Source: an uncultured Chloroflexia bacterium
Lineage (GTDB): Bacteria; Chloroflexota; Limnocylindria; QHBO01
Length of the DNA stretch: 64,000 bases
Direction of reading: 5' to 3'
Assembly (NCBI GenBank): GCA_963837425.1
Contig: CAWINH010000002.1
Location: 355,175 to 419,174 of the forward strand
In this document: piece after piece, positions 1 through 64,000 of the stretch
Numbering within the stretch: position 1 is the first letter of the stretch
Layout: each line of letters begins with the position of its first letter
The notes under the pieces: generated by a model
Databases searched by the model: none
What the model saw: the letters and a program-made list of their open reading frames with translations, nothing else
What the model was told of the DNA's origin: nothing
Made by a program: the position numbers and the translations under genes

Positions 1-239
1 GCATCGCAACCCGTCGTACGACCCTATTGAGAACCCCGACTTCCAGATCCGCACCGGCGAGATCCAGTACATCGTCTGGGACTCCTTCTCGGCGCTCCGT
101 TCAACGTTCTTCTCCGCGAGAATCCAGGACTATGCGAACCGCTACCACGGAAGGGTGGTGCACACCGAGTCGATCGTGGTGAAGACACCGAGCGCGAGCC
201 GGCGAGCATCCCGGTCATCGTCATCTACGAGGTGCGACC

Positions 240-1581
240 ATGAAGCGACTCGTGCTGGCCGCCTGCATCGGCGTCCTCTCGCTCTGGCTTCCGTCCGGGA
301 TCGTGCGGGCCGCCGGGCCGGCAACGCCGCTCGAGCACCTGGTCGTGCTCATGCAGGAGAACCACACGTTCGACAACTATTTCGGCACCTACCCCGGCGC
401 GGATGGGATACCGGCCGGGCGTCTGCATGCCGGTCGATCCGGCGGCCCCTGACGGCGAGTGCATCGCGCCGTTCCATCTCGGCGACCTGAACGTCACTCT
501 CGATGACCCGGACCACTCGAACACGACGAGCGTGCTCCAGTACGACGGGGCAAAGATGGACGGCTTCGTCTACGCCCTCGACCAGAAGAACCAGGACGGG
601 CGCCTGGCGATGATGTACTACGACGGCGGCCAGATGTACCCTACTACTGGAACCTCGCGGACCAGTACGTGCTGTTCGACCGCTGGTTCAGCTCGTTCGC
701 CGGCCCCAGCTTCACGAACCACGTGTACTGGGTGACCGGGTCGCGGACCCGACCCGAATCCCGCCATCCAGAACCTCGACGCCTTTCCCACCATCTTCGA
801 CCGGCTGGAGGCGGCCGGAGTCAGCTGGAAGTTCTACGTCGAGAACTACGAGCCGGGCCACCATCGGCCCCGCTACAGCACCCGGCCGATCGCCGGCCCA
901 GGTCGTCTGGATGCCGTTGCTCAGCTACGACCGTTTCGTCGACGATCCCCAGCTGAACAGCAAGATCGTGGACCTCGAGCAGTACTACACGACCGCCAAG
1001 GGCAGCCTCCCGGCGGTCGCCTACATCGCCCGGCCGGGGCCAGCGAGCATCCGCCGGGAAGCATCCGGTCCGGCCAGCGCCTCGTCCGCCGCTCGTCCAG
1101 GCTGATGCGGATCAGCCCGTGGGACTCCTCGGCGCCTCTGGTCACTACGACGACTGGGGAGGCTGGTACGACCACGTGACGCCCCCGCAGGTCGACGCCT
1201 ACGGGTACGGGTTCCGGGTCCCCGCCTTCCTGGTCGGCCCATACGTCCGGCGTGGGTACATCGACAGCCTCACGCTCGATTACACCTCCGCGCTGAAGTT
1301 CATCGAGGTCAACTGGGGCTCGCGCCGCTCCGGTCGCGAGCCGCAGGGCCGAAGCCTTCCTCGACGCCTTCGACTTCACGAAGCCGCCCCGGACTCCGGT
1401 GATCTTCGGGATGGAGCGGACGACCGTCAGCCTTGGGCAGGGCGCGCACCGAGAGGTGATCTACGTGGCCTATGCGATCGCCGTGCTGCTCGTCATCGGC
1501 GCCATTGCGCTCGCCGCCATGCGCCGTCGCCGGGAGTCCGAGGTCGGATGGGAGGCGTCGCAGCAGGGCCCCGCCCCATGA
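240..1581 (+). pseudogene. Phospholipase C / acid-phosphatase family phosphoesterase (PF04185-like), secreted with C-terminal TM anchor, disrupted by at least 5 frameshifts
   Basis: Consecutive ORF pieces in different frames (240, 403, 669, 911, 1119, 1399) together rebuild a single phosphoesterase. Motifs seen: LVVLMQENHTFDNYFGTYPG, GYGFRVPAFLVGPYVRRGY and the C-terminal AFLDAFDFTKPP followed by a hydrophobic anchor. It ends with an ATGA overlap into the next gene. Confidence 0.6.
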
Positions 1582-3515
1582 GGCGCACGATGCTGGCGCG
1601 CGGCGTCGTGCTCGGTTGCCTGGCGATTGCGCTCTCCGTTGCCCACGCGCGCGGCGCCGGACCGATCCGGACCACGATTGCGATTCGCCCGCCGGCGGCG
1701 GTGGCCCTCGGCGACCATCCGGAGGTGGTCGTCGACGTGCGTGTGACCGGTGGCGGCCCGTTGCGCGGAGCGCCCGTCGAGCTGAGCATCGATGGCGTTC
1801 TGTACCGGCGCCATTCGACCGATGGCTCCGGCGCCCCGCCCTTCACCCTGCCGAACGACCTGGCGGCCGGCGACCATCGGATCAGCGCCTTCTATCCCGG
1901 TCTGTCGACGACCTACCTGGCTACCTCGACGACCGCGACCCTGGTGGTGAATCCGTTCGAGCTGACGATCGAGACCGTCCCGTCGCTGCCCGGCATGCCG
2001 TTCACCCTCGACGGGGAACGCTTCGTGGCGGGCGACGACGGGGTCGCGCGGACGACGGTGAGCGCCGTCGGTGAGCACGTGCTCGTCGCCCTCCCCGAGG
2101 AGTACCAGCCGGGCGCCCTGCGTGCCGAGTTCAGCCGCTGGAGCGCCGGCAACGAGTTCCGGCCCCAGCTGACGATCAGCGTGCCGAACGTCGGCCCGCT
2201 GCAGGCCGGGTTCGACGTCTTCAGGCCCATGTCTCAGAGCTTCATCGACCTGTCGGGAGCTGCGATCGACCCGGGACGCATCACCTCGATCACCCTCCGC
2301 AGCAGCCTCGGCGAGGTGCTGACCTACCCCGACGGGCAGTCGCGCTTCTTCAAGGCCAGCCGCACGGTCCACCGCTCATCGGGGCTCGAGCCCGTCGACG
2401 TGCGGTACAACGTCACCGACGTCGAGGTCGACGGCTCGAACGTCGTGAATGCCGGTCAGCAGCAGCTCTACGTGACGCCCGATGCGGTCTGGCGCATCAC
2501 GCTCCTCCTCTATTCAGCGCGAGTCCAACCCAAGGACGCGTTCTTCGGCTTCACCGCCGGAAGCTCGATCGAGGTGATCTACCCGAGCGGGAAGACGGAG
2601 GTGGTTCCGGCTGGGCCCGATGGCGTGGTGGTGGTCCAGGGCCTGGCTCGAGGCATCTACCGGATGACGGTCGCCGACGCGCCGGGCTGGGCGCCGGCAA
2701 TGCCGGTCGCACTGTCGAGGGATCAGCAGGTCGAGCTGCGGGTCGTGAGCTGGGTCGACATGGCCGCCGCCGCGCTCGTCGGCTTCGTCGTCCTGTTCGG
2801 ACTCCTGATCCGTGGCCGACCGCACCTCATTGGCAGCACGTCGAGGCCTGTCGGCGAGGTCACGGCCGAGCCGGGAATCCCGTGGCCGGCCGGCTCCCCG
2901 CTGGCGCTGGCCCGGGCCGAGATCGAGGTGGCTCCTCCCGAACCCATCGAACCGCAGCTGGCCGAGGCGGAGCCCGTGAGCCTGACGACCGGCCGGATGC
3001 GCCCGCTGCTCGCCAGCCTGCCCGTCGAGTCGACCCTGGAAGGAGCCGCCTCCCGGCGGGTCGGCGTGAGCGAGCGGCGGAGGGGTGAGGATCAGCGCGT
3101 CTTCGGCTCGAGTGCGCTGCTCGCGTCACCGTTGCGCGGGTACGACCTCGGGGCAACCGATCGGGCCACGGCGCCGCGCGCACCGGCCACGCTCCACCGG
3201 CGACTGACATCTGCCCGCAATGGGAGGGTCCTCAAGGTCCTCTCGACGGTGCCGGTGAGGCCGGTGAACGTGGTCGACCCGGCGCTTCGAATACCCACCA
3301 CCAGGGCCGCGATCCGTCACGATCCGGCACCGACCGTGCCGCGGGTCGAATCGGCCCATCCGGCGACCTCCGAGCCAGTCTGCGAGGCGTGCGGATCGCG
3401 CCTGTGGGGCGGGGCGCTGTACTGCGAGGAGTGCGGGCGCCGGGTTCGCGAGCCGCGGCGCGTAAGCATCGGCTCGCCGGCCCGCGAGGCCGGCCCGCGA
3501 GGCTCGCCGGCATGA
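1578..3515 (+). CDS. Membrane protein, paralog 1: signal peptide, Ig-like (Big-type) beta-rich ectodomain, single TM helix, disordered cytoplasmic tail, C-terminal zinc ribbon (CEACGSRLWGGALYCEECG)
   Basis: Intact 645 aa ORF starting at the ATG at 1578. The N-terminus (MRRTMLARGVVLGCLAIALSVAHA) is hydrophobic. The ectodomain has a repeated pattern V.V.V.GGGPL.G.PVELS.DG typical of bacterial Ig-like folds. A TM helix (MAAAALVGFVVLFGLLIRGRPHL) precedes a C-terminal CxxC-(11)-CxxC. It is about 70-75% identical to the next gene across the ectodomain and TM region. Confidence 0.6.
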   Translation: MRRTMLARGVVLGCLAIALSVAHARGAGPIRTTIAIRPPAAVALGDHPEVVVDVRVTGGGPLRGAPVELSIDGVLYRRHSTDGSGAPPFTLPNDLAAGDHRISAFYPGLSTTYLATSTTATLVVNPFELTIETVPSLPGMPFTLDGERFVAGDDGVARTTVSAVGEHVLVALPEEYQPGALRAEFSRWSAGNEFRPQLTISVPNVGPLQAGFDVFRPMSQSFIDLSGAAIDPGRITSITLRSSLGEVLTYPDGQSRFFKASRTVHRSSGLEPVDVRYNVTDVEVDGSNVVNAGQQQLYVTPDAVWRITLLLYSARVQPKDAFFGFTAGSSIEVIYPSGKTEVVPAGPDGVVVVQGLARGIYRMTVADAPGWAPAMPVALSRDQQVELRVVSWVDMAAAALVGFVVLFGLLIRGRPHLIGSTSRPVGEVTAEPGIPWPAGSPLALARAEIEVAPPEPIEPQLAEAEPVSLTTGRMRPLLASLPVESTLEGAASRRVGVSERRRGEDQRVFGSSALLASPLRGYDLGATDRATAPRAPATLHRRLTSARNGRVLKVLSTVPVRPVNVVDPALRIPTTRAAIRHDPAPTVPRVESAHPATSEPVCEACGSRLWGGALYCEECGRRVREPRRVSIGSPAREAGPRGSPA

Positions 3516-6043
3516 GCCGATCGGTCGTCGGATGGGGATTCGGGCTGGCGCTGCTGGTGGCGATCCTCTCGATCGGGCAGGCCCAGGCGGCGGGTCCCCT
3601 GGCCGTGGGGGTCAGCTTCCGGCCGGTCGACCCCGTCGTCATCGGCAACGGCGCGACCGTCGTCGTTGAGCTGCGCGTGGTGGGTGGCGGGCCGCTGTCG
3701 GGGGAGCCGGTGGAGCTCAGCCTCGACGGGACGTACTACCGTCGCTCACGCACCGATGCCTCGGGCGCCGTGGCGTTCCCCCTTCCCAAGGACCTTGTGG
3801 CCGGTACTCACCCGCTGACCGCGGTCTATCCGGGACGTTCGAACACCTACCTGCCCGCGAGCGCGAAAGCGTCGCTCGAGGTTACCCCGTACCAGCTCCA
3901 GGTCCAGACCGTGCCGTCGCTTCCCGGGATGGGGTTCACCCTGGATGGGACCCGCTTCGTGGCGGGTGCCGATGGGTACGCTCGCATCCCGGTGTCGACC
4001 CCCGGCGATCATGTGCTCATCGCGCTCGACACGGAGTATGCGGCCGCCGGCACCACGGCGCAGTTCTCGCGGTGGACAGTCAACAACGAATACAGCCGCC
4101 AGGTGACGGTGAGCGTCCCGAAGGTCGGCCCGGTGCAGGCCGGATTCGACGTCTCCCGACCGGCCAGCCAGGTGTTCGTGGATCCGAGCGGGGGGCTCGT
4201 CAAAGCCGATCGCATCACGTCGTTCACCCTGCGGAGCAGCCTTGGGCAGGTGCTGACCTATCCCGACGGCCGGGAACGCGTCTACAAGGCCAGCCGCGTC
4301 GTGCGCCGCTCATCGGGCCTCGAATCGGTTGACGTCCGCTACAACGTCACCGATGTCGAGGTCGACGGTTCGAACGTTGTGAACGCCGGCCAGCAGCACT
4401 TCTACACCGCCCCCGACGCGGTCTGGCGGATCTCCCTGCTTCTCTACTCCGCGCGCATCCAGGCCAAGGATGCCCTGTTCGGTTTCACCGCCGGCAAGGC
4501 GGTGGAGATGATCTACCCGAGCGGGAAGTCGCAGATCGTCGACGTCGGGTCCAACGGCGAGGTCTACATTCCCTGGCTCGCGCGCGGGATCTACCGCGTG
4601 GCCGTGGCGGATGCCCCCGGCTGGGCCCCGTCCATGCCGGTCGCCCTCTCCCGCGACCAGGAGGTGGAACTTCGTGTCATCAGCTACCTCGACATGGGCG
4701 TCGCGGGGGCCGTGGCCCTGATCGTCATCTTCGGGCTCCTGCATCGCGGACGGCCGCACCTCATCCGCGACGCGGCGCGGGCGGTAGGTGCGGGTGTGTC
4801 CGGGCTGCGGCTGCCGCTCCCGGGAGCGGCTCACGCGCCCGCAGCCATGCGGCGGCCCGCGGAAGGGGAGCCGACGGCGAATGCCAGCCCACCACCCGTC
4901 GTCGCCAGCCCCCCACCCGTCTTGGCCAGCGCACCGAGCACTGCCACCCAGCAGCCGCAGCTCGCCCAGCAGGCAACCGAGGGCAGCGCGAAGGTCGCGC
5001 CGATCCTGGCAACGATTGCCAGGCGGTCGGACATCGACGCACTCGACCGCGTGGCTCTCGCCCACCATCGGACGATGGGCGTCAACGTTCCGGTGAGCCC
5101 CGACCTGATCGAGCTGGCGCCCTCGCTCTTCGGTCCGCAGGTCGACGAGCCCCCGCCCCCGACGAAGCCGAGGCCGACACCTCTTCCTCCGTTGCGGGCA
5201 CCCGAGAGCGCGGTCGGGGACGCAGCGCCGGCTCCGACCCCCGCAGCGCCGGCTCCGACCCCCGCAACGCCGGCTCCGGCCGAGCTCGCCGCGGAAGCGG
5301 CACCAGGCGTTGCCGATGAGTCGCTGCCATCGAAGCCCGCCCGGACCAGGCGGGCTGCAAAGCGTCCCACCACGAAGAAGGTGACGGAACCGTCGAAGGC
5401 CGTCAGGGCGAAGCGATCAACGGCCAACGCGGCACCCGCGGACGCCACGAGCGCCCCGAAGCGCGCGGCTGCGCCGAAGGCTGCCAAGACGAAGGTTCCC
5501 CGAAAGAAGGCAACCGCCACGACACCGGCGCGACGAGCGCCGGCGAAGGCCGCGAGTCGGCAGACGTCCGCATCGGCGAAGCGGACGGTCCGGAAGAAGG
5601 CGGCTCCAAGCGCTCCGCGCCGCGATTCGAGCCGGACGGTATCGGCGACTCGTGCGAGCTCGACCACGCCGGCATCCGGCACCCGGGAGACTGGCGGGAC
5701 CCGGCCGTCACGCACCCCCCGCAAGCCAGCGGCGGGGCGCTCGAGCCAGGCGGCGGTGTCGGGGGCCGCCGGGCAGCCGGTGGATGAACCGACCGAGACC
5801 CCGCCCAAGGGCGCGGAGATGCAGGCATGCCGCAACTGCGGGCTCGAGCTGTGGGCGGGCGCATCGTATTGCCGCCGCTGCGGCGAGCCGACGATTGGCG
5901 CCGGCGCCACGGACGATGCGCCGAGCGCTGGCCCACGCAGTCCGAAGCGGACGGCGACGCCTCGCGGTCGCAGTCGCCGCCGGCCGGCCACCCCCTCGGC
6001 GGGTTCCACTCGGGCCCGCGGCTCACGGCGAGGCAAGGGATGA
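3512..6043 (+). CDS. Membrane protein, paralog 2: same architecture as 1578-3515 but with a ~360 aa Lys/Ala/Pro-rich histone-H1/HU-tail-like cytoplasmic region before the C-terminal zinc ribbon (CRNCGLELWAGASYCRRCG)
   Basis: Intact 843 aa ORF whose ATG at 3512 overlaps the upstream stop (ATGA). It shows high identity to paralog 1, for example ITSFTLRSSLGQVLTYPDG and VDVRYNVTDVEVDGSNVVNAGQQ. The tail contains KRAAAPKAAKTKVPRKKATATTPARRAPAKAA-type repeats and an APAPTP tandem repeat at the DNA level (5215-5285). Confidence 0.6.
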   Translation: MSRSVVGWGFGLALLVAILSIGQAQAAGPLAVGVSFRPVDPVVIGNGATVVVELRVVGGGPLSGEPVELSLDGTYYRRSRTDASGAVAFPLPKDLVAGTHPLTAVYPGRSNTYLPASAKASLEVTPYQLQVQTVPSLPGMGFTLDGTRFVAGADGYARIPVSTPGDHVLIALDTEYAAAGTTAQFSRWTVNNEYSRQVTVSVPKVGPVQAGFDVSRPASQVFVDPSGGLVKADRITSFTLRSSLGQVLTYPDGRERVYKASRVVRRSSGLESVDVRYNVTDVEVDGSNVVNAGQQHFYTAPDAVWRISLLLYSARIQAKDALFGFTAGKAVEMIYPSGKSQIVDVGSNGEVYIPWLARGIYRVAVADAPGWAPSMPVALSRDQEVELRVISYLDMGVAGAVALIVIFGLLHRGRPHLIRDAARAVGAGVSGLRLPLPGAAHAPAAMRRPAEGEPTANASPPPVVASPPPVLASAPSTATQQPQLAQQATEGSAKVAPILATIARRSDIDALDRVALAHHRTMGVNVPVSPDLIELAPSLFGPQVDEPPPPTKPRPTPLPPLRAPESAVGDAAPAPTPAAPAPTPATPAPAELAAEAAPGVADESLPSKPARTRRAAKRPTTKKVTEPSKAVRAKRSTANAAPADATSAPKRAAAPKAAKTKVPRKKATATTPARRAPAKAASRQTSASAKRTVRKKAAPSAPRRDSSRTVSATRASSTTPASGTRETGGTRPSRTPRKPAAGRSSQAAVSGAAGQPVDEPTETPPKGAEMQACRNCGLELWAGASYCRRCGEPTIGAGATDDAPSAGPRSPKRTATPRGRSRRRPATPSAGSTRARGSRRGKG

Positions 6044-6387
6044 GGGCCGTGAAGCGTCTGACGCTGATCTGGTGCGCGGCCATTCTTGTGACGGCCGGCC
6101 TGGCGGGACCACCCCCGGCGGCTGCGGCAAGCCCCGGAGCCTCGCCGATCCCGGTCCTCGCCTATTACTACATCTGGTATGACCCATCGTCGTGGGATCG
6201 GGCCAAGTCCGACTATCCGATGCTCGGCCGCTACTCGAGCGACGATATCGAGGTCATGCGCCAGCACATTCGCTGGGCCAAGGATGCGGGGATCTCCGGA
6301 TTCATCGTCAGCTGGAAGAGCACCACGACCCTGAACCGCCGCTTGGAACAGCTGATCCAGGTCGCGGATCCGAATCGTTCGAGCTAG
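6040..6387 (+). pseudogene. Truncated secreted glycoside-hydrolase-like protein: signal peptide plus the first ~90 aa of a TIM-barrel-type domain
   Basis: ATGA overlap with the upstream gene. The sequence MRAVKRLTLIWCAAILVTAGLAG looks like a signal peptide. It is followed by YYYIWYDPSSWDRAKSDYPMLGRYSSDDIEVMRQHIRWAKDAGISGFIVSW, which resembles the N-terminus of GH99-like / GHL-type hydrolases; the family assignment is uncertain. The ORF stops after 115 aa exactly where the GC content drops. Confidence 0.35.
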
Positions 6388-8989
6388 CAATCAGTTATCC
6401 AGGGGCTGCAAAACCAACAACGGCTCCGCTCGACGCGACGCACATCGCCACAACCTCGACCAGTTCATCGGGGATTACGCCACCGATGCAGCATTCAACA
6501 TATCAGCAGGCCACTCGTCCTCTCATCAAGGACCTCGGGAGTACAGCGTCGCCGAACATGAGGAGCATCATCAATTCGACGAAGCACGACGCCTGCGGCT
6601 CCGAGCAGCGAATTCGCCCCGGCATCGTGACACTGCTTTGCAGCGACTGAAGTAACGAAGGATCACCGTTTGGCGGGCATCGTCGACGGCGATGCGTACT
6701 ACGTATTCGGTGGAACCCGACCGCGTAGCCCGAATACCCCGCCCAAGCTCGCCCGGAGTGCGAGATACAATGAAGGAACCAGCGGATCTCGATCGCCCCG
6801 GCGGGGCCGGGCTTCGATGCCGTCTGATCGGGGCACAACGGTCGTTGAATCGGAAGGACAGCGACACCCTGCGACGGGAGCTCGATGCGGCCTACGGTTC
6901 CTGGCCGGACACGGTGGGGGTCATCGAGCTCAACGGGTTCAGAAGGAACGGCGAGGTCGAGCCGAGCCTGAACTACAGCAACAACTAGCTCTGGGTCCCT
7001 CGCTGACATGATGGACAACGGGCACCAGAGGATACCCGATCTCGACTCGCCGCAGCCGACCTGGGTACCGTCTCGACGCCCGGGAACGACATGGTCGAGC
7101 CGGATCCTCACGCTCTGCCTCATCGTCGGGCTCCCCTCATCAGGAAGTAAGCATTCATCATTCACAGCAGACAAAGTAAGGCCGATTTCGGCTCGGCGTA
7201 CAGCGGCTGATCCCCGCCGAACGCGAGACAGACCGTCAAGAACAAGATAAAGAGGTGAAGGATGACGACCGCGCTGGAGGAGTCGGACTCATCCAGATTT
7301 CTTCACTAGGCGGCGGCTCCGCGCCTGCCGCTCTGCGTGAAGACGAAGCCGCGTGTTCGGCTTCACTCGCCCTCGACAGATCAGCGATAGTATCCCGACG
7401 TCGCGCTCGAGAAGATCAGCTCCTCGGCCGATGGAACAAGCTGAAACCAACCGCCCCAACGGCATCGACGATGGGGACTCAAGGTCCTGATGCACGTCGC
7501 ACATCGAACACACGAACCGCCGGATCGGGTCAAGAAGCTCGGGGGGAGTTCCGCTGGACGGATCAGGAACCAGCATCGCGCGCCGTCCAGCGCGAGCTGG
7601 CGACGACCCGACCCAGCACCCAGGCGGTGGTGATGGCGATTCGGAATGCGCACGAATACCGATCCAGATCGTGCTGCCCGGTGGCGAGGATGCGCCTCGG
7701 TGCCGCTGACCGTCGAGAGCGGGGCCGAGGCACGATGAGGGACCGTCGCGTGGCCGGGGGGTCCGGCCGGCCGGCCGTGCCGTGATCGAACAGTCGTTGC
7801 TGACCGGGGGCCTGGTCGCCGCCGGCCCCTTGCCGTCGCATTGCTCCTCGCCACCCTGCATGCCGATGACCCGGCGGACGGGCGTCGAGACCCGGGCTCC
7901 GGAGCCGGGGGAGCGGCATCATCTCGGGCCCCGCGTCGCCGAGCGCATCGCCGGTAGACCGCCGCCCGCCTCAGCGAGCCCAACCGCCTCGAGCACCGTC
8001 TCGGCTCTGCCCTCCCCACGGCACGACGCCTCCCGCCCGCCCGTCCCCAGTTAGGCACGCCCACCCGGCACAGCCCAGCCCGCCGGCCGAAGCCACAGGC
8101 CGACCACAGGCCGACGGCCGCGCTGCCGAGGCCGATCACAGCGACGTCCCGGCGCATTTTGCAATTCCGCGCCGCGTTTCTACTAGCATGGTTTCCCGAG
8201 GCATGGAAGCAGCAGGAAATGATTCCTTCCGCTCACTATCGACCATCGATCAGTTTCTGCGATCGAGAATCGAGCCGCGTGGTGAGAGAAACCCAGAGTC
8301 GCCGCGATCCGGTACCGGAAGGATCAGGTCGGATGCTCGCGTCGTCGTAGGAACACGGCAACCAGTTCAACGACGGGATGACCGAGCTCCTCAGCGCCAC
8401 GGCGCCGGACGACGTTCCGGTGGACGGTCTGCTGCGGGGGCAAGAGCCCGGGCGACCATCGGCCTCCCGGTCCACGAGCGAAGCCTGCGCGTACCTGCGC
8501 CCGATACAGCTGCGGATCAGCGCCGGGCTTCTTCCGAGTCGACGTCGGGTGGTGGACTTCATCTACGCCGACGGCGCGGACCGCTGCGGCATCCATGGAG
8601 AATCGCTCGTCAGCGGCCGACGTTGGCATCGGGGCCTACATCGTCCTCAGGTCTTTAGCGGCTTTCGCTCCTGCGGCAACCGAGCCCGCTGGCTCGCACC
8701 AGTGCAGCCCCTGCGGTCTAAATCGTTGAGCGCAGGCCAGCTCAGCTACGTCATGGCTTCCCAGGCTTTCTGGAAGGCGGACAGAGGCCACCGCGCGGCT
8801 CCCGGCGCGACGTCGCGCGATCGTCGCCGGAGCGGGCGTCGGCATGGTCGGCAGCGGACCCCGTTCCAGCTCGTCACGACGTTCAACGATGGGCGAAGGG
8901 ACGGGCGTCGAGAGCGCGACCGACTCGGCGTCGTCGTCGGGATTTCCGACAGTACCTCGACATCCTCCACCGACGCGAGTGCAGATACG

Positions 8990-10405
8990 TAGGCCGCGTC
9001 CCGGCTCAGCCTGGAGCGGGACCGTGCTGACCTGGCCGTCGGGCGTGTCACGCACCTCGATGCCCATGGCCGCCAGCTCGCCGCGGAGCGCATCCGAGGT
9101 GGCGTAGTCGCGGGCCTCCCGGGCGGCTGCGCGGCGTTCGAGGAGCTCCGCGGCGCCCCGGGCAGCTCGGTCGGCGCCGCCTCGGCCGGGGTCGAGCCCA
9201 GGCCCAGCACGCGGTCGAAGTCCAGCAGCAGCGCGCGGCGCTGGGCCGGCCGAGGTCGTCGGCGCCCGCCACGGCGTGCGCGACCGCCAGGGCGGCCGGC
9301 AGGCCCAGGTCGTCGCTGACCGCGTCGACGAAGCGGGCGCGGTAGGAGGCCAACGGCTCGGCGGCGAGGTCAACACGGCTGGCCGATCCGGCCTCGGCGG
9401 CCGCCCGACGCAGGCGCCGCAGGCCGGCGCTGGCGGCCTGCATGGCGTGTTCGGTGAAGTCGAGCTTGGACCGATAGTGGGCAGTGAGCGCCAGGTAGCG
9501 GAAGGCGAGCGGCTCGAAGCCCTTGGCGGGCAGGTCGGTGACGCGGATGATGTTCCCCGCCGACTTGGCCATCTTGGCCTCCGCCATGGTCAGGAACTCG
9601 CCGTGCATCCAGATGCTGACCACCGGATGACCCAGCACGCCCTCGCTCTGGGCGATCTCGTCCTCGTGATGGGGGAACTTGAGGTCGATCCCGCCGGTGT
9701 GGATATCGAACTGCTCGCCGAGGTACTTGACGCTCATGGCGGAGCACTCGATGTGCCAGCCCGGGAAGCCCTCGCCCCACGGCGACGCCCACTTCATGAC
9801 GCGACCCGGCTCGGCGGCCTTCCACAGCGCGAAGTCCTCCGGGTCGCGCTTGTCGGTCTCGACCTCGACGCGATGGCCGGCCCTCATCTGCTCCAGGCGC
9901 TGCCCGGACAGCTTCCCGTAGCCGGTGGGAAGGCGCTGACGTCGTAGTAGACGTTGCCCGCCACCTCGTAGGCCAGCCCGTTCTCCAGCAGGGCTGCCGT
10001 CATCTCGATCATCTCCCCGATGTGCTCGGTCGCGCGCGGCATGACGTCGGCGGGCGCCATGTTGAGCAGCCGCTCGTCGGTCAGCCAGGCATCGGTGTAG
10101 AACTCGGCGATCTGGGCCGGGGTCTTGCCCTCGACTTCGGCGGCCATCAGGATCGGGTCTTCGCCGGTCTCGCGCATGTGGCCCACGTCGGTGATGTTCT
10201 TCACGTAGCGGACCTCGTAGCCGAGGTACTCGAGACGCGCGCAGCAGGTCCCCGAACAGATAGGTCCGCAGGTTGCCGATGTGCGCGTAGCGGTAGACGG
10301 TGCTGCCGCAGGTATAGATCCCGACGCGTCCGGCGAGACGGGGACCAGCGGCTCGACCCGGCGCGTGAGCGAGTTGTAGAGGCGAATGGGAGGCAGGGGC
10401 GCCAT
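8990..10405 (-). pseudogene. cysS: Cysteine--tRNA ligase (CysRS) disrupted by at least 3 frameshifts (pseudogene of a paralog, or assembly indels)
   Basis: The N-terminus MAPLPPIRLYNSLTRRVEPL and the segment LEYLGYEVRYVKNITDVGHMRE sit in one frame. YTCGSTVYRYAHIGNLRTYLFGDLL, HIECS and the KMAKSAGN (KMSKS-like) motif sit in another frame. The C-terminus, ending ...LRGELAAMGIEVRDTPDGQVSTV, is in a third frame. The 3' end coordinate is approximate. Confidence 0.6.
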
Positions 10406-10459
10406 GGCCCGCGCATTGTACCGATGCGGCGGCGGAGCCCCCGCGAGACGGGCCGGCGC

Positions 10460-12285
10460 TCAGCTCGACTCGGCCTCGAACGTCGTCTCGCCGGCGGCCG
10501 CCTCCTCGCGCAGCTGCCGCAGCGCGCCCTGGTCGATGCCGCCGAATCGCGGCAGGTCGCGGATGCTGGCGCTGCGCGCCAGGCGCTCCTGCATCTTGCC
10601 CAGCACCAATGCCGAGAAGTCGGGCGCGGCCATCAGGTGGCGCAGGGTGTCCGCGGGGACCTCGAGCAGGATGGTCGGCTCCTGGGCCACGACATCGGCC
10701 GTCCGCGGGCTGCCGGTGAGCGCGGCGATCTCGCCGAACACATCTCCGGCCCCCATGCTCGACAGCGACCGGTACTCGCCCGAGGCGCTCGAGCCGGCCA
10801 CCGTCCGCCGAGAGGACGAAGTAGGCCGAGTTGCCGGTGTCGCCGGCGCGGGTGATGACCGTGCCGCTCTCCGCGTCCAGCACGCGGGCGCTGCTCACCA
10901 GGGCGTCGCGGTCACGCTGCGGGAGCCCGGCCAGGGCCGGGATGTAGCGCCCCAGGGCCTGCACGTCGGCCAGCGTGGCCCGGCGCCCGGTACCCACTCG
11001 CGCGGCGGTCGGGGCGGTGCGCAGCAGCTGGATGGTGCGGCGCCACTCGGCGGCCGGCTGGCCGATCCCCGGCAGCAGCGCGCCGGCCAGGGCGGTGACC
11101 ACCAGGGCCAGCGAGCTGATGAGGAACAGGGCCCGAACATCGAAGACGTCGGCGAAGCCGGCCAGGCCCATCCCGACCAGGTAGACCACGTCGCGCACCA
11201 CGTAGTTGGTGCTGAACACGCGGCCGCGCATCTCGCGCGGAGTGTTGCGCTGGGCGATGAGGCGGCCGGCCACGAAGGAGGGCGCGTTGAGGATGCCGGA
11301 GATGCCGATCAGGCTGATGGCCAGCCAGACGCTGGACGAGAGGGCGTAGGCCACGCCGGCCAGGCCCATCCCCAGGAAGCTGAGGACCAGCCAGCTGCCC
11401 TCGCGCAGCCGCTCCGCGTAGCGGGCCATCAGCAGGCTGCCGACCACGAAGCCGACCGAGGTGATGCCCTCCTGCAGGCCGTACTCGAACTCGGTGGCCT
11501 TGAGCACCTCGATGGCGAACGGCAGGAGCAGCACGTTCTGGAGGCCGAAGATGACCATGATCGGCGTGCGCAGGATGTTCATGGACGCGTAGGACCGGCG
11601 TCTTCCAGATGAACCGCGCGCCAACCGCCAGGTTGCGCACGACGTCGCCCACGGTCGTCTGCTCCTCGACCTCGAGCGGCGCAATGGTGACCAGCAGGAT
11701 CATCAGGCCGGAGAAGAGGAACGTGCCGGCATCGATGTAGAAGACGAGATCGGGCGCAATGCCGATGAGCAGGCCCGCGAGCGCGAAGCCGATGGCGGTC
11801 GACCCGAACTGGGCGATGGCCATCAACGAGTTCGCGGCGGCGAGCTCCTCGTCCGAGGCGATCTCGGGCAGCACGCTGTCGTTGGCCGGATCGAAGAACT
11901 GCTGGACCGATGCGGAGAGCAGCACGATCACGTACAGGCTGATGATGCTGTCGGTGGCGTGCAGGCTGATGGGGATGGCCGCCACCAGCCCGGCGCGCAG
12001 GATGGTGCTCACGACCATGATCGTCTTGCGGTTCCAGCGATCCACGAAGACGCCCGCGATGAGGCCGAAGAGGAGCGTGGGGGCGGCCGAGACCATGAGC
12101 ATGATCCCGACGTTGAGGATCGACCCCGTGCGCTGGAAGACGATGATGCCCGCGGCCAGCGAGGTCAGCGCGTCGCCGATGGTGGAGACCAGCTGCCCGG
12201 TCCACAGGTAGACGAAGAAGCGGTTGCGGAAGACCGCGAATGGGCCGACGGGAGCCGGGGGGGCTGATGGGGAAGCGGCAGTCAC
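10460..12285 (-). pseudogene. MFS transporter fused to a C-terminal cyclic-nucleotide-binding (cNMP) domain, carrying at least 2 frameshifts
   Basis: The 12 TM-type MFS sequence is split over two frames (10912-12285 and the 9048-11684 frame). The cNMP domain is in a third frame (10460-10801): GDVFGEIAALTGSPRTADVVAQEPTILLEVPADTL. Confidence 0.55.
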
Positions 12286-12385
12286 CGGGTTCCTCCGTGT
12301 GGTCGGCGGGCGGGCAGCCGGAGTCCGCGTGGGTCGCAGCGCATTCTGACAGCCGCGGTCGCGCGGTGCGGCCTCGCTCTACCAT

Positions 12386-12977
12386 GGGCGTCATGTCGCA
12401 CGCCGCCGAGCAGTACCCGCTGACGCTGGGCGAGGAACCAGCTTCTGCCCGGCCTGTGGCCGCCCGGTCGAGGCGCGCGTCCTGGAGCCGGACCACCGGC
12501 CGCGCCTGGTCTGCCCCGGGTCACGTCACCTGGCGGAACCCGAGGATGGTGGTCGGCACGCTCCCCATTCGTGACGGCCGGGTCTTCCTGGCGCGGCGCG
12601 CCATCGAGCCGCGCAGCGGCCGGTGGACTCACCCCGGCGGCTTCCTGGAGCTCGGCGAGGCGGCGCAGGAGGGCGCCCGTCGCGAGACGGAGGAGGAGAC
12701 GCAGCTCAAGGTCAGCGTCGGGCGCCTGATCGGCGCCTATTCGCGGCCGCGGGCCGGCGTGGTGACCATCGTCTACGAGGCGGACGTGGTGGGCGGGGAG
12801 CCGCTGCCGGGGGCGGAGACGAGCGAGGTGCAGGCTTTCGGCCCCGAGGAGATCCCGTGGGGCGAGCTGGCCTTCACAACCACCGCGTCGGCGCTGCGCG
12901 ATTGGATCGCCTCGCTGCCGGGCCACGGGCCGCGGTTCGAGCCGGAGCTGTACGTCACCGGCGACCCCGCGGACTGA
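12386..12977 (+). pseudogene. NUDIX hydrolase with an N-terminal zinc ribbon, frameshifted twice around the zinc ribbon
   Basis: The Nudix box GGFLELGEAAQEGARRETEEETQL lies in frame 0. The zinc ribbon FCPACGRPVEARVLEPDHRPRLVCPG is readable only in another frame between about 12440 and 12515. Confidence 0.5.
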
Positions 12978-13019
12978 GGCCCTGGCCGGCCTCCCGCCGT
13001 ACTCGGCCCCGTTCCCCGG

Positions 13020-13400
13020 CTCATTAGGCCCGTTGATGCATCCGCGGGGGAAGCCCGGTTCCGGCCGCGTTTCGTCCCCCTCCCCCACCCCGGCCCATAG
13101 GGGGTCCCTCAACCCGGCCCGTTCCCCGCGCTCCCCTCCCGGCCCCATATGCGGGGATCAGGCCTGCGCCAGGGGGGGTCCCGGGGGACCCCCCCCCCGC
13201 CCCCCGGCGGCCCTCCCTCCCCCGCCCCGCCCACCCGGGCCGGGCCCCGCCCCCGCGCACCCCTCCCCCCCCCCCCCGCGGGGCGGGTGGCCGGGGGGCG
13301 GGGAGCCAGCCGGGCCGGACAACGCCCCGGGCCTGGCCCGGGAAGGGGCGGGCCCTGACCAGGGCCCCGGGAGACGAAAGTCGGCGCGCGACGTCAGCCC
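13020..13400. repeat. C-rich/G-rich low-complexity block with homopolymer runs up to 13 nt and degenerate CCGGCCC-N-GGGG units; candidate G-quadruplex/i-motif tract or assembly artefact
   Basis: Direct reading of the sequence shows cccccccccc, ccccccccccccc, gggggggg and repeated ccggccc...gggg units. The block sits in the ~440 bp convergent intergenic space between the NUDIX gene and the fabF paralog. Confidence 0.5.
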
Positions 13401-13419
13401 GGATGACGCGGGTTCGCGC

Positions 13420-14670
13420 TCAGACCGGGCGGCGGAAGACGGCCACCGCGTTCTGGCCGCCGAAGCCGAAGCCGTTGATGATTGCCACCCCCACGTCCGC
13501 TCTGCGCGCCAGGTTGGGGACGTAGTCCAGGTCGCAGGCGGGGTCGGGCGTCTCGTAGTTGATCGTGGGCGGGATCAGTCCGTCGCGGATGGCCAGCACC
13601 GCGGCCAGGGCGGACATCGCGCCGGCCGCGCCCAGGGTGTGCCCGATCATGCTCTTGTTGCTGCTCACCGCCAGCCTGGGCGCGTGGTCGGCGAAGGCCG
13701 CGTGGATGGCCCTGGTCTCGGTGGCGTCATTGAGCGGGGTGCTGGTGCCGTGGGCGACCACGTAGTCCACTTCCTCCGGCTCGACGCCCGCGTCGCGCAG
13801 GGCGCGCTGCATGGCGCGGGCCGCGCCGTCACCCGGAGGGGTCGGGTGCGCTGATGTGGAACGCGTCGCCGGTCAGCGCACCGCCGGCGATCTCGGCGAT
13901 GACGGTGGCGCCGCGCGATGGGCGTGCTCGGCCGACTCGACCACCAGGATGCCGGCCGCCTCGCCGAAGACGAAGCCGTCGCGTCTGGCATCGAACGGCC
14001 GCGAGGCATGCTCCGGCTCGTCGTTGCGCTTGGAGAGGGCGCCCATGTTGGCGAGCGCGGCGAACGCCACCGGCAGGATCGCGCTCTCGGTGCCCCCGGC
14101 AACCACCGCGTCGGCGTCTCCGTGCTCGATCATGCGCTGCGCCTCCACGAACGCCTGCACCCCCGAGGCACAGGCCGCCACGCTGGTGACCACCGGGCCG
14201 CGGAGCCGGTTCTGGATGCTGATCTGGCAGGCGGCCATGGAGGGGGAGAGCATGGGCACCATGAACGGGCTGACCCGCGTCGGTCCCTGCTCGAGATAGA
14301 CGCGCTCCCCGAGGGCCACCTCGCCGATCCCGCCGCCGCCGGTGTTGACGACCACGGCGATGTCATCCCGGTTGGCGTCGCTGATCTCGAGGCCGGAATC
14401 ATCGATCGCCTGGCGGGCGGCGGCCACGGCCAGCTGGCTGAATCGGCTCATGCGGCGCGCGGCCTTGAAGTCCATCCAGTCGCGTGGCTCGAAGCCCTTC
14501 ACCTCCGCCGCGATCTGGACCTCCTCGCCGGAAGGGTCGTAGGCGGTGATGCGGGCCACGCCGCTGACGCCACCGGTCAGGTTGGACCAGTAGCTGGCCA
14601 CGTCATTGCCGATGGGGCTGATGACGCCCATGCCGGTGACGACGGCTCGACGGGCGGGGTCGCGGCTCAT
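13420..14670 (-). pseudogene. fabF: 3-oxoacyl-ACP synthase II paralog (KAS II), interrupted by two closely spaced compensating frameshifts with an internal stop
   Basis: The N-terminal 265 aa (13873-14670) and C-terminal 130 aa (13420-13812) are in the same frame. Between them, about 75 bp (13813-13915) is in the wrong frames; the correct peptide [28 protein letters not shown] is readable in a third frame. Confidence 0.6.
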
Positions 14671-14679
14671 CGGGCTGCC

Positions 14680-15963
14680 CTAGGCCTCGTAGCGGCGCAC
14701 GATGACCGTGCTGTTGTGGCCGCCCAGCCCCATCGAGTTGGAGAGGGCCACCCGCACGTCCGCGGCGCGCGCGGTGTTCGGGACGTAGTCCAGGGTGAGC
14801 TCGGGGTCGGGGTGACGGTAGTTGATGGTGGGCGGGATGCAGCCGGTCTGCACCGCCTTCACGCAGACGTAGCCCTCCAGCGCCCCGGCGGCGCCCATGA
14901 GGTGTCCGGTCATGCTCTTGGTGGAGCTCACCGCCAGCCGCTCGGCGTGCGCACCGAAGACCTCGCGAATCGCGGTCGTCTCGTAGCGGTCGTTCAGCGG
15001 CGTGCTCGTCCCGTGGGCGTTGATGTAGTCGACCGCCTCGGGACCGATGCCGGCCCGCGCCAGCGCCGCTCGCATCGCGCGCTGGTTGCCCTCCCCCCGC
15101 TCGGCCGGGGCGGCCATGTGGAACGCGTCGGCCGACGAGCCGTAGCCGATCACCTCGGCCAGCGGGGTCACGCCGCGGGCCAGGGCGTGTCCCAGCTCCT
15201 CGAGGACCAGCACCGCCGAGCCCTCCGCGATGACGAAGCCGTCGCGGGTGGCGTCGAAGGGCCGGCTGGCCTTGGTCGGATCGTACGCGCCGGTGTCCGG
15301 GTCGACGGGAGAGCCGAGCGCCTTCATCTGCTGGAACCCGGCCAGCGCCAGGGGCACCACCACGGCCTCGGCGCCCGCCCCCAGCATCAGGTCAGCCTGG
15401 CCGCGCACGATGGCCTCCATGGCTTCGCCGATGGCGTGGCCGCCGGTGGCACAGGCGCTGACCACGGCCATGTTGTGCCCGCGCAGCCCGTACTGGATGC
15501 CCACCATTCCTGACGCCGCGTCCGGGATCATGTGCGGCAGCAGGAAGGGCGAGACGCGGCCGGGGCCGCGCTCGAGGAGGGTCTGGATCCCCTCGCTCAT
15601 GATCCCGATCCCGCCGATGCCGGTGCCGAAGACGATGCCGAAGCGGTCGCCATTGGCCTGGGCCGGGTCGAGGCGCCCGTCCGCGGCCAGCAGGCCGGCC
15701 CGGCGCAGCGCCTCGCCCGCGGCGGCCACTGCGAAGTGCGTGTTGCGGTCATGCCGGCGCGCGTCCTTGGCGTCCATGTACTGGGTGGCGTCGAAGCCCT
15801 TGACCTCGCCCGCGACGTGGACCTCGAATGCCGACGTGTCGAAGAGGGTGATGTCTGCGATGCCGGAGCGGCCCGCGGTCAGGGCCTCCCAGGTCGCACC
15901 GTCCCCGATGCCGACCGGCGAGACGACCCCCACGCCGGTGACGACGGCCCGGCGGTCGCTCAC
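14680..15963 (-). CDS. fabF: 3-oxoacyl-[acyl-carrier-protein] synthase II (KAS II), intact
   Basis: KAS II motifs are present: [25 protein letters not shown] and GHLMGAAGALE. A GTG start at 15963 overlaps the fabD stop (GTGA). Confidence 0.8.
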   Translation of the reverse strand: MSDRRAVVTGVGVVSPVGIGDGATWEALTAGRSGIADITLFDTSAFEVHVAGEVKGFDATQYMDAKDARRHDRNTHFAVAAAGEALRRAGLLAADGRLDPAQANGDRFGIVFGTGIGGIGIMSEGIQTLLERGPGRVSPFLLPHMIPDAASGMVGIQYGLRGHNMAVVSACATGGHAIGEAMEAIVRGQADLMLGAGAEAVVVPLALAGFQQMKALGSPVDPDTGAYDPTKASRPFDATRDGFVIAEGSAVLVLEELGHALARGVTPLAEVIGYGSSADAFHMAAPAERGEGNQRAMRAALARAGIGPEAVDYINAHGTSTPLNDRYETTAIREVFGAHAERLAVSSTKSMTGHLMGAAGALEGYVCVKAVQTGCIPPTINYRHPDPELTLDYVPNTARAADVRVALSNSMGLGGHNSTVIVRRYEA

Positions 15964-16934
15964 GATGGGAGCCAGGCGGCGAGACCCCCGGGGGCGTCGG
16001 TGGCGTGGGCGCTGGTGTCGGGCGCGATGCGGCGGATCAGGCCGGTGAGCACCCGGCCGGGCCCCACCTCCACGAAGTCGGTGACCCCGTCGGCGGCCAT
16101 GCGGCGCACGGTGTCGGTCCACTGCACGCCGTGCACCAGGTGCTCGGTCAGCTCCTTGCGCAGCCCGTCGGCCGTCTGGATCATGCTGGCATGCACGTTC
16201 CCGAGCATGGGCACGCGCGGCTCGCGGAACGGGACCTTGGCCAGGATCTGGCCGAACTCGTCGCGAGCGCGTCGCATGAGCGGGGAGTGGCTCGCCACGC
16301 TGACGGTGAGGCGCACCGCCTTGCGGGCGCCAATGGTCTTGCTCATCTCGAGCGCGAAGACGAGGGCAGGGATGACGCCGGAGAGCACGATCTGTCCCGG
16401 CGCGTTGGCATTCGCGACCCCGATCTCGCCGTGCTGCCGCGCGTGCTCGACGACCTCGTCAACCTGTTCGTCGGAGAGGCCGATGACGGCCCCCATGCCG
16501 CCGTCGATGCCGCGCTCCTGCATGATCCGTCCCCGCTCCCGGACCAGGTGCAGCGCCTCCTCGAAGTCGATGGCATCGGCGGCAACCGCAGCGGCGTACT
16601 GGCCTGCCGAGTGGCCGGCCAGGACCCGGGGAGCCAGCTCCAGGCCGGCGGCGGCTGCCTGGGCGCGCAGCGCCTCGAGATAGGCGACGCTGGTGGCCAG
16701 GATGGCGGGCTGGGCGTTGACCGTGAGGTCCAGGTCCTCGGCCGGTCCCTCGAGGATCATCCGGGTCAGCGGAAAGCCCAGCGCCCGATCCGCGCGCTCC
16801 ATCACCGCGGCCGCCTCCGGCGAGTGCTCGAGCAGGGCGGCGCCCATCCCCACGTACTGCGAGCCCTGGCCGGGAAAGACAAAGGCATGCACGCGGGGGG
16901 GTGCGATGGACTGCGGGTCGGGTGGGTTCGTCAT
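15960..16934 (-). CDS. fabD: Malonyl-CoA:ACP transacylase
   Basis: FVFPGQGSQYVGMG and GHSAGQYAA motifs are present. The ATG overlaps the stop of the upstream M20 gene (ATGA). Confidence 0.8.
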   Translation of the reverse strand: MTNPPDPQSIAPPRVHAFVFPGQGSQYVGMGAALLEHSPEAAAVMERADRALGFPLTRMILEGPAEDLDLTVNAQPAILATSVAYLEALRAQAAAAGLELAPRVLAGHSAGQYAAAVAADAIDFEEALHLVRERGRIMQERGIDGGMGAVIGLSDEQVDEVVEHARQHGEIGVANANAPGQIVLSGVIPALVFALEMSKTIGARKAVRLTVSVASHSPLMRRARDEFGQILAKVPFREPRVPMLGNVHASMIQTADGLRKELTEHLVHGVQWTDTVRRMAADGVTDFVEVGPGRVLTGLIRRIAPDTSAHATDAPGGLAAWLPS

Positions 16935-18371
16935 GCTGAAACGTCAGTGTCTCGTATCCCGGGGAGTATAGCCGTCACCGCCGACCGCTCCCACTCGGGT
17001 GGCGGTCGATCAGGTGCAGAACGCTCCACGACCCGCTGCAGCACGGGCAGGCCAAAGGCCAGGGCGCTCACCGGCAGGCGCTCGTCGTTGGCGTGGAAGA
17101 GCGAGAGGAACGGCACCTGCGGGTCCAGGCGGAGAGGCATGAAGCCGTAGGTCGGGATGCCCAGCAGGCCCAGTGCCTTGGCGTCGGTGCCCGGCGTGAT
17201 CATCATCGGCAGCGGGGTCGCCTCGGGATCGGCTGCGGACAGGACCTCCCGCATGATCGTCACGATCTCGGCCGCGGCGGGCCATTCCACAGGGGGCATG
17301 GTCATCACCGCATCCACCGTCACCTCCGGCCCGGCCACCGCCTGCAGGTGCTCCAGGAAGGCCGCCTGGTCCGTTCCCGGCAGGGTCCGCACGTCGATCT
17401 CCGCTTCGCCGCTGCCGGGCACCACGTTCATCTTGGCGCCGGCGCGGATGACGTTGGGGGTGACCGTGTCGCGCAGCATGGCGTCGAGGGAGCGCCGCAG
17501 GACCGGGTCGGCCACGGCGTCGGCGAGCGCTGTCCGTGCCGCGGCCTCGTCACCCGGGCGGCCAGCTCCGCCACGTTGCCCAGGCCCAGTCCATCGAAGA
17601 ACCCCCGGACGACGGGGATCACCCGGGCCGGTCGCGGGTCGCCCGCCAGGCGGGTGATGGCCGTGGCCAGCTTGATCGCGGCGTTGTCCGGCGAAGGCAT
17701 CGAGCCGTGCGACGGCGTCCCGCTGGCCCGCACCCGGGTCCAGACGATCCCCTTCTCGGCCACCTGGATAGCGTATGACCGCCTTCCGTTAAGGGTGATC
17801 GAGTAGCCGCCGACCTCGTTGAGGGCGGCGGCGGCCGGCTGACCGGCGGCATCGGCGAAGAGATCGGGCCGCTGCTGCACCCAGTGCAGCGCCCCGTGCT
17901 GGCCGCCCGCCTCCTCGTCCGCCAGGGCGGCGAAGATGACCTCCCGTCGTCGCGCTGCGCCGGATCGCTGGAGCGCCACCATGACCTCCAGCTCCATGGC
18001 CACCATCTCCTTCATGTCGACCGCGCCGCGGCCCCAGACGGCGCCGTCCAGCAGCTCCGCGCCGAACGGGTCGCGCGTCCGCCGTCCGCCTCCACGGGGA
18101 CCACGTCCACGTGGGAGAGCAGGATGACCGGCGGCGCGGGGTTCGGCACGGTGGCGGGCAGCCGCGCGAAGCAGGAACCGCGGCCCGGGGCCGTCTCCAG
18201 CACCTCCGCCGGGATGCCTGCCGCGGTGAGCACCTCCGCGCAGTAGGCGGCGGCCGCGTCTCGCCGCCGGTCGAGTCGCGGCCGGCGGCGGTGTCGGTGA
18301 TCCCGGCGGGTTGACGCTCGGGATGCGGATAGCGCGCGGAGGTGATCCACGCAGGCGTCGAGAGCGGTCAT
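16931..18371 (-). pseudogene. M20 family metallopeptidase (ArgE/DapE-like), disrupted by at least 4 frameshifts
   Basis: The N-terminal pieces MTALDACVDHLRAL, IRIPSVNPPG and LLSHVDVVPV alternate between two frames. The GRGAVDMKEM motif and the dimerisation-domain C-terminus (16931-17515) are in further frames. Confidence 0.55.
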
Positions 18372-18399
18372 CCGCGCTACGGTACCGCAGCCCCGGCGG

Positions 18400-19310
18400 G
18401 CGATTAGCCGGCGCGCTCGGGTCGGCTCGGCCGCCGCGGAGACGCTCGCGCACCAGCCGGCCGAGCGGTAGCTCCAGCGCGAGCAGCACCAGGGCCACGA
18501 TCAGCAGCACCGGGAACCGGCCGGCCAGCCCCAGGACGAGCAGGCCGCCCAGGAAGAAAGCATGGATCATGACCCGCGTCGCAAAGGACAGGCGCAGCTC
18601 GAGGATGGCGGCCGGCACCACCCGGCTCTCCGCGATCCGGGCCCCAGACCCCCCGGGCGGCGATGCCGGCGAAGATCGCCAGGGTACCGCGAACAGACCC
18701 AGCCCGCCGCCCGGCCGGGTTCGGTCAGCGGCTTGAGCACGATGAACGGCAGCGCCCAGCAGCAGGATCCCGTAGGCGGCCAGCGGACTGAGGAGCTGGA
18801 GCCACTCACCCCGGGCGGCCGGCGGCCCGCGCGCGGATCCATCGGGTCACCAGGCTGAAGCCCAGGGTCACGAACAGCCAGGCGTAGAAGTTGCCGGCGG
18901 GGACGCCGAACCAGCCCTGGCGTGACCCAGGTTGGCCCAGGTCCAGAGGCCCATCCGGATCGCGATGGCGTCGAAGGCCAGGTCCAGGCTGATGGCCAGC
19001 ACGCTGTCGACGAAGGGCGCGTAGCGGCGGCGCACGCCCAGCGCGTCGGTCAGGCGCATGGCGCCGGCGATGATGAGGGCCCAGGTGAGGCCGATGACCC
19101 GGCGCGCGGTCGATGGTCAGCACCCAGTGCGGGCTGTAGTGGTAGCTCTCGAAGATGAGCTGGTCGCCCTCCTCCAGCAGGATGCCGAACACGGCCGCGG
19201 TGGCCAGCTCCAGGAAGGGGAGCCGGCCACGACGGAGGGCGGCGACTGCGGCGCCGATGAAGAAGAGGGCACCCCGATCTCGAGGCCGAGGTGACCGGAT
19301 CCATCCGCCC
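18400..19310 (-). pseudogene. Multi-pass membrane protein of unknown family, fragmented over three frames
   Basis: Hydrophobic segments AAVFGILLEEGDQLIFESYHYSPHWVLTIDRA, MRLTDALGVRRRYAPFVDSVLAISLDLAFDAIAIRMGLWTWANLG and FYAWLFVTLGFSLVTRWI read as one protein only after frame switching. Confidence 0.3.
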
Positions 19311-19378
19311 GATGATACGCAGATCCGCGGGCCGGCCTCGAGCAGCCGCCGGGGGGCCGCGTCGCGAACCGCCCGCCC

Positions 19379-19960
19379 TCAGCGCGGACCGACCGGGGTC
19401 AACTCCACCAGGTCGAGCATCGCCGCCCCGACGCTGTACTCCTCGTCCGGCTCTGCGCCAAGGGCATCGAGCGTCTTGCTGAAGAAGCAGCGGGCCGCCG
19501 CGGCCAGGACGACGTCGAAGATCTCCGCGTCGGAGAGACCATGGCCGCGGAGCTCCTCCACGTCGGCTGGCGTCACGCGGGTCGCGTCGCTGGCGACCGC
19601 CTCCGCCAGCGACATGACGGCGACCTCGGCATCGGTCAGGCCGGCGTGGCGAAAGTCCCGCACGATGGCCTCCACCTGCCCGTGATCGAAGACCTTCGAC
19701 TCGAGCACCGCGGTGTGCGCCCCCACGCAGTACCGGCAGCGCAATGCGCGCGCGGCGGCCAGGGTGGCCAGCTCATAGCGCCGCAGGTCCATCGGCGCGC
19801 GGATGGCTCGAATCAGGTCGAACCAGGCGCCGTAGATGGCAGGACGCAGGCTGAACAGCTGCGCCTTGTTCGAGACGTAGCCGTTGGATGCGAGGTCGGC
19901 GTCGTACATGGCGCGCACCGCCTCGCCGGCATCGGAGGGTGAAACCGTTCGAAGGTACGC
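19379..19960 (-). CDS. Carboxymuconolactone decarboxylase / AhpD-like family protein
   Basis: MAYLRTVSPSDAGEAVRAMYDADL...ALRCRYCVGAHTAVL carries the CxxxH AhpD-type motif. This is the last gene of the tusA-dsrE-CMD trio. Confidence 0.6.
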   Translation of the reverse strand, partial: AYLRTVSPSDAGEAVRAMYDADLASNGYVSNKAQLFSLRPAIYGAWFDLIRAIRAPMDLRRYELATLAAARALRCRYCVGAHTAVLESKVFDHGQVEAIVRDFRHAGLTDAEVAVMSLAEAVASDATRVTPADVEELRGHGLSDAEIFDVVLAAAARCFFSKTLDALGAEPDEEYSVGAAMLDLVELTPVGPR

Positions 19961-19973
19961 CATCGTGCCGTCC

Positions 19974-20333
19974 TCACCACTCCAGCGTGGCGGCCCCGGC
20001 CGCGAGCTGCTCGACGATGAAGGCCGCGTTGACGATTCGGGCGCCCGGGATGAGGTCCTGCTCGGTGATGCCGCGCGGCTTTGTGCACGCGCCGCAGGCC
20101 CAGATCTCACCGCCGTTGGCAACGTACTGGCCGATGAGCTCGCCGAGCGGCGGCAGCCCGTCCTTGGCGATCTCGTCAGCATAGCCGCGCGTGGCCAGCC
20201 GGACTCCCTCGATGGTCAGCAGCACGGCGGCCGGCTGCTCCGCGGTGGCGGCGATGTTCGCGACGACGAAGGGCATGGTGGCCCGCTCGGCGTCGTCGCG
20301 GCCGGTGGTGGCGTGGGTAATGATGCGCGTCAT
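19974..20333 (-). CDS. DsrE/DsrF-like sulfur-relay family protein
   Basis: 119 aa, with PFVVANIAATAE...GEIWACGACTKPRGI containing the conserved Cys pair of the DsrE fold. It is similar to the second copy at 60011-60382. Confidence 0.6.
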   Translation of the reverse strand: MTRIITHATTGRDDAERATMPFVVANIAATAEQPAAVLLTIEGVRLATRGYADEIAKDGLPPLGELIGQYVANGGEIWACGACTKPRGITEQDLIPGARIVNAAFIVEQLAAGAATLEW

Positions 20334-20366
20334 GTTCGAACTTCCTTTCGAGGACGGATGGTGTGG

Positions 20367-20627
20367 TCAGCCCTTGCGCCGCAGGAGGAACCGACGGCGA
20401 CCGTTACCCTCGTCGTGGACCTCGACCAGCGAATTGCCCGTCAGGCGGGACCACGAGGCCAGGGCCTCGGGGGCGGTCGAGTCGTCGGAGATGACCTCCA
20501 GGCCCTCGCCGGGCGACAGCGCTCGCATGCGTCCGGCGATCACCGGGGTCAGGGTCGCGCAGGTCTCGCCGCTGCCGTCCAGCGTATCGACCGGTTGAAG
20601 GGCACCGTCCGAGTTTGGGTCGCTCAT
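20367..20627 (-). CDS. TusA-like sulfur carrier (SirA/YedF/YeeD family)
   Basis: 86 aa with LDGSGETCATLTPVIAGRMRALSPGEGLEVISDDSTAPEALASW, a TusA fold signature; the canonical CPxP motif is degenerate. Confidence 0.55.
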   Translation of the reverse strand: MSDPNSDGALQPVDTLDGSGETCATLTPVIAGRMRALSPGEGLEVISDDSTAPEALASWSRLTGNSLVEVHDEGNGRRRFLLRRKG

Positions 20628-20809
20628 TGGTTCGTCTCCTGCGTGGGGCGGTTGGGGGCCGCCGGCCGATCTCGACGGCCGGCATGCCCCGCCACGTCGG
20701 TGGTGCCGCTGACGCTACCTGCCGCCCGCGCGGCCGCACATCCGTTCAGCCACGTATGCGCTCTGCCGACGGCGACGGCGTTGTGGCGGCCGGCACGCAG
20801 GTGCCCTGA

Positions 20810-21913
20810 TCAGCCGGCGGCGCGCAGGTAGGCGGCCACCGCCGCGGTGCGGGCCGACCGACCGGCCAGCCCCAGCTTGAGATAGGCGTTCGAGAGATGG
20901 CGTTCCACCGTCCGTGCGGAGAGTCCAAGCGTCGCCGCGATCTCCTGGTTTGAGCTGCCATCGGCGGCCAGCCCGATGATCTCGCGCTGTCGTGCGCTGA
21001 GCTGCAGGACGTCGCCGGCCGGCTGCACCGAGTGGGCCATGCGGTCAGGCTCGAGGAAGGCACTCACCTCGGCCATGAACGTTCGCCACGCGGGCTCATC
21101 GGCGAGCAGGATGTGGTTCGGAGATTCAAGTGGCACGAGTCGCGCTCCGGGGACGCGCGAGGCCAGGTCCAGGCCCTCGTCGAACGGCACGCAGCGGTCG
21201 TCGACGGCGCTCAGCACCAGCGTCGGCGTGCGGATGGCATGGACCCGATCGCGGAGGTCGATGCGCTGGCGCTCGATCCTGCTCTGGAGCATGTTGTCGG
21301 TCGAGGTTGACATCCGCTGCAATTCATCGAACCAGGCGAGCTGCTCCTCGGTTGCCCCGGGGATGAACATGGTCGTGAACACGCGGCGGAAGATTGGGTC
21401 CGGTTTGGCCCAGCCGGCGCGAATCATGGCGCGGAAGGCGACCTCGTCCTCCGGCGGCTCGGGGAAGTAGTCGGGCGCCCCATAGCACGACCCCCCATAC
21501 ATGATCATGCGCGAGACCCGGTCCGGGTGCCGCAGGGCGTACTCGAGTGCCACCGAGGACCCACCCGACATGCCCAGCAGTGCGAAGCGCTCGACGCCCA
21601 CGCTGGCCACCACCGCCTCGAGATCCGCGACGCGGGCGTCGAGAGAGAAGTCGTCCACCGTCCACTCGGAGAGCCCAAATCCGCGCTCGTCGTAGCGAAT
21701 CAGGGTGCTGACGGCTCCCAGGTCCTCCAGGAAGTGGCGCCAGACGGGACTCTCCCAATCATGCTGCAGGTGGCTGAGCCAGCACGAAACGACGATCAGT
21801 GGCGGTCCGCTGCCATGGGTGGCGTAGGCGAGCCGCACCCCGCCCTGGCCTCGACAGAATCGGATCTGCTGGGGAGGTGCCCCTCGCGCGCGGCCGGACC
21901 CGGTCACGGACAT
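20810..21913 (-). CDS. Alpha/beta-hydrolase domain fused to a C-terminal LuxR/GerE-type HTH domain (putative regulator)
   Basis: The N-terminal domain has GMSGGSSVALEYALRHPDRV (nucleophile elbow). The C-terminus has EIIGLAADGSSNQEIAATLGLSARTVERHLSNAYLKLG (LuxR HTH). Confidence 0.6.
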   Translation of the reverse strand: MSVTGSGRARGAPPQQIRFCRGQGGVRLAYATHGSGPPLIVVSCWLSHLQHDWESPVWRHFLEDLGAVSTLIRYDERGFGLSEWTVDDFSLDARVADLEAVVASVGVERFALLGMSGGSSVALEYALRHPDRVSRMIMYGGSCYGAPDYFPEPPEDEVAFRAMIRAGWAKPDPIFRRVFTTMFIPGATEEQLAWFDELQRMSTSTDNMLQSRIERQRIDLRDRVHAIRTPTLVLSAVDDRCVPFDEGLDLASRVPGARLVPLESPNHILLADEPAWRTFMAEVSAFLEPDRMAHSVQPAGDVLQLSARQREIIGLAADGSSNQEIAATLGLSARTVERHLSNAYLKLGLAGRSARTAAVAAYLRAAG

Positions 21914-21968
21914 GCTCCGATCCTACGCGCTCATGTCCACGCCGGCGAGTCCCCGGGCCCCCGGGCGC

Positions 21969-22700
21969 TCACGGCAGCGGCGGCAGGCTCCCGATCCAGC
22001 CCGGCACCAGGATCACCACGGTGCCGAGCGATAGCGCGAGCTGACCGCGGGGACGAGGCGTGCGCCGAGCCGCCATGTCTTCGCGAGACATCACGCCGCC
22101 CAGGGCGGCCATCAGCGTCACGCTCCCCACGCCCACGCCGAACATGACGAGCATCAGCGCCGAGCAGCACCCCAGGCAGTAGATTCCGTTGGCGATCCCA
22201 GGCGAGCGCCGCGCACGCCGGGCGCGTGCGGTGCCAGACGAACTGCAGCGGGTTGCGGTACTCGGTGAGGATCGCTCCTTGAGGGGCGTGAGCTGGAAGA
22301 TCCCGGCGCCGATGAGCAGGGCGCCGCTGATGAGCTGCTTGTGGGCTGCCAGCCAGCCCATCGATCCACCGTGAGTGAGGGCGGATCGCCGCCAGCGCAG
22401 CGCCGCGAAGCGGTCCAGATCACGAAGTAGGCGCCGATGAACGGACCACGATGTCGCGGCGTGGCGATGCCGCCGTGATGCTGGCGTAGATGCGGACACC
22501 GGCAGGGTGCTGGGCAGCATCATGGCGCCGGTCATCAGCTGCCAGATGAGGGAAGATGGGGATGGCGACCAGGATCGGCAGGTTTCCGCCCTCGATGATC
22601 GCGTGGTGGCTGATGAGGTCGCTGCGCCCGGCCAGCACCAGGCCGATGGCCAGTGCCCAGCAGAGCCACGGTTGCCAGGATCCACGTCTGGGGTCGCGCG
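21969..22700 (-). pseudogene. DUF2182-family integral membrane protein (putative metal-binding), with several frameshifts
   Basis: The C-terminal GIANGIYCLGCCSALMLVMF motif and LTPLKER are in frame. ILTEYRNPLQFVWHRTRPACAALA is readable only in another frame. The N-terminal half lies in the 22420-23478 frame. Confidence 0.4.
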
Positions 22701-23384
22701 AGGCGCCGCGATGGCGCCTCCCGCTGTCCGCTGCACGGTTTCCATCTCCAGCCTCGAAGACGAAGCTGCCTGGACCGAGTTGAGGCCGGCGAGGTCGATA
22801 TCGGCCATGCCGTGCGCCGTCTCCGGGCGCCGGAAGATCGAGGCCTTGCCCGGATAGGCCGGCGATCCCGGGATGGTGGAGAAGACCGAGTTGTTGAGCG
22901 TGGTCGTCCCGGTGGGGCCGGAGAGCGGACTGAGTCGCGCCTCGATGGCGTCGCCGATCTTCAGCGTGCCCTCGCCGCCATCCACGGTGAAGGTGATCGG
23001 CGCGCGCTCCACGGCCACGACGTCGCCGATGAGCGCGGCCAGGTCCGCGATGCCGCCGCCGAGCTGCCCGGTGAAGACCTTGAGCAGCGCGTCCTGCTGC
23101 TCCTGGCTTGACGCGTCGTCCACGTACACCACCGCCTTCCAGTTGCCGGCGAAGATGTTTCCGGGGACGTGCACCGATAGCCCAACGGTCAGGCCAGAAA
23201 CGTCGACCCCCTCGACCGTGCCGGCATCGACCTGCCAGGCCAGGGAGGCCTCGCACGTGCCGCCATCGGGGTCGTCGCCGATCGAGCAGGGGCAGATCGC
23301 GTTGCAGGTGCAGACCTCCAGCAGCCGGCCCTCGACGTGGTAGCGCGTGGCGGTGGCCGGATCGTTCGTGTTCGCGACAGTCAT
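22700..23384 (-). CDS. DUF1326-family protein, the usual partner of DUF2182
   Basis: MTVANTNDPATATRYHVEGRLLEVCTCNAICPCSIGDDPDGGTCEASLAW shows the Cys-rich N-terminal motif of DUF1326. A GGAGA RBS lies 8 nt upstream of the ATG at 23384. The 3' end is approximate. Confidence 0.5.
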
Positions 23385-23610
23385 GCGTGCGTCTCCTGTA
23401 TTCCGCTGCTGGTGCGGGACCACGTGTCCCCGTGTTCTGCACGGCCGCCGGGTGCCCAAAGGCGACCCGGCTTGCCATGCACCAACGAGGCTAGGTGCAC
23501 CGATGGAGGCCGGCATCCGCGAGACCACCCAATCTGCAGCGGTGGCCTGATCGGTTACGGCGGTCTGCACGCACTGAAGCGGGCAGAGGTTGGGCCTGGG
23601 TGGTGAGGCC

Positions 23611-24747
23611 TCAGCCGCCGTCTGTCAGGCGCATCTCGACAGCTCGCGCCGCAGCACCCGCGCGGGCCGCCTTACCGCTCAGGCCCAGCTTCACGTACAC
23701 GTTGGAAAGGTGCCGCTCGACGGTCCGGCTGCTGAGGTTCAGCTCCGCGGCGATCCGCTGGTTCGAGTAGCCCAGCCCCACCAGGTCGAGGACCGTCAGC
23801 TCTCGCCGGCTCAGGGCGCCGCGAACCGAGGCCACCGGGAGGCGCGGAGTCGCCGGCCGTCCCGCCCCCACGAACGCGTCCACCAGCTCGAAGAAGCGAG
23901 GCCATGCGTCGTCGGTCGGCTGCAGGACGTGGTTCCTGCCGTGGAACGGGACGAAGCGTGCGCCGGGGATCGCCGCGGCAATGGAGCGGCCCGATTCGAA
24001 GGAAACGACATGGTCGTCGTCGACATGCATGACCAGGGTGGGGACCCGGACCTCGGCTGCCAGCTGCCGTACGTCGAGATCGTCGTCGACCTCGTCGAAG
24101 CGCACCGCGTTTTCGGGTGAGGTCGTGAGGCGCATGAGCTCGTCGTACGCGTGCAGCAGCTCCTCGTTCCCATCCGGGACGAAGCTGCTCGTGAAAACGC
24201 GCCGGAAGACCGGGTTGTCACTGCCCCACGCCAGGCGGATCAGCGTGCGCATGGCGGCCACTTCCTGGCGCTGCTGCTCGGTGATGTCGCGGGCCCCGTA
24301 GCCCATCAGGTAGCCGCCCAGGATGATCAGGTGTGATACCCGCTCAGGATGCCGCGCGGCGTAGGCGATAGCCACCGGCGCTCCCTGGGACATCCCGAAC
24401 AGGGCGAAGCGCTGCATGCCGGCGGCGTCCACCACCACCTCGAGGTCTTCGACCCAGGCCTCGAAGGAGATGTCCTCCACGTCGCGGTCGGAGAGTCCAC
24501 ACCCCCGATCGTCGTATCGCAGGACGGTGAAATGCCTGCCGAGCTCAGTGAGCCACGGATGCCAGATGGTGCTCTCCCAGTCGTACTGGAGGTGGGTCAG
24601 CCAATGGGGGGCTCGGACGAACGGGTACCCGCGCCCGTGGATCGCATAGGCAAGCCGCGTCCCGTCCGGGGTGGTCGCGAACGCGATGCGCTGCTCCTGG
24701 CGCCGGACGCCGATGGGCGATCCGCCTCCGCTTGCCATCCGATCCAT
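23611..24747 (-). CDS. Alpha/beta-hydrolase-LuxR HTH fusion regulator, paralog of 20810-21913
   Basis: GMSQGAPVAIAYAARHPERV plus the C-terminal LTVLDLVGLGYSNQRIAAELNLSSRTVERHLSNVYVKLG; about 45-50% identical to the other copy. Confidence 0.6.
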   Translation of the reverse strand: MDRMASGGGSPIGVRRQEQRIAFATTPDGTRLAYAIHGRGYPFVRAPHWLTHLQYDWESTIWHPWLTELGRHFTVLRYDDRGCGLSDRDVEDISFEAWVEDLEVVVDAAGMQRFALFGMSQGAPVAIAYAARHPERVSHLIILGGYLMGYGARDITEQQRQEVAAMRTLIRLAWGSDNPVFRRVFTSSFVPDGNEELLHAYDELMRLTTSPENAVRFDEVDDDLDVRQLAAEVRVPTLVMHVDDDHVVSFESGRSIAAAIPGARFVPFHGRNHVLQPTDDAWPRFFELVDAFVGAGRPATPRLPVASVRGALSRRELTVLDLVGLGYSNQRIAAELNLSSRTVERHLSNVYVKLGLSGKAARAGAAARAVEMRLTDGG

Positions 24748-24780
24748 GGTACGAAGGGTGTCGAGGCGAACCGTCTTGCC

Positions 24781-25611
24781 TCAAAGGCGTGGTGGGCCGC
24801 GACGGATCCGCTCGCGGACCGTATCCGCCGACTGATCCGATTCCCATCGGCTCTCGATGAACCAGGTCGCTCCGGCTTCCGCCATCGGCGCGAGCATTGC
24901 GCGATCGGCCGCGTGGTCGATGCCGGACGTCAGGCCGTCGACCACGATCTCGAACGGTGCGGAGGACTGCCGGTGCTCTGCCATCCAGGCCGCCACGCCG
25001 GCCACCACCTGGGGCGTGGCCTGCTCGTCGTCACTCGCCCCCGACTTGTCGGAGACGATGATGCCGTCCCAGCGTGCGCAGCGTCGTAGGGACCTCGGGT
25101 GCGGCCAGGCGCCGACTGGCCACACCGGTATCCGCGGCCGTTGCACGGGGAGATCGAACTGGAGATCCCTCATCCAGTAATGCGTACCCTGATAGCTCAC
25201 CGTTTCGCCTGACCATGCCAGCTCCAGGATGTCCAGGCATTCGTCAAGCTTCTCGGCGCGCACGCGCCGCGACGGGTCTTCGGAGCTGACGCGTGAATAG
25301 CCTCCGTCCCAGGTTCCGCCCAGGCCGACCGGCAACACGAATCGGCCATTCGACAGGTTGTCCACCGTGATCGTCTCGCGCGCCACCTTCCACGGTCGAC
25401 GACGCGCGATGGAGAAGACCATGGCACCCAGCGTCACCCGTTCCGTGACGGCCGCCATGGCTCCCAGCACGACCCAGGGATCAAAGACACCGCCGCGCTC
25501 GACGGAGATGTCGTCCCAGGCGAACACCCCGTCCCACCCGGCGGCTTCCGCATCTCGCGCCATGGCCACGTAGTCGTGAACCGTTCCGAACGAGGTGACG
25601 ACGCCGAACTT
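24781..25611 (-). CDS. Luciferase-like monooxygenase (LLM) family, probably F420-dependent oxidoreductase
   Basis: GTG start VKFGVVTSFG with an AAGGAG RBS; TIM-barrel LLM pattern ...GRFVLPVGLGGTWDGGYSRV... Confidence 0.55.
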   Translation of the reverse strand, partial: KFGVVTSFGTVHDYVAMARDAEAAGWDGVFAWDDISVERGGVFDPWVVLGAMAAVTERVTLGAMVFSIARRRPWKVARETITVDNLSNGRFVLPVGLGGTWDGGYSRVSSEDPSRRVRAEKLDECLDILELAWSGETVSYQGTHYWMRDLQFDLPVQRPRIPVWPVGAWPHPRSLRRCARWDGIIVSDKSGASDDEQATPQVVAGVAAWMAEHRQSSAPFEIVVDGLTSGIDHAADRAMLAPMAEAGATWFIESRWESDQSADTVRERIRRGPPRL

Positions 25612-25763
25612 CACTGTTCCGCTCCTTGCGTTGAATGCGCGGCGGCAGCTTCGACGCCTGGCCGAGGCCGCCTGACGTGCGTGCTCTTCGTTCAGGCTAT
25701 ACCCCGCCACGGCAGCAGGTCGGCCCACGCAAGCGGAAGCAACCGCGGCGCTAGAATCGATCC

Positions 25764-27212
25764 ATGGCAACCGAGGTCCTCGCGCCCCACGTCCCCGTCT
25801 ATCTCGCCGGCGAGTTCGTGGAGGCCGGGCCGTCCGCTCGAGGTGCGCAACCCGGCGACCGGGAGAGCTCGATCGCGACCACCTTCCAGGCCGGTCCCGC
25901 GGAGCTGGAGCGCGCAACGATCGCGGCAGTCGAGGCGTTCGCGAAGACCCGCCGCCTGGCGAGCTACCAGCGCCGCGACGCGCTGGCGCATGTGGCGCAG
26001 CGGATCAGCGAGGAGGCGGACGAGCTGGCGGAGCTGCTGACCCGCGAGTCGGGCAAGCCGATCCGCGATGCGCGGGGCGAGGTGGCGCGCGCGGCGCTCA
26101 CCTTCCGCACCGCGGGCGAGGAGGCGCTGCGCATCACCGGGGAGTGGATGCCGCTCGACTGGAACGCGGCCAATCGCGGCCGATCGGGGATCGTGCGCCG
26201 CTACCCGATCGGGCCGGTGGCGGGGATCAGCCCCTTCAACTTCCCGCTCAACCTCGCCGCGCACAAGGTCGCGCCGGCGATCGCGGCCGGGCTGCAGCAT
26301 CGTCCTCAAGCCCCCGTCGGTCGACCCGCTGGTCATGCTGCGCGTGGCGCGCTACATCGACGAGACGGACCTCCCGGCCGGCGCGGTCAGCATCCTGCCC
26401 ATGGATCGGCCCACCGGGGACGCCATGGTCCGCGACGAGCGGTTCAAGCTGCTCAGCTTCACAGGCTCCCCATCGGTCGGCTGGAAGATGAAGGCCGATG
26501 CCGGCAAGAAGAAGGTCGTCCTCGAGCTGGGTGGCAACGCCGGTGCGATCGTGGACGAGACCGCGGACCTCGACTGGGCGGTCAGCCGCCTGGTGTACGG
26601 CTCGTTCGCCTACGCCGGGCAGGTCTGCATCAGCGTCCAGCGCATCTACGTCGTGGCGTCGGTCTACGACGAGTTCGCGGCGCGCTTCGTGGCGAAGGTG
26701 CCGCGAGCTCAGGATCGGCGATCCGCTGGATCCGGCCACCGACCTGGGGCCGATGGTCGATGCCAAGGCGGTGGCGCGCACCCACGAATGGGTGACCGAG
26801 GCAATCGACGCCGGCGCCAGCGCCCTGGTCGGCGGCGAGCCGGGCGGCCTGGTCTATCCGCCAACCGTGCTCGTGGACGTGCCGAAGAGCGCGCAGGGTG
26901 TGCGGTGAGGAGGTCTTCGCGCCGGTGGTCAATCTCTTCGGGGTGCCGGACTTCGCGACGGCGATCGACGAGATCAACGACAGCCAGTTCGGGCTCCAGT
27001 GCGGGGTCTTCACGAACGACATGGAGCGGACGCTCACCGCGCACGACGAGCTGGAGGTTGGCGGGATCATCGTCAACGACATCCCCACCTGGCGGATCGA
27101 CCCCATGCCCTACGGCGGGGTGAAGGACTCGGGCCTTGGTCGCGAGGGGCTCCGCTGGTCGATCGAGGACATGACCGAGCCGCGGCTCCTCGCCTTCGCC
27201 CGGCCGCTGTGA
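25764..27212 (+). pseudogene. NAD(P)-dependent aldehyde dehydrogenase, at least 3 frameshifts
   Basis: Pieces in frames 25764, 26068, 26498 and 26898 make a full ALDH: FNFPLNLAAHKVAPAIAAG, ELGGNAGAIVDETADLDWAV, QVCISVQRIYV, GLQCGVFTNDMERT. Confidence 0.6.
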
Positions 27213-27556
27213 CCCTGACGACCCGCTACGCGCGGATCCTGCGCGCCGAAGAGCTGCGCGACGGCGAGCTGATCCCGGTGGTGATCGACGGGACACCGGT
27301 GGTCGTGGTCCGGCATGCCGGCGACTTCTACGCCGTGCAGAACAACTGCAGCCACCAGGATTTCCCGCTCACCGAGGCCGGGTTCGACGCGCGCGATGCC
27401 GTGCTCGTGTGCGCCTGGCACGGCGGCTGCTTCGACGTGCGCACCGGCGCCGCGGTCGCACTGCCGGCAACCGAACCGGTCGAGACCTTCCCGGTGCGGG
27501 TCAGCGTGGACGGCTGGGTCGAGCTCGGCCTCACGGGGAGCCTGGCGCGCTCATAG
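27209..27556 (+). CDS. Rieske [2Fe-2S] ferredoxin domain protein
   Basis: CSHQDFPL...CAWHGGCF (CxH..CxxH). The GTG start overlaps the ALDH stop (GTGA). Confidence 0.6.
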   Translation: MTLTTRYARILRAEELRDGELIPVVIDGTPVVVVRHAGDFYAVQNNCSHQDFPLTEAGFDARDAVLVCAWHGGCFDVRTGAAVALPATEPVETFPVRVSVDGWVELGLTGSLARS

Positions 27557-27588
27557 TGCCTCGGGGCCCATCGGTATACTCGGCCGCG

Positions 27589-28338
27589 GTGACGATCGAG
27601 GCGCTTCCGTTCGTGAACTGGATCTTCTGGGCGACGCTCACCGCCGGCTCGCTGCTGGTGGTGGGAGTCACTGAGCTTGCCGGCGGCACGACCCGCGGGT
27701 ATCGGCTGTTCATGGCCTGGCTGCTGGCCGCCTGCGCGGCGATCCTCCTGCTATCGGAGCTGAACCTCTCGTCGGGGACCGTTGTCGACACGACGGGTGG
27801 GATGCGCCGTCTGCTGGTGATCGCCTTCGTGGCGGGAACGATCGCGTACCTTGTCGCCTCCCTGGCCAGGCTGCCGCGCGCCGCCCTCGCGGTCGGGACG
27901 GCGCTCATCGGCGTCCTGGCGCTGGCAGCATTGGCGGTATCGGCCCCGACCTGGAGCTCCACGCTCTTCACCGGCCAGCTGATCGCGGCGGCGCTGGCGC
28001 TCGGCTCGGTGAAGGCGGCGATGTTGCTCGGCCACTGGTACCTCGTCACGCCTCGTCTCTCTCCGACGCCGCTGCGGCGGATGATGTGGCTGCTGGTCCT
28101 CGCCCTGGCCCTGCAGGGGATCCTTTTCGTCGTCGCGGTGCTGGTGGTCAGCAGCGGGCCGCTCGGCGGCCCGATCGGCCCGCTCACCTGGCTGCGCGTG
28201 CTGGTCGGGATCGTGCTGCCCCTCGGGATCACCGTGCTGGCACTCATCGCCAGTCGTGCGGCCTCGCTGCAGGCCAGCACCGGACTGCTGTACATCGGCC
28301 TGGCGTTCGTGGCGGCCGGCTCGCATCGCCGGCTCGAG
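27589..28338 (+). CDS. Polytopic membrane protein of unknown function, reading in frame into moaD with no stop
   Basis: Six or more hydrophobic helices (FWATLTAGSLLVVGV, LLAACAAILLL, LIGVLALAALAV, LVLALALQGILFVVAVLVV, VLVGIVLPLGITVLALIA). An AGGAGG RBS immediately precedes the moaD ATG at 28378 in the same frame. Confidence 0.35.
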
Positions 28339-28377
28339 TATCACGTTCCTCACTGGCGTGCCGGTTTAGGAGGCCAC

Positions 28378-28620
28378 ATGCAGGTCCGCATCCGCTTCTT
28401 CGCCACCCTCCGCGAGGCGGCAGCCGATCGCACCACGCTGACGCTGGCCGATGGCGCGTCGATCGAGGACGCGTGGGCGGAGCTCGCGTCTCAGTGGCCG
28501 GCGCTCGCGCCGCACCGCGAGTGGGTGCGGGCCGCGCTGAACGGGGCGTACACGACCTTCGACGCGCGGGTCGCCGATGGCGATGAGGTCGCCTTCCTGC
28601 CGCCGGTCAGCGGCGGCGGC
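28378..28620 (+). CDS. moaD: MoaD/ThiS-type sulfur carrier ending in GlyGly
   Basis: MQVRIRFFATLREAAADRTTLTLADGASIEDAWAEL...DGDEVAFLPPVSGG followed by a GGCGGCGGCGGC run. Confidence 0.55.
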
Positions 28621-29036
28621 GGCCCTCGGCCTGACCGATGCGCCGATCGACGTGGCGGCCCTCGAGCGTGAGCTCGCGGACACGGCTCACGGCGCCGTCG
28701 TCACCTTCGTGGGACGAGCGCGCAGGACCGCGGACGACGGGCGCGCGGTGATCGAGCTCGAGTACGAGGCCTACCACGAGATGGCGGAGTCGGTGCTGCG
28801 CCAGATTGCGCGCAGAGGCCCGCGAACGCTGGCCAGGGGTGGCGGTGGCCGTCGTGCACCGCGTCGGTGTTGTGCCGCTCGGAGAGGCGGCGGTGGCCAT
28901 CGTCACCGCCGCGCCGCATCGTGCGGCGGCCTACGAGGCGAATCGCCACGTCATCGAGGCGATCAAGGATCGTCTGCCGATCTGGAAGCGCGAGCGCTTC
29001 GCCGACGGGAGCGAATGGAAGCGCCCCGGCGCCTAG
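28600..29036 (+). pseudogene. moaE: Molybdopterin synthase catalytic subunit MoaE with one frameshift; possibly fused to MoaD (MoaX-like) through the GGC repeat
   Basis: AVVTFVGRARRTADDGRAVIELEYEAYHEMAE is in one frame, and ERWPGVAVAVVHRVGVVPLGEAAVAIVTAAPHRAAAYEANRHVIEAIKDRLPIWKRE in another (shift near 28815). Confidence 0.5.
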
Positions 29037-29620
29037 CCCTCGTGGGCTGCCAGATGGGCCAGCCACGCGCGCGCGGCCGCCGGTGACGCCAGGCGCACGG
29101 CATGCAGGTGCGGATACGCGGCGATCAGCTCCGGGTACTCGCGCCGACGCCGCCGATACGTCGAGAGGATCCACCACAGCAGGCCGTCGCGCCTGAAAAG
29201 ATGCATCCCGACCGTCTCGTGGTTCCCGGTCCCGGGCCACAGCTCTTCACGGCTCCGCCCGCGTCGCCAAGTCCTGGCCAGGTACTGGCGGAGAATCGTG
29301 CGCAGCGAAACGTCGAGCCAGACGACCGCCGCGGCCCGGCCCCAGACGATGTCGCGGGTGACCGAGTAGTTGCCGTCCACCACCCAGCCGTCGCCGGCGG
29401 TGGCGCGATCGACGCGCTCGCGCATGACCGGGTCGGGGACCTCGGTCCAGTTCCGTTCCCAGTGCAGGGCATCGAGCTCCACGTACGCGACCTGCAGGAC
29501 CTCCGCCAGGGCGCGGGCCAGCGTCGACTTGCCCGATGCGCTGGTCCCCACCACGCTCACGCGCCGGTAGGGGAACGGGACGAATCCGGCCCGCTGAGCC
29601 GCCAAAGCCTGCGATCCCAT
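29033..29620 (-). CDS. P-loop NTPase, adenylate-kinase/shikimate-kinase-like small kinase
   Basis: Walker A motif VVGTSASGKSTLARALA; about 195 aa. Confidence 0.5.
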   Translation of the reverse strand: MGSQALAAQRAGFVPFPYRRVSVVGTSASGKSTLARALAEVLQVAYVELDALHWERNWTEVPDPVMRERVDRATAGDGWVVDGNYSVTRDIVWGRAAAVVWLDVSLRTILRQYLARTWRRGRSREELWPGTGNHETVGMHLFRRDGLLWWILSTYRRRRREYPELIAAYPHLHAVRLASPAAARAWLAHLAAHEG

Positions 29621-29703
29621 GGGAATCCGGATTCTAGGCGCGCGGTGCGGCCGGGGGTCGACGGGTGGCGAGCACTGGCCTCGCCGTGCAAAATGCGCGG
29701 TGA

Positions 29704-30759
29704 TGCCAACCCCCAAGCCGGGGCAGATCCGCTGCCCGACCTGTTCGCGCTCGACCCCGCCGGCGGCCTACTGCACGCAGTGCGGGTCGCCCATTCCGGT
29801 CTCGGTTCGCGCCAGACCGCGCGGTCTGGACCGCGAGGAGCTGGAGGAGCGCGTCCGCGGCCGGCGGCCGGAAGAGGCGCCGTTTCGGCGCGGCACCGAG
29901 CCGGACCCCTCCGACGTCTACCAGCCGTTCACGCCCGAGCCGGAGGACGCGCTCGCGGTTCGTGAGACGGAGGGCTCCGAGCCCGAGCCGCCGCGCGTCG
30001 ACAACGCGCCGCCGGACCTGTACGAGAGTCCTCCGGCCGCGGTCGGCGCTCCCCCCGCATGAGCAGGCTCCATCGGTCGAGGCCTGGGGTCCCGCCGATG
30101 CCGGAGGCGGCGAGGAGCCTCCCTATGCGGAGCCTCCATACGCCTCCCCGTACCTTCCCGAGGACCCGGGACGGCGCGATTCGGGCGCGCTCCCACTGCT
30201 CGGGTTCGCGGCCCTGGCCGTGATGGCGCTCGCGGTCGGCGTGATCCTGGCCGGGCTCTTCAGCCCGAGCGGGACGGCGGAGGCGTCTCCGACCCCCACC
30301 CTGGCCCCGACGGCGGCACCGACCCAGACCGCCGCCGCATCGGTGGCCCCGGAGTCGGTCGCGCCCGTGGAATCGTCAACGCCCGAACCCACCGATGGGC
30401 CGGTCACCTTCCCGGATGGCGCGATGCTGACCGTCCAGCCGTGCGGGACGTACGAGTTCCAGGATGACCTGAGCGGGTGCCTGGTCGACGGCTCGGTCCG
30501 CGACACCGGCACCGTGTGGGTTCTCGCCACGTTCAAGCGCGCCAACGGCAACGACCAGCTGTCGGTCGATTCTCCAGTCGAACGCAGACACGCTGGACCG
30601 GGTCGACCTGGCCATCGGGCAGGTCCTCCCCGACTGCTCCAATACGTGCAGCGGGCTCGTCTGGGTACGAACCTGGAAGGACCTCCAGCCGGGTACCTAC
30701 CACCTCGTCCTGCGCCGAAACGGCGGCTTCGCGGACAGCGCCGACTTCGTCGTCCAGTA
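29704..30759 (+). pseudogene. N-terminal zinc-ribbon, Pro-rich linker, TM helix and extracellular domain protein, with 2 frameshifts
   Basis: CPTCSRSTPPAAYCTQCGSP at the N-terminus. After a shift near 30040 comes the TM helix LLGFAALAVMALAVGVILAGLF and an ectodomain. After another shift near 30570 the C-terminus reads ...YHLVLRRNGGFADSADFVVQ. Confidence 0.4.
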
Positions 30760-30765
30760 GTGCGG

Positions 30766-31867
30766 TCAGGACTCGGTGTCGCTGCGCTCCCATGCCTCGC
30801 GGCTGATGCGCGTCGGCCGCGCCTCGCCTCCGGCCGCGCGTCGCCGATGGGCGAGCGCCGAGATGGCCTCGAGGACGCAGCGATGCGCCGCAGCGGCGGT
30901 GACCTCCGAGACGTCGTACGGCGGGCTCGACCTCCACGACGTCCATCCCAACCAGCTCGACCGCGGTGACGACCTGGCGGACGGCGCGCAGCAGCTCCCG
31001 GGTCAGCATCCCGCCCGGCTCGGGCGTGCCGGTCCCCGGCGCCATCCCCGGGTCGATGACGTCGATGTCAACTGAGAGGTAGATCACCTCTGGGCCGTCG
31101 AGCGCCTCGGCGATCGCATCGGCGATGACCGCCTCCGCCCCGCGCTCTTCGATCTCGGTCATGAAATGGCAGCGCAGCCCGTTCTCGCGCATCCAGGCCA
31201 CGGTGTCGGGTGGCGGCCAGTAGCCGCGCAGCCCGACCTGCACGAAGTTCCGGCCGGCGACCGCTCCCGACTCGATGAGACGGCGCATCGGGGTCCCGTG
31301 AGACCGGAGCACGCCCCACGTGGTGGCAGCGGTGTCGGCGTGCGCGTCGAAATGCACGACCCCGAGCCGCCGCGGGTCGACGGCCGCGGCGACCGCCGAT
31401 GCCGCCGGAAACGTGATCGAGTGGTCGCCTCCCAGCACGATCGGGATGGCGCCGCTGGCCGCGACCTCCGACACCTTGCGGCGAATGACCTCGTGCCCTC
31501 GATCGAGGTTTGCCGGGACCACCGGCGCGTCCCCGGCGTCCACCACGTCGAGCCATTCGAAGGGCAGGATGTCGAGCTGGAGCGAGTTGATGTCGCCCGA
31601 GTGATAGGACGCTGCCCGAATGGCGCGCGGTCCGAAGCGCGCCCCCGGACGGTTGCTGACCGCGTCATCCAGCGGCGCCCCGACGATCGCGACGTCCGGC
31701 CGACGCGAGGCGAGCTCCTCGGCGCCGGTCACGTAGGGCAGCTTCTGGAATGTGGGCAGGCCCACGTACGCGGGCAGGTCGAAGTCGTCGTAGGCGACGT
31801 AGGGATCGACGTCGCGCGGCGGATGCTCGTCGTTCACGCCACGCCGTCGGCGCATCTCGTCGACCAT
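30766..31867 (-). pseudogene. speB: Agmatinase/arginase-family ureohydrolase with one frameshift near the 3' end
   Basis: GGDHSITFPAASAV, DAHADT, SVDIDVIDPGMAPGTGTPEPGG. The C-terminus VSPPYDVSEVTAAAAHRCVLEAIS is in the neighbouring frame (30766-30951). Confidence 0.6.
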
Positions 31868-31980
31868 GGCTGGCCCCCGAACGCATCCCGGGCGGACGCC
31901 GTCGCGGCGCGGAGCAGGCCCGTCACGGGGTCACCGCCCGCGATCCTACCAGAGCGGCCTCCCCTGCTACCATCGCCAGG

Positions 31981-32304
31981 ATGGCGCAAGGCCGACGCGT
32001 GTACACCATCGAGGAGGCGAACGAGCTCCTGCCACAGGTGCGCGCGATCATTCTCGGGCTTGCGGTGGAGCAGCATCGGACGGCCGGCGGCGGCGACGCG
32101 GCGAGTGGGCAGGCGGCCGTCACCGCATTCGTGTCGTTGCTCGACGAGCTCGGCGTCCAGCTGCGCGACATCGAGATGGGCCTCGTCGATTTCCCGGCGG
32201 AGCGCGACGGACGACCGGTCTGGCTGTGCTGGCGCCTCGCCGATCCGACGGTGGCCCACTGGCACGGCACGCAGGAGGGCTATGCCTCGCGACGAACGTG
32301 GTGA
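31981..32304 (+). CDS. DUF2203-family small protein
   Basis: MAQGRRVYTIEEANELLPQVRAIILGL; overlaps the start of the downstream kinase. Confidence 0.4.
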   Translation: MAQGRRVYTIEEANELLPQVRAIILGLAVEQHRTAGGGDAASGQAAVTAFVSLLDELGVQLRDIEMGLVDFPAERDGRPVWLCWRLADPTVAHWHGTQEGYASRRTW

Positions 32305-33235
32305 TCGCCCGCGGTCGCTGGTCGCGGTGCTCGGCGACGCCACGCTGGACGTCCACGCGGTCCTTGGCGAGGCTCCGCGGCGCGGCGGCGACGTCCCGGC
32401 CGTGATCGGGGTGGGAGCCGGGGGCCAGGCGGCGAACGTCGCCGTCCGGCTCGCGCGACGCGGCGTTCCGGCCCGGCTGGTCGCTGCGATTGGCGGCGGC
32501 CCGGATGGGATCCTGCTTCGCGACCTGCTCGAGATCGAGGGGCCCCGCCTCGCCCTCTTTCCCCTTCCCGGCGAACGAGCCTCGCTGGTGATCGTCCTCG
32601 TTGACCCGGACGGGGAGCGCTCGATGATCTCCGACCGGGAATCGCTGACCGCGGAGGCGCTCCCGGACGCGACCGCCGGGGCGACCTGGGTGCACTGCTC
32701 GGGATATGCGCTCGACGACGAGGAGACCGGCGCGGACGTGGCCGCGTTCCTCGCCCAGCTGCCCCGACAGGTTCGTCGCAGCGTCGCCGGCGGATCGCTC
32801 TCGCCGGATCCCGCGAGGGCCGAACGATTCCGCGCCCGGCTGAGTGCGACGCGCCCGGCACTGGCCGTGTTCGACCTCCACGAGGCGCGCGCCCTGCTCG
32901 GCGATGACCGTGCGACGCCCGTGGGTGCGGCCCGCGCGCTGGCGGCTGACGCCGCGATCGCGGTAGTGACGGCGGGGGAGGCCGGATCGTCAGCGGCGTT
33001 CGACGACGGCTCGCTCGAGGTGGCCGCGGCGCCGATCGCCGGCGACGTGCTCGATGCCACGGGCGCCGGCGACGCGTACGTCGCCGCTCTGATCGCCTGG
33101 CTTCACGACGTGCCATTTCCTCCCGACGAGGCGGTCGTCCGCGATGCGATGACGGCGGCCAGCGTGCTCGGCGGCCGCGTCGCGCGAGTCGTCGGGGCCC
33201 AGGGCCGGGTCGCGGGCGAGGAGCCCCCATCGTGA
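32282..33235 (+). CDS. psuK: PfkB-family carbohydrate kinase, probably pseudouridine kinase
   Basis: [14 protein letters not shown] motif; sits immediately upstream of psuG. Confidence 0.55.
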
Positions 33236-34171
33236 GGGCGCAGCCCGGTGGCCCGCTGACCATGGGCGAGGAGGTGAGGGCCGCCCTGGAGGCCGGCATC
33301 GGGGTGGTGGCGCTCGAGTCCAGCCTCATCGCCCAGGGCCTCCCGGCACCGGACAACCTCGAGACCGCGCGGGCAGCGGAGGCTGCGGTTCGGGAGGCCG
33401 GCGCCGTGCCGGCCACCACCGCGCTCGATGCCGGCAGGCTCCTCATCGGGGCTCCGTTCGAGGTCCTCGAGCGGCTCGCCGATCCTGGCACACAGCCGGC
33501 CAAGAGCGCGTCGCGCGACCTCGGTCCCCTGCTGGCGGCCGGCGTCGCTGGCGTCGACGACGGTGAGCGCCACGCTGCGGATCGCGCATATCGCGGGCGT
33601 ATCGGTCGCCGCCACCGGTGGGATCGGCGGCGTCCACCGTGGTGCCGCAGCCTCGTTCGACATCTCGTCCGACGTCGACGAGCTGGCCGCGACGCCGGTG
33701 GCCGTCGTCTGCAGCGGGGTCAAGTCGATCCTCGATCTGGCGGCCACGATGGAGCTCCTTGAGACGCGACGGATCCCGGTCGTGGGGCTGGGGACGGACG
33801 AGCTGCCGGCGTTCTACGCCGCGCGGTCCGGCCTCCGCTTGACGCACGTCGTCGCCGGGCCGGAGGCGGCGGCCCGGGTCGTCGGCGCGCATCGGGCCAT
33901 TCCGGGCGCCGGCGGGATGCTGCTCGTGCAGCCTCCACCAATCGAGGTCGCCCTCGAGGCCGGGGAGGTCGAGGGCTGGATCGCCGAGGCGCTCGCAGCC
34001 GCGGATCGGGCGGGCATTCGTGGCGGTGCGGTCACACCCTTCGTCCTCTCGCGGGTGGTGGCCGCCTCGGGTGGGCGAGCCCTGCGCGCGAACATCGGCC
34101 TCATCGTCAACAACGCCCATGCCGCCGGTCGGATCGCCGCCCAGCTGGCGACCATCGGGCACCGCGGCTAG
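33232..34171 (+). pseudogene. psuG: Pseudouridine-5'-phosphate glycosidase with one frameshift near 33540
   Basis: [25 protein letters not shown] at the N-terminus and [15 protein letters not shown]...[12 protein letters not shown] in the next frame. Confidence 0.6.
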
Positions 34172-34248
34172 GTTGCAGGCAGGTCTCATCGGGGCCGAGC
34201 TGGGGTATGCTGCCGCAGGTACGTGGGCGCTACGCAGCACGGAGGGTG

Positions 34249-34793
34249 CCATGCGCATCTACGACGGGAGCCCTCGGCAGGACTGGGAGGAAGTTCTCCG
34301 CGCGATCGGCCGATTCGTCGACCAGGAGCAGCTCAAGGAGCTGCTCTTCGTCGAGCTCGAGGGCGGCTTCCTGCTGCAGGGCCTCGCGCTGCCCAAGGGC
34401 GGGCATGATTCGGACACGATGGGTACGCTCGCCAAGCGGACGTACGAGCTGACCGATGAGCAGGTCGCTCAGCTCATGGATGACTCGAGCGCCCACCGGG
34501 ACACCGTGGACGCCAGTCAGCCGCAGACCAGCCTCACGAACTACTACGAGCAGGCAATGCGGGTCGTCGGGGGATGGGTGGACGCCCAGCGGACGCGCGA
34601 CCTCTTCTTCCTCGAGCAGGAAGGCTCCTTCGTGATCCGCATGCTCACCGCGAAGTCAGGCGGGACGATCGGCCATGAGCTGGCGGAGTTCACGAAAGAC
34701 GAAATACTGGCTATGATCGAGGCCGCACCACAGCATCGCGGCAGCGCGCCGGCCAAAGCCGACGCGGAATCCACTGGGGAGGCCTCGTCATGA
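34249..34793 (+). CDS. Hypothetical protein with an internal ~75 aa duplication
   Basis: Two halves (LLFVELEGGFLLQGLALPKGG and LFFLEQEGSFVIRMLTAKSGG) share a pattern; codon usage is GC3-rich. Confidence 0.4.
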
Positions 34794-34942
34794 AGGCGTT
34801 GAAGGTCCTGTTCATCAGCATTGGCGCGCTTCTGGCCGCCATGATCGTCATCCCGCTCACCATCCTCGCCGGCCTGTTCGTCTGGCTGAAGCTGACCGAG
34901 GAGAGCGACGAGGACGAGCTCGAGCTGGAGGACACCGTCTAG
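34790..34942 (+). CDS. Small (50 aa) single-TM protein with an acidic C-terminus
   Basis: MKALKVLFISIGALLAAMIVIPLTILAGLFVWLKLTEESDEDELELEDTV; ATGA overlap with the upstream gene. Confidence 0.3.
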   Translation: MKALKVLFISIGALLAAMIVIPLTILAGLFVWLKLTEESDEDELELEDTV

Positions 34943-35763
34943 CCGGTCGCCAGCCCCCACGCGGCGGTCCAGCACACCGCCGCCAGCAGCATTCCGATCC
35001 AGACCCTCCGTTCCGAGCCCGCGCCCTGTGCGACGGCGGCGAGGCCGATGACTCCGAGCGCGATCGACGCGGGCGTTGCTCGGCCCCCGACGATGAGCGC
35101 TCCACCCACTCCCAGCCCCACCGCCAGGCTCAGCAGGACGGCCACCCGCAACGTCGTCCTGCGGCCCAGCACCTGGGCCAGGCTGCGTGAGCCGGTTCTG
35201 CGGTCGGCCTCGAAGTCGCGAACCGTGTTCGCGAGGTGCGCGGCCACGGCAAAGGCCGCGGCCAGCGGGACGGCGGCAGCCACGCGATCCAGTCCGAGGC
35301 CTACGCCGGCCGCAATCCACAGCGGGAGGATGCCGAAGCTCACGACGTACGGCAGCGGCGAAAGCGGCGTCCGCGACAGGAAGAGGTTGTAGATCGCCGC
35401 GCTGGCGACCGCTGCCACGCTGAGGCCGAGAACGAGCGCGCCGAGGCGAGTGACCGCCGCGAGCATCACCGCCAGGCCGACCGACGCGATCCAGGCCGCC
35501 GCGTTCGGCGACAGGCTTCCGGCGGGAATCGGCTTCTCCTCGCGTCCGGCTGCCGCATCGCGGACGCGGTCGACGAGGTCGTTCGTAGCCCCGGTGAAGA
35601 CCTGCGAGCCGGCCACGCTGAGCACCATCAGCAGCCAGCGACCGCCGAGCCCGATGTCCGCCTGCGCCAGCAGGATGGCACCCAGCGCGGCGGCGATCGT
35701 CGTCACCGCGATCGAAGGCCCGAGGTGGATGACCCGCACCGCGGCGGAGGCGGTAGCCAGCAT
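34939..35763 (-). CDS. UbiA-family prenyltransferase
   Basis: NDLVDRVRDAAAGREEKPIPAG (the NDxxDxxxD motif) followed by multiple TM helices. Confidence 0.6.
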   Translation of the reverse strand: MLATASAAVRVIHLGPSIAVTTIAAALGAILLAQADIGLGGRWLLMVLSVAGSQVFTGATNDLVDRVRDAAAGREEKPIPAGSLSPNAAAWIASVGLAVMLAAVTRLGALVLGLSVAAVASAAIYNLFLSRTPLSPLPYVVSFGILPLWIAAGVGLGLDRVAAAVPLAAAFAVAAHLANTVRDFEADRRTGSRSLAQVLGRRTTLRVAVLLSLAVGLGVGGALIVGGRATPASIALGVIGLAAVAQGAGSERRVWIGMLLAAVCWTAAWGLATG

Positions 35764-35808
35764 GCGCACGATGATACGGATAGTGTCGGCACCCGCTAGG
35801 ATCGGCAG

Positions 35809-37017
35809 ATGGCGGGACCTGTCGAATTTCGGCCGATCGAAGTCTTCGTGGCACTCGTCGCCGCCTCGGCGGTCGTCGGGCTCGTCGTGCGGCGGGTCGC
35901 GGTGCCGTACACCGTTGCGCTCGTCGTCTTCGGGCTGGCGGCCGCGTTCTTCCTTCCCCAGATGGACTTCTCGATCGCCGAGGACGTCGTGCTCGTCGTC
36001 CTCCTGCCCGGCCTGATCTTCGAGGCGTCCTACCACCTCGACCTCGGTGAGCTGCGACGATCGTTCGGCGGCGTTGCGTTGCTGGCGATCCCCGGCGTCC
36101 TGCTGAGCGCCATGATCGTGGCCGCCTTCCTGTACCTCGTGGCGGGGATCGACTTCTCGCTCGGCTTCGTGGTGGGGGCCATCGTGGCCGCCACCGACCC
36201 GGCGGCGGTGATCGCCACCTTCAAGCGGATCGGCACGCCGCGCCGCCTGTCGACCCTCATCGAGGGCGAGAGCCTCTTCAACGACGGCACGGCCCTCGTC
36301 GTGTTCGCCATCGCACAGCGTGCGGTGACCGGTGAGGTGACGCTGTCCGGCGCGGTGGTCACGTTCTTCGCGACGGTTGCCATCAGCCTCGTCATCGGCA
36401 GCGTCATCGGCTTCGTGGCCTCCGCCATGGTGGCCACCGTCGACGATCACCTGCTGGAGCTGACCGTCTCGCTGGCCGCGGCCTACGGCGCCTACCTCGT
36501 CGCCGACATGTTTCACGAGTCCGGGATCATCGCCACCGTGGTGGCCGGGATCGTGTTCGGAAACTACGGCCGCAGCCTGGGCATGAGCGAGCGGACCCAG
36601 GAGGCGCTCGACACGGTGTGGGAGTTCCTCGCGTTCCTGCTCACCGCGCTCGTCTTCCTGCTCGTGGGCCTCGTCATCACCCTGCCCAGCCTCGTCGAGG
36701 CCATCTGGCCGATCATCGTCTGCGTGGTCGCGATCCTCGTCGGGCGGGCCGTGGCGGTGTACATCCTCGTCGGCGGCACATCCCGCCTCATCAGCGACCG
36801 ATTCCACCCAGGCATACCGATTGGCTGGCTGCACGTCATGTTCTGGTCCGGCCTGCGGGGCGCGGTGGCGGTGGCCATGGCGCTGTCGCTGCCGGCTGAC
36901 TTTCCTCAGCGCGCCGTGCTCCAGGAGATCACCTTCGGCGTGGTGCTCTTCACGCTCCTCGTGCAGGGCACGACCACCGAGCTCGTGCTCGAGCGGACCG
37001 GGGCGAACCGGGAGCGG

Positions 37018-37044
<27 letters not shown>
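35809..37044 (+). CDS. Na+/H+ antiporter, CPA1 (NhaP-type)
   Basis: 411 aa, 11-12 TM helices, ATDPAAVIATFKRIG and ESLFNDGTALVVF motifs. Confidence 0.7.
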
Positions 37045-40138
<3,094 letters not shown>

Positions 40139-40142
40139 GCCG

Positions 40143-41717
40143 ATGCCCTCGGCTCGCGGCTCGGCCGTCGCCGCGCTCGACATCGCCGCCTATCAGCGCG
40201 AGCTGAGCGCGTTCTACGCGGAGCGTGGCGCGGAATGGTATGCGGCGTTCTCGGGGTTGCAGGACGACCTCGAGCTTGAGCCGATCTATCGGCGACACGC
40301 GAGACTCTTCTCCGAGTCCGCGATCGACGGGCTGCGCCAGGCGGGGGACGGCACCGGTGACGCGGCGCGCCAGGCGCGTGCGCTGCTCGCCTTCGCGGTC
40401 GAGGGCCACCTCGAACGGCGCGTCGTGCATCTCACCGAGGCGATCGGGGAAGCGGAGGCCCGGGCGATCGTCGTGTGGCGTGGCGAGCGGATCCCGTATC
40501 GCGGCGCCTCGATCCGGGTCGCGGAGATGAGCGACCGGCGCGAGCGCAACGCGCTACAGGCGAGCTACCTCGAGGCGGTGGAGGCGATCAACCCCATGCG
40601 CACCGAGCGCTTCGACGGCATGCGCGCGGCGATCGCTGAGCTCGGTTACGCCGGCGAGCTCGAGCTCACGGCCCAGCTCCACGGCGTCGACGTCCGCAGC
40701 CTCGCAGGCGACCTGCGCGGCTTTCTCGCCGAGTCGGAGACGGTCTACTACGCGGCGCTCCGCCGTTACCTGGCAGAGATCGACATCGAGCAGGGCGACG
40801 CATCGACCGCCGACCTCGGCTACCTGCTCCGCGGCCGCGAGTGGGACGCCTGGTTCCCGCAGGCACGTCTCATGCCGGTCATGCGCGCCACGCTGTCAGG
40901 CATCGGCATTGATCTCGACGCGATGACGAATGTGACGCTCGATCTCGAGCCGCGCCCGGCGAAGACGCCGCGCGCCTTCGTCGTCCCGGTCCGCGTGCCG
41001 GGCGACGTGCGCCTCGTGCTCCAGCCGCGTGGCGGCTACGACGACTACGACGGCGTGCTCCACGAGCTCGGTCATCTGCTCCATTTCGCGCATGTCGGTC
41101 CACGGCTCGCCGCGGCATGGCGATTGCTCGGCGACGACTCGGTCACCGAGGGTTACGCGTTCCTGTTCCAGCACCTGATCCATGAGCCGGCATGGCTGGC
41201 GGAGCACCTCGAGATGCCGGACCACGAGATCGGACGCTGGCTGGACTTCGCTGCGTTCCGCCGGCTCGTGTACCTGCGCCGCTACAGCGCCAAGCTGCTT
41301 TACGAGATTCGGCTGCACGGGGACGGGGCGACCCAGGCGTCGCGCGCCTACTACGCCGGCCTGCTCGGCCTGCTGACCGGAGTGCGAACGCCCGAGGAAC
41401 CCTTCCTGGCCGATGTCGACGACCACCTGTACGCGGCCCGCTACCTGCGGGCCTGGATGCTCGAGGGCAGCCTGGCGGCGTCGATGCGTGCGGAGCACGG
41501 GGCGCGGTGGTGGTCGAGCGCCGCAGCCGGGGACACGCTGCGCGCCCTCTGGGCCCGTGGACAGGAGCCGAATGCGCATGACGTGGTTGCGCAACTCGGG
41601 TATGATCGTCTCGACTGGCGACCGGTCTTGCGTCAGATTCGGACGCAGCTCATTGGCGAAATGAGCGGATACGGCGGGCCCAACATCACCACCCGCGCGG
41701 GGACCCGCAAGGTCTGA
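40143..41717 (+). CDS. HExxH zinc metallopeptidase-like protein (M3/oligoendopeptidase-F-like)
   Basis: HELGHLLH followed about 25 aa later by TEGYAF; 524 aa. Confidence 0.4.
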   Translation: MPSARGSAVAALDIAAYQRELSAFYAERGAEWYAAFSGLQDDLELEPIYRRHARLFSESAIDGLRQAGDGTGDAARQARALLAFAVEGHLERRVVHLTEAIGEAEARAIVVWRGERIPYRGASIRVAEMSDRRERNALQASYLEAVEAINPMRTERFDGMRAAIAELGYAGELELTAQLHGVDVRSLAGDLRGFLAESETVYYAALRRYLAEIDIEQGDASTADLGYLLRGREWDAWFPQARLMPVMRATLSGIGIDLDAMTNVTLDLEPRPAKTPRAFVVPVRVPGDVRLVLQPRGGYDDYDGVLHELGHLLHFAHVGPRLAAAWRLLGDDSVTEGYAFLFQHLIHEPAWLAEHLEMPDHEIGRWLDFAAFRRLVYLRRYSAKLLYEIRLHGDGATQASRAYYAGLLGLLTGVRTPEEPFLADVDDHLYAARYLRAWMLEGSLAASMRAEHGARWWSSAAAGDTLRALWARGQEPNAHDVVAQLGYDRLDWRPVLRQIRTQLIGEMSGYGGPNITTRAGTRKV

Positions 41718-42073
41718 CCCAGCTAACGGTCGCGCGTCCCACCGGCGAGAGTGAATGGGCATGAACCTGTTCAGCCCCGCTCTCCCGCAACTTCACCCGG
41801 TCCGGCAGGGGCCGGGATACGGTGCGACGGCACCTGCTCCCCCACATGTGACGAGGTCGATTCCTCCATGAAGCACCGCTCGCAACAGAGGCGGACATGA
41901 GCGACGAAGCACGACCCCAGCGCCGCGGGCGACCGCGCCGCCGGCAGGACGGAGGCGCTCGCCGCGGTCAGGCCCGCACCACGTTCCCGCGGCGTCGCAA
42001 CGACTACGCATCGGGCCAGTACTCCTCCGTCTACGCGGGCCCGTTCCCCGTCGAGGGGGACGAGGGTGAGGGC

Positions 42074-43366
42074 ATGAACCTCGCCGACCTGCAGGCGAAG
42101 AGCGTCGACGAGCTCCGCGAGCTTGCCGCGGAGCACGATATCGAGGGCTACGAGGAGCTCGAGCACTCCGACCTCATTCTCAAGCTGCTCGACGTCGTCC
42201 CGCTCGCGCCGTCACAGAGCCGCCGCGACCAGAACGGAAAGCCCGGCGAGGCGGCGGGCATCCTCGAGATCGTCGACGAGGGGTTCGGCTTCCTGCGTCG
42301 ACACGGCGTCATGCCCTCCCCGGACGACATCTACGTGAGCTCCTCGCAGGTCCGTCGCTTCGGGCTGCGAACCGGCGACAAGGTGACCGGCCAGACCCGG
42401 CCCCCGAAGGACCAGGAGAAGTACTGGGGCCTGCTGCGGGTCGACACGGTCAACGGCGTCGATCCGGAGACCGCGAAGCGCCGTCCCGTCTTCGACACCC
42501 TGGTGCCGGTCTTCCCGGACGACATGTTCGACATCGAGACCGACCAGAAGAACCTCACCCAGCGACTCATCAACCTCATCAGCCCCATCGGCAAGGGGCA
42601 GCGCGGTCTCATCCTGTCGCCCGCCAAGGCCGGCAAGACGACCGTGCTCAAGCACATCGCGCACGGGATCACGGACAACTACCCGGAAAGCCTGCTGATG
42701 GTCGCGCTCATCGGGGAGCGTCCCGAAGAGGTCACCGACATGCAGCGGTCGGTACAGGGCGAGATCTACGCCTCCACGTTCGACGAGCCGACCGAGAACC
42801 ACACGCGGGTCGCGGAGATGGCACTCGAGATCGCCAAGCGCCAGGTGGAGACGGGCCGGGACGTCGTCGTTCTCCTCGACTCGATCACGCGACTGGCGCG
42901 GGCCTATAACCTCGCGCTGCCGGCCAGCGGCAAGACCCTGTCCGGCGGCGTCGACCCCGTCGCCCTCTATCCGCCGAAGCGCTTCTTCGGCGCGGCGCGC
43001 AATATCGAGCATGGCGGCAGCCTGACGATCATCGCCACCTGCCTTGTCGACACCGGCTCCCGGATGGATGACGTGATCTACGAGGAGTTCAAGGGGACCG
43101 GCAACATGGAGCTTGCCCTCGATCGCAAGCTGAGCGAGAAGCGGATCTTCCCGGCCATTGACGTCCTCCGATCCGGCACGCGCCGCGAGGAGCTGCTCCT
43201 CGACGAGAACTCCCTGAAGATGGTGTGGACGATGCGCCGCATGCTGAGCGCGGTGGGCCCGAACGAGGGGATCGAGCTGCTGATGCAGCGGCTCGGCAAG
43301 ACGAAGAACAACGCGGAATTCCTCGTCTCCCTCTCCAAGAGCGTCGAAGCCTCAGAACGCGCGTAG
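42074..43366 (+). CDS. rho: Transcription termination factor Rho (an upstream in-frame ATG at 41897 would add a 59 aa Arg-rich extension)
   Basis: [51 protein letters not shown]. Confidence 0.85.
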
Positions 43367-43384
43367 CGGCCCTCGGCCCCGCTC

Positions 43385-44779
43385 GTGTCAGCGTCATCGC
43401 CGGTCCGGCTCGCCTGCGCGATCGCGCTCGTCCTCGCGCTCGTCGCGTGCGGCGGCCCGAACCCCAGCCAGACCCCGACGACCGTCCCGCCGACCGCCAC
43501 CCCGGCGGTCACCCCGAGCTCAACCCCGGCGGTCGGAGATGTCGTGCCGGCGCCCGGCTCGTCGAGCACGGTCTACGCGCCGAACCCGGGCGCGATCGTC
43601 GTCGCCATCGACCCGGGGCATGGAGGCTGCCTGGACTGGGGCGTGGCGAACCCGTGGAACAACACGGTCGAGACGGCTGAGAAGAGCGACACCCTGGCCA
43701 TCGGCCTGGCCCTGCGCGATCTCCTCGTGGCCCAGGGGATCGAGGTGGTGATGACCCGGACCGATGACTCCGCGCTGGCCGGGGACTACCAGCCCGACTT
43801 TGGCTGCAACGGCCCCCCGTGGCGCGACGTCGACGGCAACGGACAGGCCGGGTTCGACCAGACCGGTCACACCCGGACCCGGGACGAGCTGCAGGCGCGC
43901 ATCGACCTCGCGAACCTGGCGCGCGCCGACGTGCTGGTCAGCATTCACATCAACTCGCTCACCGTAAACGGCGACCCGGTGCCGGTCGCAGCCACGGAGA
44001 CGTATTACGACGACGAGACGCCGTGGGGGACCTCCGCGTCGTCCGGCCTCGCGCAATCGGTTCAGAGCGGAGTCGTGTCGGCGCTCGAAGGCGTCGCTGG
44101 CTACGAGCGCCAGGACCGCGGGAAAGCGGCAGTCGCCTACTACCTGATCTCGCGACAGTGGCAGGACGGCGACACGTGCGAGACGTCGGGCGACGTGTGG
44201 TGCCGGCCGCACCGTGGGATCCAGCTCCCGTCGGTGCTGACCGAGGTCGGTTCGATCACATTCGAGGCTGAGAGCCAGCTGCTCGCGGGCCAGGCCGGAC
44301 GTGCGGCTGCGGCGCAGGGCATCTTCGAGGGCCTGGGCAGCTACTTCGCCGCACGTCCTCTGGCGGTGCGCTATGACGCACTGCTGCCCGGGGGCGAGGC
44401 GGGGATTGCGCCGGCGGCGGTCCCCGGCGATGGGCCGCCGTTCTGGACACCCGTCCTCCCCGACGCCGGAGCCGCCGCGACGCTGGCACTGCGGCTGACG
44501 AACGTCGGGAGCGAGTCGTGGCCCGCGGACCTGACGCTGGTGATGGGATGGTCACCGGCAGACGCGCCGTACCTGTCCACCGCGCCCGATTCGCTGCAGT
44601 CCACCGGGGTGCGCGTCCCCGCGCTGGCCCGTGGCGAGTCGGTCGTGGTGCAGGTGCCGTTGGATCCGCCGGGCGGCACCTCGCGACAGATCGCGTGGCT
44701 CACGCTCGCCGGCCCGGACGGTCCCCTCACCGCACTGGGCGCACCGGCCCTCCAGCTGGCCACTCGCGCCGGCGGCTGA
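43385..44779 (+). CDS. Secreted/lipoprotein N-acetylmuramoyl-L-alanine amidase (Amidase_3) with a C-terminal extension
   Basis: Lipobox LALVACGG; AIDPGHGG; VSIHINS. Confidence 0.6.
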   Translation: MSASSPVRLACAIALVLALVACGGPNPSQTPTTVPPTATPAVTPSSTPAVGDVVPAPGSSSTVYAPNPGAIVVAIDPGHGGCLDWGVANPWNNTVETAEKSDTLAIGLALRDLLVAQGIEVVMTRTDDSALAGDYQPDFGCNGPPWRDVDGNGQAGFDQTGHTRTRDELQARIDLANLARADVLVSIHINSLTVNGDPVPVAATETYYDDETPWGTSASSGLAQSVQSGVVSALEGVAGYERQDRGKAAVAYYLISRQWQDGDTCETSGDVWCRPHRGIQLPSVLTEVGSITFEAESQLLAGQAGRAAAAQGIFEGLGSYFAARPLAVRYDALLPGGEAGIAPAAVPGDGPPFWTPVLPDAGAAATLALRLTNVGSESWPADLTLVMGWSPADAPYLSTAPDSLQSTGVRVPALARGESVVVQVPLDPPGGTSRQIAWLTLAGPDGPLTALGAPALQLATRAGG

Positions 44780-44824
44780 AGGCCCGCAGGTTGACCATGC
44801 GGAAAGCGCATTGGTACCATCCGG

Positions 44825-45649
44825 GTGCACGACCTCGACCGGGCTGGGTGCCCCAGATCGGATCGGGGATGGAACGGGGTCGGGCACGCGAGAGCACGAC
44901 AACGGGAGCATCGATTGCCCGATCAGCGATGGCGGCCGCGCCGCCTCCTCGAGGCACGGCCCATTCGGCGCGGAATTGCGCACCTGCTCGTCATCGCGCT
45001 GGTGGTAGCCAGTGCGGCGGCGGGCATCTCGTTCACCTCGAATGGCGCACCCAGCGGCCACGACTCGAGTTTCGAGCTCGTGGCCCGCGCGCGCGGTGCC
45101 GCAGCCGTCGATCTCGCCCAATCGTTTGACGCGGTGACCTACCAGCTCACCCCGGATCCGCTCGCGCCCACCGTCCCGCTGCAGCGCGGCGAGAGGCACG
45201 TCGTCATCGACCCGACCCCGCTTCCGACCCCGGTCGCGCCGCCGACTCCGACACCAAGGCCGGTCGCCGCCCCGCAGATCGTGAAGGGCAACGGCCAACT
45301 CCTCTGGCCGGTTCCCGGGGGCGTCATCACCCAGTACTACTCGGCGAGCCACCTCGCGCTCGACATTGCCGCTCCGGCGGGCCACCCCGTCGTCGCGTCC
45401 GACGACGGGGTCGTGACCTGGGCCAGCTGGCGGAACAACGGTGGCGGGCTGGTCGTGATGATCGACCATGGCAACGGGATCGTGACCGGCTACAACCACC
45501 TCGGCGTCATCGGGGTGGCGGTCGGCGACAGCGTGACCCGCGGCGAGCAGATCGCACAGGTTGGCTGCACGGGCAACTGCACCGGCCCGCACGTCCATTT
45601 CGAAGTCATCGTGAACGGCACGCTGGTCAACCCGCTTCGCTACCTGTAG
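44825..45649 (+). CDS. M23 (LytM) peptidase; start uncertain
   Basis: HLALDIAAPAGHPVVASDDGVV...VMIDHGNGIVTGYNHL...GCTGNCTGPHVHFEV. Confidence 0.6.
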   Translation: MHDLDRAGCPRSDRGWNGVGHARARQREHRLPDQRWRPRRLLEARPIRRGIAHLLVIALVVASAAAGISFTSNGAPSGHDSSFELVARARGAAAVDLAQSFDAVTYQLTPDPLAPTVPLQRGERHVVIDPTPLPTPVAPPTPTPRPVAAPQIVKGNGQLLWPVPGGVITQYYSASHLALDIAAPAGHPVVASDDGVVTWASWRNNGGGLVVMIDHGNGIVTGYNHLGVIGVAVGDSVTRGEQIAQVGCTGNCTGPHVHFEVIVNGTLVNPLRYL

Positions 45650-45700
45650 CCCCACTTGCCAGGCGGGAGTTCAGCGCCGGCCGTTGCTATCATCCGCCCG

Positions 45701-46993
45701 ATGTTCGCTGACCGTGCCCGCATCCACGTTTCCGCCGGCGCGGGAGGGGACGGATCGGCATCGTTCCGCCGCGAGGCGCACGTGCCGCGCGGCGGGCCCG
45801 ATGGCGGGGATGGCGGCAACGGTGGCAGCGTGATCCTCACCGTGACGTCCGGCATGACGACCCTGGGGGACTACCGGCGCCACCGGCACGTCCGCGCGGC
45901 GGCGGGCGGCAAGGGTGCTCGGCGACGCTCGCATGGGCGCAATGGCGGGGACGTGGAGCTCGGGGTGCCTCCGGGCACGGTGGTGCGGACCGCGGCACCG
46001 GCCGGCGACGCGGAACCCACCTGGCTGGGGGAGCTCCTGAAGCCCGGCGAGCGCCTGGTGGTGGCGCGCGGCGGGCGCGGCGGGCGCGGCAACGTCCACT
46101 TCGCGAGCGCGACGCACCGTGCGCCAACTCATGCGGAAAAGGGGGAGCCCGGCGAGGAGCGCTGGATCGAGCTCGAGCTGAAGCTGATTGCCGACATCGG
46201 CCTGGTCGGCGCACCGAACGCCGGCAAGTCAACGCTGCTCGGCGCCCTGACCGCCGCCGAGCCGCGGATCGACAGCTACCCATTCACCACCGTTAGCCCG
46301 AACCTCGGGGTACTGGCGCTCGATGACGACGAGCGGACCGCAGTGCTCGCCGACGTGCCGGGTCTCATCGAGGGAGCCAGCGAGGGGCGGGGGCTGGGAC
46401 ACGGTTTTCTCCGCCACGTCGAGCGCACGCGAGTGATGGTGGCTGTGGTGGATGGCGCCGCGGACGATCCGGTCGCCGCGTGGCGGTCGGTCGCCGCGGA
46501 GCTGCAGGCCCACGACGCGTCCCTCCTCGAGCGCCCGATCGTCACCGTGGTCACGAAGCAGGACCTGCCGGCCGCGCGTGCGCACTGGTCCCGGGTGCGC
46601 CGCGCGCTCATCGCCGACGGGCTGCAGCCGATCGCCGTATCGGCGCTGGCCGAGACCGGCCTGGACCAGCTGCGGGGCGCGCTGCGATTGGCGCTCGCGG
46701 AGGCGGACGAGCGCGAGCGGCGCGAACCGGCGGCGGACGAGGTTCGGGTCCACCGCTTCGACCCGCTCGAGACCGGATGGCGAGTGTCCGCGGAGGCGGA
46801 CGGCCTCCGCGTGCGTGGACGGCGAGTGGAGGCTGCCGCCGCCCGCACGAACTTCGAGAATGCCGAGTCGCGGGAGCGCTTCTGGCGCACGCTCGAGCGT
46901 CTCGGCATCGGTGCCGAGCTGCGAAGCCGGGGAGCCACGACCGGGACCACGGTGCGCATCGGCGATGCAGAGCTGGAATGGGACGACGAATGA
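45701..46993 (+). CDS. obg: GTPase Obg
   Basis: MFADRARIHVSAGAGGDG, GLVGAPNAGKSTLL, C-terminal OCT-type domain. Confidence 0.85.
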   Translation: MFADRARIHVSAGAGGDGSASFRREAHVPRGGPDGGDGGNGGSVILTVTSGMTTLGDYRRHRHVRAAAGGKGARRRSHGRNGGDVELGVPPGTVVRTAAPAGDAEPTWLGELLKPGERLVVARGGRGGRGNVHFASATHRAPTHAEKGEPGEERWIELELKLIADIGLVGAPNAGKSTLLGALTAAEPRIDSYPFTTVSPNLGVLALDDDERTAVLADVPGLIEGASEGRGLGHGFLRHVERTRVMVAVVDGAADDPVAAWRSVAAELQAHDASLLERPIVTVVTKQDLPAARAHWSRVRRALIADGLQPIAVSALAETGLDQLRGALRLALAEADERERREPAADEVRVHRFDPLETGWRVSAEADGLRVRGRRVEAAAARTNFENAESRERFWRTLERLGIGAELRSRGATTGTTVRIGDAELEWDDE

Positions 46994-47631
46994 CGGCGGC
47001 GGAGCGGATCGGGATCCTGGGCGGCACATTCGACCCGCCACACATCGGGCACCTGTGGCTGGCGGCGCTCGCCGCCGAGTCCCTCGGGCTGTCGCGCGTG
47101 TTGTTCATGCCCGCCGCGCGCCCACCACACAAGGCCGGCCGGCCGTTGAGCAGCGCCGAGGACCGACTGGCGCTGACGCGGGCTGCCATCGAAGGCGAAC
47201 CGCGCTTCGAGCTGTGCACGCTCGAGCTCGAGCGGCTGGGCCCCTCGTACACGGTTGACAGCGTTGCCGCGCTCCTGGAGCGTTACCCGTCGCCGCACCG
47301 TCTTGTCCTCCTGATGGCGTCCGACTCACTCGCGGAGATCGGCACCTGGCGGGACCCCGAGCGGCTGCTCAGCATCGTCGAGTTCGGCGTGGGCCCGCGA
47401 TCCGGTCACTGGCCCGTGGAACGCGCCCCGCTGACCGCGCGCTTCGGCACCGCCGCCGAGCGGATCCACCTCATCGACGGCCCGGCACTCGAAGTCAGCA
47501 GCTCCGAGCTTCGGCGCCGGGTGGCGGCCGGTCAGACCATCCGCTACCTTGTGCCGCGGGCGGTCGAAGCGCTGATCGTGGAGCGTGCCCTGTACCGCAA
47601 TCTCGAAACACGGAGTACCGACCCTGGCTGA
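46990..47631 (+). CDS. nadD: Nicotinate-nucleotide adenylyltransferase
   Basis: GILGGTFDPPHIGHL; ATGA overlap with obg. Confidence 0.8.
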   Translation: MTAAERIGILGGTFDPPHIGHLWLAALAAESLGLSRVLFMPAARPPHKAGRPLSSAEDRLALTRAAIEGEPRFELCTLELERLGPSYTVDSVAALLERYPSPHRLVLLMASDSLAEIGTWRDPERLLSIVEFGVGPRSGHWPVERAPLTARFGTAAERIHLIDGPALEVSSSELRRRVAAGQTIRYLVPRAVEALIVERALYRNLETRSTDPG

Positions 47632-47998
47632 TCCGATCGCCTCCTCCTCCGCGCTGGAGCCCGCAGAGCTGGCGCATCGCATCGTGGAGGTGGCCTCCGA
47701 CAAGAAGGCGTCGGACGTATTGCTGCTGCGGACTTCGGAGGTCACGATCATGGCCGACTACTTCGTGATCTGCTCCGGCCGCAGCGATCGCCAGGTGCAG
47801 GCCCTCAGCCAGGCGATCGCGGACGAGCTGCGCGAGGATGGGGTGCGCCCGCTCGGGGTCGAGGGGCTGGGATCGGCACGCTGGGTGCTCCTCGACTACG
47901 GGTCCGTGATCGTCCATGTGTTCGCTCCCGAGGAGCGCGAGTACTACGGTCTCGAGCGGCTGTGGAGCTCTGCCACCGAGGTCGTCCGCATCGTCTGA
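47585..47998 (+). CDS. rsfS: Ribosomal silencing factor RsfS (Iojap)
   Basis: ASDKKASDVLLLRTSEVTIMADYFVICSGRSDRQVQA; start codon uncertain (overlaps the end of nadD). Confidence 0.7.
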   Translation: MPCTAISKHGVPTLADPIASSSALEPAELAHRIVEVASDKKASDVLLLRTSEVTIMADYFVICSGRSDRQVQALSQAIADELREDGVRPLGVEGLGSARWVLLDYGSVIVHVFAPEEREYYGLERLWSSATEVVRIV

Positions 47999-48099
47999 TC
48001 GGGCGCGCATGGGACGGGCGCCCGGTACTGCTTCGGTACTATCCGGCGACCGCCGGTCCTCCTATTGAGAGGGCGACGCTGCACTTGCATCCTCGCGCC

Positions 48100-48360
48100 A
48101 TGAGCGAACGCAGCCCGTCGGCAACCGCGGTCGAGACCTGTCGCTTCTGTGGCGGCGATCTGCTGACCAGCGTGTTCGACACGACGTTTCGCGACCTGAC
48201 CGCGGAAGAGCGCCTCTTCTTTGCGATTCCCGGCGCGCTGTGCGTTCCCTGTCGCCAGCTCTACGTCGACCAGCAGCTGATCGGCATCCTCGGCCTCTCC
48301 GAGGCGCGCTGCACGTTCGCGATCGAGAGCGACCGCGTGCTTCGCGCCGGAGCCGCCTGA
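48100..48360 (+). CDS. Small zinc-finger protein (CxxC...CxxC), hypothetical
   Basis: MSERSPSATAVETCRFCGGDLL...LCVPCRQLYVDQQLIGILGL. Confidence 0.35.
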   Translation: MSERSPSATAVETCRFCGGDLLTSVFDTTFRDLTAEERLFFAIPGALCVPCRQLYVDQQLIGILGLSEARCTFAIESDRVLRAGAA

Positions 48361-48367
48361 CCCGCGA

Positions 48368-49423
48368 CTACGCGCTCCGCTCCGACGGCCGGCGCTCGAT
48401 ACCGAGCAGGTAGGTTCCCACCCACGCGCTGACGGCAGGCTCGCCCTCGCTCAGGTTCGCCTTGATCGCCAGGTCGGCCTCGAACAGGCCGCGGAGCATC
48501 TCCTCGAGCTCCTCGCCGCTGTAGCGTCGCGTCGCTTCCGCTAGGCGCTCCGCCATCCGCATGTTGCCGCGGCCCACCCGGCGCGCAATCTCGGCTGCCG
48601 GCGCGGATCGTGCGAGGAGGTCGCGGGTCACGATCAGGTCTCCGATCCGCCCTGCGATCGCCGCCATGATCCGGAGCACCGGCTGTCCCTCGTCGAGGGC
48701 CCGCTCCAGCGCGGCGGCGGAAAGGCGAGCGTCGCGACGATCGATCGCATTCGTGATCGCGTACAGGCTGGCGGGTCGCGCGTCGGCGACGAGCTCCTCG
48801 ACGTCGTCCGCTGCAATCGATCGCCCCTTCGCGTACGTCGCCAGCTTCTCGAGCTCCACGTGCGCGATTCGCGTCTGCTCACCGCGCTCGACGTCCGTCT
48901 CCGCGACCGCCCCTCCCACCCGTTCGGCGAGCAGCGCTGCCGCCCGCGGCTCGATCTCCACACCGAGCTCGACAGCGTGGCTCCTGATCCAGGCCTGGAG
49001 CTGACCGCGGCGCGGCGTGAGTCGCGCCTCGACGCGACCGCCGCGGGCCTGCACCGCCTCGATCAGGCGTGCGAGCAGGGCCGGTGGGCGATTGCCGTCC
49101 CGCGAGGCCCGCAGGTCCGCGAGCGCCAGGGCCGCCCCGTCCGGCAGTCCGGCGACGAGCGTCAGCAGCTTCTCGGCGGCGGCCGACGAGCGCCCGGCGG
49201 CCCGAACCGGCTGGCGCAGCACGGTGAGATGCGGTCCGAACATGCTCATGCTGCCCGCCTCGAGGATGGCGCGATCGAGCGCCGCCTCGTCGGGACTCCG
49301 CTCGGGGACGATCTCCACGCGGTCCGCGGCATCGATGGCGCTCGCGAACCCGAGCAACGCCCGATCGATCTCGAACGCGTCGTCGCCATGGGCGAGGAGG
49401 AGCGCAGCACTCATGCGCCGGCC
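48368..49423 (-). CDS. holA: DNA polymerase III delta subunit
   Basis: 351 aa. The call rests on its position upstream of comEC-comEA and on the typical delta N-terminus ...LLLAHGDDAFEIDRAL. Confidence 0.55.
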   Translation of the reverse strand, partial: GRRMSAALLLAHGDDAFEIDRALLGFASAIDAADRVEIVPERSPDEAALDRAILEAGSMSMFGPHLTVLRQPVRAAGRSSAAAEKLLTLVAGLPDGAALALADLRASRDGNRPPALLARLIEAVQARGGRVEARLTPRRGQLQAWIRSHAVELGVEIEPRAAALLAERVGGAVAETDVERGEQTRIAHVELEKLATYAKGRSIAADDVEELVADARPASLYAITNAIDRRDARLSAAALERALDEGQPVLRIMAAIAGRIGDLIVTRDLLARSAPAAEIARRVGRGNMRMAERLAEATRRYSGEELEEMLRGLFEADLAIKANLSEGEPAVSAWVGTYLLGIERRPSERSA

Positions 49424-49968
49424 TCCCATGCGGCGCGCAGCCGTCCGTCGAGCTCCTCCCCCGCGAGGCCGGTCACCTCGGCCAGCTCGCCCTCGAGCGC
49501 ATGCGCCGGCCTGCGGGCGGCGTTGATCTCCTCGCGGTACTCGGGGTGCCGTTGCGCCATCTCGTCGATCCGCGCATCGGTCGCGAGGTAGACCTGCGCC
49601 ACGTGGCGATCGGCAACCGACACGATCACCGATGGCCAGCCGCGCGGGAACCGCTCGTCGTCGAGCAGGCAGGCAAGGGGGTGCGAAGCGACCGGCAGCG
49701 CGAGCTCCTCGTACCCGAGCTCGGTCAGCCAGCGCGCGCCCACGATGCCATGCTGCTCGCCGCTGCGGCGAGTGTGGAGCTTGTCGATGTCGTGGAGCAG
49801 GGCGGCGACCTCGACCATCCCGACATCCAGCGGGACGCCGCTTGACGCCACGAGCTGGGCGGCGGCACACGCGACGCGGGCGACGCCCCGCGAGTGAACG
49901 AGGATCTGCTCCGGGAGGTCGTAGCTGCGCAGGACCTGCTCTGCGCGCTGGCGGCTGGGAACGGCCAT
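49411..49968 (-). CDS. HD-domain phosphohydrolase (YqeK-like)
   Basis: VAALLHDIDKL HD motif; 185 aa. Confidence 0.5.
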   Translation of the reverse strand: MAVPSRQRAEQVLRSYDLPEQILVHSRGVARVACAAAQLVASSGVPLDVGMVEVAALLHDIDKLHTRRSGEQHGIVGARWLTELGYEELALPVASHPLACLLDDERFPRGWPSVIVSVADRHVAQVYLATDARIDEMAQRHPEYREEINAARRPAHALEGELAEVTGLAGEELDGRLRAAWEAGA

Positions 49969-49984
49969 GCCCCGATGCTACTCG

Positions 49985-52412
49985 CAGCGACCGGCTTCCC
50001 GCCCGCCGCGTCCCAGTCGAGGTGAATCGTGCCCTCCAGGTCGGTGCGGTGGATGGTGAGTCCCGGCACGGACGCGAGGTGATCGAGCGTCACCTGGTGT
50101 GGGTGGCCGTACTCGTTGCCGATGCCCGCCGAGATGAGGGCCAGGTGCGGACGGGTCGCGGCGAGGAGCTCGAGGGTGGTCGACGAGCTCGAGCCGTGAT
50201 GGCCGACCTTCAGCACATCGACGGGGCCGATGAGCCCGCGCTCGAGTAGCCGTCGCTCGATCGGCGCCTCGGCGTCGCCCATGAGCAGCACCCGCACCCC
50301 GCCCGATGAGAGCAGCGCCACCACCGACGCGTTGTTGATGTCGCCGTCCGGCAGGGGCGCGTCGAGATCGGCAGCGGAGGGAAAGAGGATCGCCAGGGTC
50401 GTCGTCGCGTCGAGCGCCACCCGCATGCCGGCCCGAGCGCCGACCAGTCGCCCGGGTTGCGCGGCCGCATCGGCCAGGAATCTCGCGTAGGTCGGGTTCG
50501 AGTATGGCCGGCTCGAGTCGAGCACCAGACCCACGCGAAAGCGCTCGAGGGCCGCGACCAGTCCCGCCACGTGGTCCTCGTGCGGGTGCGTCAGGAGCAC
50601 GACGTCGATCGTGCGCTGCCAGAATGGCAGCTCCTCGCCGAGCCGCCGCATGGCGAGCTCAGGGTCCGGCCCGCCATCCACGAGCAGCGTGCCTCCCGAC
50701 GGGGCACGGATGAGGATCGCATCGCCCTGGCCGATGTCGAGCATCGCGAGGTGCGCCCTGCCGTCCGGCTGGGTTGCGAGCGTCAGGACCGCGACGACCG
50801 CGAGCGTGACGGCCGCCAACGGCAGCGGCCGGACCAGGCCGCTCGCCAGCTCGAGATGTCCGCCGGCCGTTGCCGCGGGCCCCTCCTCGCCGGTCGGCGG
50901 CCGCAGCCGGCGGCGGAGGAGGGGGAGGAGGGGATACCAGGCCACGGCCAGCCAGGCGGGTGCGGCGAGGTCGAGCGAGGCGAACGGCACGGCCGCCGCC
51001 AGCTCGCCGATCTCGATCATCAGGCGCAGGTAGAGCCACGCGCTCCCTCCCATGGCCCACCCCAGCAGGTCACCGATGAGCGGTGGCAGGAGCGGCTGGA
51101 GCAGCCCGACGACGGCGGCGAGCGCCGAGGTCAGCATCACGATCGGCACCAGGGGAACCACCAGGACGTTGGCCAGCGGGGCGACGAGCGAGAGACGCTC
51201 GAAGTTGAGGAGGATGACCGGGAGCGTGGTGAGCTGGGCGGCGAGCGTCAGTGCCACCGGCTCGCGGAGCATCGCCGGCCAGCGGCGCAGGCGCCATTCG
51301 ATCGCCGCGCCGAACCAGATCAGGCCCGCCGTGGCCAGGGCCGAGAGCTGGAATCCGACGTCCCACAGGAGCGGTGGGGCGACGAGCAGCATGACCAGCG
51401 CCGCCAGCATGAGCGCCGAGATGGCGTGCGCGCGCGATCCACCCAGCCGTGCCAGCAGGAGAGCGCCGGCCATCAGCGCCGCCCGGACGACCGATGGGGT
51501 TGCCCCCGTCAGCAGCACGTAGCCGACCACGGCGACGACCGACAGGCAGATGGCGAGCGGGCGTCCGCCTCGCCGCCGCAGTAACGGACGCATGAGAGCG
51601 GTAATCAGCCCGGCGACGATGGCGATGTTCCAGCCGGAGATCGCGACGACGTGGGTCAGGCCCGCGGTCGCGAACGCGTCGCTGACCTCCGGAGCGATGC
51701 TGCTGCGGACGCCGAGCAGGATGCCGACCGCGAGCGCCGCCTCGGGCTCGGGGATGCGCGACTGGACGCTGGCCTGCAGGGCGCGCCGCAGGCGCGCGGT
51801 CAGCTCGGGGAGCACTCCCAGCCGGTGCCCGACGACATCAGCCGCCCGGGCGCTGGCGATCGCGGAGATGCCCTGGCGGGCGAGGTACTCGCGATAGGCG
51901 AACCCGTCGAAGTCGCGCGGTGCCTCGAGGCTGGATGCGAAGCGAATCCGATCTCCGACCCCGGCGGCCAGCGAGCGCGGCAGCCAGACCAGGAGACGCC
52001 CCGCAGCGGGGACCCCGGCGCTCGGGGTCTCGCCGGGCGCCGAGATGCCTGACACCGACACGCCGTCGAGCACCGCCTGCTGGCGGTCGCCGTGGGGGCG
52101 AGGCTCCTCGGCGAGCGTGCCGGTGATGGTCAACGTCCCGCCGCCGATCATCGATGCCAGGCTGCCTTCACCGCTCGGCACCGCGCTGCCCGCCCCGCGC
52201 CAGGCACCGATCGAGAGAGCAAGGAGGAAGGTGCCGGTGACGAGGAGCGTCAGAGATCCCCGCCGGGCAACGCGAGCGAGGAGGAGCACCACGTCGCCCG
52301 CCCCGGTGATCGGCAGGGCCAGGGAACCGAGGGTTGCCGGTGCTGCGTCCTGTGCGAGGATCCCCGCCGCCACCCCACAGAGGGCGGCGGGCAGCAGGAG
52401 CGCACCGGCCAT
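49985..52412 (-). CDS. comEC: Competence protein ComEC/Rec2 with a C-terminal metallo-beta-lactamase domain; 3' end uncertain (the ORF frame reads through to 49725)
   Basis: Many TM helices, LLTHPHEDHVAGL, KVGHHGSSSST. Confidence 0.7.
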
Positions 52413-52431
52413 CTCGCTAGCGGACGGCCAG

Positions 52432-53049
52432 CTACACGGTCACGAGGTCGCGAATGCCTTCCAGCTGGCCGCGGTTCATGACCTTCCGATCGACGAGCTC
52501 GTCGAGGTTCGTGAACGGCTGCCCGGTACGGGCCGCCACGATCTTCTGCGCGGTGACCGGGCCGATGCCGGGGAGCGCCTCGAGTGCGTCGAGGCTCGCG
52601 GTGTTCAGGTTCACGAGGCCGCCATCGGCGGGAGCTCCGCCCGCGGGTGACGAGGCGGGACCTTCCGTGAGGCCGATGATCGGCACGTAGACCTGCGCGC
52701 CGTCGCTCAGCCTGGCTGCCAGGTTCAGGCTCATCGCCGCGGCCGCCAGGTCGGCATCGGGCGCGTAGCCGCCGACGGCCGCGATCGCGTCCGCAACCCG
52801 CGCGTCGCCGGGGAGCGACACGACGCCGGGCCGCGCGACGGCCCCCTCCACGTCGACGACGAGCTCGCCGTCGCCCCGAGCGCCCGGATCCGGCGCCGCG
52901 GAGACCTCAGGGATGCTGAATGACGGGAGCGTCGCAGCCGGCGTCTCGCCGCCGGCAGCGGCCAGCAGGAGCCAGCAGCTGGCTCCCACCAGGACCAGGG
53001 AGAGCGCGGCGAGGAGGAGTGCCGCGCGATCTCGGATGTTGAGGAACAT
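52432..53049 (-). CDS. comEA: ComEA helix-hairpin-helix DNA receptor
   Basis: LVNLNTASLDALEALPGIGPVTAQKIVAAR. Confidence 0.7.
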   Translation of the reverse strand: MFLNIRDRAALLLAALSLVLVGASCWLLLAAAGGETPAATLPSFSIPEVSAAPDPGARGDGELVVDVEGAVARPGVVSLPGDARVADAIAAVGGYAPDADLAAAAMSLNLAARLSDGAQVYVPIIGLTEGPASSPAGGAPADGGLVNLNTASLDALEALPGIGPVTAQKIVAARTGQPFTNLDELVDRKVMNRGQLEGIRDLVTV

Positions 53050-53190
53050 CGCTCGCCTCGCATTGGGAGGCGAGGGGTGGCTGACGGCGTGGGACCTGTC
53101 CGGGACCCGGCGCCCGGGCACTCGACGCCGGGTCCCGGAAGCAGGCTGCGCAGCCTAGTGCGGCCCGCTTATCCGCCGATTACCGCTGGC

Positions 53191-55680
53191 TCACCCCCCG
53201 TCGCCGGGCGTGACGATGTTCACGAGCTTGTGCGGGATGTGGATCACCCGGCGAGGGGATCGGCCCCGCAGGTAGGCCTGGACCCGTTCCGACGCCAGCG
53301 CGAGGCGCTCGATCTCGGCCTGCGGGGTGTCGCGCGCAACGCTCAGGCGGTCCCGGAGCTTGCCGTCCACCTGGATCGGGAGCTCGATGCTGTCGCTGGT
53401 GGCGAGCGCAGGATCCCAGCTCGGCCATGGCTGCTGGTGAATGCTGTACGTCCCGCCGCGCTGCGCCCAGAGCTCCTCGGCGATATGCGGGGCGGCCGGG
53501 GCCAGCATGAGCAGCATCCGATCCACGGCCTCGCCGTGCACGGCGCCCGACACTCCGGCCTCGCGGGCCTTGCCGATCGCGTTCGAGAGCTCCATGAGCT
53601 TCGCGATGGCGGTGTTGAAATGGAACCCCTCGTAGTCGCTGGTGACGTCCCGCACGGTGGCGTGAACCGCACGCCGCAGGTCGCGGTCCGCGGCCTCGTC
53701 GCCGCTCGCGCCCGTCACCGGCTCGCTGGCCTGGACCCAGACGCGGGCCAGGAAACGGTGGATGCCCTCGATGCCCGATGCGTTCCATGGCCCGCCCTGG
53801 TCCCAGGGGCCGACGAACATCAGGAAGCAGCGGACGGTGTCCGAGCCGTACCGCGCCACGAGGTCGTCGGGATTCGCCACGTTGCCGCGGCTCTTGCTCA
53901 TCCGCTGGTGGTCCGCGCCAAGGATCTGGCCCTGGTTGCGGAGTGCAATGAACGGCTCGTCGAACGAGAGATGGCCGAGATCGCGGAGGGCCTTGACCAT
54001 GAAGCGGGCGTACATGAGGTGCAGCACCGCGTGCTCCGCGCCGCCGGTGTAGAGGTCGACCGGCATCCAGCGCCTGACCTCCTCCGGATCCCACGCGCGC
54101 TCGGAGTCCCGCGGGGAGCAGTAGCGCAGGAAATACCAGGCCGAGTCGACGAAGGTGTCCATCGTGTCCGTCTCGCGACGCGCCGGTTCGCCGCATATCG
54201 GGCAGGTGCCCGCCAGGAACGCGGCGTGCGACTGGAGCGGCGAGACGCCGGTTGGCGCGAAGTCGACGTCCGGCGGCAGCAGGACGGGGAGCTGATCGTC
54301 GGGGACCAGCTGCGGCCCGTGCTCGGCGCAGTAGACGATCGGGATCGGCGCGCCCCAGTAGCGCTGGCGGCTCACGAGCCAGTCGCGGATCCGGTAGGTC
54401 ACTGCGGCGGAGCCGAGTCCCAGGTCAGCGAGCTGGGCGGTGATGGCGCCGATGGCGTCCGACGCCGGCATGCCGCTGAACTCCCCGGAGTCCACGAGCA
54501 CCTGGTCGCTGGAGTGCGCGACGAACGCCTCGCCCTCCGGCGGACTCCCACCGGCGGGGAGCACGACGTAGCGGATCGGCAGCTCGTACTTCACCGCGAA
54601 CGCGTAGTCCCGCTCGTCGTGGGCCGGCACGGCCATGATCGCGCCCGTCCCGTAGCCGGGCAGGACGTAATCGGCGATCCAGATCCCGATCCGCTCGTTC
54701 GTCATCGGGTTCACGGCGTACGACCCCAGGAAGACCCCGGTCTTCTCGCGCTCCGCGCTCATGCGCTCGATCTCGGTCTCGCGCCGGGCGGTCTCGATGT
54801 ACGCGGCGACATCGGCCTGGCGCTCTGGCCTCGTCAGCGTCGCCACCAGCGGATGCTCGGGCGCCAGCACCATGAACGTCGCGCCGTAGATCGTGTCCGG
54901 CCGGGTCGTGAAGACCCGGATCGGCTCAATCCCGCGGCCCTCGACCGGGAAGTCGATCTCCGCCCCTTCCGATCGCCCGATCCAGTTCGTCTGCATGAGG
55001 CGAATTGGCTCCGGCCAGTCGATCTCCGTGAAGTCGAGCAGCTCGTCCGCGTAGCGCGTGGTGCGGAAGAACCACTGCTCGAGGTCGCGCTTCACGACCG
55101 GCGTCCCGCAGCGCCAGCAATGGCGATCGGCGCCCTCCACCTGCTCGCGCGCCAGCACCACCTGGTCGCGTGGGCACCAGTCGACCGGCGCCATGGCCCG
55201 ATACGCGAGCCCGGCCCGATACAGCTCGCCGAAGAGCCACTGCGTCCAGCGGTAGTACTCCGGATCGCTGGTCGCGACCTCCCGATTCCAGTCGAACATG
55301 CAGCCCATCGTCCGGAACTGGGCGCGCATGCGGTCGATGTTCGCGTAGGTCCAGGTCGCGGGGTGGATGCCGCGGTCGATGGCGGCGTTCTCGGCCGGCA
55401 GGCCGAACGAATCGAAGCCCATTGGGAACATGACGTTCAGGCCCTGCATCCGTCGCATGCGAGCCACGATGTCCGGCCCGGTGGCGGCATACCAGTGCCC
55501 GATATGGACGTCCCCGGAGGTGTAGGGGTACATCGTCAGGAGGTAGTGCTTCCGGCGTCCGTCGTCGTCCTTGGTCCGATACAGGCCATCCGCGTCCCAG
55601 CGCTCGCGCCAGCGCGCCTCGTACGAGGCGGGGTCGAACCGCCCGCCGCTGTTGCGCGCGTCCTCGATCTCGGTGGTCAT
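53191..55680 (-). CDS. leuS: Leucine--tRNA ligase
   Basis: YPYTSGDVHIGHWY, KMSKSRGN, intact 829 aa. Confidence 0.9.
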   Translation of the reverse strand: MTTEIEDARNSGGRFDPASYEARWRERWDADGLYRTKDDDGRRKHYLLTMYPYTSGDVHIGHWYAATGPDIVARMRRMQGLNVMFPMGFDSFGLPAENAAIDRGIHPATWTYANIDRMRAQFRTMGCMFDWNREVATSDPEYYRWTQWLFGELYRAGLAYRAMAPVDWCPRDQVVLAREQVEGADRHCWRCGTPVVKRDLEQWFFRTTRYADELLDFTEIDWPEPIRLMQTNWIGRSEGAEIDFPVEGRGIEPIRVFTTRPDTIYGATFMVLAPEHPLVATLTRPERQADVAAYIETARRETEIERMSAEREKTGVFLGSYAVNPMTNERIGIWIADYVLPGYGTGAIMAVPAHDERDYAFAVKYELPIRYVVLPAGGSPPEGEAFVAHSSDQVLVDSGEFSGMPASDAIGAITAQLADLGLGSAAVTYRIRDWLVSRQRYWGAPIPIVYCAEHGPQLVPDDQLPVLLPPDVDFAPTGVSPLQSHAAFLAGTCPICGEPARRETDTMDTFVDSAWYFLRYCSPRDSERAWDPEEVRRWMPVDLYTGGAEHAVLHLMYARFMVKALRDLGHLSFDEPFIALRNQGQILGADHQRMSKSRGNVANPDDLVARYGSDTVRCFLMFVGPWDQGGPWNASGIEGIHRFLARVWVQASEPVTGASGDEAADRDLRRAVHATVRDVTSDYEGFHFNTAIAKLMELSNAIGKAREAGVSGAVHGEAVDRMLLMLAPAAPHIAEELWAQRGGTYSIHQQPWPSWDPALATSDSIELPIQVDGKLRDRLSVARDTPQAEIERLALASERVQAYLRGRSPRRVIHIPHKLVNIVTPGDGG

Positions 55681-56489
55681 GGACCTCTCCTTCGTGCAAC
55701 CCACAGGTCGATGCGATAGGGGACGGCAAACGGGGTGTCGTCGGCGTGGCCGTGGCGGCCCAGGAGCGCCGCCAGCTCAAGGCGGAAGCGGTCCTGCACA
55801 TTCGGGTCGAGGAGCCGCACGTACGACGCGGTGAAGGCCAGCCCGATGAACTCCTCCGCGGTCATCTGCACCTCGTGCTCGAGGTTGAGCAGGTCGACCG
55901 GCTCGAACGAGATGCTCGCCGCGAAGCTCGCCCGCAGCTGGTCGCGGCCGACCGCCACGTAGCGGCCCATGTCGTTCGCCTCGCCGGCGTAGCGCTCCAG
56001 CAGCCGCTCGTACTCCGCGAGGAACGCGGAGCGCTCTCCGTCACGGACGTTCCAGAACAGGGCCACCCCGCCGCCCGGCCGCAGGATGCGCGCCACCTCG
56101 GCCAGCGCGCGCTGCTGGTCGAACCAGTGGAACGCCTGGGCGGCTGTCACCAGCTCGGCCGTGCCCGGGTCGAGGCCGGTCGACTCCGCCTCGGCCTGGA
56201 CCGTGCTCACCAGCAGCCCGCGGTCCGTGGCGTTCGAGCGGAGCACGTCGACCATCCCTCTGCCCGGCTCCACCGCCGTCACCCGCCAGCCCAGCTCGGC
56301 CATCGCCAGGCTTGCGCGCCCCGTGCCGGCACCGAGGTCCACGACCTGCGGCCGTTCGGAGAGGCCAAGACGCTCCCGGATCATGGCGAACAGCTCGTCC
56401 GGGTAGGGTGGCCGCAGGCGGTCGTATTCGCCGGCCCAGGCGTCGAAGCTGAGGGCCCTGGCGCGGTCGATGTCACTCACGGCGGTCAC
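55677..56489 (-). CDS. Class I SAM-dependent methyltransferase
   Basis: VVDLGAGTGRASLAM motif I; its stop overlaps the leuS ATG. Confidence 0.6.
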   Translation of the reverse strand: MTAVSDIDRARALSFDAWAGEYDRLRPPYPDELFAMIRERLGLSERPQVVDLGAGTGRASLAMAELGWRVTAVEPGRGMVDVLRSNATDRGLLVSTVQAEAESTGLDPGTAELVTAAQAFHWFDQQRALAEVARILRPGGGVALFWNVRDGERSAFLAEYERLLERYAGEANDMGRYVAVGRDQLRASFAASISFEPVDLLNLEHEVQMTAEEFIGLAFTASYVRLLDPNVQDRFRLELAALLGRHGHADDTPFAVPYRIDLWVARRRGP

Positions 56490-57060
56490 CCGATGGCGGC
56501 GTCGGCGCGTCCGGGAACCAGGCCATCAGCACCTCGTCGCGGAACGCGCCGCCCTCCGCCCGATACTGCCGGCGACGCAAGCCCTCGCGCTCGAATCCGA
56601 CGTGCTCGTACACGGCGATCGCACGGAGGTTGTCGGGAAAGACGCCGAGCGCCACCTTGACCAGCCCGGCGCGGCGCCCCCACTCCTGGGCGGCGCGCAT
56701 CAGGGCCGTCCCCACGCCAACATCCCGCCAGTCCCTCGCCACGCAGATCGAGAGCGTTCCGAGGTGGTCCGAGGTCGAGCTCCGTTCACGGCTGACCAGG
56801 ACGTTGCCGACGAGCTCGCCGCCGGCCTCTCCGACGAGTGCCAGGCTGCTCGACTCGCGAATCATCTGGCCGATGAAGAAGGCCTCATCCGGTGGGCTGA
56901 TGGCGGTGGGCGGGGTCACCAGCCAGCGGCCCTCGGCGCGCACGTCCGCGAAGAGGCGTGCCAGATTGCCCGCGTCGGTCGGCCGGGCGGGGCGCAGCGT
57001 CCAGTGTCGGCCGTCACTGGCCGTCCGCTGCTCGGTGCCTGGCGCGGCTGCGGTGTCCAT
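56473..57060 (-). CDS. GNAT family N-acetyltransferase
   Basis: GVGTALMRAAQEWGRRAG acetyl-CoA binding motif. Confidence 0.6.
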   Translation of the reverse strand: MDTAAAPGTEQRTASDGRHWTLRPARPTDAGNLARLFADVRAEGRWLVTPPTAISPPDEAFFIGQMIRESSSLALVGEAGGELVGNVLVSRERSSTSDHLGTLSICVARDWRDVGVGTALMRAAQEWGRRAGLVKVALGVFPDNLRAIAVYEHVGFEREGLRRRQYRAEGGAFRDEVLMAWFPDAPTPPSGDRRE

Positions 57061-57128
57061 TCGCTGTCCTCATTCGACGCTGTGGCGGCGCCGTGGCGCT
57101 GTGGCGACGCCGTGGCGCGTACAACAAA

Positions 57129-57155
57129 CCCCCCGTTCGTCAGGACGAAGGGGGG
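57129..57155 (-). terminator. Rho-independent terminator for tRNA-Ala
   Basis: CCCCCCGTTCGTC-AG-GACGAAGGGGGG hairpin followed on the minus strand by TTTGTTGT. Confidence 0.5.
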
Positions 57156-57191
57156 CTCCATTCGCGGTACCACCATGACTTGACCGACGGA

Positions 57192-57267
57192 TGGTGGAGC
57201 TGGGGGGACTCGAACCCCCGACCCCCTGCATGCCATGCAGGTGCTCTCCCAGCTGAGCTACAACCCC
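57192..57267 (-). tRNA. tRNA-Ala (anticodon GGC), CCA-encoded, G3:U70 identity pair
   Basis: The reverse complement reads GGGGTTGTAGCTCAGCTGGGAGAGCACCTGCATGGCATGCAGGGGGTCGGGGGTTCGAGTCCCCCCAGCTCCACCA. This folds into a canonical cloverleaf with anticodon loop ATGGCAT. Confidence 0.85.
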
Positions 57268-57642
57268 ACGGTCGGTCCACTCACCGGCGCGATATCGGAC
57301 GCCACCCCGGTCGGGTTGAGGGCCCGGCGGTCGTGACCGCGCCGTTCACCCGGCTGCTCGGCGGGCGAGTTCCGCGCCTCCCGATCGCCGGCTCCCACCA
57401 TCCCGGTTCGCTTGAGATCGGCGGGCAGCGCGTACTGGTCCCGCGTCATCGCGTTTTTCGGTGCGGAGTATAGCAGCGGCACCTCGGAGGGTGGCATTCC
57501 GGCGGGTGCGACCCCGGAGCCCCGTGTCATCCCCGCGCTCGAAGCGCGGGACCCCGGTGCCTGCTACGCGGTCCGGGGCGGGTGGCCCCCGGTCGCTGCC
57601 CCGCGCGGGTGGACGGAACGGGTGCCGGAGCGTCAGCGGTCC

Positions 57643-57953
57643 CCTCGAGCGTCACGCAGCGACGACAACCGCGAACGAACGGTGCCGGATGCCCCGCTCA
57701 CGGGCCGTTTCGTCACCGAGCGACGCCGACGGCGAACGAACCGGGCTGTCCTTCGCCGATAGCGTCGCAGGCTGACGGCCGGCAGGGCGCGGACCGCGGG
57801 CCGCTGCGGGTTCTTTTCCTCGAGCGTCGCCCAGCGACGACAACCGCGATCGAACGGTGCCGGATGCCCCGCGCACGGGCCGTTTCGTCACCGAGCGACG
57901 CCGACGGCGAACGAACCGGGCTGTCCTTCGCCGATAGCGTCGCTGGCTGACTC
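57643..57953. repeat. Two ~135 bp direct repeats (about 96% identical), period about 176 bp, upstream of tRNA-Ala
   Basis: Copy 1 at 57643-57777 and copy 2 at 57819-57953 share cctcgagcgtc..cagcgacgacaaccgcga[a/t]cgaacggtgccggatgccccgc[t/g]cacgggccgtttcgtcaccgagcgacgccgacggcgaacgaaccgggctgtccttcgccgatagcgtcgc[a/t]ggctgac. Confidence 0.7.
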
Positions 57954-58012
57954 CCGGCAGGGCCTGGGAGTTGGCGGCCAGGCGACAGGGTGCAACTCAC
58001 GGCGCGTGCTCG

Positions 58013-58465
58013 TCAGGCGGTGGGCGGTGCCTCGTCGGCAAAGTGCAGCCGCAGGCGTTCGAGGCTGGTCGCGAGGTCGTGCTGGGCGGCGCGCGCCACC
58101 ATCCCCTCGAGCGGAGCCATGAAGACGCTCGCGGCCGTGAACGACATCGCGAACCGCACGCGCGTCGCATCGCCGGCCGGTTCCAGGTCCAGGGTGGCCT
58201 CCGCATGCACGCCCGACACGGTGCTCTCGAGGACGAGGCGCCGATCCGGCTCGTACGCCGTCAGCGTCAGGTCGGCGGTGAAACGCTGCCCGAGCAGGTC
58301 ACGGACGACGCGCGCCGTCGATCCACGGCCGATGGGAGCGGGCGACGTCAGCGTCGCCGAGATGATGCCCGTCTGCCAGGCGGGGAGGTTAACTGGATCG
58401 GCGACGAACGCGAAGACGGTGCCCGGAGGTGCGGGGATCGTGGCCTCGGCGTCGGTACGCTGCAT
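58013..58465 (-). CDS. SRPBCC (START/polyketide-cyclase-like) family protein
   Basis: 150 aa; weak START/Bet v1-type pattern FAFVADPVNLPAWQTGI near the N-terminus. Confidence 0.45.
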   Translation of the reverse strand: MQRTDAEATIPAPPGTVFAFVADPVNLPAWQTGIISATLTSPAPIGRGSTARVVRDLLGQRFTADLTLTAYEPDRRLVLESTVSGVHAEATLDLEPAGDATRVRFAMSFTAASVFMAPLEGMVARAAQHDLATSLERLRLHFADEAPPTA

Positions 58466-58533
58466 CGGTGAACCCTAACGCCTGGAGGGCGAGGCGTGGG
58501 CGGCGGCCGCGTGGTGCCGTATCCTGCTTCGAC

Positions 58534-59307
58534 ATGGGTCGCTCGCTCGGGCTCAGCCTCGCCCTCATCTCGGTTGTGCTCCTCGCGTCGTGCGGCGGCG
58601 CCTCGCCGACGCCTGCCGATCCCCGGGCCACGGTGACGAGCGGGATCGAGGCCACGCTCGGCGCGCACACCTTCCACCTGGCCGCCACCGTGGACGGCAC
58701 GCTGAACGTGGCCGAAACGGGCGGGACGATCACGCTGGACGGAACGACGCTCGAGGGTGATGTCGACATCGATCGCGGGCGGACGCACCTGACCTTCGCC
58801 GTTCCGGCGTTGATGGGGATCAGCGGCGAGGTGATCACGATTGGCGCCGATGACTACCTGAAGACGAGCGTCACGGGGTCCGGCTGGGTGCACTCGCAGG
58901 CGACCGCCGGCGACCCGCTCAGCGACGTGACTGATCCGAACGCGGCCCTGACCGCCATCGAGGACCTCATGGATGCGGCCGGCGTCACGCTCGTCGCGAT
59001 GGACAGGACCGATTGCAGTGCCGGTCCCTGCTCCCACGTGGCCATGACCATCCCGGCCGACCAGCTGCAGGGAGCGGCGGATCTAGCCGGAGGGCTCGTC
59101 CCCAGCGCCGCATTCGCCGATGGGCTCGTGCTGGACCTCTACTTCTCCACGAGCGATGGGCGGCTCGCCGAGGTCTCGACCGGGATCGACAGTGCATCGG
59201 TCGGGTCGCTGACGCTTGGCGTCACCTTCAGCGCCTGGGACCAGGCGCTGATCATCGAGGCGCCTCCCGCTTCCGACATCCAGCAGGGGACCGGCCTTCC
59301 CTTCTAG
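58534..59307 (+). CDS. Lipoprotein of unknown function
   Basis: Lipobox LLASCGG followed by a beta-rich 230 aa domain. Confidence 0.5.
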   Translation: MGRSLGLSLALISVVLLASCGGASPTPADPRATVTSGIEATLGAHTFHLAATVDGTLNVAETGGTITLDGTTLEGDVDIDRGRTHLTFAVPALMGISGEVITIGADDYLKTSVTGSGWVHSQATAGDPLSDVTDPNAALTAIEDLMDAAGVTLVAMDRTDCSAGPCSHVAMTIPADQLQGAADLAGGLVPSAAFADGLVLDLYFSTSDGRLAEVSTGIDSASVGSLTLGVTFSAWDQALIIEAPPASDIQQGTGLPF

Positions 59308-59339
59308 CCCCCTCGTCTCCCCGGCCGAAGTTCCCATGA

Positions 59340-59420
59340 AGATCGGGCCGTTCGGCACTGCTGCACCCATATAGATGCGTAAAGCATATAGAGCGAAAGT
59401 GCCTATAGATGGGTCACACA
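59340..59420 (+). promoter_or_regulatory. AT-richer segment with three copies of a [C/G]ATATAGA[T/G]G motif upstream of arsR; candidate operator
   Basis: gcatatagatgcgtaaagcatatagagcgaaagtgcctatagatgg; the local AT content stands out against the 70% GC background. Confidence 0.3.
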
Positions 59421-59596
59421 GCGACCACGTGAGACGGAGGTCAGAACCCATGCAACCCGAGCTGGGACGGCGGCCCTCGTGGTTTCGTCGTCTCTTTTCG
59501 TCCGGCGACTGCCGGTGCTGGCGCGTGGGGTCACTCCTGCTGCGCCTGTCCCGGAGCCGGTGATCGTGCGGCCGTGGGCCTGAGAAGGAGCTGATC

Positions 59597-59974
59597 ATGC
59601 TCCGCGCGTCCGAAGACATCTACGCCATGCAGGCCTCGATCCTGCGGACTCTCGGCAGTCCCCGGCGACTCGAGATCGTTCACCTGCTGGGCGAGGGTCC
59701 GCTCGAGGTTCATCGGCTCGCCCGGCTCCTCGAGATCGCTCAGCCGACCGTCTCCCAGCACCTTGCCGCGATGCGCGCGGCCGGCCTGGTGGAGCCGCTG
59801 CGCGACGGGAGAGAGGTCCGGTACCGACTCACCGACGATGCCATCCGCCAGGCCTGTGACCAGATGCGCGAATTCCTGTACCGGCGCCTGAGCCGATTGA
59901 GCCTTCTTGCGGCTCCCACCCATGACGGCCACGCGGAGCAGGTCGCTCCGCTCGTCGCGGGGAGCCGCAGGTAA
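59597..59974 (+). CDS. ArsR/SmtB-family transcriptional regulator
   Basis: LRTLGSPRRLEIVHLLGEGPLEVHRLARLLEIAQPTVSQHLAAMRAAGLV. Confidence 0.65.
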   Translation: MLRASEDIYAMQASILRTLGSPRRLEIVHLLGEGPLEVHRLARLLEIAQPTVSQHLAAMRAAGLVEPLRDGREVRYRLTDDAIRQACDQMREFLYRRLSRLSLLAAPTHDGHAEQVAPLVAGSRR

Positions 59975-60010
59975 CGAAACCAACGAGACCACGAGAAGGA
60001 GCACCGAACC

Positions 60011-60382
60011 ATGGCAGATCACGAGAAGCTGGTCATCATGGCCACCCACGGTCCCGAGGACCCCGAGCTGGCCACGATCCCGTTCGTCATGGCCTGCGCC
60101 GCCCTTGCCTCGGATGTCGAGGTCGTGATGGGCTTCCAGGCCAACGGTGTGTGCCTCGTGCATCGCGGCGAAGCCGAGCACGTGGCCGCCCCGGAGTTCC
60201 CGCCGCTCACCAAGCTCATGACCGATTTCGTCGAGCTGGGCGGAACGATGCTCGTCTGCGGCCCATGCATCAAGAGCCGCGAGATGCAGCCCGAGCTCGA
60301 TCTGGTCGATGGCGCCGAGGTCGTCGCCGCAGGGCGATTCGTCGCGGAGATCACGTCGGCCACCAACAGCCTCGTCTACTAG
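60011..60382 (+). CDS. DsrE/DsrF-like sulfur-relay protein
   Basis: LVIMATHGPEDPE...GGTMLVCGPCIKSRE. Confidence 0.6.
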   Translation: MADHEKLVIMATHGPEDPELATIPFVMACAALASDVEVVMGFQANGVCLVHRGEAEHVAAPEFPPLTKLMTDFVELGGTMLVCGPCIKSREMQPELDLVDGAEVVAAGRFVAEITSATNSLVY

Positions 60383-60405
60383 CGAACCGCAAAAGGAGCC
60401 ATGAC

Positions 60406-60675
60406 ATGACCCTCACCGCACCACAGACGACCGAGCTCGAAGGGCTCAGCGCAGCAAAGATCATCGACGCCCGTGGCAGCGCCTGCCCCGGCCCGCTCCT
60501 CGAGGCGAAGAAGGGGATGGGTACCGTCGCGATCGGCGATGTCATCGAGATCTGGTCGAGTGATCCCGCCACCAAGAAGGACATCGGCGCCTGGTCGGCC
60601 AAGGTCGGTCATGAGTTCCTGGGCTCCGTCGAGGCCAGCGGCTACGACCGCGTCCTCGTTCGGCGCGGCAAGTAG
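60406..60675 (+). CDS. TusA-like sulfur carrier protein
   Basis: IDARGSACPGPLLEAKKG (CPxP motif); AAAGGAG RBS. Confidence 0.6.
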   Translation: MTLTAPQTTELEGLSAAKIIDARGSACPGPLLEAKKGMGTVAIGDVIEIWSSDPATKKDIGAWSAKVGHEFLGSVEASGYDRVLVRRGK

Positions 60676-60690
60676 CGAGGCCACGGTGCC

Positions 60691-61143
60691 ATGAGCGCGC
60701 TCTCCGTCATCGAGAAGCCCCCGGAGGTGGGGGACGGTCGGGATCGTAAGCCCCGGATCCTGGTCTTCTCCACGAACAACATCTCCGATCCGGGCATCGA
60801 CATGGCGGGGAGCGCGCACATGCACTACTCGACCGCCGTCACCGTGATCAGCCTGCCGTGCACCAGCGGCATCAAGCCGCGCTGGATCGTGCATGCCATC
60901 GAGCGCGGATTCGATGGCGTCTTCATCGCATCCGATGGAGAAGAGTGCGCCTACCTGGCCGATTGCAGCGCGCGCGCGGCGCGAATCGTGGCGCGCGCCC
61001 AGGAGCTGCTCACCGAGCGCGGATTCGAGCCGCAGCGATTGAAGATGGCGGCCATCTGCTCGGTCTGCGCCGAGGCGTTCACGAAGCACATGCGGCAGTT
61101 CTCCGAGAGCCTGTCAGCGCTCGGGCCGTCGAGCAAGGGGTGA
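60691..61143 (+). CDS. MvhD/FlpD-like iron-sulfur subunit, degenerate at the N-terminal Cys motif
   Basis: RILVFSTNNISDPGIDMAG lines up with the MvhD CNWCSYAGADxAG region but lacks the Cys residues; later ISLPCTSGIKP...ADGVFIASDGEECAYLADC. Confidence 0.5.
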   Translation: MSALSVIEKPPEVGDGRDRKPRILVFSTNNISDPGIDMAGSAHMHYSTAVTVISLPCTSGIKPRWIVHAIERGFDGVFIASDGEECAYLADCSARAARIVARAQELLTERGFEPQRLKMAAICSVCAEAFTKHMRQFSESLSALGPSSKG

Positions 61144-61146
61144 GCC

Positions 61147-63882
61147 ATGGACTATGACGTTCTCGTCATCGGCGGCGGCATCGGCGGCATGGAGTCGGCC
61201 CTGAAGCTCGGGGACATGGGCTACTCGGTCGCCATGGTCGAGAAGGAGGCCAGCGTCGGCGGACGCATGATCCTGCTGAGCAAGGTCTTCCCGACGCTCG
61301 ACTGCGCGAGCTGCATCTCAACGCCGAAGATGGCGGCGTCGGTCCATCACGACAACATCACGCCGTTCACCTACGCCGAGGTGTCCGGCATCCGGCGAAC
61401 TCCGGACGGTCATTTCCGCGCGACGGTGCGCCAGAAGCCCCGATTCGTGGATACGGACGCATGCACCGGTTGCCAGCTCTGCGAGCTGGCCTGCACGGTG
61501 GCGGTGCCAGACCAGTTCAACGCGGACCTCGTCGCGCGCCGCGCGGCGTACATCCCGTTCCCGCAGGCGGTCCCCAAGAAGGCGGTCATCGAGCGTGCCG
61601 GCACCTCCCCGTGCTCGTACACCTGCCCGGCCGGGATCAAGGCCCACGGCTACGTCTCGCTCATCCGCAGCGGCGAGTATGAGAAGGCGTTCCAGCTCGT
61701 CCTCGACGCCACGCCACTGGTCGGGACCCTGGGTCGCGCCTGCTACGCGCCGTGCGAGGCCGACTGCAGCCGAGGATCCCTCGAGGGACCCTTGCCCATT
61801 CGCCGTCTGAAGCGGTTCGCGGCCGACGAGCACTACGCCAGCCATGACGGGCCGGGCGTCGAGGCGCCGCCGGCCAACGGGCACCGGGTCGCCGTTATCG
61901 GCTCCGGACCGGCGGGCCTGACCGCCGCCTGGCAGCTGGCCCGCTCGGGGTACGGCGTGAAGATCTTCGAGGGGGCCTCCGAGCCGGGCGGCATGCTGCG
62001 GTTCGCGATCCCCGGCTATCGGCTTCCGTCCGTGGTCGTGGAGCGCGACATTGCCAACGTCACCGCGCTCGGGGTCGAGATCGCATGCGACTCCCCGGTG
62101 CATGACCTCGAGGCGCTCCATGCGGACGGCTACGACGCGATCCTCGTGGCGACCGGCACGCCGCGCTCGCAGGTCCTCGGCGTCCCGGGCGAGGATCTGG
62201 CCGGCGTGGCCACCGGCCTGGAGTTCCTCCGCGACGTGAAGCTCGAGACGGCACCCGATCTCACCGGAAAGCGGGTAGTGATCGTGGGTGGCGGCAACGT
62301 GGCCATGGATGCCGCGCGCACCGTCCGTCGGCTGGGTGCGGCGGAGACCATCGTCGCCTACCGCCGCGGTCGCGAGGAGCTGCCGGCTCATGCCGCCGAG
62401 GTGGCCGATGCCGAAGCCGAAGGCGTGCGATTCGAGCTGCAGGTGGCCCCCGCCGAGGTGCTGGGAGATGCGCAGGGGCGCGTCACCGGGCTGCGCTGCG
62501 TGCGGATGGCGCTCGGCGCGCCGGATGACTCCGGCCGCCGCCGGCCGGAGGCGATCCCCGGCAGCGAGCACGTCATTGCCTGCGAGGCCGTGATCGCCGC
62601 GATCGGCATGTCGCCGGATCTCGACGCCTTCCCCGGAGAGCCGCTGGTAGACGAACGAGCCTTCGCCGCCGACCCGCGCACGCTCCAGACCGCGGTGCCC
62701 TGGGTCTTCGCCGCCGGCGACGCGGTCAGCGGAGCGTCGGACATCACCCGCGCCGTAGGGGCCGGGCGGCGGGCGGCGTACATGATCGACCACTGGATCA
62801 GCGACAGCACACTGGCGGGTGCGCAGTTTGACGCGATCGACGATCGCCTCGTGGTCGTGGATCGGTCGAGCGTAATCGCCCGGCAGTCGGCCTACACTCG
62901 CCACGACCCGACGCCGCCGGGGATCTCCCTGGTCGCCGAGCCGGACGGCTTTGCCGAGCTCGAGGCGCCGCTCACCGAGGACGAGGCGCGCGCCGCGGCC
63001 GGACGCTGCCTGGACTGCGGCGTCTGCTCCGAGTGCGGCGAGTGCATCGCCGCCTGCCCGGCGGACGCTATCCACCTCGACATGCGCGAAACCGAGCGCG
63101 AGATCGAGGTCGGCGCTGTCGTTCTCTCGACCGGCTACAAGCTGTTCGCCGCCGACCTCAAGCCGGAGTATGGCTATGGAACCTACAAGAACGTGATCAC
63201 CGGCATGCAGATGGACCGGCTGCTGGCGCCCACGCGGCCGTACAACACGATCCTCCGACCGGGCGACGGCAAGGTCCCGGAGCGGATTGGCTACGTGATG
63301 TGCACCGGCTCGCGCGACAAGACCGTCGGAAACCCCCTCTGCTCCCGCTTCTGCTGCATGTACTCCATCAAGCAGAACGAGCTGATCATGGGCGCCCTGC
63401 CGCTCGCCGACGTGACGGTCCACTACATGGACATCCGGGCCGCGGGAAAGCGCTACAACGAGTTCTACGAGGGGGCCCGCTCAATGGGCGCCAACTACGT
63501 GCGCGGTCGCGTGGCCGAGATCACCGAGAAGGAGAACGGTGACCTGCTCGTCAAGTACGAGGATCTCGACAACGGTGGGGTGATCTCCGAGGCCGAGTAC
63601 GACCTCGTCGTCCTCGCCGTCGGCGTCCAGCCCAACCGCGACGTGGAGACCCTCTTCTCCGGCGGCGGCCCGGCCCTCACCGACTCCTACTACGTCGCGG
63701 AGGCGGACGAGGACCTCAACCCGGGCCAGACCAGCCTACCCGGGGTCTACGTGGCGGGTGCGGCCTCCGGGGCCAAGGACATCGCCGAATCGATCCTGCA
63801 CGCAGGCGCGGCGGTCGCCCAGGTCTCGGCGCACCTCGAGCGCGAGCGCACGATCGCGGCGGGCGAGAAGGTGCCGGCATGA
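61147..63882 (+). CDS. HdrA-like FAD/Fe-S flavoprotein with an inserted GltD/NfnB-like NAD(P)H-binding module
   Basis: DVLVIGGGIGGMESALKL; CTGCQLCELAC; the GltD-type segment CPAGIKAHGYVSLI...GRACYAPCEADC...VAVIGSGPAGLTAAW...KRVVIVGGGNVAMDAA; the ferredoxin motif CLDCGVCSECGECIAACP; and the HdrA hallmark GYVMCTGSRDKTVGNPLCSRFCCMYSIKQN. Confidence 0.65.
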   Translation: MDYDVLVIGGGIGGMESALKLGDMGYSVAMVEKEASVGGRMILLSKVFPTLDCASCISTPKMAASVHHDNITPFTYAEVSGIRRTPDGHFRATVRQKPRFVDTDACTGCQLCELACTVAVPDQFNADLVARRAAYIPFPQAVPKKAVIERAGTSPCSYTCPAGIKAHGYVSLIRSGEYEKAFQLVLDATPLVGTLGRACYAPCEADCSRGSLEGPLPIRRLKRFAADEHYASHDGPGVEAPPANGHRVAVIGSGPAGLTAAWQLARSGYGVKIFEGASEPGGMLRFAIPGYRLPSVVVERDIANVTALGVEIACDSPVHDLEALHADGYDAILVATGTPRSQVLGVPGEDLAGVATGLEFLRDVKLETAPDLTGKRVVIVGGGNVAMDAARTVRRLGAAETIVAYRRGREELPAHAAEVADAEAEGVRFELQVAPAEVLGDAQGRVTGLRCVRMALGAPDDSGRRRPEAIPGSEHVIACEAVIAAIGMSPDLDAFPGEPLVDERAFAADPRTLQTAVPWVFAAGDAVSGASDITRAVGAGRRAAYMIDHWISDSTLAGAQFDAIDDRLVVVDRSSVIARQSAYTRHDPTPPGISLVAEPDGFAELEAPLTEDEARAAAGRCLDCGVCSECGECIAACPADAIHLDMRETEREIEVGAVVLSTGYKLFAADLKPEYGYGTYKNVITGMQMDRLLAPTRPYNTILRPGDGKVPERIGYVMCTGSRDKTVGNPLCSRFCCMYSIKQNELIMGALPLADVTVHYMDIRAAGKRYNEFYEGARSMGANYVRGRVAEITEKENGDLLVKYEDLDNGGVISEAEYDLVVLAVGVQPNRDVETLFSGGGPALTDSYYVAEADEDLNPGQTSLPGVYVAGAASGAKDIAESILHAGAAVAQVSAHLERERTIAAGEKVPA

Positions 63883-64000
63883 CCGCGGCGCAGCCAGCCC
63901 GTCGCATCGGCGTCTACGTCTGCCACTGCGGCGGCAACATCTCCGACTACGTCGACGTGGAGCAGGTGGCCGCTGCAGCCGCGCGCGAGGGGGACGTCGT
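63879..64000 (+). CDS. hdrA: Second HdrA-like gene (partial, N-terminus only), starting with the HdrA N-terminal domain motif
   Basis: RIGVYVCHCGGNISDYVDVEQV matches the IGVFVCHCGTNIAG N-terminus of HdrA; ATGA overlap with the upstream gene. Confidence 0.45.
   Translation, partial: MTAAQPARRIGVYVCHCGGNISDYVDVEQVAAAAAREGDV

Follow-up and report, generated by a model that had tools for sequence, protein, structure and literature searches.

Which function could two neighbouring genes serve that both seem to encode a membrane protein with a large ectodomain outside the cell and a small zinc ribbon inside it? The pair lies in a window of 64,000 nucleotides, which is the whole stretch of DNA that was analysed and supplies the numbering used here; the detailed view covers positions 240-6,043, and the features mapped in the cassette are on the plus strand.

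The gene pair and its ectodomains

Gene 1 (X1; 1578..3515, 645 aa) and gene 2 (X2; 3512..6043, 843 aa) are intact open reading frames on the same strand, as an earlier note on this DNA had stated, and overlap by ATGA. The same overlap is found at the outer borders, between the phosphoesterase stop and X1 (1578) and between X2 and a GH99-like gene (6040). Gene 1 is further documented by orthologues (P0001, 99% identical; P0002, 89%), an AF2 model and the tree, gene 2 by the tree and its AF2 model; P0004 is identical to gene 2, and another gene caller gave a 641 aa version of gene 1 with an alternative start at 1590. Since the tandem pair recurs in the ENA contig L001 and on a single 17,165-bp JGI contig, it is not an assembly artefact. 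According to the tree, gene 1 is a divergent extra copy of the family, here called X, while gene 2 corresponds, as a conserved orthologue, to the gene that related genomes have in single copy. Paralogy of the pair, also claimed earlier, is clear (BLASTP E=0). The accompanying figure of 70-75% identity holds for the third and fourth ectodomain domains (D3 75%, D4 70%) but not for the other domains, which lie below this range, nor overall, as X1 and X2 are 60% identical (269/448) across signal peptide, ectodomain and TM helix.

In confident AF2 models, both proteins show the layout signal peptide, four beta-sandwiches, one TM helix, disordered tail and small ribbon. The signal peptide of gene 1 (1578..1649, residues 1-24; helix 2-21 in the model) has a predicted cleavage site AHA/RG by the -3/-1 rule and that of gene 2 (3512..3589, residues 1-26; helix 4-19) the site AQA/AG, both of the AxA type. 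The ectodomain of gene 1 (1650..2750, pLDDT 91-98) comprises D1 (about residues 28-126), D2 (127-206), D3 (207-311) and D4 (312-391), and matching domains are found in gene 2 (3590..4684, pLDDT 85-98 per 10-residue block). With about 365 aa (residues about 25-391) it is shorter than the roughly 480 aa given earlier, while signal peptide, beta-rich ectodomain and single TM helix stand. In both proteins this helix covers residues 392-413 (gene 1, 2751..2816; gene 2, 4685..4750, from model and sequence). In gene 1 its outer end is marked by the invariant D394 and its inner end by a conserved GRP motif; D394 and R414, which flank the helix, are invariant or almost so. Conservation climbs toward the membrane, from D1 (0.39) and D2 (0.46) to D3 (0.59), D4 (0.56) and the TM helix (0.55).

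An Ig-like character of the ectodomain, as proposed in the earlier note, is borne out by the modelled beta-sandwich domains, and the fold comparison gave Ig-type matches of a generic kind only; no enzyme-like fold was found among the model matches. Big_3_5 (PF16640) matches D1 weakly in gene 1 (27.0 bits, residues 39-125) and gene 2 (29.5 bits, residues 45-125), both below the gathering threshold of 35.5 bits, and some relatives match far better (best E 4.8e-22). Profile searches placed X in no named family, in line with the earlier note, and no Pfam or NCBIfam model covers the protein. The family is large, with about 1,700 clusters (E<=1e-30) from Chloroflexota and Thermoleophilia.

Gene order around family X

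The neighbourhood of X proved to be the main clue to its role. The gene almost invariably stands fourth in a conserved cassette of five translationally coupled genes, in the order GT2-GtrA (DPMS-like), PMT_2 GT-C, AcpA/PLC-like phosphoesterase, X and GH99-like endo-alpha-mannosidase, and order and strand are identical in all six relatives' loci examined and in the twin locus L001. Neighbours were counted in 39 species-representative loci with sufficient flank, with denominators that vary per gene: directly upstream of X is the phosphoesterase (33/36), further upstream are GT-C (30/33) and GT2-GtrA (30/31), and GH99 is downstream (29/35). The co-occurrence with a phosphoesterase and a glycosidase, which the earlier note had suggested to look for, is thus strongly confirmed.

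The window begins within the GT-C gene (3' end, 1..243; located by means of the intact copy in L001, 5138-6721). The phosphoesterase (PF04185; 240..1581, three-frame translation) carries several frameshifts in the window, and the GH99/GH71-like glycosidase (6040..7250) is frameshifted after about 110 codons, so the integrity of the operon in the source genome is uncertain; both genes are intact in L001 (450 and 399 aa), and the frameshifts are probably assembly problems. Like X, both proteins have a signal peptide, an ectodomain and a C-terminal TM anchor. The nearest solved structures of the phosphoesterase are AcpA (2D1G, E 9e-37) and phospholipase C. The glycosidase scores 55.2 bits with PF16317 (cut-off 33), and the Bacteroides endo-alpha-mannosidases 4AD1 and 5LYR were matched with E 1e-10 and an aligned NE..E motif ('swnefsensevep' vs 'sfnewhegsqiep', that is WNEFSEN vs FNEWHEG), whose glutamates we take, from BxGH99, to be the catalytic pair. 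GT2-GtrA aligns over residues 23-382 with the P. furiosus DPMS 5MLZ (E 1.4e-56) and has a GtrA_DPMS_TM domain; its sugar is most likely mannose. In one locus a gene for ManC, a GDP-mannose enzyme, lies immediately downstream. The GT-C passes both the PMT_2 (84.1 bits) and the PMT (33.5 bits) cut-offs, and a sequence comparison with solved structures found no relative of it. None of the four cassette neighbours reached an NCBIfam equivalog cut-off.

A polyprenyl-phosphate-mannose synthase combined with a PMT-family GT-C outside the membrane is known from actinobacterial Ppm1/Pmt protein O-mannosylation (PMC5882110, PMC11727336), and the cassette resembles this system in its synthase-like GT2 and its PMT_2-type GT-C. 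For Ppm1/Pmt, neither a protein like X nor a phosphoesterase of the AcpA/PLC type nor a GH99-like hydrolase is reported as a fixed part of the operon (PMC5882110, PMC11727336), and the cassette GT-C also differs from the Ppm1/Pmt enzyme in that PMT_2 is far ahead of PMT (84 vs 33.5 bits). In some relatives X and the glycosidase are naturally fused in the order X, TM helix, second hydrophobic segment and GH99 (P0030, P0064, P0113, P0183). From gene order and fusions we infer that X is tied to this putative machine.

Instead of being a subunit, X could itself be what the cassette makes or modifies. It would then be a membrane-anchored surface stalk or adhesin-like glycoprotein that is mannosylated by the PMT-type transferase, next to which it is encoded, and trimmed by GH99. 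The best Foldseek matches are indeed Gram-positive surface stalks, namely the B. anthracis TIE protein 6FWV (E 6.5e-16) and the pilins BcpA and RrgB; with these tandem Ig-like/CnaB proteins X shares a chain of beta-sandwich domains, at E-values from 6.5e-16 to 3.3e-05 and low TM-scores (0.12-0.23). D1 and D2 vary most, as exposed surfaces should. However, conservation is strongest in the TM helix and in the domains nearest to the membrane, which suits docking rather than display, and the GH99 fusion suits a partner better than a substrate. Bacterial O-mannosylation usually hits disordered linkers, whereas the ectodomain is compact and its models contain no disordered linker between domains. 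In contrast to sortase-anchored stalks, X has a TM helix and a cytoplasmic tail; no LPXTG sorting signal (LPx[TSA]G) occurs in X1 or X2, and the Pfam search of both proteins gave no thioester, isopeptide or ester-bond domain. We regard a role as product or target as rather improbable.

The cytoplasmic tail and its variants

Behind the TM helix, gene 1 continues with an R/A/P-rich tail that is disordered by composition and model (2817..3380, pLDDT below 50) and near neutral, the whole post-TM part including the ribbon having a net charge of about +7. The tail of gene 2 consists of a neutral, A/P-rich disordered spacer (4751..5311, residues 414-600) and a strongly basic, disordered part rich in A, R, T, P, S and K (5312..5827; net +30 over residues 601-770). 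The zinc ribbons follow at 3381..3434 in gene 1 (CEACGSRLWGGALYCEEC, residues 602-619, pLDDT about 90, weak DZR matches) and at 5828..5881 in gene 2 (CRNCGLELWAGASYCRRC, residues 773-790, pLDDT 86-89). The earlier note had correctly seen four cysteines in two CxxC motifs near the C-terminus; the spacing is, however, x10 (CEAC-x10-CEEC and CRNC-x10-CRRC) and not x11, and the ribbon is not the very C-terminus, since 26 and 53 residues come after it, in gene 2 as a basic extension (5882..6040; net +12 over residues 811-843). These four cysteines are the only ones in mature X1 and X2. They show the two-CxxC pattern of the Pfam zinc-ribbon families PF13240, PF12773 and PF18912 and may bind zinc, although Zn_Ribbon_1, DZR and DZR_2 gave only 13.3-16.3 bits against gathering cut-offs of 25-27.3. 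Like Zn_Ribbon_1 (PF13240) and DZR (PF12773) modules, the ribbon has two CxxC about 10 residues apart and is joined in the cytoplasm by a disordered linker to a single TM helix; it differs from them in its C-terminal place in a type-I protein, its scores under the gathering thresholds and a consensus of its own.

The x10 ribbon was found in 24 proteins, all from a single clade, and in every case it lies 15-61 residues before the C-terminus; the clade has the tight consensus CxxCG..(L)W.GA.(F/Y)CRRCG. Tails in this clade have net charges of +5 to +64, mostly at least +19, with gene 1 and its orthologue at +7 to +11. Among orthologues of gene 2 the ribbon is 78-83% identical, which matches the conservation of the ectodomain and makes it a conserved island within a tail that is only 24-47% identical; the basic segment keeps its composition but not its sequence (24-31% identity, many indels). 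Of ribbon and TM helix, whose conservation the earlier note had suggested to check, the helix is conserved and the ribbon is confined to one clade. Most sampled members lack the ribbon, and in 71 of 181 (about 40%) the tail has at most 40 residues past the TM helix. Family X is not defined by the zinc ribbon, an optional cytoplasmic appendage that is specific to one clade.

Other members carry different modules in this place. Tails with an InsA- or IS1595-type ribbon plus HTH_23/28/29/32 occur in P0091, P0097, P0184, P0194, P0167, P0128 and P0119 (E down to 6.5e-12), and ComEA-type HhH tails in P0060 and P0063 (E 1e-20); P0106 carries an rve integrase core. The tail of P0091 is not an IS insertion, because the cassette around it is intact, with GH99 60 bp downstream.

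These variants also bear on topology. A second hydrophobic segment precedes the appended extracellular domain in all seven PG_binding_1 cases and in three of four GH99 fusions, and the ribbon, HTH and HhH tails never have one. P0061, which was left out of this scoring, resembles an X-GH99 fusion too. Together with the signal peptide and the basic residues past the TM helix, this comparison supports the prediction that X is a type-I membrane protein, N outside and C inside, and that the ribbon is cytoplasmic, as had been assumed. An unrelated type II membrane protein, encoded at 29704, has a ribbon of this kind at its N-terminus, in the cytoplasm. The 'inverted' ribbon position that the earlier note held to be special follows from topology: C-terminal in X1 and X2 because these are type-I, N-terminal in the 29704 protein because it is type II, and predicted to be cytoplasmic in both.

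The tail modules raise the question of a membrane-tethered sensor or regulator, whose ectodomain would read a surface glycan while the tail binds DNA for transcription or chromosome tethering. ToxR, CadC and RodZ are bitopic proteins with an N-terminal cytoplasmic domain, one TM helix and an extracytoplasmic domain. Relatives of X share with them the single TM helix, the extracytoplasmic domain and a cytoplasmic HTH, Zn-ribbon+HTH or HhH; in X the order is reversed (signal peptide, ectodomain, TM helix, cytoplasmic tail), and X1 and X2 have the four-cysteine ribbon only. We consider a sensor of this kind, a ToxR/CadC-like one-component system of reversed orientation, unlikely; in X1 and X2 it would bind DNA through the ribbon together with the basic disordered region. 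In its favour, DNA-binding-type modules follow the TM helix at the ribbon position, without a second TM helix, in relatives that occupy the X position of the cassette, and lend some comparative support to the earlier idea of signalling or nucleoid tethering; the HTH tail of P0091 stands in an intact cassette, the gene 2 tail has net +30 across 170 residues, and a comparable exchange of zinc ribbon and HTH is described for single-TM partners of membrane lipid systems (PMC12419801, section 26). However, the nearly tailless members indicate that DNA binding is not needed for the core function, the tail of gene 1 is near neutral, profile search found neither HTH nor HhH in gene 1 or gene 2, and a lone four-cysteine ribbon is not diagnostic for DNA binding. 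In a bitopic protein, a cytoplasmic HTH can also have a protein as its partner in place of DNA, MreB in the case of RodZ, and the rve core of P0106 suggests that some of the 'fusions' may be IS-related artefacts.

Alternatively, the tail could be a handle for localisation or turnover. Its ribbon would have no role with nucleic acids but bind a protein in the cytoplasm, from the cytoskeleton or the divisome or a protease adaptor, and this partner would position or regulate the machine. A small conserved ribbon on a long flexible linker has the geometry of a tethered protein-binding module, and the similar cytoplasmic ribbon of the 29704 protein suggests a partner common to several bitopic proteins. 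We nevertheless hold this to be very unlikely: in the loci examined no conserved candidate partner gene lies near the cassette, relatives have modules of DNA-binding type in place of the ribbon, and a handle of this kind does not account for the linker's extreme positive charge.

A candidate role for family X

On balance, we think it probable that X contributes an ectodomain, as a subunit without catalytic activity, to a machine for mannosylation and trimming at the cell surface, and that the tail of X couples to a cytoplasmic polyanion or partner. GT2-GtrA would make a polyprenyl-phosphate sugar, most likely mannose, and on the outer side of the membrane the GT-C would use this lipid-linked sugar. 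D3, D4 and the TM helix, the most conserved part of X, may dock onto the membrane enzymes, and the more variable outer Ig-like domains D1 and D2 may hold the glycan or acceptor or bring it into position. The role of scaffold or holder is reached by exclusion, because the ectodomain fold is generic. Disordered tail and ribbon would tie the machine to a cytoplasmic polyanion, for instance nucleic acid, or to a partner protein, as suggested by the tail charge and by the modules that relatives carry at that position. Gene 2 keeps the ancestral basic tail; that gene 1, the diverged extra copy, pairs with gene 2 is speculative.

In a stronger version, X would link the chromosome across the membrane to the machine for surface mannosylation, as a one-component system of reversed orientation (N-out, C-in). 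Its Ig-like ectodomain would report glycan assembly, and DNA would be bound by interchangeable cytoplasmic modules: Zn-ribbon+HTH, HhH, or the zinc ribbon together with the basic disordered region. We rate this as quite doubtful; if true, DNA binding would regulate the cassette or tether the nucleoid where the envelope is synthesised.

For the favoured reading of X as a machine subunit, a parallel exists in eukaryotes. Ribophorin I/Ost1, OST48/Wbp1 and Swp1 are non-catalytic type-I subunits of the oligosaccharyltransferase. Neither sequence similarity nor a specific fold match was found between X and these subunits, and their tails are short, without the ribbon or the long basic disordered region of X1 and X2. 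By analogy, X appears to share with them the signal peptide, lumenal or extracellular beta-sandwiches and a single C-terminal TM helix, as well as the company of a GT-C with a polyprenyl-phosphate-linked sugar, for X known from gene order alone.

The cassette around family X

Among the features of family X, the unnamed family to which two tandem genes of the window belong, a conserved gene cassette is the most informative and the zinc ribbon the least general. On every contig of a relative that was looked up, the same series of same-strand genes is present: a GT2 together with GtrA_DPMS_TM, in one fused gene or split into two, a PMT/PMT_2 GT-C, a phosphoesterase (PF04185), X and a GH99/GH71-like hydrolase. 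Neighbours were counted at 39 species-representative loci, those with enough flank; every one of them derives from a MAG. The phosphoesterase lies directly upstream of X at 33 of 36 loci, the GT-C is present upstream at 30 of 33 and GT2-GtrA at 30 of 31. The GH99 gene follows X at 29 of 35 loci, and two of the exceptions simply have it on the other side of X. This co-occurrence with a phosphoesterase and a glycosidase, a point raised by the earlier note, became our main finding, and we regard the membership of X in the cassette as close to certain.

The GT2-GtrA protein resembles a polyprenyl-phosphate-mannose synthase and matches the dolichol-phosphate-mannose synthase of Pyrococcus furiosus (5MLZ, E 1.4e-56). 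For the phosphoesterase the matches are AcpA of Francisella (E 9e-37) and phospholipases C. The hydrolase was aligned to GH99 endo-alpha-mannosidases of Bacteroides (E 1e-10), with 'WNEFSEN' opposite 'FNEWHEG', an NE..E-type motif in which the catalytic glutamates of GH99 are located. At one locus the GDP-mannose enzyme ManC is encoded directly downstream. All cassette neighbours stay below the NCBIfam equivalog cut-offs, so none of them is a named orthologue. Phosphoesterase and GH99 are built like X, with signal peptide, ectodomain and C-terminal TM anchor, and the phosphoesterase, the endo-alpha-mannosidase-like enzyme and the X ectodomain all face outward from the membrane.

X is a fixed and translationally coupled member of the cassette and at times a fused one. 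In three fusion proteins (P0064, P0113 and P0183) X and its TM helix are followed by a short loop, a second hydrophobic segment and GH99; the same build is apparent in P0061, and in P0030 the second hydrophobic segment is weak. Such fusions are Rosetta-stone evidence and support a functional link. Compared with the actinobacterial Ppm1/Pmt system (PMC5882110, PMC11727336), which it resembles, the cassette has three additional fixed partners.

Further genes were observed around the cassettes. The GtrA-domain protein, a lipid-sugar synthase or flippase component, carries a cytoplasmic C-terminal domain of ~400 aa that contains a P-loop-like QTDTGKTS and matches HprK-related kinase A weakly and ScmC faintly (positions 3464-5065 of L001, an independent ENA contig with a twin of the locus, upstream of the window start; also on the relatives' contigs L002 and L003). 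More secreted enzymes, namely Metallophos phosphatases, Big_7, CBM96 and NosD/beta-helix proteins and extra copies of phosphoesterase and GH99, are encoded on L005 (1-4259 and 12513-18398), L046 (4060-8085) and the contig of P0063, which suggests a larger neighbourhood of phospho-glycan synthesis or turnover. Downstream, at a distance of a few kb from the cassette, lies a ketoacyl-synthase gene pair with an acyltransferase (window 13419-16000, minus strand; L001 19396-22532), and at the same position in L002 and L003.

The tandem gene pair

The X gene pair is real and was correctly described by the earlier note as two adjacent intact genes. Gene 1 (1578-3515, 645 aa) and gene 2 (3512-6043, 843 aa) are same-strand ORFs with ATGA stop/start overlaps to the upstream gene (1578), to each other (3512) and to the downstream gene (6040). 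L001 bears both genes, gene 1 recurs with 99% identity on a 17,165-bp JGI contig together with a member of the 90% cluster of gene 2, and the database protein P0004 is identical to gene 2.

Over residues 1-448 the two proteins are 60% identical (269/448, BLASTP E=0), and their ribbon regions form a separate alignment with 42% identity. Resolved by region, identity is 54% in D1, the outermost of four ectodomain domains, 59% in D2, 75% in D3 and 70% in D4, which adjoins the membrane, followed by 59% in the TM helix, 20% in the tail and 46% in the ribbon. The previously claimed 70-75% therefore holds only for the membrane-proximal half, and the whole stands at 60% over 448 aa.

Two X copies were found only in the lineage of the window, and all other loci have a single one. 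A neighbour-joining tree built on the core region places gene 2 with single-copy members from related MAGs (P0003, P0005, P0006 and P0008; 74-76% identity), whereas gene 1 and P0002 form a divergent sister branch (58-64%). Accordingly, it is gene 2 that represents the conserved orthologue, and gene 1 is an additional copy. The tail of gene 1 is also shorter and less basic, and its ribbon has CEEC where the clade has CRRC.

In the comparison of window positions 1-16000 with L001, identity is 100% only over 1500-6250, which corresponds exactly to the two X genes; on either side, substitutions amount to 10-18% and indel columns to as much as 8%. The phosphoesterase (240-1581), GH99a (6040-7250), GerE (7431-7738), GH99b (7918-8988) and the essential gene cysS (9006-10405) are frameshifted in the window and intact in L001. 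The low-GC stretch 6001-8000 (64.5%) is the most indel-rich part. Since related MAGs stem from Microflora Danica, a Nanopore-based project (PMC12313526), the window flanks are likely to reflect strain collapse or an erroneous consensus. Alternatively, strains may recently have exchanged the X1-X2 block. Rfam and tRNA scans gave no match within or near gene 1 and gene 2; the sole Rfam or ARAGORN match in the 64-kb window is a tRNA-Ala (GGC) at 57192-57267 on the minus strand.

Ectodomain, topology and proposed role

AlphaFold2 models computed with family alignments have 380 (gene 1) and 341 (gene 2) residues at pLDDT >=90. They comprise an N-terminal signal-peptide helix, four beta-sandwich domains (residues about 28-126, 127-206, 207-311 and 312-391), a TM helix (392-413), a disordered tail (pLDDT <50) and a small ribbon near the C-terminus (pLDDT 86-90). 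The models agree with the Ig-like ectodomain proposed before, as does a weak Pfam Big_3_5 match confined to D1 (27 and 29.5 bits, under the cut-off of 35.5). Two measures had to be corrected: the ectodomain has about 365 aa instead of ~480 aa, and the ribbon spacing is CxxC-x10-CxxC in both proteins, not x11. Apart from the four in the ribbon, the mature proteins contain no cysteine. Pfam zinc-ribbon matches to this region are all sub-threshold, and matches to the protein kinase C C1 domain were discarded as cysteine-pattern noise. Searches with gene 1 and gene 2 against Pfam, NCBIfam and solved structures, as single sequences and as a 64-sequence profile, yielded nothing above threshold, in line with the view that no named family covers this domain combination.

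The topology was derived from hydropathy, AxA sites, charge distribution, the models and a comparison of second TM segments. Both proteins have Sec signal peptides of the classic type with AxA sites, an acidic residue ahead of the TM helix and 'RGRPHLI' behind it, which places the X tail inside the cell. Stronger than these features of the two proteins themselves is the comparative evidence from relatives: an extra hydrophobic segment precedes the extracellular PG_binding_1 domain in all seven relatives carrying this domain after the X helix, and GH99 in three of four GH99 fusions, whereas none of the ribbon-, HTH- and HhH-tailed members examined has such a segment after the X helix. The cytoplasmic location claimed for the ribbon is consistent with all of this. 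Its supposedly inverted position is a mere outcome of type-I topology; the gene at 29704 used for comparison is type II, hence its N-terminal ribbon, which is likewise cytoplasmic. This plus-strand gene (29704-30300; MPTPKPGQIRCPTCSRSTPPAAYCTQCG...) encodes a zinc ribbon of the form CPTC-x9-CTQC, next to it a disordered linker rich in P and E and, further on, a TM helix, and so resembles X in ribbon type and layout but in type-II orientation. Its TM helix appears in another reading frame, so a further indel is probable.

Conservation within family X climbs toward the membrane, from 0.39 in D1 and 0.46 in D2 to 0.59 in D3, 0.56 in D4 and 0.55 in the TM helix, and D394, L409 and R414 beside the helix are invariant or nearly so. 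We lean slightly towards X being a non-catalytic subunit of the cassette's machine, with a scaffold or holder role. Docking on the membrane enzymes would fall to D3, D4 and the TM helix, D1 and D2 would hold the glycan or the acceptor or bring it into position, and the optional tail probably binds a polyanion or a partner in the cytoplasm. Closest in working principle, by analogy and not by homology, are the type-I beta-sandwich accessory subunits of eukaryotic oligosaccharyltransferase, and X is a possible bacterial counterpart of such accessory subunits of GT-C enzymes. That X is instead a glycoprotein substrate or a surface stalk appears improbable; of the traits that define sortase-anchored adhesins, gene 1 and gene 2 lack one, the LPXTG motif.

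Family extent and the cytoplasmic tail

A word-indexed search found 65 relatives of X. When 1.84 billion representatives were searched exhaustively with a profile, the yield was 1,695 clusters at E<=1e-30, rising to 7,754 at E<=1e-10. Weaker matches take in unrelated proteins with repeated Ig domains, whereas most of the top 150 cover the whole ectodomain and the TM helix; we put the family at about 1,700 clusters at 50% identity (E<=1e-30). In species-representative genomes it occurs in Chloroflexota (Chloroflexia, Anaerolineae, Caldilineaceae, Thermomicrobiales), in the actinomycetotal class Thermoleophilia (Gaiella, Solirubrobacterales, Thermoleophilaceae) and in one MAG each of Trueperaceae and Thermoanaerobaculia. 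Chloroflexota and Thermoleophilia are abundant soil bacteria with little understood cell envelopes, and a cassette common to both opens a surface glycan pathway to concrete tests. Members are named in their sources 'hypothetical protein' or by an automatic label only, family X is without a Pfam or NCBIfam model, and neither the family nor the five-gene cassette was found described in our literature searches. The JGI label 'HU-beta' of P0008 has no model behind it, as NCBIfam found nothing on six long-tailed orthologues; it probably reflects basic low-complexity sequence.

Among the 181 collected members reaching the end of the core profile, the tail after the TM helix has up to 40 residues in 71, 41-100 in 17, 101-300 in 51 and more than 300 in 42. 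The x10 ribbon (consensus CxxCG..(L)W.GA.(F/Y)CRRCG) is confined to the clade closest to the window; 24 proteins carry it, each at a distance of 15-61 residues from the C-terminus. Of the ribbon-plus-TM arrangement whose conservation the earlier note proposed to check, the TM helix belongs to the family and the ribbon to this one clade. The ribbon-bearing tails have net charges of +5 to +64, mostly at least +19. In gene 2, a neutral A/P-rich spacer (residues 414-600) leads to a basic segment (601-770, net +30), behind which come the ribbon and a terminal stretch that is again basic (811-843, net +12); the tail of gene 1 is R/A/P-rich and nearly neutral (about +7). Orthologues of gene 2 share 74-76% identity in the ectodomain and 78-83% in the ribbon, compared with 24-47% and many indels in the tail between them. 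The ribbon is therefore a constrained island, and the linker keeps its composition rather than its sequence. That the tail serves as a localisation or turnover handle binding a protein seems the most remote of the readings considered here.

At the same position other members carry an InsA- or IS1595-type zinc ribbon with HTH_23/28/29/32 (at least eight clusters, E down to 6.5e-12), a ComEA-type HhH (E 1e-20), or PG_binding_1 or GH99 behind a second TM helix. In P0091, a member with ribbon and HTH, the cassette is intact, GH99 lies 60 bp downstream and a transposase core is absent; this tail is genuine and an IS-insertion artefact is ruled out. Such repeated modules of nucleic-acid-binding type at the cytoplasmic end raise the possibility that envelope glycosylation is directly coupled to the cytoplasm. 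They also bring to mind a membrane-tethered DNA-binding regulator of reversed topology, which we consider unlikely; a transmembrane coupling of envelope glycosylation to DNA by X is somewhat less likely still. Gene 1 and gene 2 do not qualify as ToxR-like regulators, as they lack an HTH and have the opposite orientation. Unlike the compact tails of zinc ribbon and HTH, the tail of P0106 (763 aa) contains an rve integrase core domain at residues 572-727, and here the 3' end of X has probably acquired an IS element by fusion or misjoining.

Follow-up and report, generated by a model that had tools for sequence, protein, structure and literature searches.

The GtrA/GtrB/GtrC systems of O-antigen modification and the mycobacterial PpgS-Rv3632-Rv3779 set are three-component polyprenyl-phosphate-sugar glycosylation systems, and the operon found in the relatives of the locus described here begins in a comparable way, with a GT2 enzyme followed by a GtrA-domain membrane protein and a GT-C (PMT_2) glycosyltransferase. 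The GT2 protein of this operon resembles PpgS, AglJ and dolichyl-phosphate hexose transferases, and its GtrA protein, 533 aa long, carries an extra domain weakly similar to HprK-related kinase A. What sets the cluster apart from the Gtr systems is that a secreted phosphoesterase, an Ig-stalk membrane protein and a GH99-like enzyme always accompany these three. The phosphoesterase falls into the PLC/AcpA family (Francisella AcpA, 2d1g; bacterial phospholipases C): PF04185 covers the entire intact orthologue (259 bits), and AcpA 2d1g is the closest solved structure (E=1e-36), but the orthologue falls well short of the NCBIfam equivalog cut-offs for PC-PLC and AcpA and carries a signal peptide and a C-terminal membrane anchor. 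The intact GH99-like orthologue keeps the family-invariant N-E-x-x-E of the GH99 endo-alpha-1,2-mannosidases/mannanases (Bacteroides BtGH99 and BxGH99; 4acy, 4ad1, 5lyr). It is nevertheless a distant, putative enzyme, which also matches GH71, gives no NCBIfam hit and, unlike BtGH99 and BxGH99, has a signal peptide and a C-terminal membrane anchor. For the four-domain ectodomain of the stalk proteins, modelled with pLDDT above 90, the best structural matches are Gram-positive pilin and adhesin stalks (B. anthracis TIE protein 6fwv; BcpA; RrgB), at TM-scores so low (0.2) that the domain type alone is in common. The sortase signal of those stalks is absent; in its place the proteins have one TM helix, a long cytoplasmic tail that is disordered, and a zinc ribbon.

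Across several phyla, 76-78 of 80 loci show the order GT2, GtrA-like, PMT_2, phosphoesterase, stalk protein, GH99. By tblastn with the proteins of an intact relative (L001), PMT_2 was found in 76 of the 80 loci, the phosphoesterase in 76 and GH99 in 78, colinear with the stalk-protein gene, and the GT2, GtrA-type and GT-C genes occur together in L001 and in 54-76 of the 80. In two proteins, the surface-protein and GH99 parts are fused. The six-gene envelope-glycan cluster is strongly conserved in Chloroflexota, Actinomycetota and Truepera and apparently undescribed; literature searches for the gene cluster found nothing. It encodes an enzyme resembling GT2 polyprenyl-phosphate-sugar synthases, a GtrA-domain protein, a GT-C glycosyltransferase of the PMT_2 family, a secreted, membrane-anchored PLC/AcpA-type phosphoesterase, an Ig-like stalk protein and a GH99-like endo-mannosidase-type enzyme. 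The ancestral association of phosphoesterase, surface protein and glycosidase that had been read from the sequence of the present locus is thus borne out by the colinear gene order. That the operon belongs to this conserved cluster, which includes an uncharacterised membrane protein family with a stalk and a zinc ribbon, is a useful positive result, separate from the question of decay to which we now turn.

The window analysed here, the whole stretch of 64,000 nt, contains the following features in its first part.

1-243, + strand: 3' end of a PMT_2 family GT-C glycosyltransferase gene, aligned to the PMT gene of L002 (5138-6721)
240-1581, + strand: broken phosphoesterase gene, PF04185, PLC/AcpA family (Pfam fragments, indel list, frame-corrected translation)
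789-1375, no strand: damage block 1, with 12% substitutions, 10 deletions and 0 insertions
1578-3515, + strand: paralog 1, 645 aa, intact
3512-6043, + strand: paralog 2, 843 aa, intact
6040-7250, + strand: GH99-like gene, equal to L002 up to 6367 and scrambled beyond; ORF end 6387
6368 to ~9000, no strand: damage block 2, with 14-25% window-only substitutions, one indel per ~40 nt and GC down to 0.645
7431-7738, + strand: what is left of a GerE/LuxR-type regulator gene, 99 aa long in L001/L002
7918-8996, + strand: remnant of a second GH99-like gene (GH99b; 346 aa in L002)
8970-9011, no strand: lineage switch (outgroup-polarised changes, identity profile, coordinates)
9011-10405, - strand: cysS of the second lineage, with a purifying-selection substitution pattern, yet split over at least three frames

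The four-gene operon of phosphoesterase, paralog 1, paralog 2 and GH99-like gene is one translationally coupled unit. Same-strand neighbours are joined by ATGA stop-start overlaps at 1578-1581, 3512-3515 and 6040-6043, all three as first read from the sequence, and by a fourth at 240-243, where the TGA of the upstream PMT_2 gene lies over the phosphoesterase ATG. The 4-nt overlaps PMT/phosphoesterase, paralog 1/paralog 2 and paralog 2/GH99 are likewise present in L001 and L002, and at their phosphoesterase/paralog 1 junction the start is called 12 nt downstream. The operon begins upstream of the window, since the relatives have the GT2, GtrA-domain and PMT_2 genes before the phosphoesterase. 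Only the final 243 nt of the GT-C gene, whose L001 orthologue matches Pfam PMT_2/PMT, fall within the window, with a 1-nt deletion at 189 relative to L001/L002.

The two central paralogs, 60% identical over 448 aa, are both whole, as the sequence-only reading had it. Paralog 1 has a signal peptide, four beta-sandwich domains, a TM helix at 392-413, a disordered cytoplasmic tail and a C-terminal zinc ribbon; paralog 2 shares this architecture, but with a longer, basic Lys/Ala/Pro-rich tail. The pair is best explained as the duplicated form of a membrane protein that is non-catalytic, has an Ig-like stalk and carries a zinc ribbon on the cytoplasmic side. The public 682,090-bp contig has the 645-aa protein of paralog 1 among its gene calls, and the paralog 2 protein is identical to the L002 gene product (P0004).

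Both outer genes are broken. The phosphoesterase, for which at least 5 frameshifts had been claimed, shows 13 indel events relative to the intact 450-aa orthologue, 11 frameshifting and 2 in-frame. PF04185 fragments of 14-61 bits lie in different frames across 240-1581, in place of the full-length match in one frame that scores 258.9 bits in L001. In the GH99-like gene, a 1-nt deletion at 6368 puts a TAG in frame at 6385. The first description had this gene cut off after 115 aa; the ORF at 6040-6387 does stop there, but the gene itself goes on, scrambled, to 7250, with ~20% substitutions and 27 indels in the remainder. Its frame-corrected translation contains in-frame stops and has lost both catalytic-motif glutamates (E300G, E303R). 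Nothing of this copy survives in working form beyond residue 110. Its fragment in the window gets 28.4 bits, below the Pfam cut-off of 33, whereas the L001 orthologue reaches 55 bits for Glyco_hydro_99, retains the two glutamates and aligns with solved GH99 enzymes (E=1e-10).

Comparison with the syntenic locus in relatives demonstrated that intact flanking genes exist. L001 and L002 both have an intact phosphoesterase (450 aa), both paralogs, GH99 (399 aa), GerE and GH99b, and a third lineage has an intact phosphoesterase, paralog 1 and GH99. Over 12.9 kb, these two contigs share 98.6% identity, with 8 gap openings and no comparable noise block in L002, their upstream difference being structural; within the damage blocks their mutual identity is 99-100%. 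At 1376-6368, the window and L002 are separated by 4 substitutions in 4,993 nt. The blocks on either side carry 12-25% window-only changes and an indel every 40-60 nt. Polarised by an outgroup, changes private to the window and to the intact lineage (window-only/A-only) number 118/16 and 121/19 in block 2. Where the intact lineage differs from the outgroup there, 30-39% of window changes match the outgroup, which puts the A-only counts at chance level. Judged from these alignments, both blocks are L001/L002-type sequence overlaid with changes specific to the window, and the intact lineage has hardly changed in return.

The two blocks differ in character. Block 1 has sharp edges and a strand-symmetric spectrum rich in G<->C exchanges, with window-only to A-only changes at ~5:1. 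Besides changes at invariant residues, it carries some alleles of another lineage than L001/L002: of 39 residue changes, 7 restore the family consensus, and the outgroup allele stands at 14 of 18 informative sites. A simple error model is insufficient for block 1, which calls either for a consensus of hybrid origin or for an allele that is truly foreign. The third lineage (32,884-bp contig) was rejected as the source of the block, because P0075 equals L001/L002 over nearly the whole block and agrees with them at the four best-supported reverting residues (S183, E187, M334 and G337). In block 2, substitutions outnumber indels ~5:1, insertions outnumber deletions (36 vs 16), and the indels lie mostly outside homopolymers. 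On the + strand, 25-26% of purines are mutated and 12-14% of pyrimidines, with G>A at 117 vs 26 for C>T and A>G likewise in excess of T>C. Substitutions fall evenly on the three codon positions and reach invariant and catalytic residues, and in-frame stops occur. Counts by codon position in the damaged genes are 23/21/32, 56/45/71, 25/20/15 and 58/68/50.

Several origins of block 2 were considered and rejected: a native, anciently diverged copy of the window's species (by the outgroup polarisation), a divergent functional allele imported by recombination (by the flat codon-position distribution, in-frame stops and lost invariant residues), RIP-like mutation of duplicated GH99 genes and DGR mutagenesis (both by a wrong spectrum and the presence of indels), and uptake of deaminated DNA (by A>G exceeding T>C and indels left unexplained). 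Gene conversion from GH99b as the source of the changes was judged unlikely.

Downstream of block 2, the source of the DNA changes. Left of the switch at 8970-9011 the window is of L001/L002 type, damaged; to the right it belongs to a different species, ~84% identical to L002, and the switch sits between the stop codons of the convergent GH99b and cysS. From 9011 onward, 65-78% of changes are at third codon positions, and the branches are roughly symmetric against the outgroup L003 (A-only/window-only 105/87, 41/39 and 112/74). Frameshifts interrupt further conserved genes of the window, namely cysS, an MFS/cNMP gene, KS1, an M20 peptidase (3 frames), an aldehyde dehydrogenase (4 frames, with Pfam positions 16-154, 157-293, 296-362 and 366-459) and MoaE, some of these split genes being judged from translations read by eye. 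Long intact genes occupy 35.8-47 kb, so that the errors, if errors, are patchy.

The damage to the outer genes thus probably reflects a poor or chimeric long-read consensus, and not evolution that spared the middle genes; in that case the operon would not be decaying at both ends, as the sequence-only reading proposed. What the record itself shows is the mosaic, the block boundaries, the missing reciprocal change, a strand bias and frameshifted essential genes. We infer a cause in assembly or polishing rather than in biology, together with the exact mechanism of the artefact. The record is a 682-kb contig of a metagenome-assembled genome and probably, as we infer of the platform, Nanopore-only. 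Two related, co-occurring genomes would have been joined in it, with an L001/L002-type operon to ~9000 and the ~84% identical species from cysS on, and two stretches of the operon would be poorly resolved, error-laden consensus around a clean 5 kb.

The closest known counterparts are frameshift-rich or chimeric contigs of Nanopore-only metagenome-assembled genomes. The damage is present in the public record, where the fragment ORFs stand among the gene calls of the deposited 682,090-bp contig. Both the change of source lineage along the contig (~8970/9011) and the frameshifts in conserved or essential genes elsewhere in it are as expected of a chimeric assembly. The Microflora Danica pipeline used Flye --meta --nano-hq and one Medaka round (PMC12313526). 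In Nanopore-only MAG contigs of that catalogue, genes of the cluster are split by frameshift in 32 of 190 cases vs 3 of 189 in other assemblies, a 10-fold excess, and local indel-dense patches occur there as well. Like such contigs, the window combines many 1-2 nt frameshifts in conserved genes with indel-dense patches and, as in chimeric ones, switches between related co-occurring genomes. Consistent with this, the comparisons point to the very situation that the sequence-only reading had named as contrary to its own model, that is, consensus errors and a glycosidase continuing into a mis-assembled segment. Several observations speak against an artefact. Block 2 is worse than, and unlike, ordinary residual consensus error: with its ~5:1 substitution excess, 14-25% divergence and avoidance of homopolymers, it does not have the textbook polished-Nanopore profile. 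The switch falls exactly between convergent genes, as expected of a selected natural recombinant and a matter of luck for a random mis-join. Block 1 has real foreign alleles and a natural-looking, G<->C-rich spectrum. Finally, the long intact genes at 35.8-47 kb would confine any errors to patches.

The main rival is recent real recombination between species, to which we give a modest chance, clearly below that of a faulty assembly. The window's species would recently have swapped most of its own degenerate operon for L001/L002-lineage DNA by homologous recombination, with the right crossover at the GH99b/cysS boundary; block 1 would be an unreplaced piece of the old pseudogene, and the other frameshifts sequencing errors. 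A centre near-identical to L002 amid a ~84% identical chromosome is the classic signature of recent transfer, and the switch is exactly at a gene boundary. Block 1 also agrees with this history, as its ancestral alleles are absent from L001, L002 and P0075, its spectrum is like natural divergence, and its ~5:1 ratio is near the expectation for a pseudogene compared with a functional gene. Block 2, however, derives from L001/L002-type sequence rather than from an old native copy, as the chance-level A-only counts indicate; it is heavily changed directly beside 5 kb with 4 changes, it is strand-asymmetric, and its insertion bias runs against the usual deletion bias of bacterial pseudogenes. Moreover, the junctions of the window were seen on no independent contig in searches of metagenome contigs. 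In the same collection, a 23-mer of block 2 was absent, and a search with a cysS fragment gave, among the matches listed, relatives whose identity did not exceed 59%. Look-ups of the exact proteins KS2, rho, P0068 and P0002, aimed at an independent assembly of the window's lineage, returned no record.

Block 2 could be accommodated if a real mosaic, with a very recent homologous replacement of at least 9 kb of a Chloroflexota chromosome by a related species' envelope-glycan operon and with its end exactly at GH99b/cysS, were combined with a later dense, strand-coordinated mutation shower beside the junction, a combination we regard as improbable. If true, it would mean that recombination-associated clustered hypermutation in a bacterium killed a glycosidase, a regulator and a second glycosidase and spared the stalk-protein pair. 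Slightly less credible still is localised hypermutation just after an inter-species transfer, for instance by single-strand damage or error-prone synthesis by the recombination junction. Such a process would fit the position of block 2 next to the lineage switch, its sharp boundary at 6368 and its strand coordination, with + strand purines changed twice as often and G>A far above C>T. Against it, block 2 carries about one change per 5 nt, of all substitution types, with 3% indels; to our knowledge, this density is far beyond any clustered-mutation process. The excess of A>G over T>C is unlike single-strand deamination, and no independent copy was found among metagenome contigs.

At face value, the locus would pass for selective retention of two surface proteins from a dying operon. 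Decay in place, with purifying selection keeping only the two paralogs, is nonetheless the least credible of these readings: the ORFs are broken at both ends around intact central genes, and the substitutions of the damaged genes are evenly spread over codon positions, but synonymous sites, beyond the protection of selection, are as unchanged as the rest of the centre next to 12-25% change, hardly any reciprocal change is seen in block 2 of the intact sister lineage, the flanking chromosome is that of another species, and in the intact population constraint is stronger on the flanking enzymes than on the paralogs. The disrupted frames and the lack of codon-position bias are indeed those of a pseudogene. 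Divergence proportional to time is seen neither in the neighbouring synonymous sites nor in the sister lineage. Bacterial pseudogenes are usually deletion-biased; block 1 is symmetric and has deletions only, but block 2 lacks both the symmetric spectrum and the deletion bias. Its asymmetry and insertion excess beside an unchanged 5 kb exclude time-proportional decay as the cause. The centre is almost identical in DNA to L002, so its intactness is uninformative on selection, and the inference of selective retention, on these sequence comparisons, cannot be drawn from this record. Error-laden mosaic stretches of long-read MAGs can mimic pseudogenisation very convincingly. The claim that only the paralog pair is still under selection finds no backing in the intact population either: synonymous to nonsynonymous differences there are 6:1 and 4:0 for the flanking enzymes and 9:4 and 14:15 for the paralogs, by which the enzymes are at least as constrained as the paralogs.

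Four genes are joined on the + strand of the window (GC ~70%) by ATGA stop-start overlaps at 1578, 3512 and 6040, just as the sequence-only reading had described, and a fourth ATGA at 240 joins the phosphoesterase to the 3' end of an upstream gene. That reading held that the operon is decaying at both ends and that only its central pair of paralogs is still under selection. The features concerned are as follows.

240-1581, + strand: phosphoesterase, with PF04185 pieces spread over several frames (Pfam)
789-1375: block 1, sharply bounded, with 12% substitutions and 10 deletions
1578-3515, + strand: paralog 1, with a Big_3_5 Ig-like domain and a weak zinc ribbon (Pfam)
3512-6043, + strand: paralog 2, with the same two Pfam features
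6040-6387, + strand: N-terminus of a GH99-like gene (Pfam Glyco_hydro_99)
6368 to ~9000: block 2, sharply bounded, with substitutions at 14-25% and an indel about every 40 nt
7431-7738: scrambled remnant of a GerE regulator gene
7918-8996: GH99b, a second GH99-like gene, scrambled

The two paralogs share 60% identity across 448 residues. These features are all present in the record, including the frameshifted phosphoesterase, in which we counted 11 frameshifting indels and 2 in frame. The GH99-like gene had been taken to be cut off; its stop at 6385 comes from a 1-nt deletion at 6368, and the scrambled remainder runs on to 7250. The deposited 682,090-bp NCBI/ENA contig has the window's fragment ORFs among its gene calls, so the damage is present in the public record.

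Intact versions of the flanking genes, whose existence in relatives had been proposed as a check, do exist. The paralog family is small, with 65 protein-database matches, every one from uncultured sources, and the same locus was found on two relative contigs, L001 (JGI) and L002 (ENA contig_68514). Each carries an intact 450-aa phosphoesterase and an intact 399-aa GH99/GH71-like protein, flanking paralog 1 (641 aa as called) and paralog 2 (856 or 843 aa). The phosphoesterase is preceded by genes for a GT2, a 533-aa GtrA-domain protein and a 527-aa PMT_2 glycosyltransferase; next to the GH99-like gene, on its downstream side, is that for a 99-aa GerE regulator, and L002 also reaches through the second GH99-like gene. 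In a third lineage (a 32,884-bp contig) the phosphoesterase, paralog 1 and GH99 are likewise intact. Upstream of the GT2 gene, which is split in L002 (182 + 77 aa), the two contigs are structurally different (L001 1-4850, L002 1-3100), with a 955-aa Big_7/Metallophos/CBM96 protein in L001 and a NosD/beta-helix protein plus a short CBM96 ORF in L002.

In a three-way alignment of the window, L001 and L002, the latter two agree with one another at 99-100% over the whole length. Between the two blocks, at 1376-6368, the window mismatches L002 at only 4 of 4,993 positions. At 1-788, nine alignment columns differ, namely four substitutions and five indel columns that represent four events, three of them inside the phosphoesterase.

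The two blocks have different spectra. Block 2 is strand-asymmetric (G>A n=117 vs C>T n=26), with purines of the + strand changed at 25-26% and pyrimidines at 12-14%, and holds 36 insertions vs 16 deletions. Once its frames are corrected, the remnant of GH99 shows in-frame stops and is missing invariant residues, among them both glutamates of the N-E-x-x-E motif, which aligns with solved GH99 endo-alpha-mannosidases. The spectrum of block 1 is strand-symmetric and rich in G<->C changes. Here the invariant residues D252, S294 and D371 are replaced alongside the ten deletions. Of 39 residue changes, 7 return to the family consensus at positions where a derived residue is common to L001, L002 and the third lineage, and 14 of 18 informative nucleotide changes agree with the outgroup. 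Block 1 is not simple noise and resembles either a hybrid consensus or a patch from a foreign allele that is real and relaxed.

Beyond block 2, at 9011 (cysS) to 16556, identity between the window and L002 is only ~84%, with few indels. The differences fall at third codon positions in 65-78% of cases and are dominated by G<->C changes, which is the pattern of ordinary between-species divergence. With the syntenic contig L003 as outgroup, changes divide roughly evenly between the branch of L001/L002 and that of the window in cysS (105/87), NUDIX (41/39) and the ketoacyl synthase KS1 (112/74). In block 2 the corresponding splits are 16/118 and 19/121, and where L002 differs from L003, the window changes match L003 in 30-39% of cases, which is chance level. 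Block 2 is therefore L001/L002-type sequence bearing window-only changes; the same splits and chance-level matches rule it out as an old native copy. The switch of lineage falls at 8970-9011, where GH99b and cysS converge, in the gap that separates their stop codons. A stretch of ~420 nt in the window (12980-13420; 81% GC, with extended runs of C and of G), located between NUDIX and the ketoacyl-synthase gene, is missing from L002.

Synonymous sites are beyond the protection of selection, and time could not have produced 12-25% divergence beside a region with 4 differences in 5 kb. Moreover, the synonymous:nonsynonymous counts between L001 and L002 stand at 9:4 and 14:15 in the paralogs, as compared with 6:1 in the phosphoesterase and 4:0 in GH99; constraint on the flanking enzymes is no weaker than on the paralogs. 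Together with the block patterns, this leaves the claim of selection on the paralog pair only unsupported. There is a genuine, conserved ancestral module; the pattern of decaying ends around a centre kept by selection is most likely non-biological.

We consider a faulty or chimeric assembly or consensus the probable cause of the damage. Well-conserved genes are split in other parts of the window too:

within 9011-14670: cysS, split over at least three frames
within 9011-14670: MFS/cNMP-binding transporter gene, split by frameshift
13830 and 13915: compensating pair in KS1, split by frameshift
16943-18260: M20 peptidase, in three frames
25764-27200: aldehyde dehydrogenase, in four frames with consecutive Pfam coordinates
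28610-29033: MoaE, in two frames

The stretch at 35.8-47 kb is clean (pyrG, rho, obg and others). Separately, 57000-58080 is non-coding by the frame model, with apparent repeated sequence and a putative tRNA-like segment. For the Microflora Danica catalogue, assembly used Flye --meta --nano-hq followed by a single Medaka round, and the authors report Nanopore-associated errors in lower-coverage MAGs (PMC12313526); we infer that the window was drawn from a Nanopore-only dataset of this kind. In Nanopore-only Microflora Danica MAG contigs, 32 of 190 cluster genes are split by frameshift, as compared with 3 of 189 elsewhere. Two Nanopore contig pairs (L045/L049 and L057/L059) also contain local patches dense in indels, with up to 14 gap openings per 500 nt; such patches are absent from a short-read pair (L039/L046). 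The profile of block 2, substitution-rich and non-homopolymer, departs from a textbook polished Nanopore consensus.

A real, recent recombination mosaic is a distinctly less probable source of the damage, and localised hypermutation, for all the G>A excess of block 2, is improbable. Decay in place, which would account for broken genes at both ends, is the least credible, given that a near-unchanged 5 kb adjoins 12-25% divergence and that block 2 is strand-asymmetric, richer in insertions than deletions and almost without reciprocal change in the intact sister lineage.

The conservation of the module extends far beyond these contigs. A family scan of species-representative genomes yielded 80 loci, mostly from Nanopore-only Microflora Danica Chloroflexota MAGs, and tblastn with L001 queries found a colinear series of GT2, GtrA-domain protein, PMT_2 (GT-C), PF04185 phosphoesterase, stalk protein (the paralog family) and GH99-like protein in 76-78 of them. 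Carriers belong to Chloroflexota, Thermoleophilia/Gaiellaceae, Acidimicrobiia, Blastococcus/Geodermatophilaceae and Truepera, and include the cultured Blastococcus sp. CT_GayMR19 and Geodermatophilaceae URHB0062 (loci L073 and L081); we found no description of this six-gene cluster, to which 1-7250 of the window belongs, in the searched literature. The GT2 is similar to polyprenyl- and dolichyl-phosphate sugar synthases, and the phosphoesterase is nearest to Francisella AcpA and bacterial PLCs. A lipid-phosphate-linked sugar may be made intracellularly and flipped, whereupon the GT-C enzyme would transfer it outside the cell. The membrane-anchored phosphoesterase and the GH99-like enzyme would then process the product, with the stalk protein as a putative non-catalytic partner or scaffold.

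Nearly all of the 80 loci have a single stalk-protein gene, indicating that the tandem duplication is specific to the lineage of L001, L002 and the window. The AlphaFold model of paralog 1 shows a signal peptide and four beta-sandwich domains (pLDDT >90), then a TM helix at 392-413, and beyond it a cytoplasmic tail that is disordered and a confident zinc ribbon. The family as a whole shares this architecture, with a single TM helix, a long tail and the zinc ribbon at the C-terminus, and Pfam covers only its first domain. In structure, paralog 1 comes closest to pilin and adhesin stalks of Gram-positive bacteria, and in two database proteins (P0030 and P0064) the stalk protein is fused to a GH99-like domain. 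The cytoplasmic tail of paralog 2 (~5250-5900) consists of Lys/Ala/Pro-rich basic repeats like histone H1 or HU tails, and the homologue P0008 carries the JGI name 'DNA-binding protein HU-beta'. Between L001 on the one hand and L002 and the window on the other, this tail shows a ~13-codon indel and many nonsynonymous changes.

Follow-up and report, generated by a model that had tools for sequence, protein, structure and literature searches.

Frame switches and affected genes

Do the broken reading frames in the first 34 kb of this DNA belong to genes that are decaying in a living organism, or did they arise when the sequence was assembled? The window, by which we mean the whole analysed stretch of 64 kb from an uncultured member of the Limnocylindria (Chloroflexota), had initially been annotated with at least 30 frame switches in its first 34 kb. 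Two explanations were offered at that time, namely reductive evolution with redundant paralogs decaying, or strongly uneven consensus quality.

The codon-usage HMM yields approximately 30 frame switches in the first 34 kb. Combining the HMM with tblastn searches using intact open reading frames (ORFs) of syntenic relatives and with DNA alignments, we located at least 50 insertions or deletions (indels) of 1–2 nt between positions 400 and 33,544, which exceeds the initial count. This number is composed of 37 window-specific indels with a length that is not a multiple of three, found by tblastn and DNA alignment in 13.6 kb of alignable sequence, seven switches in the phosphoesterase gene, and at least two each in the PpoB2/DUF2182 gene, the gene at 29.66–30.76 kb and the GH99-like gene. 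The density in the alignable part of the first 34 kb is about 2.7 frame-breaking indels per kb. If an indel is bounded by the nearest stop codons of the two frames, the resulting interval is hundreds of bases wide at 70% GC. The disrupted genes are:

240–1577, plus strand: phosphoesterase (PF04185), eight frame segments, seven switches near 402, 640, 750, 895, 1031, 1146 and 1347 (HMM)
6058–7010, plus strand: GH99-like gene, at least three frames, missing from the initial list
9011–10400, minus strand: cysS, five private indels at 9158 (1-nt deletion), 9248 (1-nt deletion), 9925 (2-nt insertion), 10234 (2-nt deletion) and 10328 (1-nt deletion), from tblastn junctions (up to 36 supporting loci) and DNA alignments
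10469–12330, minus strand: MFS transporter–cNMP-binding fusion, 10809 (2-nt deletion) and 11586 (1-nt insertion)
12327–12977, plus strand: NUDIX hydrolase, frame-restoring pair in the Zn-ribbon part, 12440 (1-nt deletion) and 12517 (2-nt deletion)
13423–14661, minus strand: second fabF (fabF2), frame-restoring pair, 13832 (1-nt insertion) and 13916 (1-nt deletion)
17009–18416, minus strand: M20 peptidase, five 1-nt deletions at 17554, 18082, 18256, 18301 and 18330
18412–19300, minus strand: Caroten_synth-like membrane protein, densest patch, 10 deletions of 1–2 nt between 18614 and 19292
22089–22760, minus strand: PpoB2/DUF2182 gene, at least two switches, 22200 and 22273 (HMM; no relatives in the DNA alignment)
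25749–27209, plus strand: aldehyde dehydrogenase (ALDH), five insertions at 25833 (1 nt), 25867 (2 nt), 26289 (1 nt), 26701 (1 nt) and 26895 (1 nt)
27577–29033, plus strand: membrane protein gene followed by a MoaD–MoaE gene, 1-nt insertions at 27580, 28324, 28619 and 28810, the patch spanning gene borders
29664–30757, plus strand: gene in three frames (29664–30026, 30139–30567 and 30569–30757), HMM switch at 30568
30811–31927, minus strand: speB (agmatinase-like), 1-nt insertion at 30923 (junction in 24 loci; DNA alignment)
33226–34168, plus strand: psuG, 1-nt insertion at 33544, after which no further indel was located

All genes that had been listed as disrupted are hit, including the NUDIX hydrolase and fabF2 with one frame-restoring pair each. 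The gene at 29664–30757, for which a Pfam search gave no match, probably is the one listed as a Zn-ribbon gene; a single 397-aa ORF of locus L004 matches its first and last parts in differing frames. After repair of the frame the phosphoesterase matches PF04185 (E=7e-53), and its eight segments are collinear with residues 7–452 of an intact 458-aa homologue in L085. Repaired CysS matches positions 8–299 of the 301 of tRNA-synt_1e (E=3e-101), repaired ALDH positions 16–459 of the 461 of Aldedh (E=2e-134), and the repaired PpoB2/DUF2182 protein positions 65–161 of the 188 of PF09948 in a single stretch. For the NUDIX hydrolase, relatives possess a Zn_ribbon_Nudix and a NUDIX domain.

Comparison with orthologs in relatives had been proposed earlier. 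We find the indels absent from relatives: each one is private to the window in alignments against approximately 60 syntenic relatives. Per site, 6–12 relatives with 70–90% nucleotide identity agree with one another, and the window alone differs by one or two bases. When the indels of the Caroten_synth-like patch were localized again, the one at 18930 was not recovered and too few relatives were aligned at 19292, as was also the case when the insertion at 27580 was checked. All these comparisons are with assemblies of other species; the closest CysS among 5.8 billion proteins, and the nearest among the matches listed, has 84% identity and stems from the sister assembly L081.

Distribution along the sequence

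Three parts of the window are free of frame switches:

1578–6043, plus strand: two tandem paralogous surface-protein genes, zero frame switches, single ORFs 1119–3515 and 3389–6043
13917–17553, minus strand: clean 3.6-kb stretch with the 5' part of fabF2, fabF (14683–15965), fabD (15966–16940) and the 3' part of the M20 peptidase
34185–64000, no strand assigned: clean 30 kb in which the HMM places switches at gene borders exclusively

A 390-aa homologue from L085 matches each of the two paralogs in one high-scoring segment pair (HSP) and one frame. The same holds for fabF, fabD and both LuxR fusions in comparison to relatives, so that these genes are intact as had been claimed. Over 13917–17553 the aligned intervals (the clean part of 13500–16780, and 17100–17553) contain single-frame HSPs and no frame-breaking indel. 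Beyond 34 kb no indels are detectable by HMM, Pfam or relatives' HSPs in 34185–64000. Of the 10 ORFs tested there, nine show single-frame Pfam domains; the tenth, at 40143–41717, matches no Pfam family. Between 41.8 and 52.9 kb Rho, Obg, NadD, RsfS, HolA, an HD-domain protein, ComEC and ComEA of relatives each give one HSP in one frame, and end-to-end Pfam domain matches confirm pyrG, rho, obg, leuS, comEC and hdrA as intact. The more general statement that essential genes are intact does not hold, as cysS contains five indels.

The initial annotation had further described a gene-by-gene pattern that a uniform rate would not give. A uniform rate is indeed rejected for the per-gene counts (chi-square 43.5 vs 15 expected, P=0.0016). 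The pattern is not gene-bound, however, as the indels respect genes no better than they do after a circular shift along the sequence (P=0.49). Patches of 0.1–1.5 kb begin and end within genes and extend over gene borders: the clean stretch is bounded within fabF2 (13,917) and within the M20 peptidase gene (17,553), and the patch at 28,324–28,810 covers three genes. The unevenness tracks position and not genes.

Several neighboring indels sum to a multiple of three, yet they do so at chance frequency (P=0.20), and we rejected the frame-restoring pairs as a signal of selection.

Substitutions, stop codons and gene decay

If the genes had been inactivated very recently in the living organism, around 15 of them would each have accumulated several small indels at an early stage of genome decay. 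The second fabF, the M20 peptidase, speB and psuG look dispensable or redundant, which would suit such decay, as would the absence of a coding signal at 7000–9000, the small share of indels in homopolymers and the excess of deletions over insertions at 9–19.3 kb, since a deletion bias is known for bacterial pseudogenes. Against this stands cysS with its five indels, although the gene is intact (463–497 aa) in 120 of 120 relatives among the matches listed of 7,196. The sparing of single-copy essential genes that is expected of pseudogenization is therefore not seen in the 64-kb window, although a second copy of cysS might lie elsewhere in the genome.

Substitutions point in the same direction. 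Spontaneous base substitutions outnumber small indels in bacteria by roughly 10:1, so that decay would predict an excess of 2% to 13% substitutions. In conserved nucleotide columns of cysS and the MFS gene, 3.3% of the positions carry window-specific changes compared to 3.3% in relatives, and where amino-acid columns are conserved, the values for cysS, the MFS gene and fabF2 lie in the middle of those of relatives. The densest patch has 4.4% window-specific changes compared to 3.1% in relatives, an excess of just 1.2%. In ALDH, speB and the Rieske-to-MoaE stretch window-specific substitutions are 1.1–2.2-fold those of the average relative, a mild elevation that speaks against pure consensus errors. 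No in-frame stop or nonsense codon occurs in any locally correct frame; in fabF2 a stop codon lies at 13873–13875, between its two indels.

Many neighboring genes broken by small indels next to others that are intact are likewise found in the pseudogene-rich genomes of Mycobacterium leprae and of recent endosymbionts such as Sodalis. Pseudogenes of these organisms contain nonsense codons together with an excess of missense changes, single-copy essential genes are spared, and the damage is gene-wise. The window has none of these three traits. As its patches disregard gene borders, its indels at 25.8–33.6 kb are insertions only, and this defect affects different genes, fabD and fabF among them, in other long-read assemblies but in no short-read assembly, we consider very recent true pseudogenes very improbable. 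The proposal of reductive evolution with decaying redundant paralogs is accordingly opposed by the hit in cysS, the lack of in-frame stops and, for cysS, fabF2 and the MFS gene, of a substitution excess, and the gene-blind patches.

A related reading is a real burst of small indels over approximately 34 kb in the living Limnocylindria bacterium, which would have broken even cysS and would be too recent for substitutions to have followed. We hold such an event to be extremely improbable. Such a burst might arise, for example, if a segment of the chromosome were repaired or replicated in an error-prone manner.

The GH99-like gene, the region at 7–9 kb and recoding

The region where real lesions could hide among assembly errors is the GH99-like gene with the adjacent coding-free 7–9 kb. 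Only the N-terminal ORF of the GH99-like gene weakly matches PF16317; homologues extend beyond the stop in the window at 6388, with other-frame alignments at 6670–6765 and 6797–7009. A mixture of mostly errors and few real lesions would find some backing in L084 and L085, where the GH99-like gene consists of two ORFs as well, and at 7000–9000, where the coding score is zero even with cheap HMM frameshifts (the densest error patch scores 96) and no Pfam, Rfam or plasmid match was found. L084, however, is a long contig that is itself prone to errors and in which the phosphoesterase and Big-like genes are split as well, the GH99-like homologues among the matches listed stop at variable positions with no common lesion, and no relative covers 7–9 kb for comparison. 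Such a mixture is very improbable in our view.

We also considered whether 7–9 kb is extremely error-dense coding DNA and rejected this in view of the zero score and a weak 3-base periodicity. The same region contains no notable repeats. The split of the GH99-like gene as a conserved recoding site was rejected as well, because the ends of the homologues vary.

Programmed recoding, i.e. ribosomal frameshifting or transcriptional slippage by which the genes would be expressed despite the switches, has nothing in its favor except that frames do switch. A gene may contain as many as 10 switches, which differ in size (+1, +2, −1 and −2) and in the sequence around them, and frame-restoring neighbors are at chance level. 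Relatives share no recoding sites; no shift site that is conserved among orthologues and bears a slippery motif was found, the sites being private and many per gene. Recoding has next to no probability left and is regarded as already refuted.

Comparison with other assemblies

The frequency of frame-breaking indels was obtained for the window and its relatives in one common scan. In loci from metagenome-assembled genomes (MAGs) based on short reads, indels that are not a multiple of three amount per kb to 0 (L010, L025), 0.07 (L008), 0.08 (L021), 0.14 (L017) and 0.5 (L004), and to 0 in the JGI contig L082. Loci of Microflora Danica long-read MAGs reach 3.0 (L055), 3.7 (L079), 1.6 (L049), 0.6 (L012), 0.47 (L007) and 0.24 (L047), and the ENA contig L081 reaches 3.8. 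Long-read relatives therefore span 0.24–3.8 per kb compared to 0–0.5 in the six short-read MAG loci and L082.

In L081, 39 of 40 indels fall into the M20 peptidase, fabD, fabF, fabF2 and MFS genes, after which the sequence is clean and cysS is intact. This pattern is reversed in comparison to the window, in which cysS is disrupted and fabF and fabD are free of indels. Both this reversal and the near absence of such indels in short-read relatives further oppose gene decay.

We conclude that the frame switches are very probably uncorrected consensus errors of a long-read metagenome assembly, the platform of which we infer to be of Nanopore type. Seven proteins of the window occur in exact form on a single contig of 682,090 bp (NCBI and ENA). 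For a soil bacterium that is uncultured, such a length presumably required long reads, and this 682-kb contig may represent a long-read-only assembly. In the affected stretches the consensus would have been built on an insufficient number of reads or on badly aligned ones, with local read depth or polishing quality in the first 34 kb unlike that of the remaining window, and the underlying genome would possess intact copies of all disrupted genes. The explanation by strongly uneven consensus quality is supported because the indels are private, their rate tracks the assembly type, their clustering is positional and signs of decay are lacking; it fits every test made.

The MFD-LR catalogue was produced with Flye and one round of Medaka without short-read polishing, and low coding density of its low-coverage MAGs was tied to errors (PMC12313526). 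Nanopore bins below approximately 40x need polishing against frameshift indels (PMC9262707). As in the Nanopore-only metagenome assemblies described there (PMC12313526, PMC9262707), conserved genes of the window are fragmented by 1–2-nt indels. The patchiness and density in the window (2–4 per kb) match those of the long-read MAG loci L055, L079, L049 and L081, which belong to the same class. In contrast to these documented Nanopore assemblies, the platform of the window is inferred.

The indel profile differs from the classical Nanopore homopolymer signature. Published Nanopore errors are described with an emphasis on homopolymers, whereas only 2 of 34 indels in the window lie in runs of at least four; 12 of the 34 adjoin an identical base, and nine of the 34 re-examined are 2-nt events. 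A further difference from published errors is a deletion-dominated region (22 of 26 indels at 9–19.3 kb) together with an insertion-only region (11 of 11 at 25.8–33.6 kb). This regional bias in direction is not accounted for by consensus errors.

The finding is almost certainly an ordinary one, leftover errors of one or two bases and not decaying genes. For at least 16 genes of the first 34 kb, calling genes, counting pseudogenes and reconstructing metabolism from this contig would give wrong results, cysS, moaE, speB and psuG would falsely appear to be missing, and an interpretation as genome decay would be spurious; the same caution should apply to similar long-read MAGs of the class. Error density can change abruptly along one contig, so that genome-wide averages mask stretches that are locally unusable.

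Frame switches in the first 34 kb

With a codon-usage HMM that contained explicit frameshift states and was trained on the clean genes of the window, we found approximately 30 frame switches on the same strand in the first 34 kb; past 34 kb the model switched at gene borders only. For comparison, with FabD as query and one genome per species, approximately 57 syntenic loci were collected from MAGs of Candidatus Limnocylindria and other Chloroflexota. None of them is identical to the window (about 70% GC), the amino-acid identity is 66–89%, and their gene order is that of the window at 9–19.3 kb and 25.7–33.7 kb.

Intact ORFs of the relatives produced collinear HSPs in differing frames on the window, with a single junction backed by up to 50 loci. 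In DNA alignments with 6–12 relatives each junction corresponds to one or two bases gained or lost in the window alone. A sliding alignment scan counted 37 window-specific indels with a length not divisible by three in 13.6 kb of alignable sequence, and the total reaches at least 50 once the phosphoesterase, PpoB2, 29.66–30.76 kb and GH99-like genes are added. The frame switches of the initial annotation are real in the sequence and more numerous than the at least 30 counted there. The phosphoesterase gene lies in eight pieces, collinear with residues 7–452 of an unbroken homologue of 458 amino acids. If the frames are repaired, each protein yields one continuous Pfam domain match:

CysS (9011–10400, minus strand): catalytic domain, positions 8–299 of 301
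ALDH, aldehyde dehydrogenase (25749–27209, plus strand): Aldedh, positions 16–459 of 461
M20 peptidase (17009–18416, minus strand): M20, positions 2–205 of 206
Likewise continuous: Ketoacyl synthase, MFS plus cNMP-binding, PpoB2/DUF2182, MoaD-MoaE, Caroten_synth, Phosphoesterase

The GH99-like gene (6058–7010), which the initial annotation did not list, is spread over at least three frames. Its homologues in two relatives (L084 and L085) are likewise called as two ORFs; a conserved break was rejected, as the ends of the homologues vary.

Genes regarded as unbroken proved to be so. fabF, fabD, both paralogs and the LuxR fusions each give one HSP in one frame against the relatives, pyrG, rho, obg, comEC, leuS, hdrA and others have Pfam domain matches from end to end, and at 41.8–52.9 kb ten consecutive genes each give a single HSP in a single frame. 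There is an overlap of 244 nt (49725–49968) between the comEC ORF and the HD-domain gene that follows it. As a similar stop-to-stop overlap occurs in a short-read relative (L092), this looks like an open-frame effect of high GC and not like an indel.

Position of the indels

Indels are found in 11 of the 16 alignable genes. The initial statement that a uniform rate could not give this pattern holds, as per-gene counts reject uniformity (chi-square 43.5 versus 15 expected, P=0.0016). The pattern is nevertheless not a gene-by-gene one: if the same events are slid along the sequence, the per-gene counts become equally uneven (P=0.49), and patch limits fall inside genes. The longest clean stretch in the first 34 kb begins midway through fabF2, the second fabF (13,917), and ends midway through the M20 peptidase gene (17,553), and three insertions (28,324, 28,619 and 28,810) are spread over a membrane-protein gene, moaD and moaE. 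Unevenness therefore tracks position, with patches of 0.1–1.5 kb and a change to clean sequence near 34 kb. The densest patch, at 18.25–19.3 kb, holds about one deletion per 70–80 bases.

Comparison with other assemblies

The identical indel scan was applied to relatives as a control.

Frame-breaking indels per kb in the window and in relatives (by locus)
Short-read MAGs: L010, 0; L025, 0; L008, 0.07; L021, 0.08; L017, 0.14; L004, 0.5
JGI 315-kb contig: L082, 0
Microflora Danica long-read MAGs: L047, 0.24; L007, 0.47; L012, 0.6; L049, 1.6; L055, 3.0; L079, 3.7
ENA 544-kb contig (ERZ25039555 contig_2014): L081, 3.8
Window, first 34 kb: about 2.7

L081, L055, L079 and L049 all come from public long-read MAGs of the window's class, and in this neighbourhood their contigs show 1.6–3.8 frame-breaking indels per kb.

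Real recent pseudogenisation, the other reading of the frame switches, is opposed by the low rates of the short-read controls (0–0.5 per kb) and by L081, which carries the closest CysS (84% identity). In L081, 39 of 40 indels lie within the M20 peptidase, fabD, fabF, fabF2 and MFS genes and cysS is unbroken; the window shows the reverse, with cysS broken and fabF and fabD clean. A rule by which redundant genes decay and essential genes are spared cannot yield both patterns. At positions 1–7300 of L081, fabD, fabF and fabF2 are split into gene calls of 60–270 amino acids, and the contig is clean from near position 7300.

Seven proteins of the window have exact counterparts in the public protein collection, and all seven belong to a single contig of 682,090 bp (NCBI and ENA). 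This contig, from an uncultured soil bacterium, presumably fits the kind of data that a Nanopore-only catalogue contains. The "MFD" catalogue of the relatives was assembled from Nanopore reads only, with Flye and one Medaka round and without short-read polishing, and its authors note that MAGs of low coverage have a low coding density related to errors (PMC12313526). For Nanopore bins below approximately 40x coverage, short-read polishing was required against indels that cause frameshifts (PMC9262707). The indels are very probably an artefact of a known kind.

Selection

The claim that essential genes are intact fails for cysS, which carries five indels and is unbroken, with 463–497 amino acids, in all 120 listed of 7,196 relatives. 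Signs of relaxed selection are also missing. In the amino-acid columns that at least 90% of the relatives conserve, the window departs in 1.7% for cysS (median of the relatives 1.5%), 1.5% for the MFS gene (2.1%) and 0.7% for fabF2 (1.4%). Every locally correct frame is free of in-frame stop codons.

In bacteria, spontaneous base substitutions outnumber small indels by about 10:1, so neutral decay would add approximately 2% of substitutions in cysS and the MFS gene and 10–13% in the densest patch. Private substitutions at conserved nucleotide columns amount to 3.3% versus 3.3% in the former and 4.4% versus 3.1% in the latter. An excess of 1.1–2.2-fold in ALDH, speB and the Rieske-to-MoaE stretch could reflect misalignment around indels, substitution errors or true lineage divergence. 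Restoration of the frame by neighbouring indels is not above shuffled expectation (11 returns versus 9.2, P=0.20).

The controls, the L081 reversal, the broken cysS and the lack of both relaxed selection and frame selection favor error over biology. We therefore consider it very probable that the frame switches represent consensus errors that occur in patches of a long-read metagenome assembly, and pseudogenisation highly improbable. The consensus would have been left with small indels in patches irrespective of the gene. From the two readings offered initially, uneven consensus quality is supported by control rates and positional patches, while reductive evolution with decaying redundant paralogs is not.

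Type and direction of the indels

Among 34 indels there are 14 one-base and 7 two-base deletions, 11 one-base and 2 two-base insertions. An identical base adjoins 12 of the 34, but only two lie in runs of four or more, which differs from the classical type of Nanopore homopolymer error. Direction changes along the window, with 22 deletions versus 4 insertions at 9.1–19.3 kb and 11 insertions versus no deletion at 25.8–33.6 kb; one-base insertions predominate in the long-read relatives. Type and direction of the indels, like the substitution excess in ALDH, speB and the Rieske-to-MoaE stretch, agree only imperfectly with the error reading.

Further features of the window

The NUDIX gene and fabF2 are separated by a gap with a C-rich, poly-C-like tract (13180–13281), which would probably cause difficulty with any sequencing chemistry. 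At 7000–9000, about 2 kb have a codon HMM score of zero even with cheap frameshifts, a weak 3-base periodicity and a GC content of 0.67; matches to Pfam, Rfam or plasmids are lacking there, as are notable repeats. Such a coding gap is unusual for an otherwise densely coding genome. At 56998–58030 about 1 kb is non-coding in appearance and contains:

57192–57267: tRNA-Ala(GGC)
57643–57963: 175-nt tandem repeat, 1.8 copies, 95% matches

Compared to the short-read MAG L010, the stretch 19300–25700 additionally holds PpoB2/DUF2182, a second alpha/beta-hydrolase-LuxR fusion and two ORFs without a tested family, one of them neighbouring PpoB2/DUF2182; in L010, a single LuxR fusion separates the Caroten_synth-like gene from the ALDH gene.

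Follow-up and report, generated by a model that had tools for sequence, protein, structure and literature searches.

Can a protein of the bacterial cell envelope carry a histone-like tail that reaches into the cytoplasm and binds the nucleoid? The question is raised by positions 5100-5800 of the window, i.e. the whole stretch of 64,000 nt that was analysed, which stems from a Chloroflexia bacterium known from metagenome assemblies only. A first-pass annotation described this region as a Lys/Ala/Pro-rich low-complexity stretch inside the cytoplasmic tail of a membrane protein, likened it to the tails of histone H1 and mycobacterial HupB, and suggested that it could be a membrane-tethered nucleoid-binding tail. 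The flagged stretch lies centrally within a cytoplasmic tail of ~340 intrinsically disordered residues, which belongs to a bitopic membrane protein. It contains a fast-evolving polycationic segment, and the protein is encoded in a cell-envelope sugar operon that is conserved in soil Chloroflexota.

Domain layout and topology of the protein

The gene, termed X or paralog 2, occupies positions 3512-6043 of the forward strand, on which all features described below are also located, and its open reading frame and frame had been assigned correctly. The translation comprises 843 aa plus the stop codon, is a 100% match to P0001 in NCBI/ENA, and contains the peptide KRAAAPKAAKTKVPRKKATATTPARRAPAKAASRQTSASAKRTVRKKAAP that had been cited for it. 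The ATG of X overlaps the stop codon of the upstream paralog 1 (ATGA).

A signal peptide (aa 1-26) is followed by an exported ectodomain of ~360 aa (3590-4678, aa 27-389), which AF2 predicts to be all-beta with pLDDT values >93 and which, together with Foldseek, is seen as tandem Ig-like beta-sandwich domains. The PDB matches of the ectodomain in Foldseek include the TIE protein of B. anthracis, Gram-positive pilins, and adhesin extender domains, and the Pfam family Big_3_5 matches weakly. The fold search with the X model returned generic tandem Ig-like matches only and did not indicate a function of the ectodomain. Positions 4679-4804 encode a TM helix, which hydropathy puts at aa ~390-413 and AF2 at 392-413, followed by the motif GRPHLI and by a second, short AF2 helix at aa 417-431. 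The juxtamembrane motif is conserved, and G413/R414/P415/H416 are nearly invariant.

The tail starts with a neutral Pro/Ala/Ser/Gln-rich spacer (4805-5143, aa 432-544, net charge 0, pLDDT 33-50), which contains a 21-bp tandem repeat (4883-4935, ASPPPVV x2.5) as well as two motifs, KVAPILATIARRSDIDALDR (4991-5050) and PDLIELAPSLFG (5099-5134), that its nearest orthologs have retained. An acidic to neutral Pro/Ala-rich spacer (5144-5323, aa 545-604, net charge -5, with 19 P and 16 A among its 60 residues) leads to a polycationic low-complexity block (5324-5749, aa 605-746). It is followed by an acidic to neutral connector (5750-5818, aa 747-769, net charge -3), a Cys4 zinc ribbon (5819-5890, aa 770-793), and an Arg-rich disordered C-terminus (5891-6040, aa 794-843, net charge +11). 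The flagged stretch is thus located between the TM helix and the CxxC...CxxC zinc ribbon (aa 773-790), as had been claimed.

The claimed cytoplasmic location of the tail is supported by the topology, i.e. a signal peptide, an exported all-beta domain, one TM, and then an Arg-rich segment (sequence, hydropathy, AF2). Natural X-GH99 fusions put a second TM directly behind a short R-rich loop, so that a cytoplasmic position of the R-rich loop after the TM fits, and the Cys4 ribbon is compatible with a reducing compartment. An extracellular tail was considered in view of a LysM domain that ends the L015 homolog, and was rejected for X because of the single TM, the positive-inside segment, the Cys4 ribbon, and the second TM of the X-GH99 fusions. 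A candidate beta-clamp-binding motif in LAPSLFG was also rejected, since P0005 and P0006 do not retain it.

Composition and disorder of the polycationic block

The description of the region as about 230 aa of AKP-type repeats was overstated. Positions 5100-5800 (aa 530-763) are heterogeneous, beginning with a Pro/Ala-rich third (aa 530-604) whose charge is neutral to acidic. Only the 142 residues of aa 605-746 are polycationic (K 17, R 22, A 33, T 20, S 17, P 16; i.e. K 12%, R 15%, A 23%, S+T 26%, P 11%, D+E 3%), and here the strongly basic character was borne out, with a net charge of +35. The block contains no aromatics, 0 F/W/Y/I/M, and 1 L. No internal repeat and no K/R periodicity were detected in it (autocorrelation |z| <=2.3 for lags 1-12), and hence no periodic repeat that would match the DNA groove, which argues against a tether. 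PAKKA/AKKA-type, KPAA, and SPKK motifs are absent from the block, [ST]PX[KR] motifs occur twice, and TRF found one weak 9-bp row (score 30) and otherwise no array at 5324-5749.

The block is singular in its surroundings. A six-frame scan of the 64-kb window yielded no further 60-aa stretch with at least six K and a net charge of at least +12. The Lys fraction of 12% compares with 1.3% in 15 neighbouring proteins (~9-fold) and with ~1% over the initial 190 residues of the X tail. AAG is used 28 times and AAA twice. Because Arg is the mutationally cheap cation in a genome with 72% GC, the Lys enrichment points to selection on composition.

Disorder prediction, which had been proposed as a check, supported a disordered tail: AF2 assigns no secondary structure to aa 432-766, where the pLDDT stays below ~55. 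The block is found on the disordered side of the charge-hydropathy boundary (mean hydropathy 0.374, net charge 0.246). With no stable fold, high charge, and low hydropathy, it classifies as an intrinsically disordered polyelectrolyte (AF2, charge-hydropathy).

Turnover of the tail between strains

A perfect 21-bp tandem had been taken to suggest recent repeat expansion. TRF confirmed the array (5221-5278, 2.8 copies, 97% match), which is located within the Pro/Ala spacer in the first third of the flagged range and encodes AAPAPTP units. Two perfect copies of gcgccggctccgacccccgca at 5225-5266 are followed by a partial third one, and the copy number varies between strains. The idea of repeat slippage holds: the near-identical strain L039 has one 21-bp unit fewer, corresponding to 5247-5267 of the window, and a 60-bp insertion of the AAPKR type after position 5466, in the basic block. 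Both indels are multiples of 3.

The differences between the two X proteins are almost confined to the tail. The ectodomain is identical at 387/388 residues and the zinc ribbon plus C-terminus at 97/97. The ratio of nonsynonymous to synonymous differences is 15:10 in the tail, 10 and five of which fall within the basic block, compared with 1:4 in the ectodomain. The sequence of the tail turns over rapidly, with its reading frame and charge preserved; the strain-level evidence consists of one comparison, that with L039. The repeat flank had 0 exact matches among the scanned JGI metagenome contigs, although the pattern is present in L039, and a protein-pattern scan of the JGI metagenome collection revealed no close strain variant (best 54%).

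Conservation of the charge layout in orthologs and its absence elsewhere

In 19/19 orthologs, down to ~33% overall identity, the block has a net charge of +22 to +35 per 140 aa and is found at the same relative position. The charge layout of these 19 proteins runs from a neutral spacer via a K-rich core to the zinc ribbon, and the mean K fraction along the tail is 0.01 in bins 1-3 and 0.07-0.12 in bins 4-8. In a NJ tree, the basic-block trait fills the zinc-ribbon clade, with a few losses. Some orthologs do contain short tandem repeats of the K/A/P-tail kind, e.g. P0009 with about 10 occurrences of ATKPR. Outside of the block, tail motifs are conserved in close orthologs (APILATIARRSDLD and DLIELAPSLFGP) and in more distant ones (LRRSQLAALGLxDPG).

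The first-pass annotation had named a generic unconserved linker without basic periodicity, if revealed by homologs, as the finding that would speak against its reading. The sequence of the block is indeed unconserved and lacks basic periodicity, but its charge layout and Lys enrichment are kept in 19 orthologs, so that the block is not a generic linker. Its sequence and length change quickly by replication slippage, and selection preserves the charge layout and Lys enrichment.

Other members of the X family dispense with the block. Paralog 1 (1578-3515, 645 aa) has the ectodomain, TM, and zinc ribbon of X and a short tail, and it lacks the polycationic block, as had been stated (1 Lys in a tail of 234 aa). 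Of the genomes examined, L001 and L039, which form this lineage, have the additional copy, and the related L002-L004 and L040 have a single X gene; a look-up of P0008, a paralog-1-type protein, returned no record. In L040, a related species, the tail of the single X protein has 195 aa, 1 Lys, and a net charge of +5, and the basic block is thus dispensable for the operon, which argues against a tether. Tail lengths in the X family range from 10 to ~700 aa and are mostly 10-100 aa outside of the block-bearing clade. Another X clade bears long polyacidic repeat tails, which are unable to bind nucleic acid and likewise argue against a tether, suggesting that the common theme may be a "long charged brush" rather than a "DNA binder".

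Similarity to histone H1 and HU

The proposed resemblance to H1 and HupB tails stands with respect to composition, but not by homology, because neither a Pfam family nor sequence relatives were found for the block. Searched by itself against Pfam, the block matched 0 families at E<=10, PF00538 and Hc1/Hc2 being among those not found, and the whole X protein had no H1, Hc1, or Hc2 family match. The HU fold (PF00216) matched neither the window protein nor the orthologs P0002, P0003, P0004, P0009, and P0027. Compared with 5.8 billion proteins, the block alone had no match at E<=1e-3 and is thus invisible to homology search, and a PDB sequence search of the tail returned the zinc ribbon and low-complexity noise only. 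The sole NCBIfam match over the tail, to a ValRS model (E 0.03), was rejected as compositional; it involves the low-complexity end of the model. JGI names the ortholog P0003 "HU-beta"; no HU-domain match backs this label, and we infer that it rests on the composition of the tail.

With regard to the K/A/P compositional class, the fractions of A, P, and D+E and the lack of aromatics fit, while those of K, R, and S+T differ. H1 and HupB tails contain ~30-40% Lys, and against these yardsticks the block is Lys-poorer and far richer in Ser/Thr, which is a further argument against a tether. Judged by these searches, the block is H1/HU-like in composition only and appears to be unrelated by descent to the tails of H1, HupB, AlgP, and PhaF.

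The zinc ribbon

The ribbon (C773, C776, C787, C790) has the consensus CxxCG-x8-A-x-FCRRCG, the four Cys are invariant in 25 sequences, and the AF2 pLDDT is ~90. DZR_2 and Zn_Ribbon_1 match below the Pfam gathering scores (the best Pfam scores are 20.7 bits with a cut-off of 27, and 19.5 bits with a cut-off of 25). Among solved structures, the closest profile matches are the C-terminal ribbon of the Bdellovibrio cyclic-nucleotide-binding protein 9SFA (E 5e-5), which ranks best, and archaeal eL40 (E 7e-4). The latter, among the nearest solved ribbons, is an rRNA-binding ribosomal protein. The X ribbon shares the CxxC-x10-CxxC Cys4 arrangement and the CG...FC..CG signature with DZR/Zn_Ribbon_1 modules (PF12773, PF18912, PF13240) and eL40; unlike DZR, it is single, not double, and scores below the Pfam thresholds.

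The host operon

X is the fourth gene of a conserved GtrA/GT-C/phosphoesterase/X/GH99-like envelope-glycan operon. The genes encode a polyprenyl-P-sugar GT2 with PpgS/AglJ-like matches, a GtrA fusion, a GT-C/PMT, a PF04185 phosphoesterase, X, and a GH99/GH71-like protein. In L001-L004, L039, and L040, X is located between the phosphoesterase and GH99/GH71-like genes, downstream of the GtrA-fusion and PMT genes, and tblastn revealed the same order in ~30 further loci from four phyla, with occurrences in Chloroflexota, Thermoleophilia, Deinococcota, and Acidobacteriota. The operon genes that flank X in the window are present but frameshifted. Part of the GtrA protein weakly resembles the P-loop domain of HPr kinase, with matches far below threshold and a predicted cytoplasmic location; this domain is found throughout the operon family, whatever the tail type. 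A literature search found no paper describing the operon, which may be a more valuable lead than the tail itself.

Possible functions of the tail

The reading that we favour, with a probability of roughly 40%, is that the X tail is a membrane-anchored non-specific polyanion (nucleic acid) tether. The order of the tail segments is fixed: from the membrane inward, an Arg-rich juxtamembrane stop-transfer segment is followed by a neutral Pro/Ala-rich spacer of 130-190 aa, the Lys+Arg/Ala/Ser/Thr/Pro core (+35 in 142 aa), the short acidic connector, the Cys4 ribbon, and the Arg-rich end. The spacer would let the polycation extend away from the membrane, and the polycation would bind polyanions of the cytoplasm without specificity; chromosomal DNA or RNA are the most likely ligands, and polyphosphate is a possible one. 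The zinc ribbon and the Arg-rich end may add affinity, and the envelope-glycan machine would in this way be tethered to, or positioned with respect to, the nucleoid or RNA.

The physics would be those of the H1, HupB, AlgP, and PhaF tails. Disordered K/A/P-rich tails bind DNA, and AlgP associates with polyP granules too (PMC9239181). The KPAA region of PhaF binds RNA (PMC12818456), and further reports describe DNA binding by the Lys-rich tails of HupB, TopA, and Ku (PMC2932737, PMC5676037, PMC5714199, PMC3553676). Roles in binding RNA, polyP, or anionic lipid, or a pure spacer role, would fit our data about as well as binding of DNA or the nucleoid. The more specific proposal of a new membrane-to-nucleoid (or -RNA) tether, in which an H1-like polycation and a zinc ribbon fixed to a TM protein couple chromosome or transcripts to an extracytoplasmic envelope-glycan machine of filamentous soil Chloroflexia, is rather unlikely.

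The main rival is an entropic spacer or polyelectrolyte bristle, i.e. a disordered tail without a specific ligand, which we regard as possible but doubtful. Such a tail could hold the zinc ribbon, in this reading the actual functional module, at a distance, or it could space membrane complexes sterically or electrostatically, with the charge only keeping the chain expanded and soluble. The unconserved sequence, the fast turnover by indels and substitutions in comparison with the ectodomain, the range of tail lengths, the polyacidic repeat tails of similar length in another clade, the short non-basic tail of L040, and the lack of a basic block in paralog 1 of the same genome are all in accord with a spacer, and Pro/Ala-rich segments are classic stiff linkers. 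However, Lys is not needed without a ligand, yet it is enriched against the mutational bias in the central tail bins only, is nearly absent from the 190 residues with which this disordered tail begins, and is retained in this pattern in the 19 orthologs over deep divergence. On physical grounds, moreover, a +35 polycation cannot remain unbound among cytoplasmic RNA, DNA, and polyP.

A second rival is an electrostatic membrane binder that folds back on the inner leaflet and sequesters PG, cardiolipin, or polyprenyl-phosphate sugar carriers, which would result in substrate clustering or complex stabilisation. The high charge, the permanent tethering of the tail to the membrane, and an operon centred on a polyprenyl-P-sugar pathway (GT2, GtrA domain, GT-C/PMT) would suit this role. 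One would expect a segment that binds lipid to adjoin the membrane, but in 19/19 orthologs a neutral to acidic spacer separates the block from the TM, at a distance of ~190 residues; in addition, it lacks aromatic or large hydrophobic residues for bilayer insertion, and the zinc ribbon and Arg-rich end resemble nucleic-acid or protein binders more, making this explanation unlikely.

We consider it quite improbable that the tail is a regulatory docking or modification platform, i.e. a substrate of a kinase or acetyltransferase or a carrier of short linear motifs, whose charge state would switch the binding between the zinc ribbon and a partner in the cytoplasm and so relay information across the membrane. 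Ser+Thr (37) and Lys (17) are numerous in the 142 aa, short motifs are conserved elsewhere in the tail, and the operon encodes the HPr-kinase-like domain. However, only three [ST]P sites and no conserved site were found inside the block, the weakly matching HprK-like domain occurs independently of the tail type, and no partner was identified.

An artefact, i.e. a spurious Lys-rich translation due to a wrong frame, a non-coding stretch, or sequencing errors, can practically be dismissed: the window flanks are rich in one-base indels and frameshifted genes, and a long antisense ORF (4831-6390) overlaps the region, but positions 1500-6000 are 100% identical to an independent ENA contig, a JGI contig is ~99% identical outside three indel tracts (two within paralog 2), the strain indels in paralog 2 are in frame, the downstream ribbon is in frame and invariant, the architecture is common to all orthologs, and AAG prevails among the Lys codons.

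If the tail does bind nucleic acid, X would combine an integral position in the membrane with a tether resembling histone H1, and would provide a direct physical link between envelope-glycan machinery and nucleoid or RNA in a poorly studied phylum. For a true membrane-to-nucleoid tether, the site of glycan synthesis along the cell could be set by it, or synthesis could be coupled to the nucleoid state, and the charge reversal in the lineage with polyacidic tails would adjust whether, and how strongly, the tail is attracted to the nucleoid or kept out of it. Regardless of the ligand, the tail is a clean case of a disordered region in which composition and charge layout, not sequence, are maintained by selection despite a strong GC mutational bias, while slippage reshapes the tail between strains.

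Comparison with known systems

ZipA and TonB consist of a membrane anchor, a long Pro-rich extended linker, and a small terminal binding domain, and X similarly has a TM helix, a charged/Pro-rich linker, and a small C-terminal domain. ZipA, which is cytoplasmic and has an FtsZ-binding domain, and TonB, which is periplasmic, both lack a +35 polycationic core and a zinc ribbon. The C-terminal half of RNase E (E. coli type) is disordered and has Arg-rich RNA-binding segments at the inner face of the membrane. The X tail is also cationic, disordered, and located at the inner face of the cytoplasmic membrane, its nucleic-acid binding being putative. Unlike in X, the tether of RNase E is an amphipathic helix, not a TM, and its basic segments are short, Arg-rich, and part of a degradosome scaffold; the two tails share no homology.

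The X tail is long, disordered, cationic, and Ala/Pro/Lys-rich, as are the C-terminal domain of HupB, the KPAA regions of AlgP and PhaF, chlamydial Hc2, and the C-terminal domain of H1. Its block has a net charge of the same order as AlgP (+55) and PhaF (+35; PMC9239181). Slippage of repeats changes the lengths of algP and Hc2 between strains (PMC9239181, PMC2848022), and the X tail is strain-variable in the same manner, as seen in the comparison with L039. The block differs from HupB, AlgP, PhaF, Hc2, and H1 in having no sequence homology and no HU or H1 globular domain, and from AlgP/PhaF, HupB/Ku, and H1 in having no KPAA, PAKKA, or SPKK unit and no charge periodicity. In contrast to these soluble nucleoid and granule proteins, the X tail is part of an integral membrane protein that an envelope-glycan operon encodes.

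Domain architecture and composition of the tail

The GC content is ~70% across the window. The flagged stretch (5100–5800) is covered by the ORF of paralog 2 (3512–6043, plus strand, 843 aa), the start of which was placed at 3512 because of homology and an ATGA overlap with the upstream gene. The protein has a signal peptide (aa 1–26), an exported all-beta domain (aa 27–389), a TM helix (about aa 390–413) directly followed by a near-invariant GRPH motif, a long tail, a Cys4 zinc ribbon (C773, C776, C787, C790), and an Arg-rich end (aa 794–843, net charge +11). Paralog 1 (1578–3515, plus strand) has the same plan, but its 234-aa tail contains one Lys. A 13-bp tandem (GCCGGCCCGCGAG, 2.2 copies, 3471–3511) lies in the final codons of paralog 1 and abuts the start codon of paralog 2. 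Fold searches with the ectodomain of paralog 2 retrieved only generic tandem Ig-like stalks, e.g. TIE protein, pilins, and adhesin extenders. Among solved structures, the zinc ribbon is closest to the C-terminal ribbon of 9SFA and to ribosomal eL40.

The first-pass annotation had reported about 230 aa of AKP-type repeats between the TM helix and the zinc ribbon, missing from paralog 1. The quoted peptide is present in the translation, and the position as well as the absence from paralog 1 are correct, but the flagged 234 aa are not uniform. Residues 530–604 are Pro/Ala-rich and neutral to acidic, and only aa 605–746 (5324–5749, the “basic block”) are basic, with a net charge of +35 (K 17, R 22, A 33, T 20, S 17, P 16, D+E 4). 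The annotated 21-bp tandem is real (TRF 5221–5278, 2.8 copies, 97% match; two perfect units at 5225–5266), lies in the Pro/Ala-rich part, and encodes AAPAPTP; a second 21-bp tandem is found at 4883–4935. The block itself has no internal repeat structure (K/R autocorrelation |z| within 2.3 at all lags from 1 to 12) and no PAKKA/AKKA motif, while [ST]PX[KR] occurs twice. For comparison, yardstick HupB-, H1-, and AlgP-like tails contain 24–41% Lys, and two of them show clear periodicity. No other 60-aa stretch with at least six Lys and a net charge of at least +12 exists in any frame of the window, so that the block is unique there.

Disorder prediction had been proposed as a check, and it characterizes the tail as disordered. 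In an AlphaFold2 model built from a 115-sequence alignment, the ectodomain has pLDDT values >93, and both the TM helix and a juxtamembrane helix are modelled. Residues 432–766 lack secondary structure (pLDDT about 33–54); the values rise to about 90 in the zinc ribbon and drop again at the C-terminus. In the charge-hydropathy test, the basic block and the C-terminus both fall on the disordered side of the boundary.

Conservation and turnover of the tail

With the whole paralog 2 protein as query, 146 relatives were recovered, and the zinc ribbon is common to one subfamily (P0001–P0027, P0095). Apart from a few short motifs, the tails cannot be aligned among the relatives. All 19 of the 19 long-tailed proteins contain a block with a net charge of +22 to +35 per 140 aa and 12–24 Lys. 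For each tail, the distance between TM and zinc ribbon was split into ten bins, numbered from the TM. In this order, the net charges per residue averaged +0.17, 0.01, 0.00, +0.09, +0.15, +0.15, +0.18, +0.20, +0.08, and −0.04, and the mean Lys fraction was 0.01 in bins 1–3 and 0.07–0.12 in bins 4–8. The layout of the tail is therefore conserved despite its unconserved sequence: a neutral Pro-rich spacer, a K-rich core, and a neutral to acidic connector precede the zinc ribbon.

The repeat units of the core differ from ortholog to ortholog (ATKPR about 10 times in P0009, three near-perfect 50-aa units in P0002, KSTATKSTA in P0004, and KRSSKKAAAETQPP three times in P0027), which indicates that the cores expanded independently. 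Lys makes up 12% of the block versus 1.3% of 15 neighbouring proteins, contrary to the mutational bias in a 72% GC genome, in which Arg is the cheap positive charge. When the ectodomains are arranged in a neighbour-joining tree, the polycationic tail occurs throughout the zinc-ribbon clade apart from a few reductions (paralog 1, i.e. P0007 and P0008; P0012/P0014; P0010; and the Arg-only P0011). The finding named at the outset as refuting, a generic, unconserved linker with no basic periodicity, is thus borne out in part: the sequence is neither conserved nor periodic, yet the conserved layout and the Lys enrichment set the region apart from a generic linker.

Between the basic block and the zinc ribbon, most of the clade has a short conserved sequence, (R)xQLxxLG(L/I)xDPG, which may be a docking motif (columns ~1220–1245 of the ortholog alignment A1; P0005, P0006, P0009, P0011, P0013, P0015, P0017–P0021, P0023, P0095). 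The window protein lacks it, as do the three orthologs closest to that protein.

A JGI contig of a near-identical strain (L039, 3300081968) contains both paralogs, and its paralog 2 has 856 aa. The ectodomain is identical at 387 of 388 positions, and the zinc ribbon plus C-terminus at 97 of 97. One 21-bp unit is missing from the tail (window 5247–5267), and 60 bp encoding AAPKRSAAPKRAAAPSVTDE are inserted after 5466. Nonsynonymous and synonymous differences number 15:10 in the tail and 1:4 in the ectodomain. The unit loss, the insertion, and the tail substitutions support the proposed recent repeat expansion and show that the exact tail sequence is weakly constrained.

Outside this region, window 1–1500 and 6000–16500 differ by about 13–15% from two independent assemblies of the same lineage, L039 and an ENA contig (L001), which are about 99% identical to each other. 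The differences include about 170 one-base indels, and in the window the genes for the phosphoesterase and the GH99-like protein as well as cysS carry frameshifts. The divergence seems to reflect a consensus of uneven quality or a chimeric assembly, not biology.

Operon context and the X family

Six contigs share the gene order beta-helix/CBM96 protein, GT2, GtrA-fusion, PMT/GT-C, PF04185 phosphoesterase, X (paralog 2), GH99/GH71-like, GerE, and GH99-like, with 4-bp overlaps at several junctions. The GtrA/PMT/phosphoesterase/X/GH99 core was found by tblastn in about 30 further loci (L002–L036) besides L001:3464–15421, from Chloroflexia, Anaerolineae, Thermomicrobiales, Limnocylindria, Thermoleophilia/Solirubrobacterales, Truepera, and Thermoanaerobaculia. 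No paper on this GtrA-fusion/GT-C PMT/PF04185 phosphoesterase/X/GH99-GH71-like core came up in a literature search. The GT2 resembles polyprenyl-phosphate sugar synthases, whereas both the phosphoesterase and the GH99-like protein combine a signal peptide with a C-terminal TM. The GtrA-fusion (L001:3464–5062) consists of a GtrA TM domain (aa 16–133) and about 400 aa of soluble sequence with a GKT motif and a weak HPr-kinase-like P-loop match (TIGR04352, E 2e-7; PF07475, E 1e-3).

An in-frame fusion of X with the GH99/GH71-like protein encoded downstream, via a second TM helix, occurs in Thermoleophilia and some other lineages (L028:8556–9926, L057:5021–6535, L022:8616–9989) and connects the two proteins as a Rosetta-stone link. 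Other genomes contain a single X gene; paralog 1, the K-poor duplicate, is confined to the lineage of the window. From the operon context and the generic Ig-like matches of the ectodomain, we conclude that X is a membrane-anchored, non-enzymatic core component of an extracytoplasmic glycan machine.

The C-terminus of X is a hot spot for accretion family-wide. Its forms are basic stubs of 10–50 aa, tails of mixed charge that include a zinc ribbon, polyacidic repeat tails with about 100 D+E in about 400 aa (L089, L097, L098, L102), a basic-repeat tail ending in LysM (L015), and a second TM with an extracellular domain (L013). The polyacidic clade (e.g. L089:4116–5669, L097:4580–6091) has DDALS, EDALQ, and DAPYA units, and its charge is opposite to that of the paralog 2 tail. 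The Limnocylindria homolog L015:8829–9851 has four copies of a ~32-aa basic repeat after the TM and LysM at the end (PF01476, 21.6 bits versus a cut-off of 20.9); the topology is puzzling, as this would place a domain that binds peptidoglycan on the side predicted to be cytoplasmic. Because the single X of a related species (L040) has a short, non-basic tail, the polycation is a lineage-specific accessory that the operon chemistry does not require.

Possible roles of the polycation

The tail of paralog 2 is cytoplasmic, disordered, and highly charged (+35). Its charge layout, with a long spacer ahead of the polycation, is conserved, Lys is selected for, and slippage drives its turnover. A polycation tethered at the end of a 130–190-aa Pro/Ala spacer would bind cytoplasmic polyanions. 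We tentatively rank nucleic acid first among the ligands, with a probability of roughly 40%, because of the spacer before the polycation, the lack of hydrophobic residues for bilayer insertion in the block, and the adjoining zinc ribbon and Arg-rich end.

The main rival, somewhat less likely, is that the tail is a ligand-free entropic spacer or bristle: the dispensability of the block and the polyacidic tails elsewhere in the family speak for it, and the Lys enrichment speaks against it. Binding of anionic lipid or polyprenyl-phosphate is improbable, and a platform for modification and docking is slightly more doubtful still. An artefact can practically be dismissed; the reading frame through the block is secure because window 1500–6000 is 100% identical to L001, the in-gene indels versus L039 are 21 and 60 bp, and the zinc ribbon further downstream keeps the frame and does not vary.

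Comparison with known cationic tails

The suggested resemblance to H1 and HU tails holds in part, at the level of composition. Neither an HU nor an H1 domain was found, no Pfam family covers the block, and the block alone had no match among 5.8 billion proteins. One ortholog (P0003, a JGI metagenome protein) was automatically named “DNA-binding protein HU-beta”. A domain search found no HU domain in it, so we infer that the name rests on tail composition; it is probably a compositional false annotation, which could propagate.

[quoted passage not shown] RNA binding is described for the KPAA region of PhaF, which also activates translation, among others of an exopolysaccharide transcript (PMC12818456). 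DNA binding has also been reported for the Lys-rich tails of HupB, TopA, and Ku (PMC2932737, PMC5676037, PMC5714199, PMC3553676). The function of cationic disordered tails as a class is thus already well documented. The conservation pattern of the paralog 2 tail is informative, and what is new is the host: here a cationic, disordered region of biased, H1-like composition belongs to a TM protein from a conserved glycan operon that is uncharacterised.

Follow-up and report, generated by a model that had tools for sequence, protein, structure and literature searches.

Small indels that split cysS over three frames in a Limnocylindria-like Chloroflexota contig very probably reflect unpolished long-read consensus

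The window analysed here, a stretch of 64,000 nucleotides with a GC content of about 70%, carries on its minus strand a cysS gene for cysteine–tRNA ligase (CysRS) whose reading frame, as deposited, is interrupted. According to both six-frame translation and tblastn with an intact homolog, the CysRS motifs change frame repeatedly, which bears out the initial annotation that they are spread over three frames: three minus-strand frames from 10405 to about 9006 jointly encode a complete CysRS, none of them does so alone, and the intact homolog aligns as four frame-shifted segments. The gene had been placed at 8990–10405; the high end of this span holds, whereas the low end is slightly off, the likeliest stop being the TGA at 9008–9006. 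The gene and its pieces, the latter read by six-frame translation and tblastn, are as follows.

9006–10405, minus strand: cysS, cysteine–tRNA ligase, apparently the orthologous copy, with 6–7 small indels in the deposited sequence
10405–10334, minus strand: N-terminal piece, MAPLPPIRLYNSLTRRVEPLVPVSP
about 10333–10240, minus strand: piece with the HIGN motif, GRVGIYTCGSTVYRYAHIGNLRTYLFGDLL
about 10234–9928, minus strand: piece LEYLGY...YYDVSAFP
about 9925–9251, minus strand: piece GYGKLSG...WHIECSAM...FPHHEDE...KMAKS...GADDLG
9250–9159, minus strand: piece PAQRRALLLDFDRVLGLG...TELPG
9158–9020, minus strand: piece AAELLERR...GIEVRDTPDGQVSTV

Joined by hand, the pieces give a protein of 463–468 amino acids whose best matches are full-length CysRS (E = 1e-250, 83% identity, 100% coverage) from uncultured Chloroflexota with the source names Candidatus Limnocylindria or Dormibacteraeota. 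A match of this strength is not due to chance, and the splitting is a real property of the deposited sequence.

The lesions were mapped by a DNA alignment (A1) of the window with two intact orthologs, those of contigs L001 and L002. Six or seven frame-disrupting indels were found in the deposited gene, about 0.45% of its bases; apart from six mapped lesions, the window gene is codon-by-codon colinear with both orthologs, the last codons being ambiguous.

10333–10334, minus strand: site 1, 1 nt missing, TCG-CCGG versus ACGCCCGG in the orthologs (A1 column 73)
10239/40 and 10234/5, minus strand: sites 2a and 2b, one base missing at each, 6 nt apart (A1 columns 168 and 174)
9926–9927, minus strand: site 3, 2 nt extra, TTCCCACCGG versus TTCC--CCGG (A1 columns 482–483)
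9250–9251, minus strand: site 4, 1 nt missing at the junction of ...GADDLG and PAQRRALLLDF (A1 column 1165)
9158–9159, minus strand: site 5, 1 nt missing, CCCG-GGGCG, at the junction of ...TELPG and AAELLERR (A1 column 1261)
9006–9022, minus strand: 3' end of cysS, where the deposited frame overruns the expected stop (six-frame translation and A1)

These sites were recovered by a frameshift-aware protein-to-DNA alignment with the CysRS of contig L083. Site 1, the shift between ...PVSP and GRVGIYTCG, appears there as −1 nt at residue 23; site 3, between ...YYDVSAFP and GYGKLSG, as +2 nt at residue 159, with a single missing base as the other reading; and sites 4 and 5 as −1 nt at residues 383 and 415. 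At sites 2a and 2b the window has GCG-CGCGT-CTCGAG versus GCGCCGCGTGCTCGAG in the orthologs, and the addition of both bases yields LLRRVLEYLGY, the reading found in homologs P0004, P0010 and P0101. A seventh indel probably lies near the stop, where a further base lost from the deposited sequence would, once restored, put the TGA at 9008–9006 in frame; we infer it only, as the C-terminus differs from homolog to homolog, with endings such as ...TTVRR or ...PSLARR before the stop. The three breaks originally pointed out, near 9940, 10270 and 10350, are thus real sites at about 9926/9927, 10234–10240 and 10333/10334, and they are joined by breaks at 9250/9251, at 9158/9159 and probably in the last codons (9008–9022).

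Once the frame is corrected, the protein is a full-length member of the bacterial CysRS family. It scores 437.4 bits against the NCBIfam model TIGR00435 (cysS; cut-off 340) over profile positions 1–461 of 466, with the catalytic domain PF01406 (2e-103) and the anticodon-binding domain PF23493 (2e-10) in Pfam. An identity as the MshC-type paralog, which the initial annotation had brought into play, is not supported for this gene: with the mycothiol ligase model TIGR03447 it reaches 232.4 bits, below the cut-off of 485.1. The motifs YTCG, WHIECS and FPHHEDE, which we take to be the zinc-ligand sites of the E. coli enzyme, are present, and their columns are invariant in 120 homologs. Where the protein differs from the general family description is in its HIGN and KMAKS motifs. 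In the homologs, HIGN replaces the class I HIGH in 117 of 120 and KMAKS replaces KMSKS in 96 of 120; because intact homologs carry them too, both are clade-level variants unrelated to the frameshifts rather than damage.

The corrected protein retains every one of the 166 columns without variation among the 120 homologs, and 270 of the 276 in which conservation is at least 95%; of the latter, the homologs themselves violate 2.3 on average and 11 at most. Its mean identity to the family is 79.9%, as against 81.3% among the homologs. The dN/dS values of the window gene by the Nei–Gojobori method, 0.22 versus L001 and 0.16 versus L002, are matched by 0.21 between L001 and L002; differences from the two orthologs concentrate at third codon positions, and the 455 codons compared with them contain no in-register stop. 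Judged from these patterns, the gene is, apart from its indels, under normal purifying selection.

Frame switches across the window were located by codon-usage Viterbi segmentation; a sliding-window GC3 frame plot was dropped in its favour as too noisy. In the first 35 kb, at least ten genes besides cysS are broken, among them a FabF paralog, MoaE, an aldehyde dehydrogenase (ALDH), agmatinase and PsuG. The features mapped outside cysS are listed below.

235–1575, plus strand: phosphoesterase (PF04185) with at least 6 frame switches, a single domain match (profile 2–354 of 356) running across 5 junctions
10460–12285, minus strand: gene for an MFS_3 transporter with a fused cNMP-binding domain; two indels, near 11586 and 10805 (ortholog-guided alignment)
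13423–14680, minus strand: second FabF paralog (FabF2), a −1/+1 indel pair at about 13916 and 13834, 82 nt apart
17000–19297, minus strand: M20 peptidase (5 indels) and Caroten_synth-family membrane protein (CarS, 7 indels), by Viterbi segmentation, Pfam and ortholog-guided alignment
25764–27209, plus strand: aldehyde dehydrogenase, 5 small insertions, 83% identity with its L083 ortholog, no stops or codon gaps
34940–64000: clean stretch of 29 kb without an intragenic frame switch (Viterbi segmentation)

The indel damage along the window is patchy, with affected stretches at, among others, 1–1.6 kb, 9–12 kb, 17–19.3 kb, 22–22.7 kb and 25.8–27 kb. Error patches 0.5–3 kb long, in which the indel rate reaches about 0.5–1% of bases, alternate with clean stretches, and the clean 29 kb holds LeuRS, ComEC, Rho, PyrG, Obg and an HdrA-like open reading frame of 911 amino acids. 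After the −1/+1 pair in FabF2 the frame is regained following 27 out-of-frame codons, and the surrounding 5 kb or so is otherwise clean; the pair looks like a local consensus slip that is not part of a larger error patch.

Broken genes were checked by joining the segment translations, each in its own frame, and searching the product with Pfam. The domains recovered were:

Phosphoesterase: profile 2–354 of 356, 5 junctions spanned
Aldedh: profile 16–459 of 461, 3 junctions spanned
MoaE: profile 1–114 of 114, 1 junction spanned
Arginase: profile 2–277 of 280, 1 junction spanned
Indigoidine_A: profile 1–290 of 291, 1 junction spanned
Peptidase_M20: profile 2–204 of 206, 2 junctions spanned
Caroten_synth: profile 51–174 of 209, 3 junctions spanned
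PpoB2: profile 20–181 of 188, 4 junctions spanned
MFS_3: profile 4–391 of 524, 1 junction spanned
cNMP_binding: profile 5–87 of 89, 1 junction spanned
Ketoacyl-synt_C: profile 2–119 of 119, 2 junctions spanned

Since the corrected translations give single, near full-length domains that are colinear with their profiles, larger deletions are absent. Compared with intact orthologs, cysS, MFS/cNMP, FabF2, M20, CarS and ALDH together contain 27–28 events, none of them longer than 2 nt. No internal stops occur in the ortholog-aligned window genes, the stops flagged by the aligner being confined to gene ends. Identity to the L083 proteins is also that of intact genes: 79% for the window cysS (80–84% for the intact orthologs of other contigs), 69% for M20 (70%) and 66% for MFS (64–67%). 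A uniform deletion bias was considered and dropped, as cysS and M20 have mostly −1 events and ALDH and PLC mostly +1 events. Homopolymer context was left unused as evidence; most sites lie in C or G runs of 2–4 nt, which is uninformative at 70% GC.

The gene next to cysS, reported at the outset as a similarly broken, co-oriented MFS–cNMP gene, does carry two indels (about 11586 and 10805). Its frame-corrected product has MFS_3 at residues 1–387 and a cNMP-binding domain at 457–537, both across junctions, and the gene is whole, with 603–624 amino acids, in L083, L084, L085 and L087. The order CarS–M20–FabD–FabF–FabF–Nudix–MFS/cNMP–CysS, in which the Nudix protein is of the Zn-ribbon type and encoded on the opposite strand, is conserved in L001, L083, L084, L085 and L087. 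Because the window gene fills this conserved slot beside MFS/cNMP, it appears to be the orthologous copy of cysS and not a stray duplicate. The pairing itself is a feature of this Limnocylindria-type cluster (9006–19297 in the window): an MFS_3 protein of about 600 amino acids with a C-terminal cNMP-binding domain is encoded next to cysS in every relative examined (L083, L084, L085, L087 and L001).

Frame-disrupting events per gene were then counted in the relatives against the L083 proteins by frameshift-aware alignment; in L083 and L084 (both JGI) all cluster genes are called full length.

Window: CarS 7, M20 5, FabD 0, FabF1 0, FabF2 2, MFS/cNMP 2, cysS at least 5
L001 (ENA ERZ25039555 contig_2014, 545 kb): CarS 0, M20 3, FabD 6, FabF1 7, FabF2 14, MFS/cNMP 0, cysS 0
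L085 (JGI): CarS and M20 outside the locus; FabD, FabF1, FabF2, MFS/cNMP and cysS all 0
L087 (ENA and NCBI, ERZ25039549): M20 1; FabD, FabF1, FabF2, MFS/cNMP and cysS 0

Relatives that were assembled independently thus have these genes intact, and in L001 it is other genes that are affected, as expected of an artefact. The indel rate rises to 1.1% of bases in FabF2 of L001. Like lesions in complementary, equally indispensable genes of the window and L001 are what random technical error would predict; selection-driven gene loss does not predict this pattern. The closest JGI relatives of the window share between 83% (CysRS) and 96% (HdrA-like) protein identity with it. At positions 3900–7470 of L001, 30 frame-disrupting indels, mostly of +1 nt, lie in M20, FabD, FabF1 and FabF2, and the public gene calls on this contig are fragmented likewise, with ketoacyl-synt in four pieces.

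Taken together, the breaks in cysS are very probably uncorrected indel errors of 1–2 nt in an unpolished long-read consensus, with no biological feature behind them. The gene would be a normal, functional ortholog at a single position in the metagenome-assembled genome of an uncultured Candidatus Limnocylindria-like chloroflexote. Stretches covered by few reads, or by reads of mixed strains, would keep indel rates in the draft close to those of raw reads, and well-supported ones, the core-gene half of the window among them, would be polished clean; each remaining indel would shift the frame, so that cysS would look split over three of them. The patchiness presumably comes from locally low effective depth or from strain mixing. 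It is the complementary, patchy pattern that leads to this reading, and the lesions fit it in being of 1–2 nt, placed independently of gene function and unaccompanied by other signs of decay. The length of the contig (682,090 bp), which comes from a soil-type chloroflexote, and the Flye-style 'contig_N' names in sister assemblies (the relatives from ENA assemblies ERZ25039549 and ERZ25039555) suggest a long-read platform for the window as well. The artefact reading is drawn from the nucleotide sequence, and its link to any sequencing project is circumstantial. Against it, the damage is strongly clustered and at places follows gene borders: PLC is heavily damaged and the next 3.5 kb are clean, and PpoB2 is damaged next to a clean DUF1326 gene. 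Clusters that follow genes would be compatible with gene-wise pseudogenisation too. The mixed direction of the events and their location in short C/G runs instead of long homopolymers also count on the opposing side.

Errors of this kind are well documented. Indels in Nanopore assemblies shift the frame of called genes, and polishing is needed for bins below about 40x (PMC9262707); a large terrestrial and soil catalogue of long-read genomes was assembled with Flye, followed by a single Medaka round, and the authors checked the result for errors of this sort (PMC12313526); proovframe was motivated by the observation that complex samples seldom reach the depth needed for polishing (10.1101/2021.08.23.457338). 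The lesions in the window resemble known indel errors of Nanopore or PacBio CLR data, which are worst in low-coverage metagenome bins and detectable as proteins shorter than their homologs (PMC9262707; 10.1101/2021.08.23.457338), in the size of the events (1–2 nt) and in the apparent frameshifts in well-conserved genes. They differ in that the sites lie in short G/C runs at 70% GC instead of the usual long homopolymers, and in that the damage is confined to patches beside an error-free stretch of 29 kb.

This last feature has a possible, if somewhat unlikely, explanation in a variant of the artefact, namely a mosaic consensus of coexisting strains or a local misassembly with indels where divergent reads were merged. 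The alternation of 0.5–3 kb error patches with clean sequence, the cleanness of the conserved core-gene half (35–64 kb), and the 2.6 kb without coding signal that adjoin cysS beside a truncated GH99-like gene would agree with such a mosaic; however, the broken genes are not raised in substitution-level divergence, and the sequence contains no direct sign of mixing. The indels might instead be real, with cysS and a dozen neighbours recently inactivated in a gene-losing lineage and a second, divergent cysS charging Cys-tRNA. Several frameshifts per gene and broken genes among intact ones are indeed seen in reductive genomes, and Mycobacterium leprae-type pseudogenes share both traits. A contig search with the corrected CysRS, directed at the source genome and a second cysS, gave, among the matches listed, distant taxa only, at 55% identity or less. 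Unlike those pseudogenes, the genes of the window lack internal stops, loss of conserved residues, larger deletions and raised dN/dS; here essential single-copy genes are affected, and the lesions of a relative lie in other genes. In bacterial mutation spectra substitutions normally far outnumber indels, and for this reason tens of substitutions should accompany 6–7 real indels, but none of the 166 invariant residues is changed, no stop has arisen and no event exceeds 2 nt, with dN/dS at the level of the intact orthologs. The dozen neighbouring genes would have to share this history. Like lesions in L001 hit other, equally essential genes (FabD and FabF). Among the 120 best matches listed, no intact CysRS is more than 84% identical to that of the window, although the protein collection searched does include the proteins of the source assembly (9 of the 10 intact window proteins looked up occur in it verbatim, recorded from NCBI and ENA on one contig of 682,090 bp). 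We therefore consider inactivation improbable, and the decaying duplicate proposed in the initial annotation is not supported by the comparison either, given the orthologous slot in five related contigs, the score as cysS rather than MshC, the full set of invariant columns, the normal dN/dS and the lack of stops.

Real indels could also stem from an indel-only mutational burst in a soil Limnocylindria population, too recent for substitutions to have accumulated, for example through slippage-prone or repair-deficient replication, with survival by means of a second, divergent cysS or of neighbours; this is a very improbable course of events. If the indels were real, a free-living soil bacterium would have lost an essential aminoacyl-tRNA synthetase, a remarkable event that the evidence speaks against. 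Least credible of all, and close to negligible, is a bypass of real frame changes by programmed ribosomal frameshifting or transcriptional slippage, although an essential gene that is unreadable in one frame is a classic hint of recoding; it is the one hint found. At least six shifts of both signs would be required in a single gene, at sites that are not conserved, since all 120 homologs and the five syntenic orthologs have cysS as a single open reading frame and none requires a frameshift. Breaks of the same kind are scattered through many unrelated genes of the window, and inspection of the A1 junction sequences by eye showed no slippery X XXY YYZ heptamer. The +1 frameshift of prfB and the −1 frameshift of dnaX resemble the case in that the product needs more than one frame; they use one conserved site with a slippery or stimulatory sequence, in contrast to the six or more unconserved sites of both signs in cysS. 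Thus, of the three explanations first offered, assembly error is favoured by the size of the indels, the lack of decay and the complementary damage, and the decaying duplicate and programmed recoding are not upheld.

On the reading as consensus error, the window contig contains kilobase-scale patches with an indel error of about 0.5–1%, and so does at least one sister assembly. Automated annotation will list the essential genes cysS, fabD and fabF there as pseudogenes or fragments, and metabolic reconstructions, estimates of completeness, and scans for pseudogenes or recoding can go astray on such calls.

Directly downstream of cysS, 2.6 kb (6385–9010) are without coding signal in the codon-usage model. 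Their GC content is about 64–65%, compared with 70%, and the GH99-like gene at their left edge ends at profile position 99 of 341. Pfam in all six frames and Rfam gave no match in this stretch; tblastx and blastn against syntenic relatives returned compositional noise only, and there is no similarity to the rest of the window. Possible origins of the stretch are a misjoin, a patch very rich in errors, and true non-coding or foreign DNA.

Two further regions of the window are intact. At 1576–3502 and 3503–5149, with the phosphoesterase gene and its many frame switches immediately upstream, lie tandem paralogous open reading frames of about 550–640 amino acids, which share a signal-like N-terminal segment, a conserved body, a transmembrane segment and an extended tail of low complexity, to which the first adds a C-terminal zinc-ribbon-like CxxC...CxxC. 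At the other end, 59582–64000 holds a sulfur- or heterodisulfide-type cluster with an ArsR-like regulator and small DsrE-like and TusA-like proteins, all intact, in which the HdrA-like flavoprotein of 911 amino acids is 96% identical to a JGI 'heterodisulfide reductase subunit A2'.
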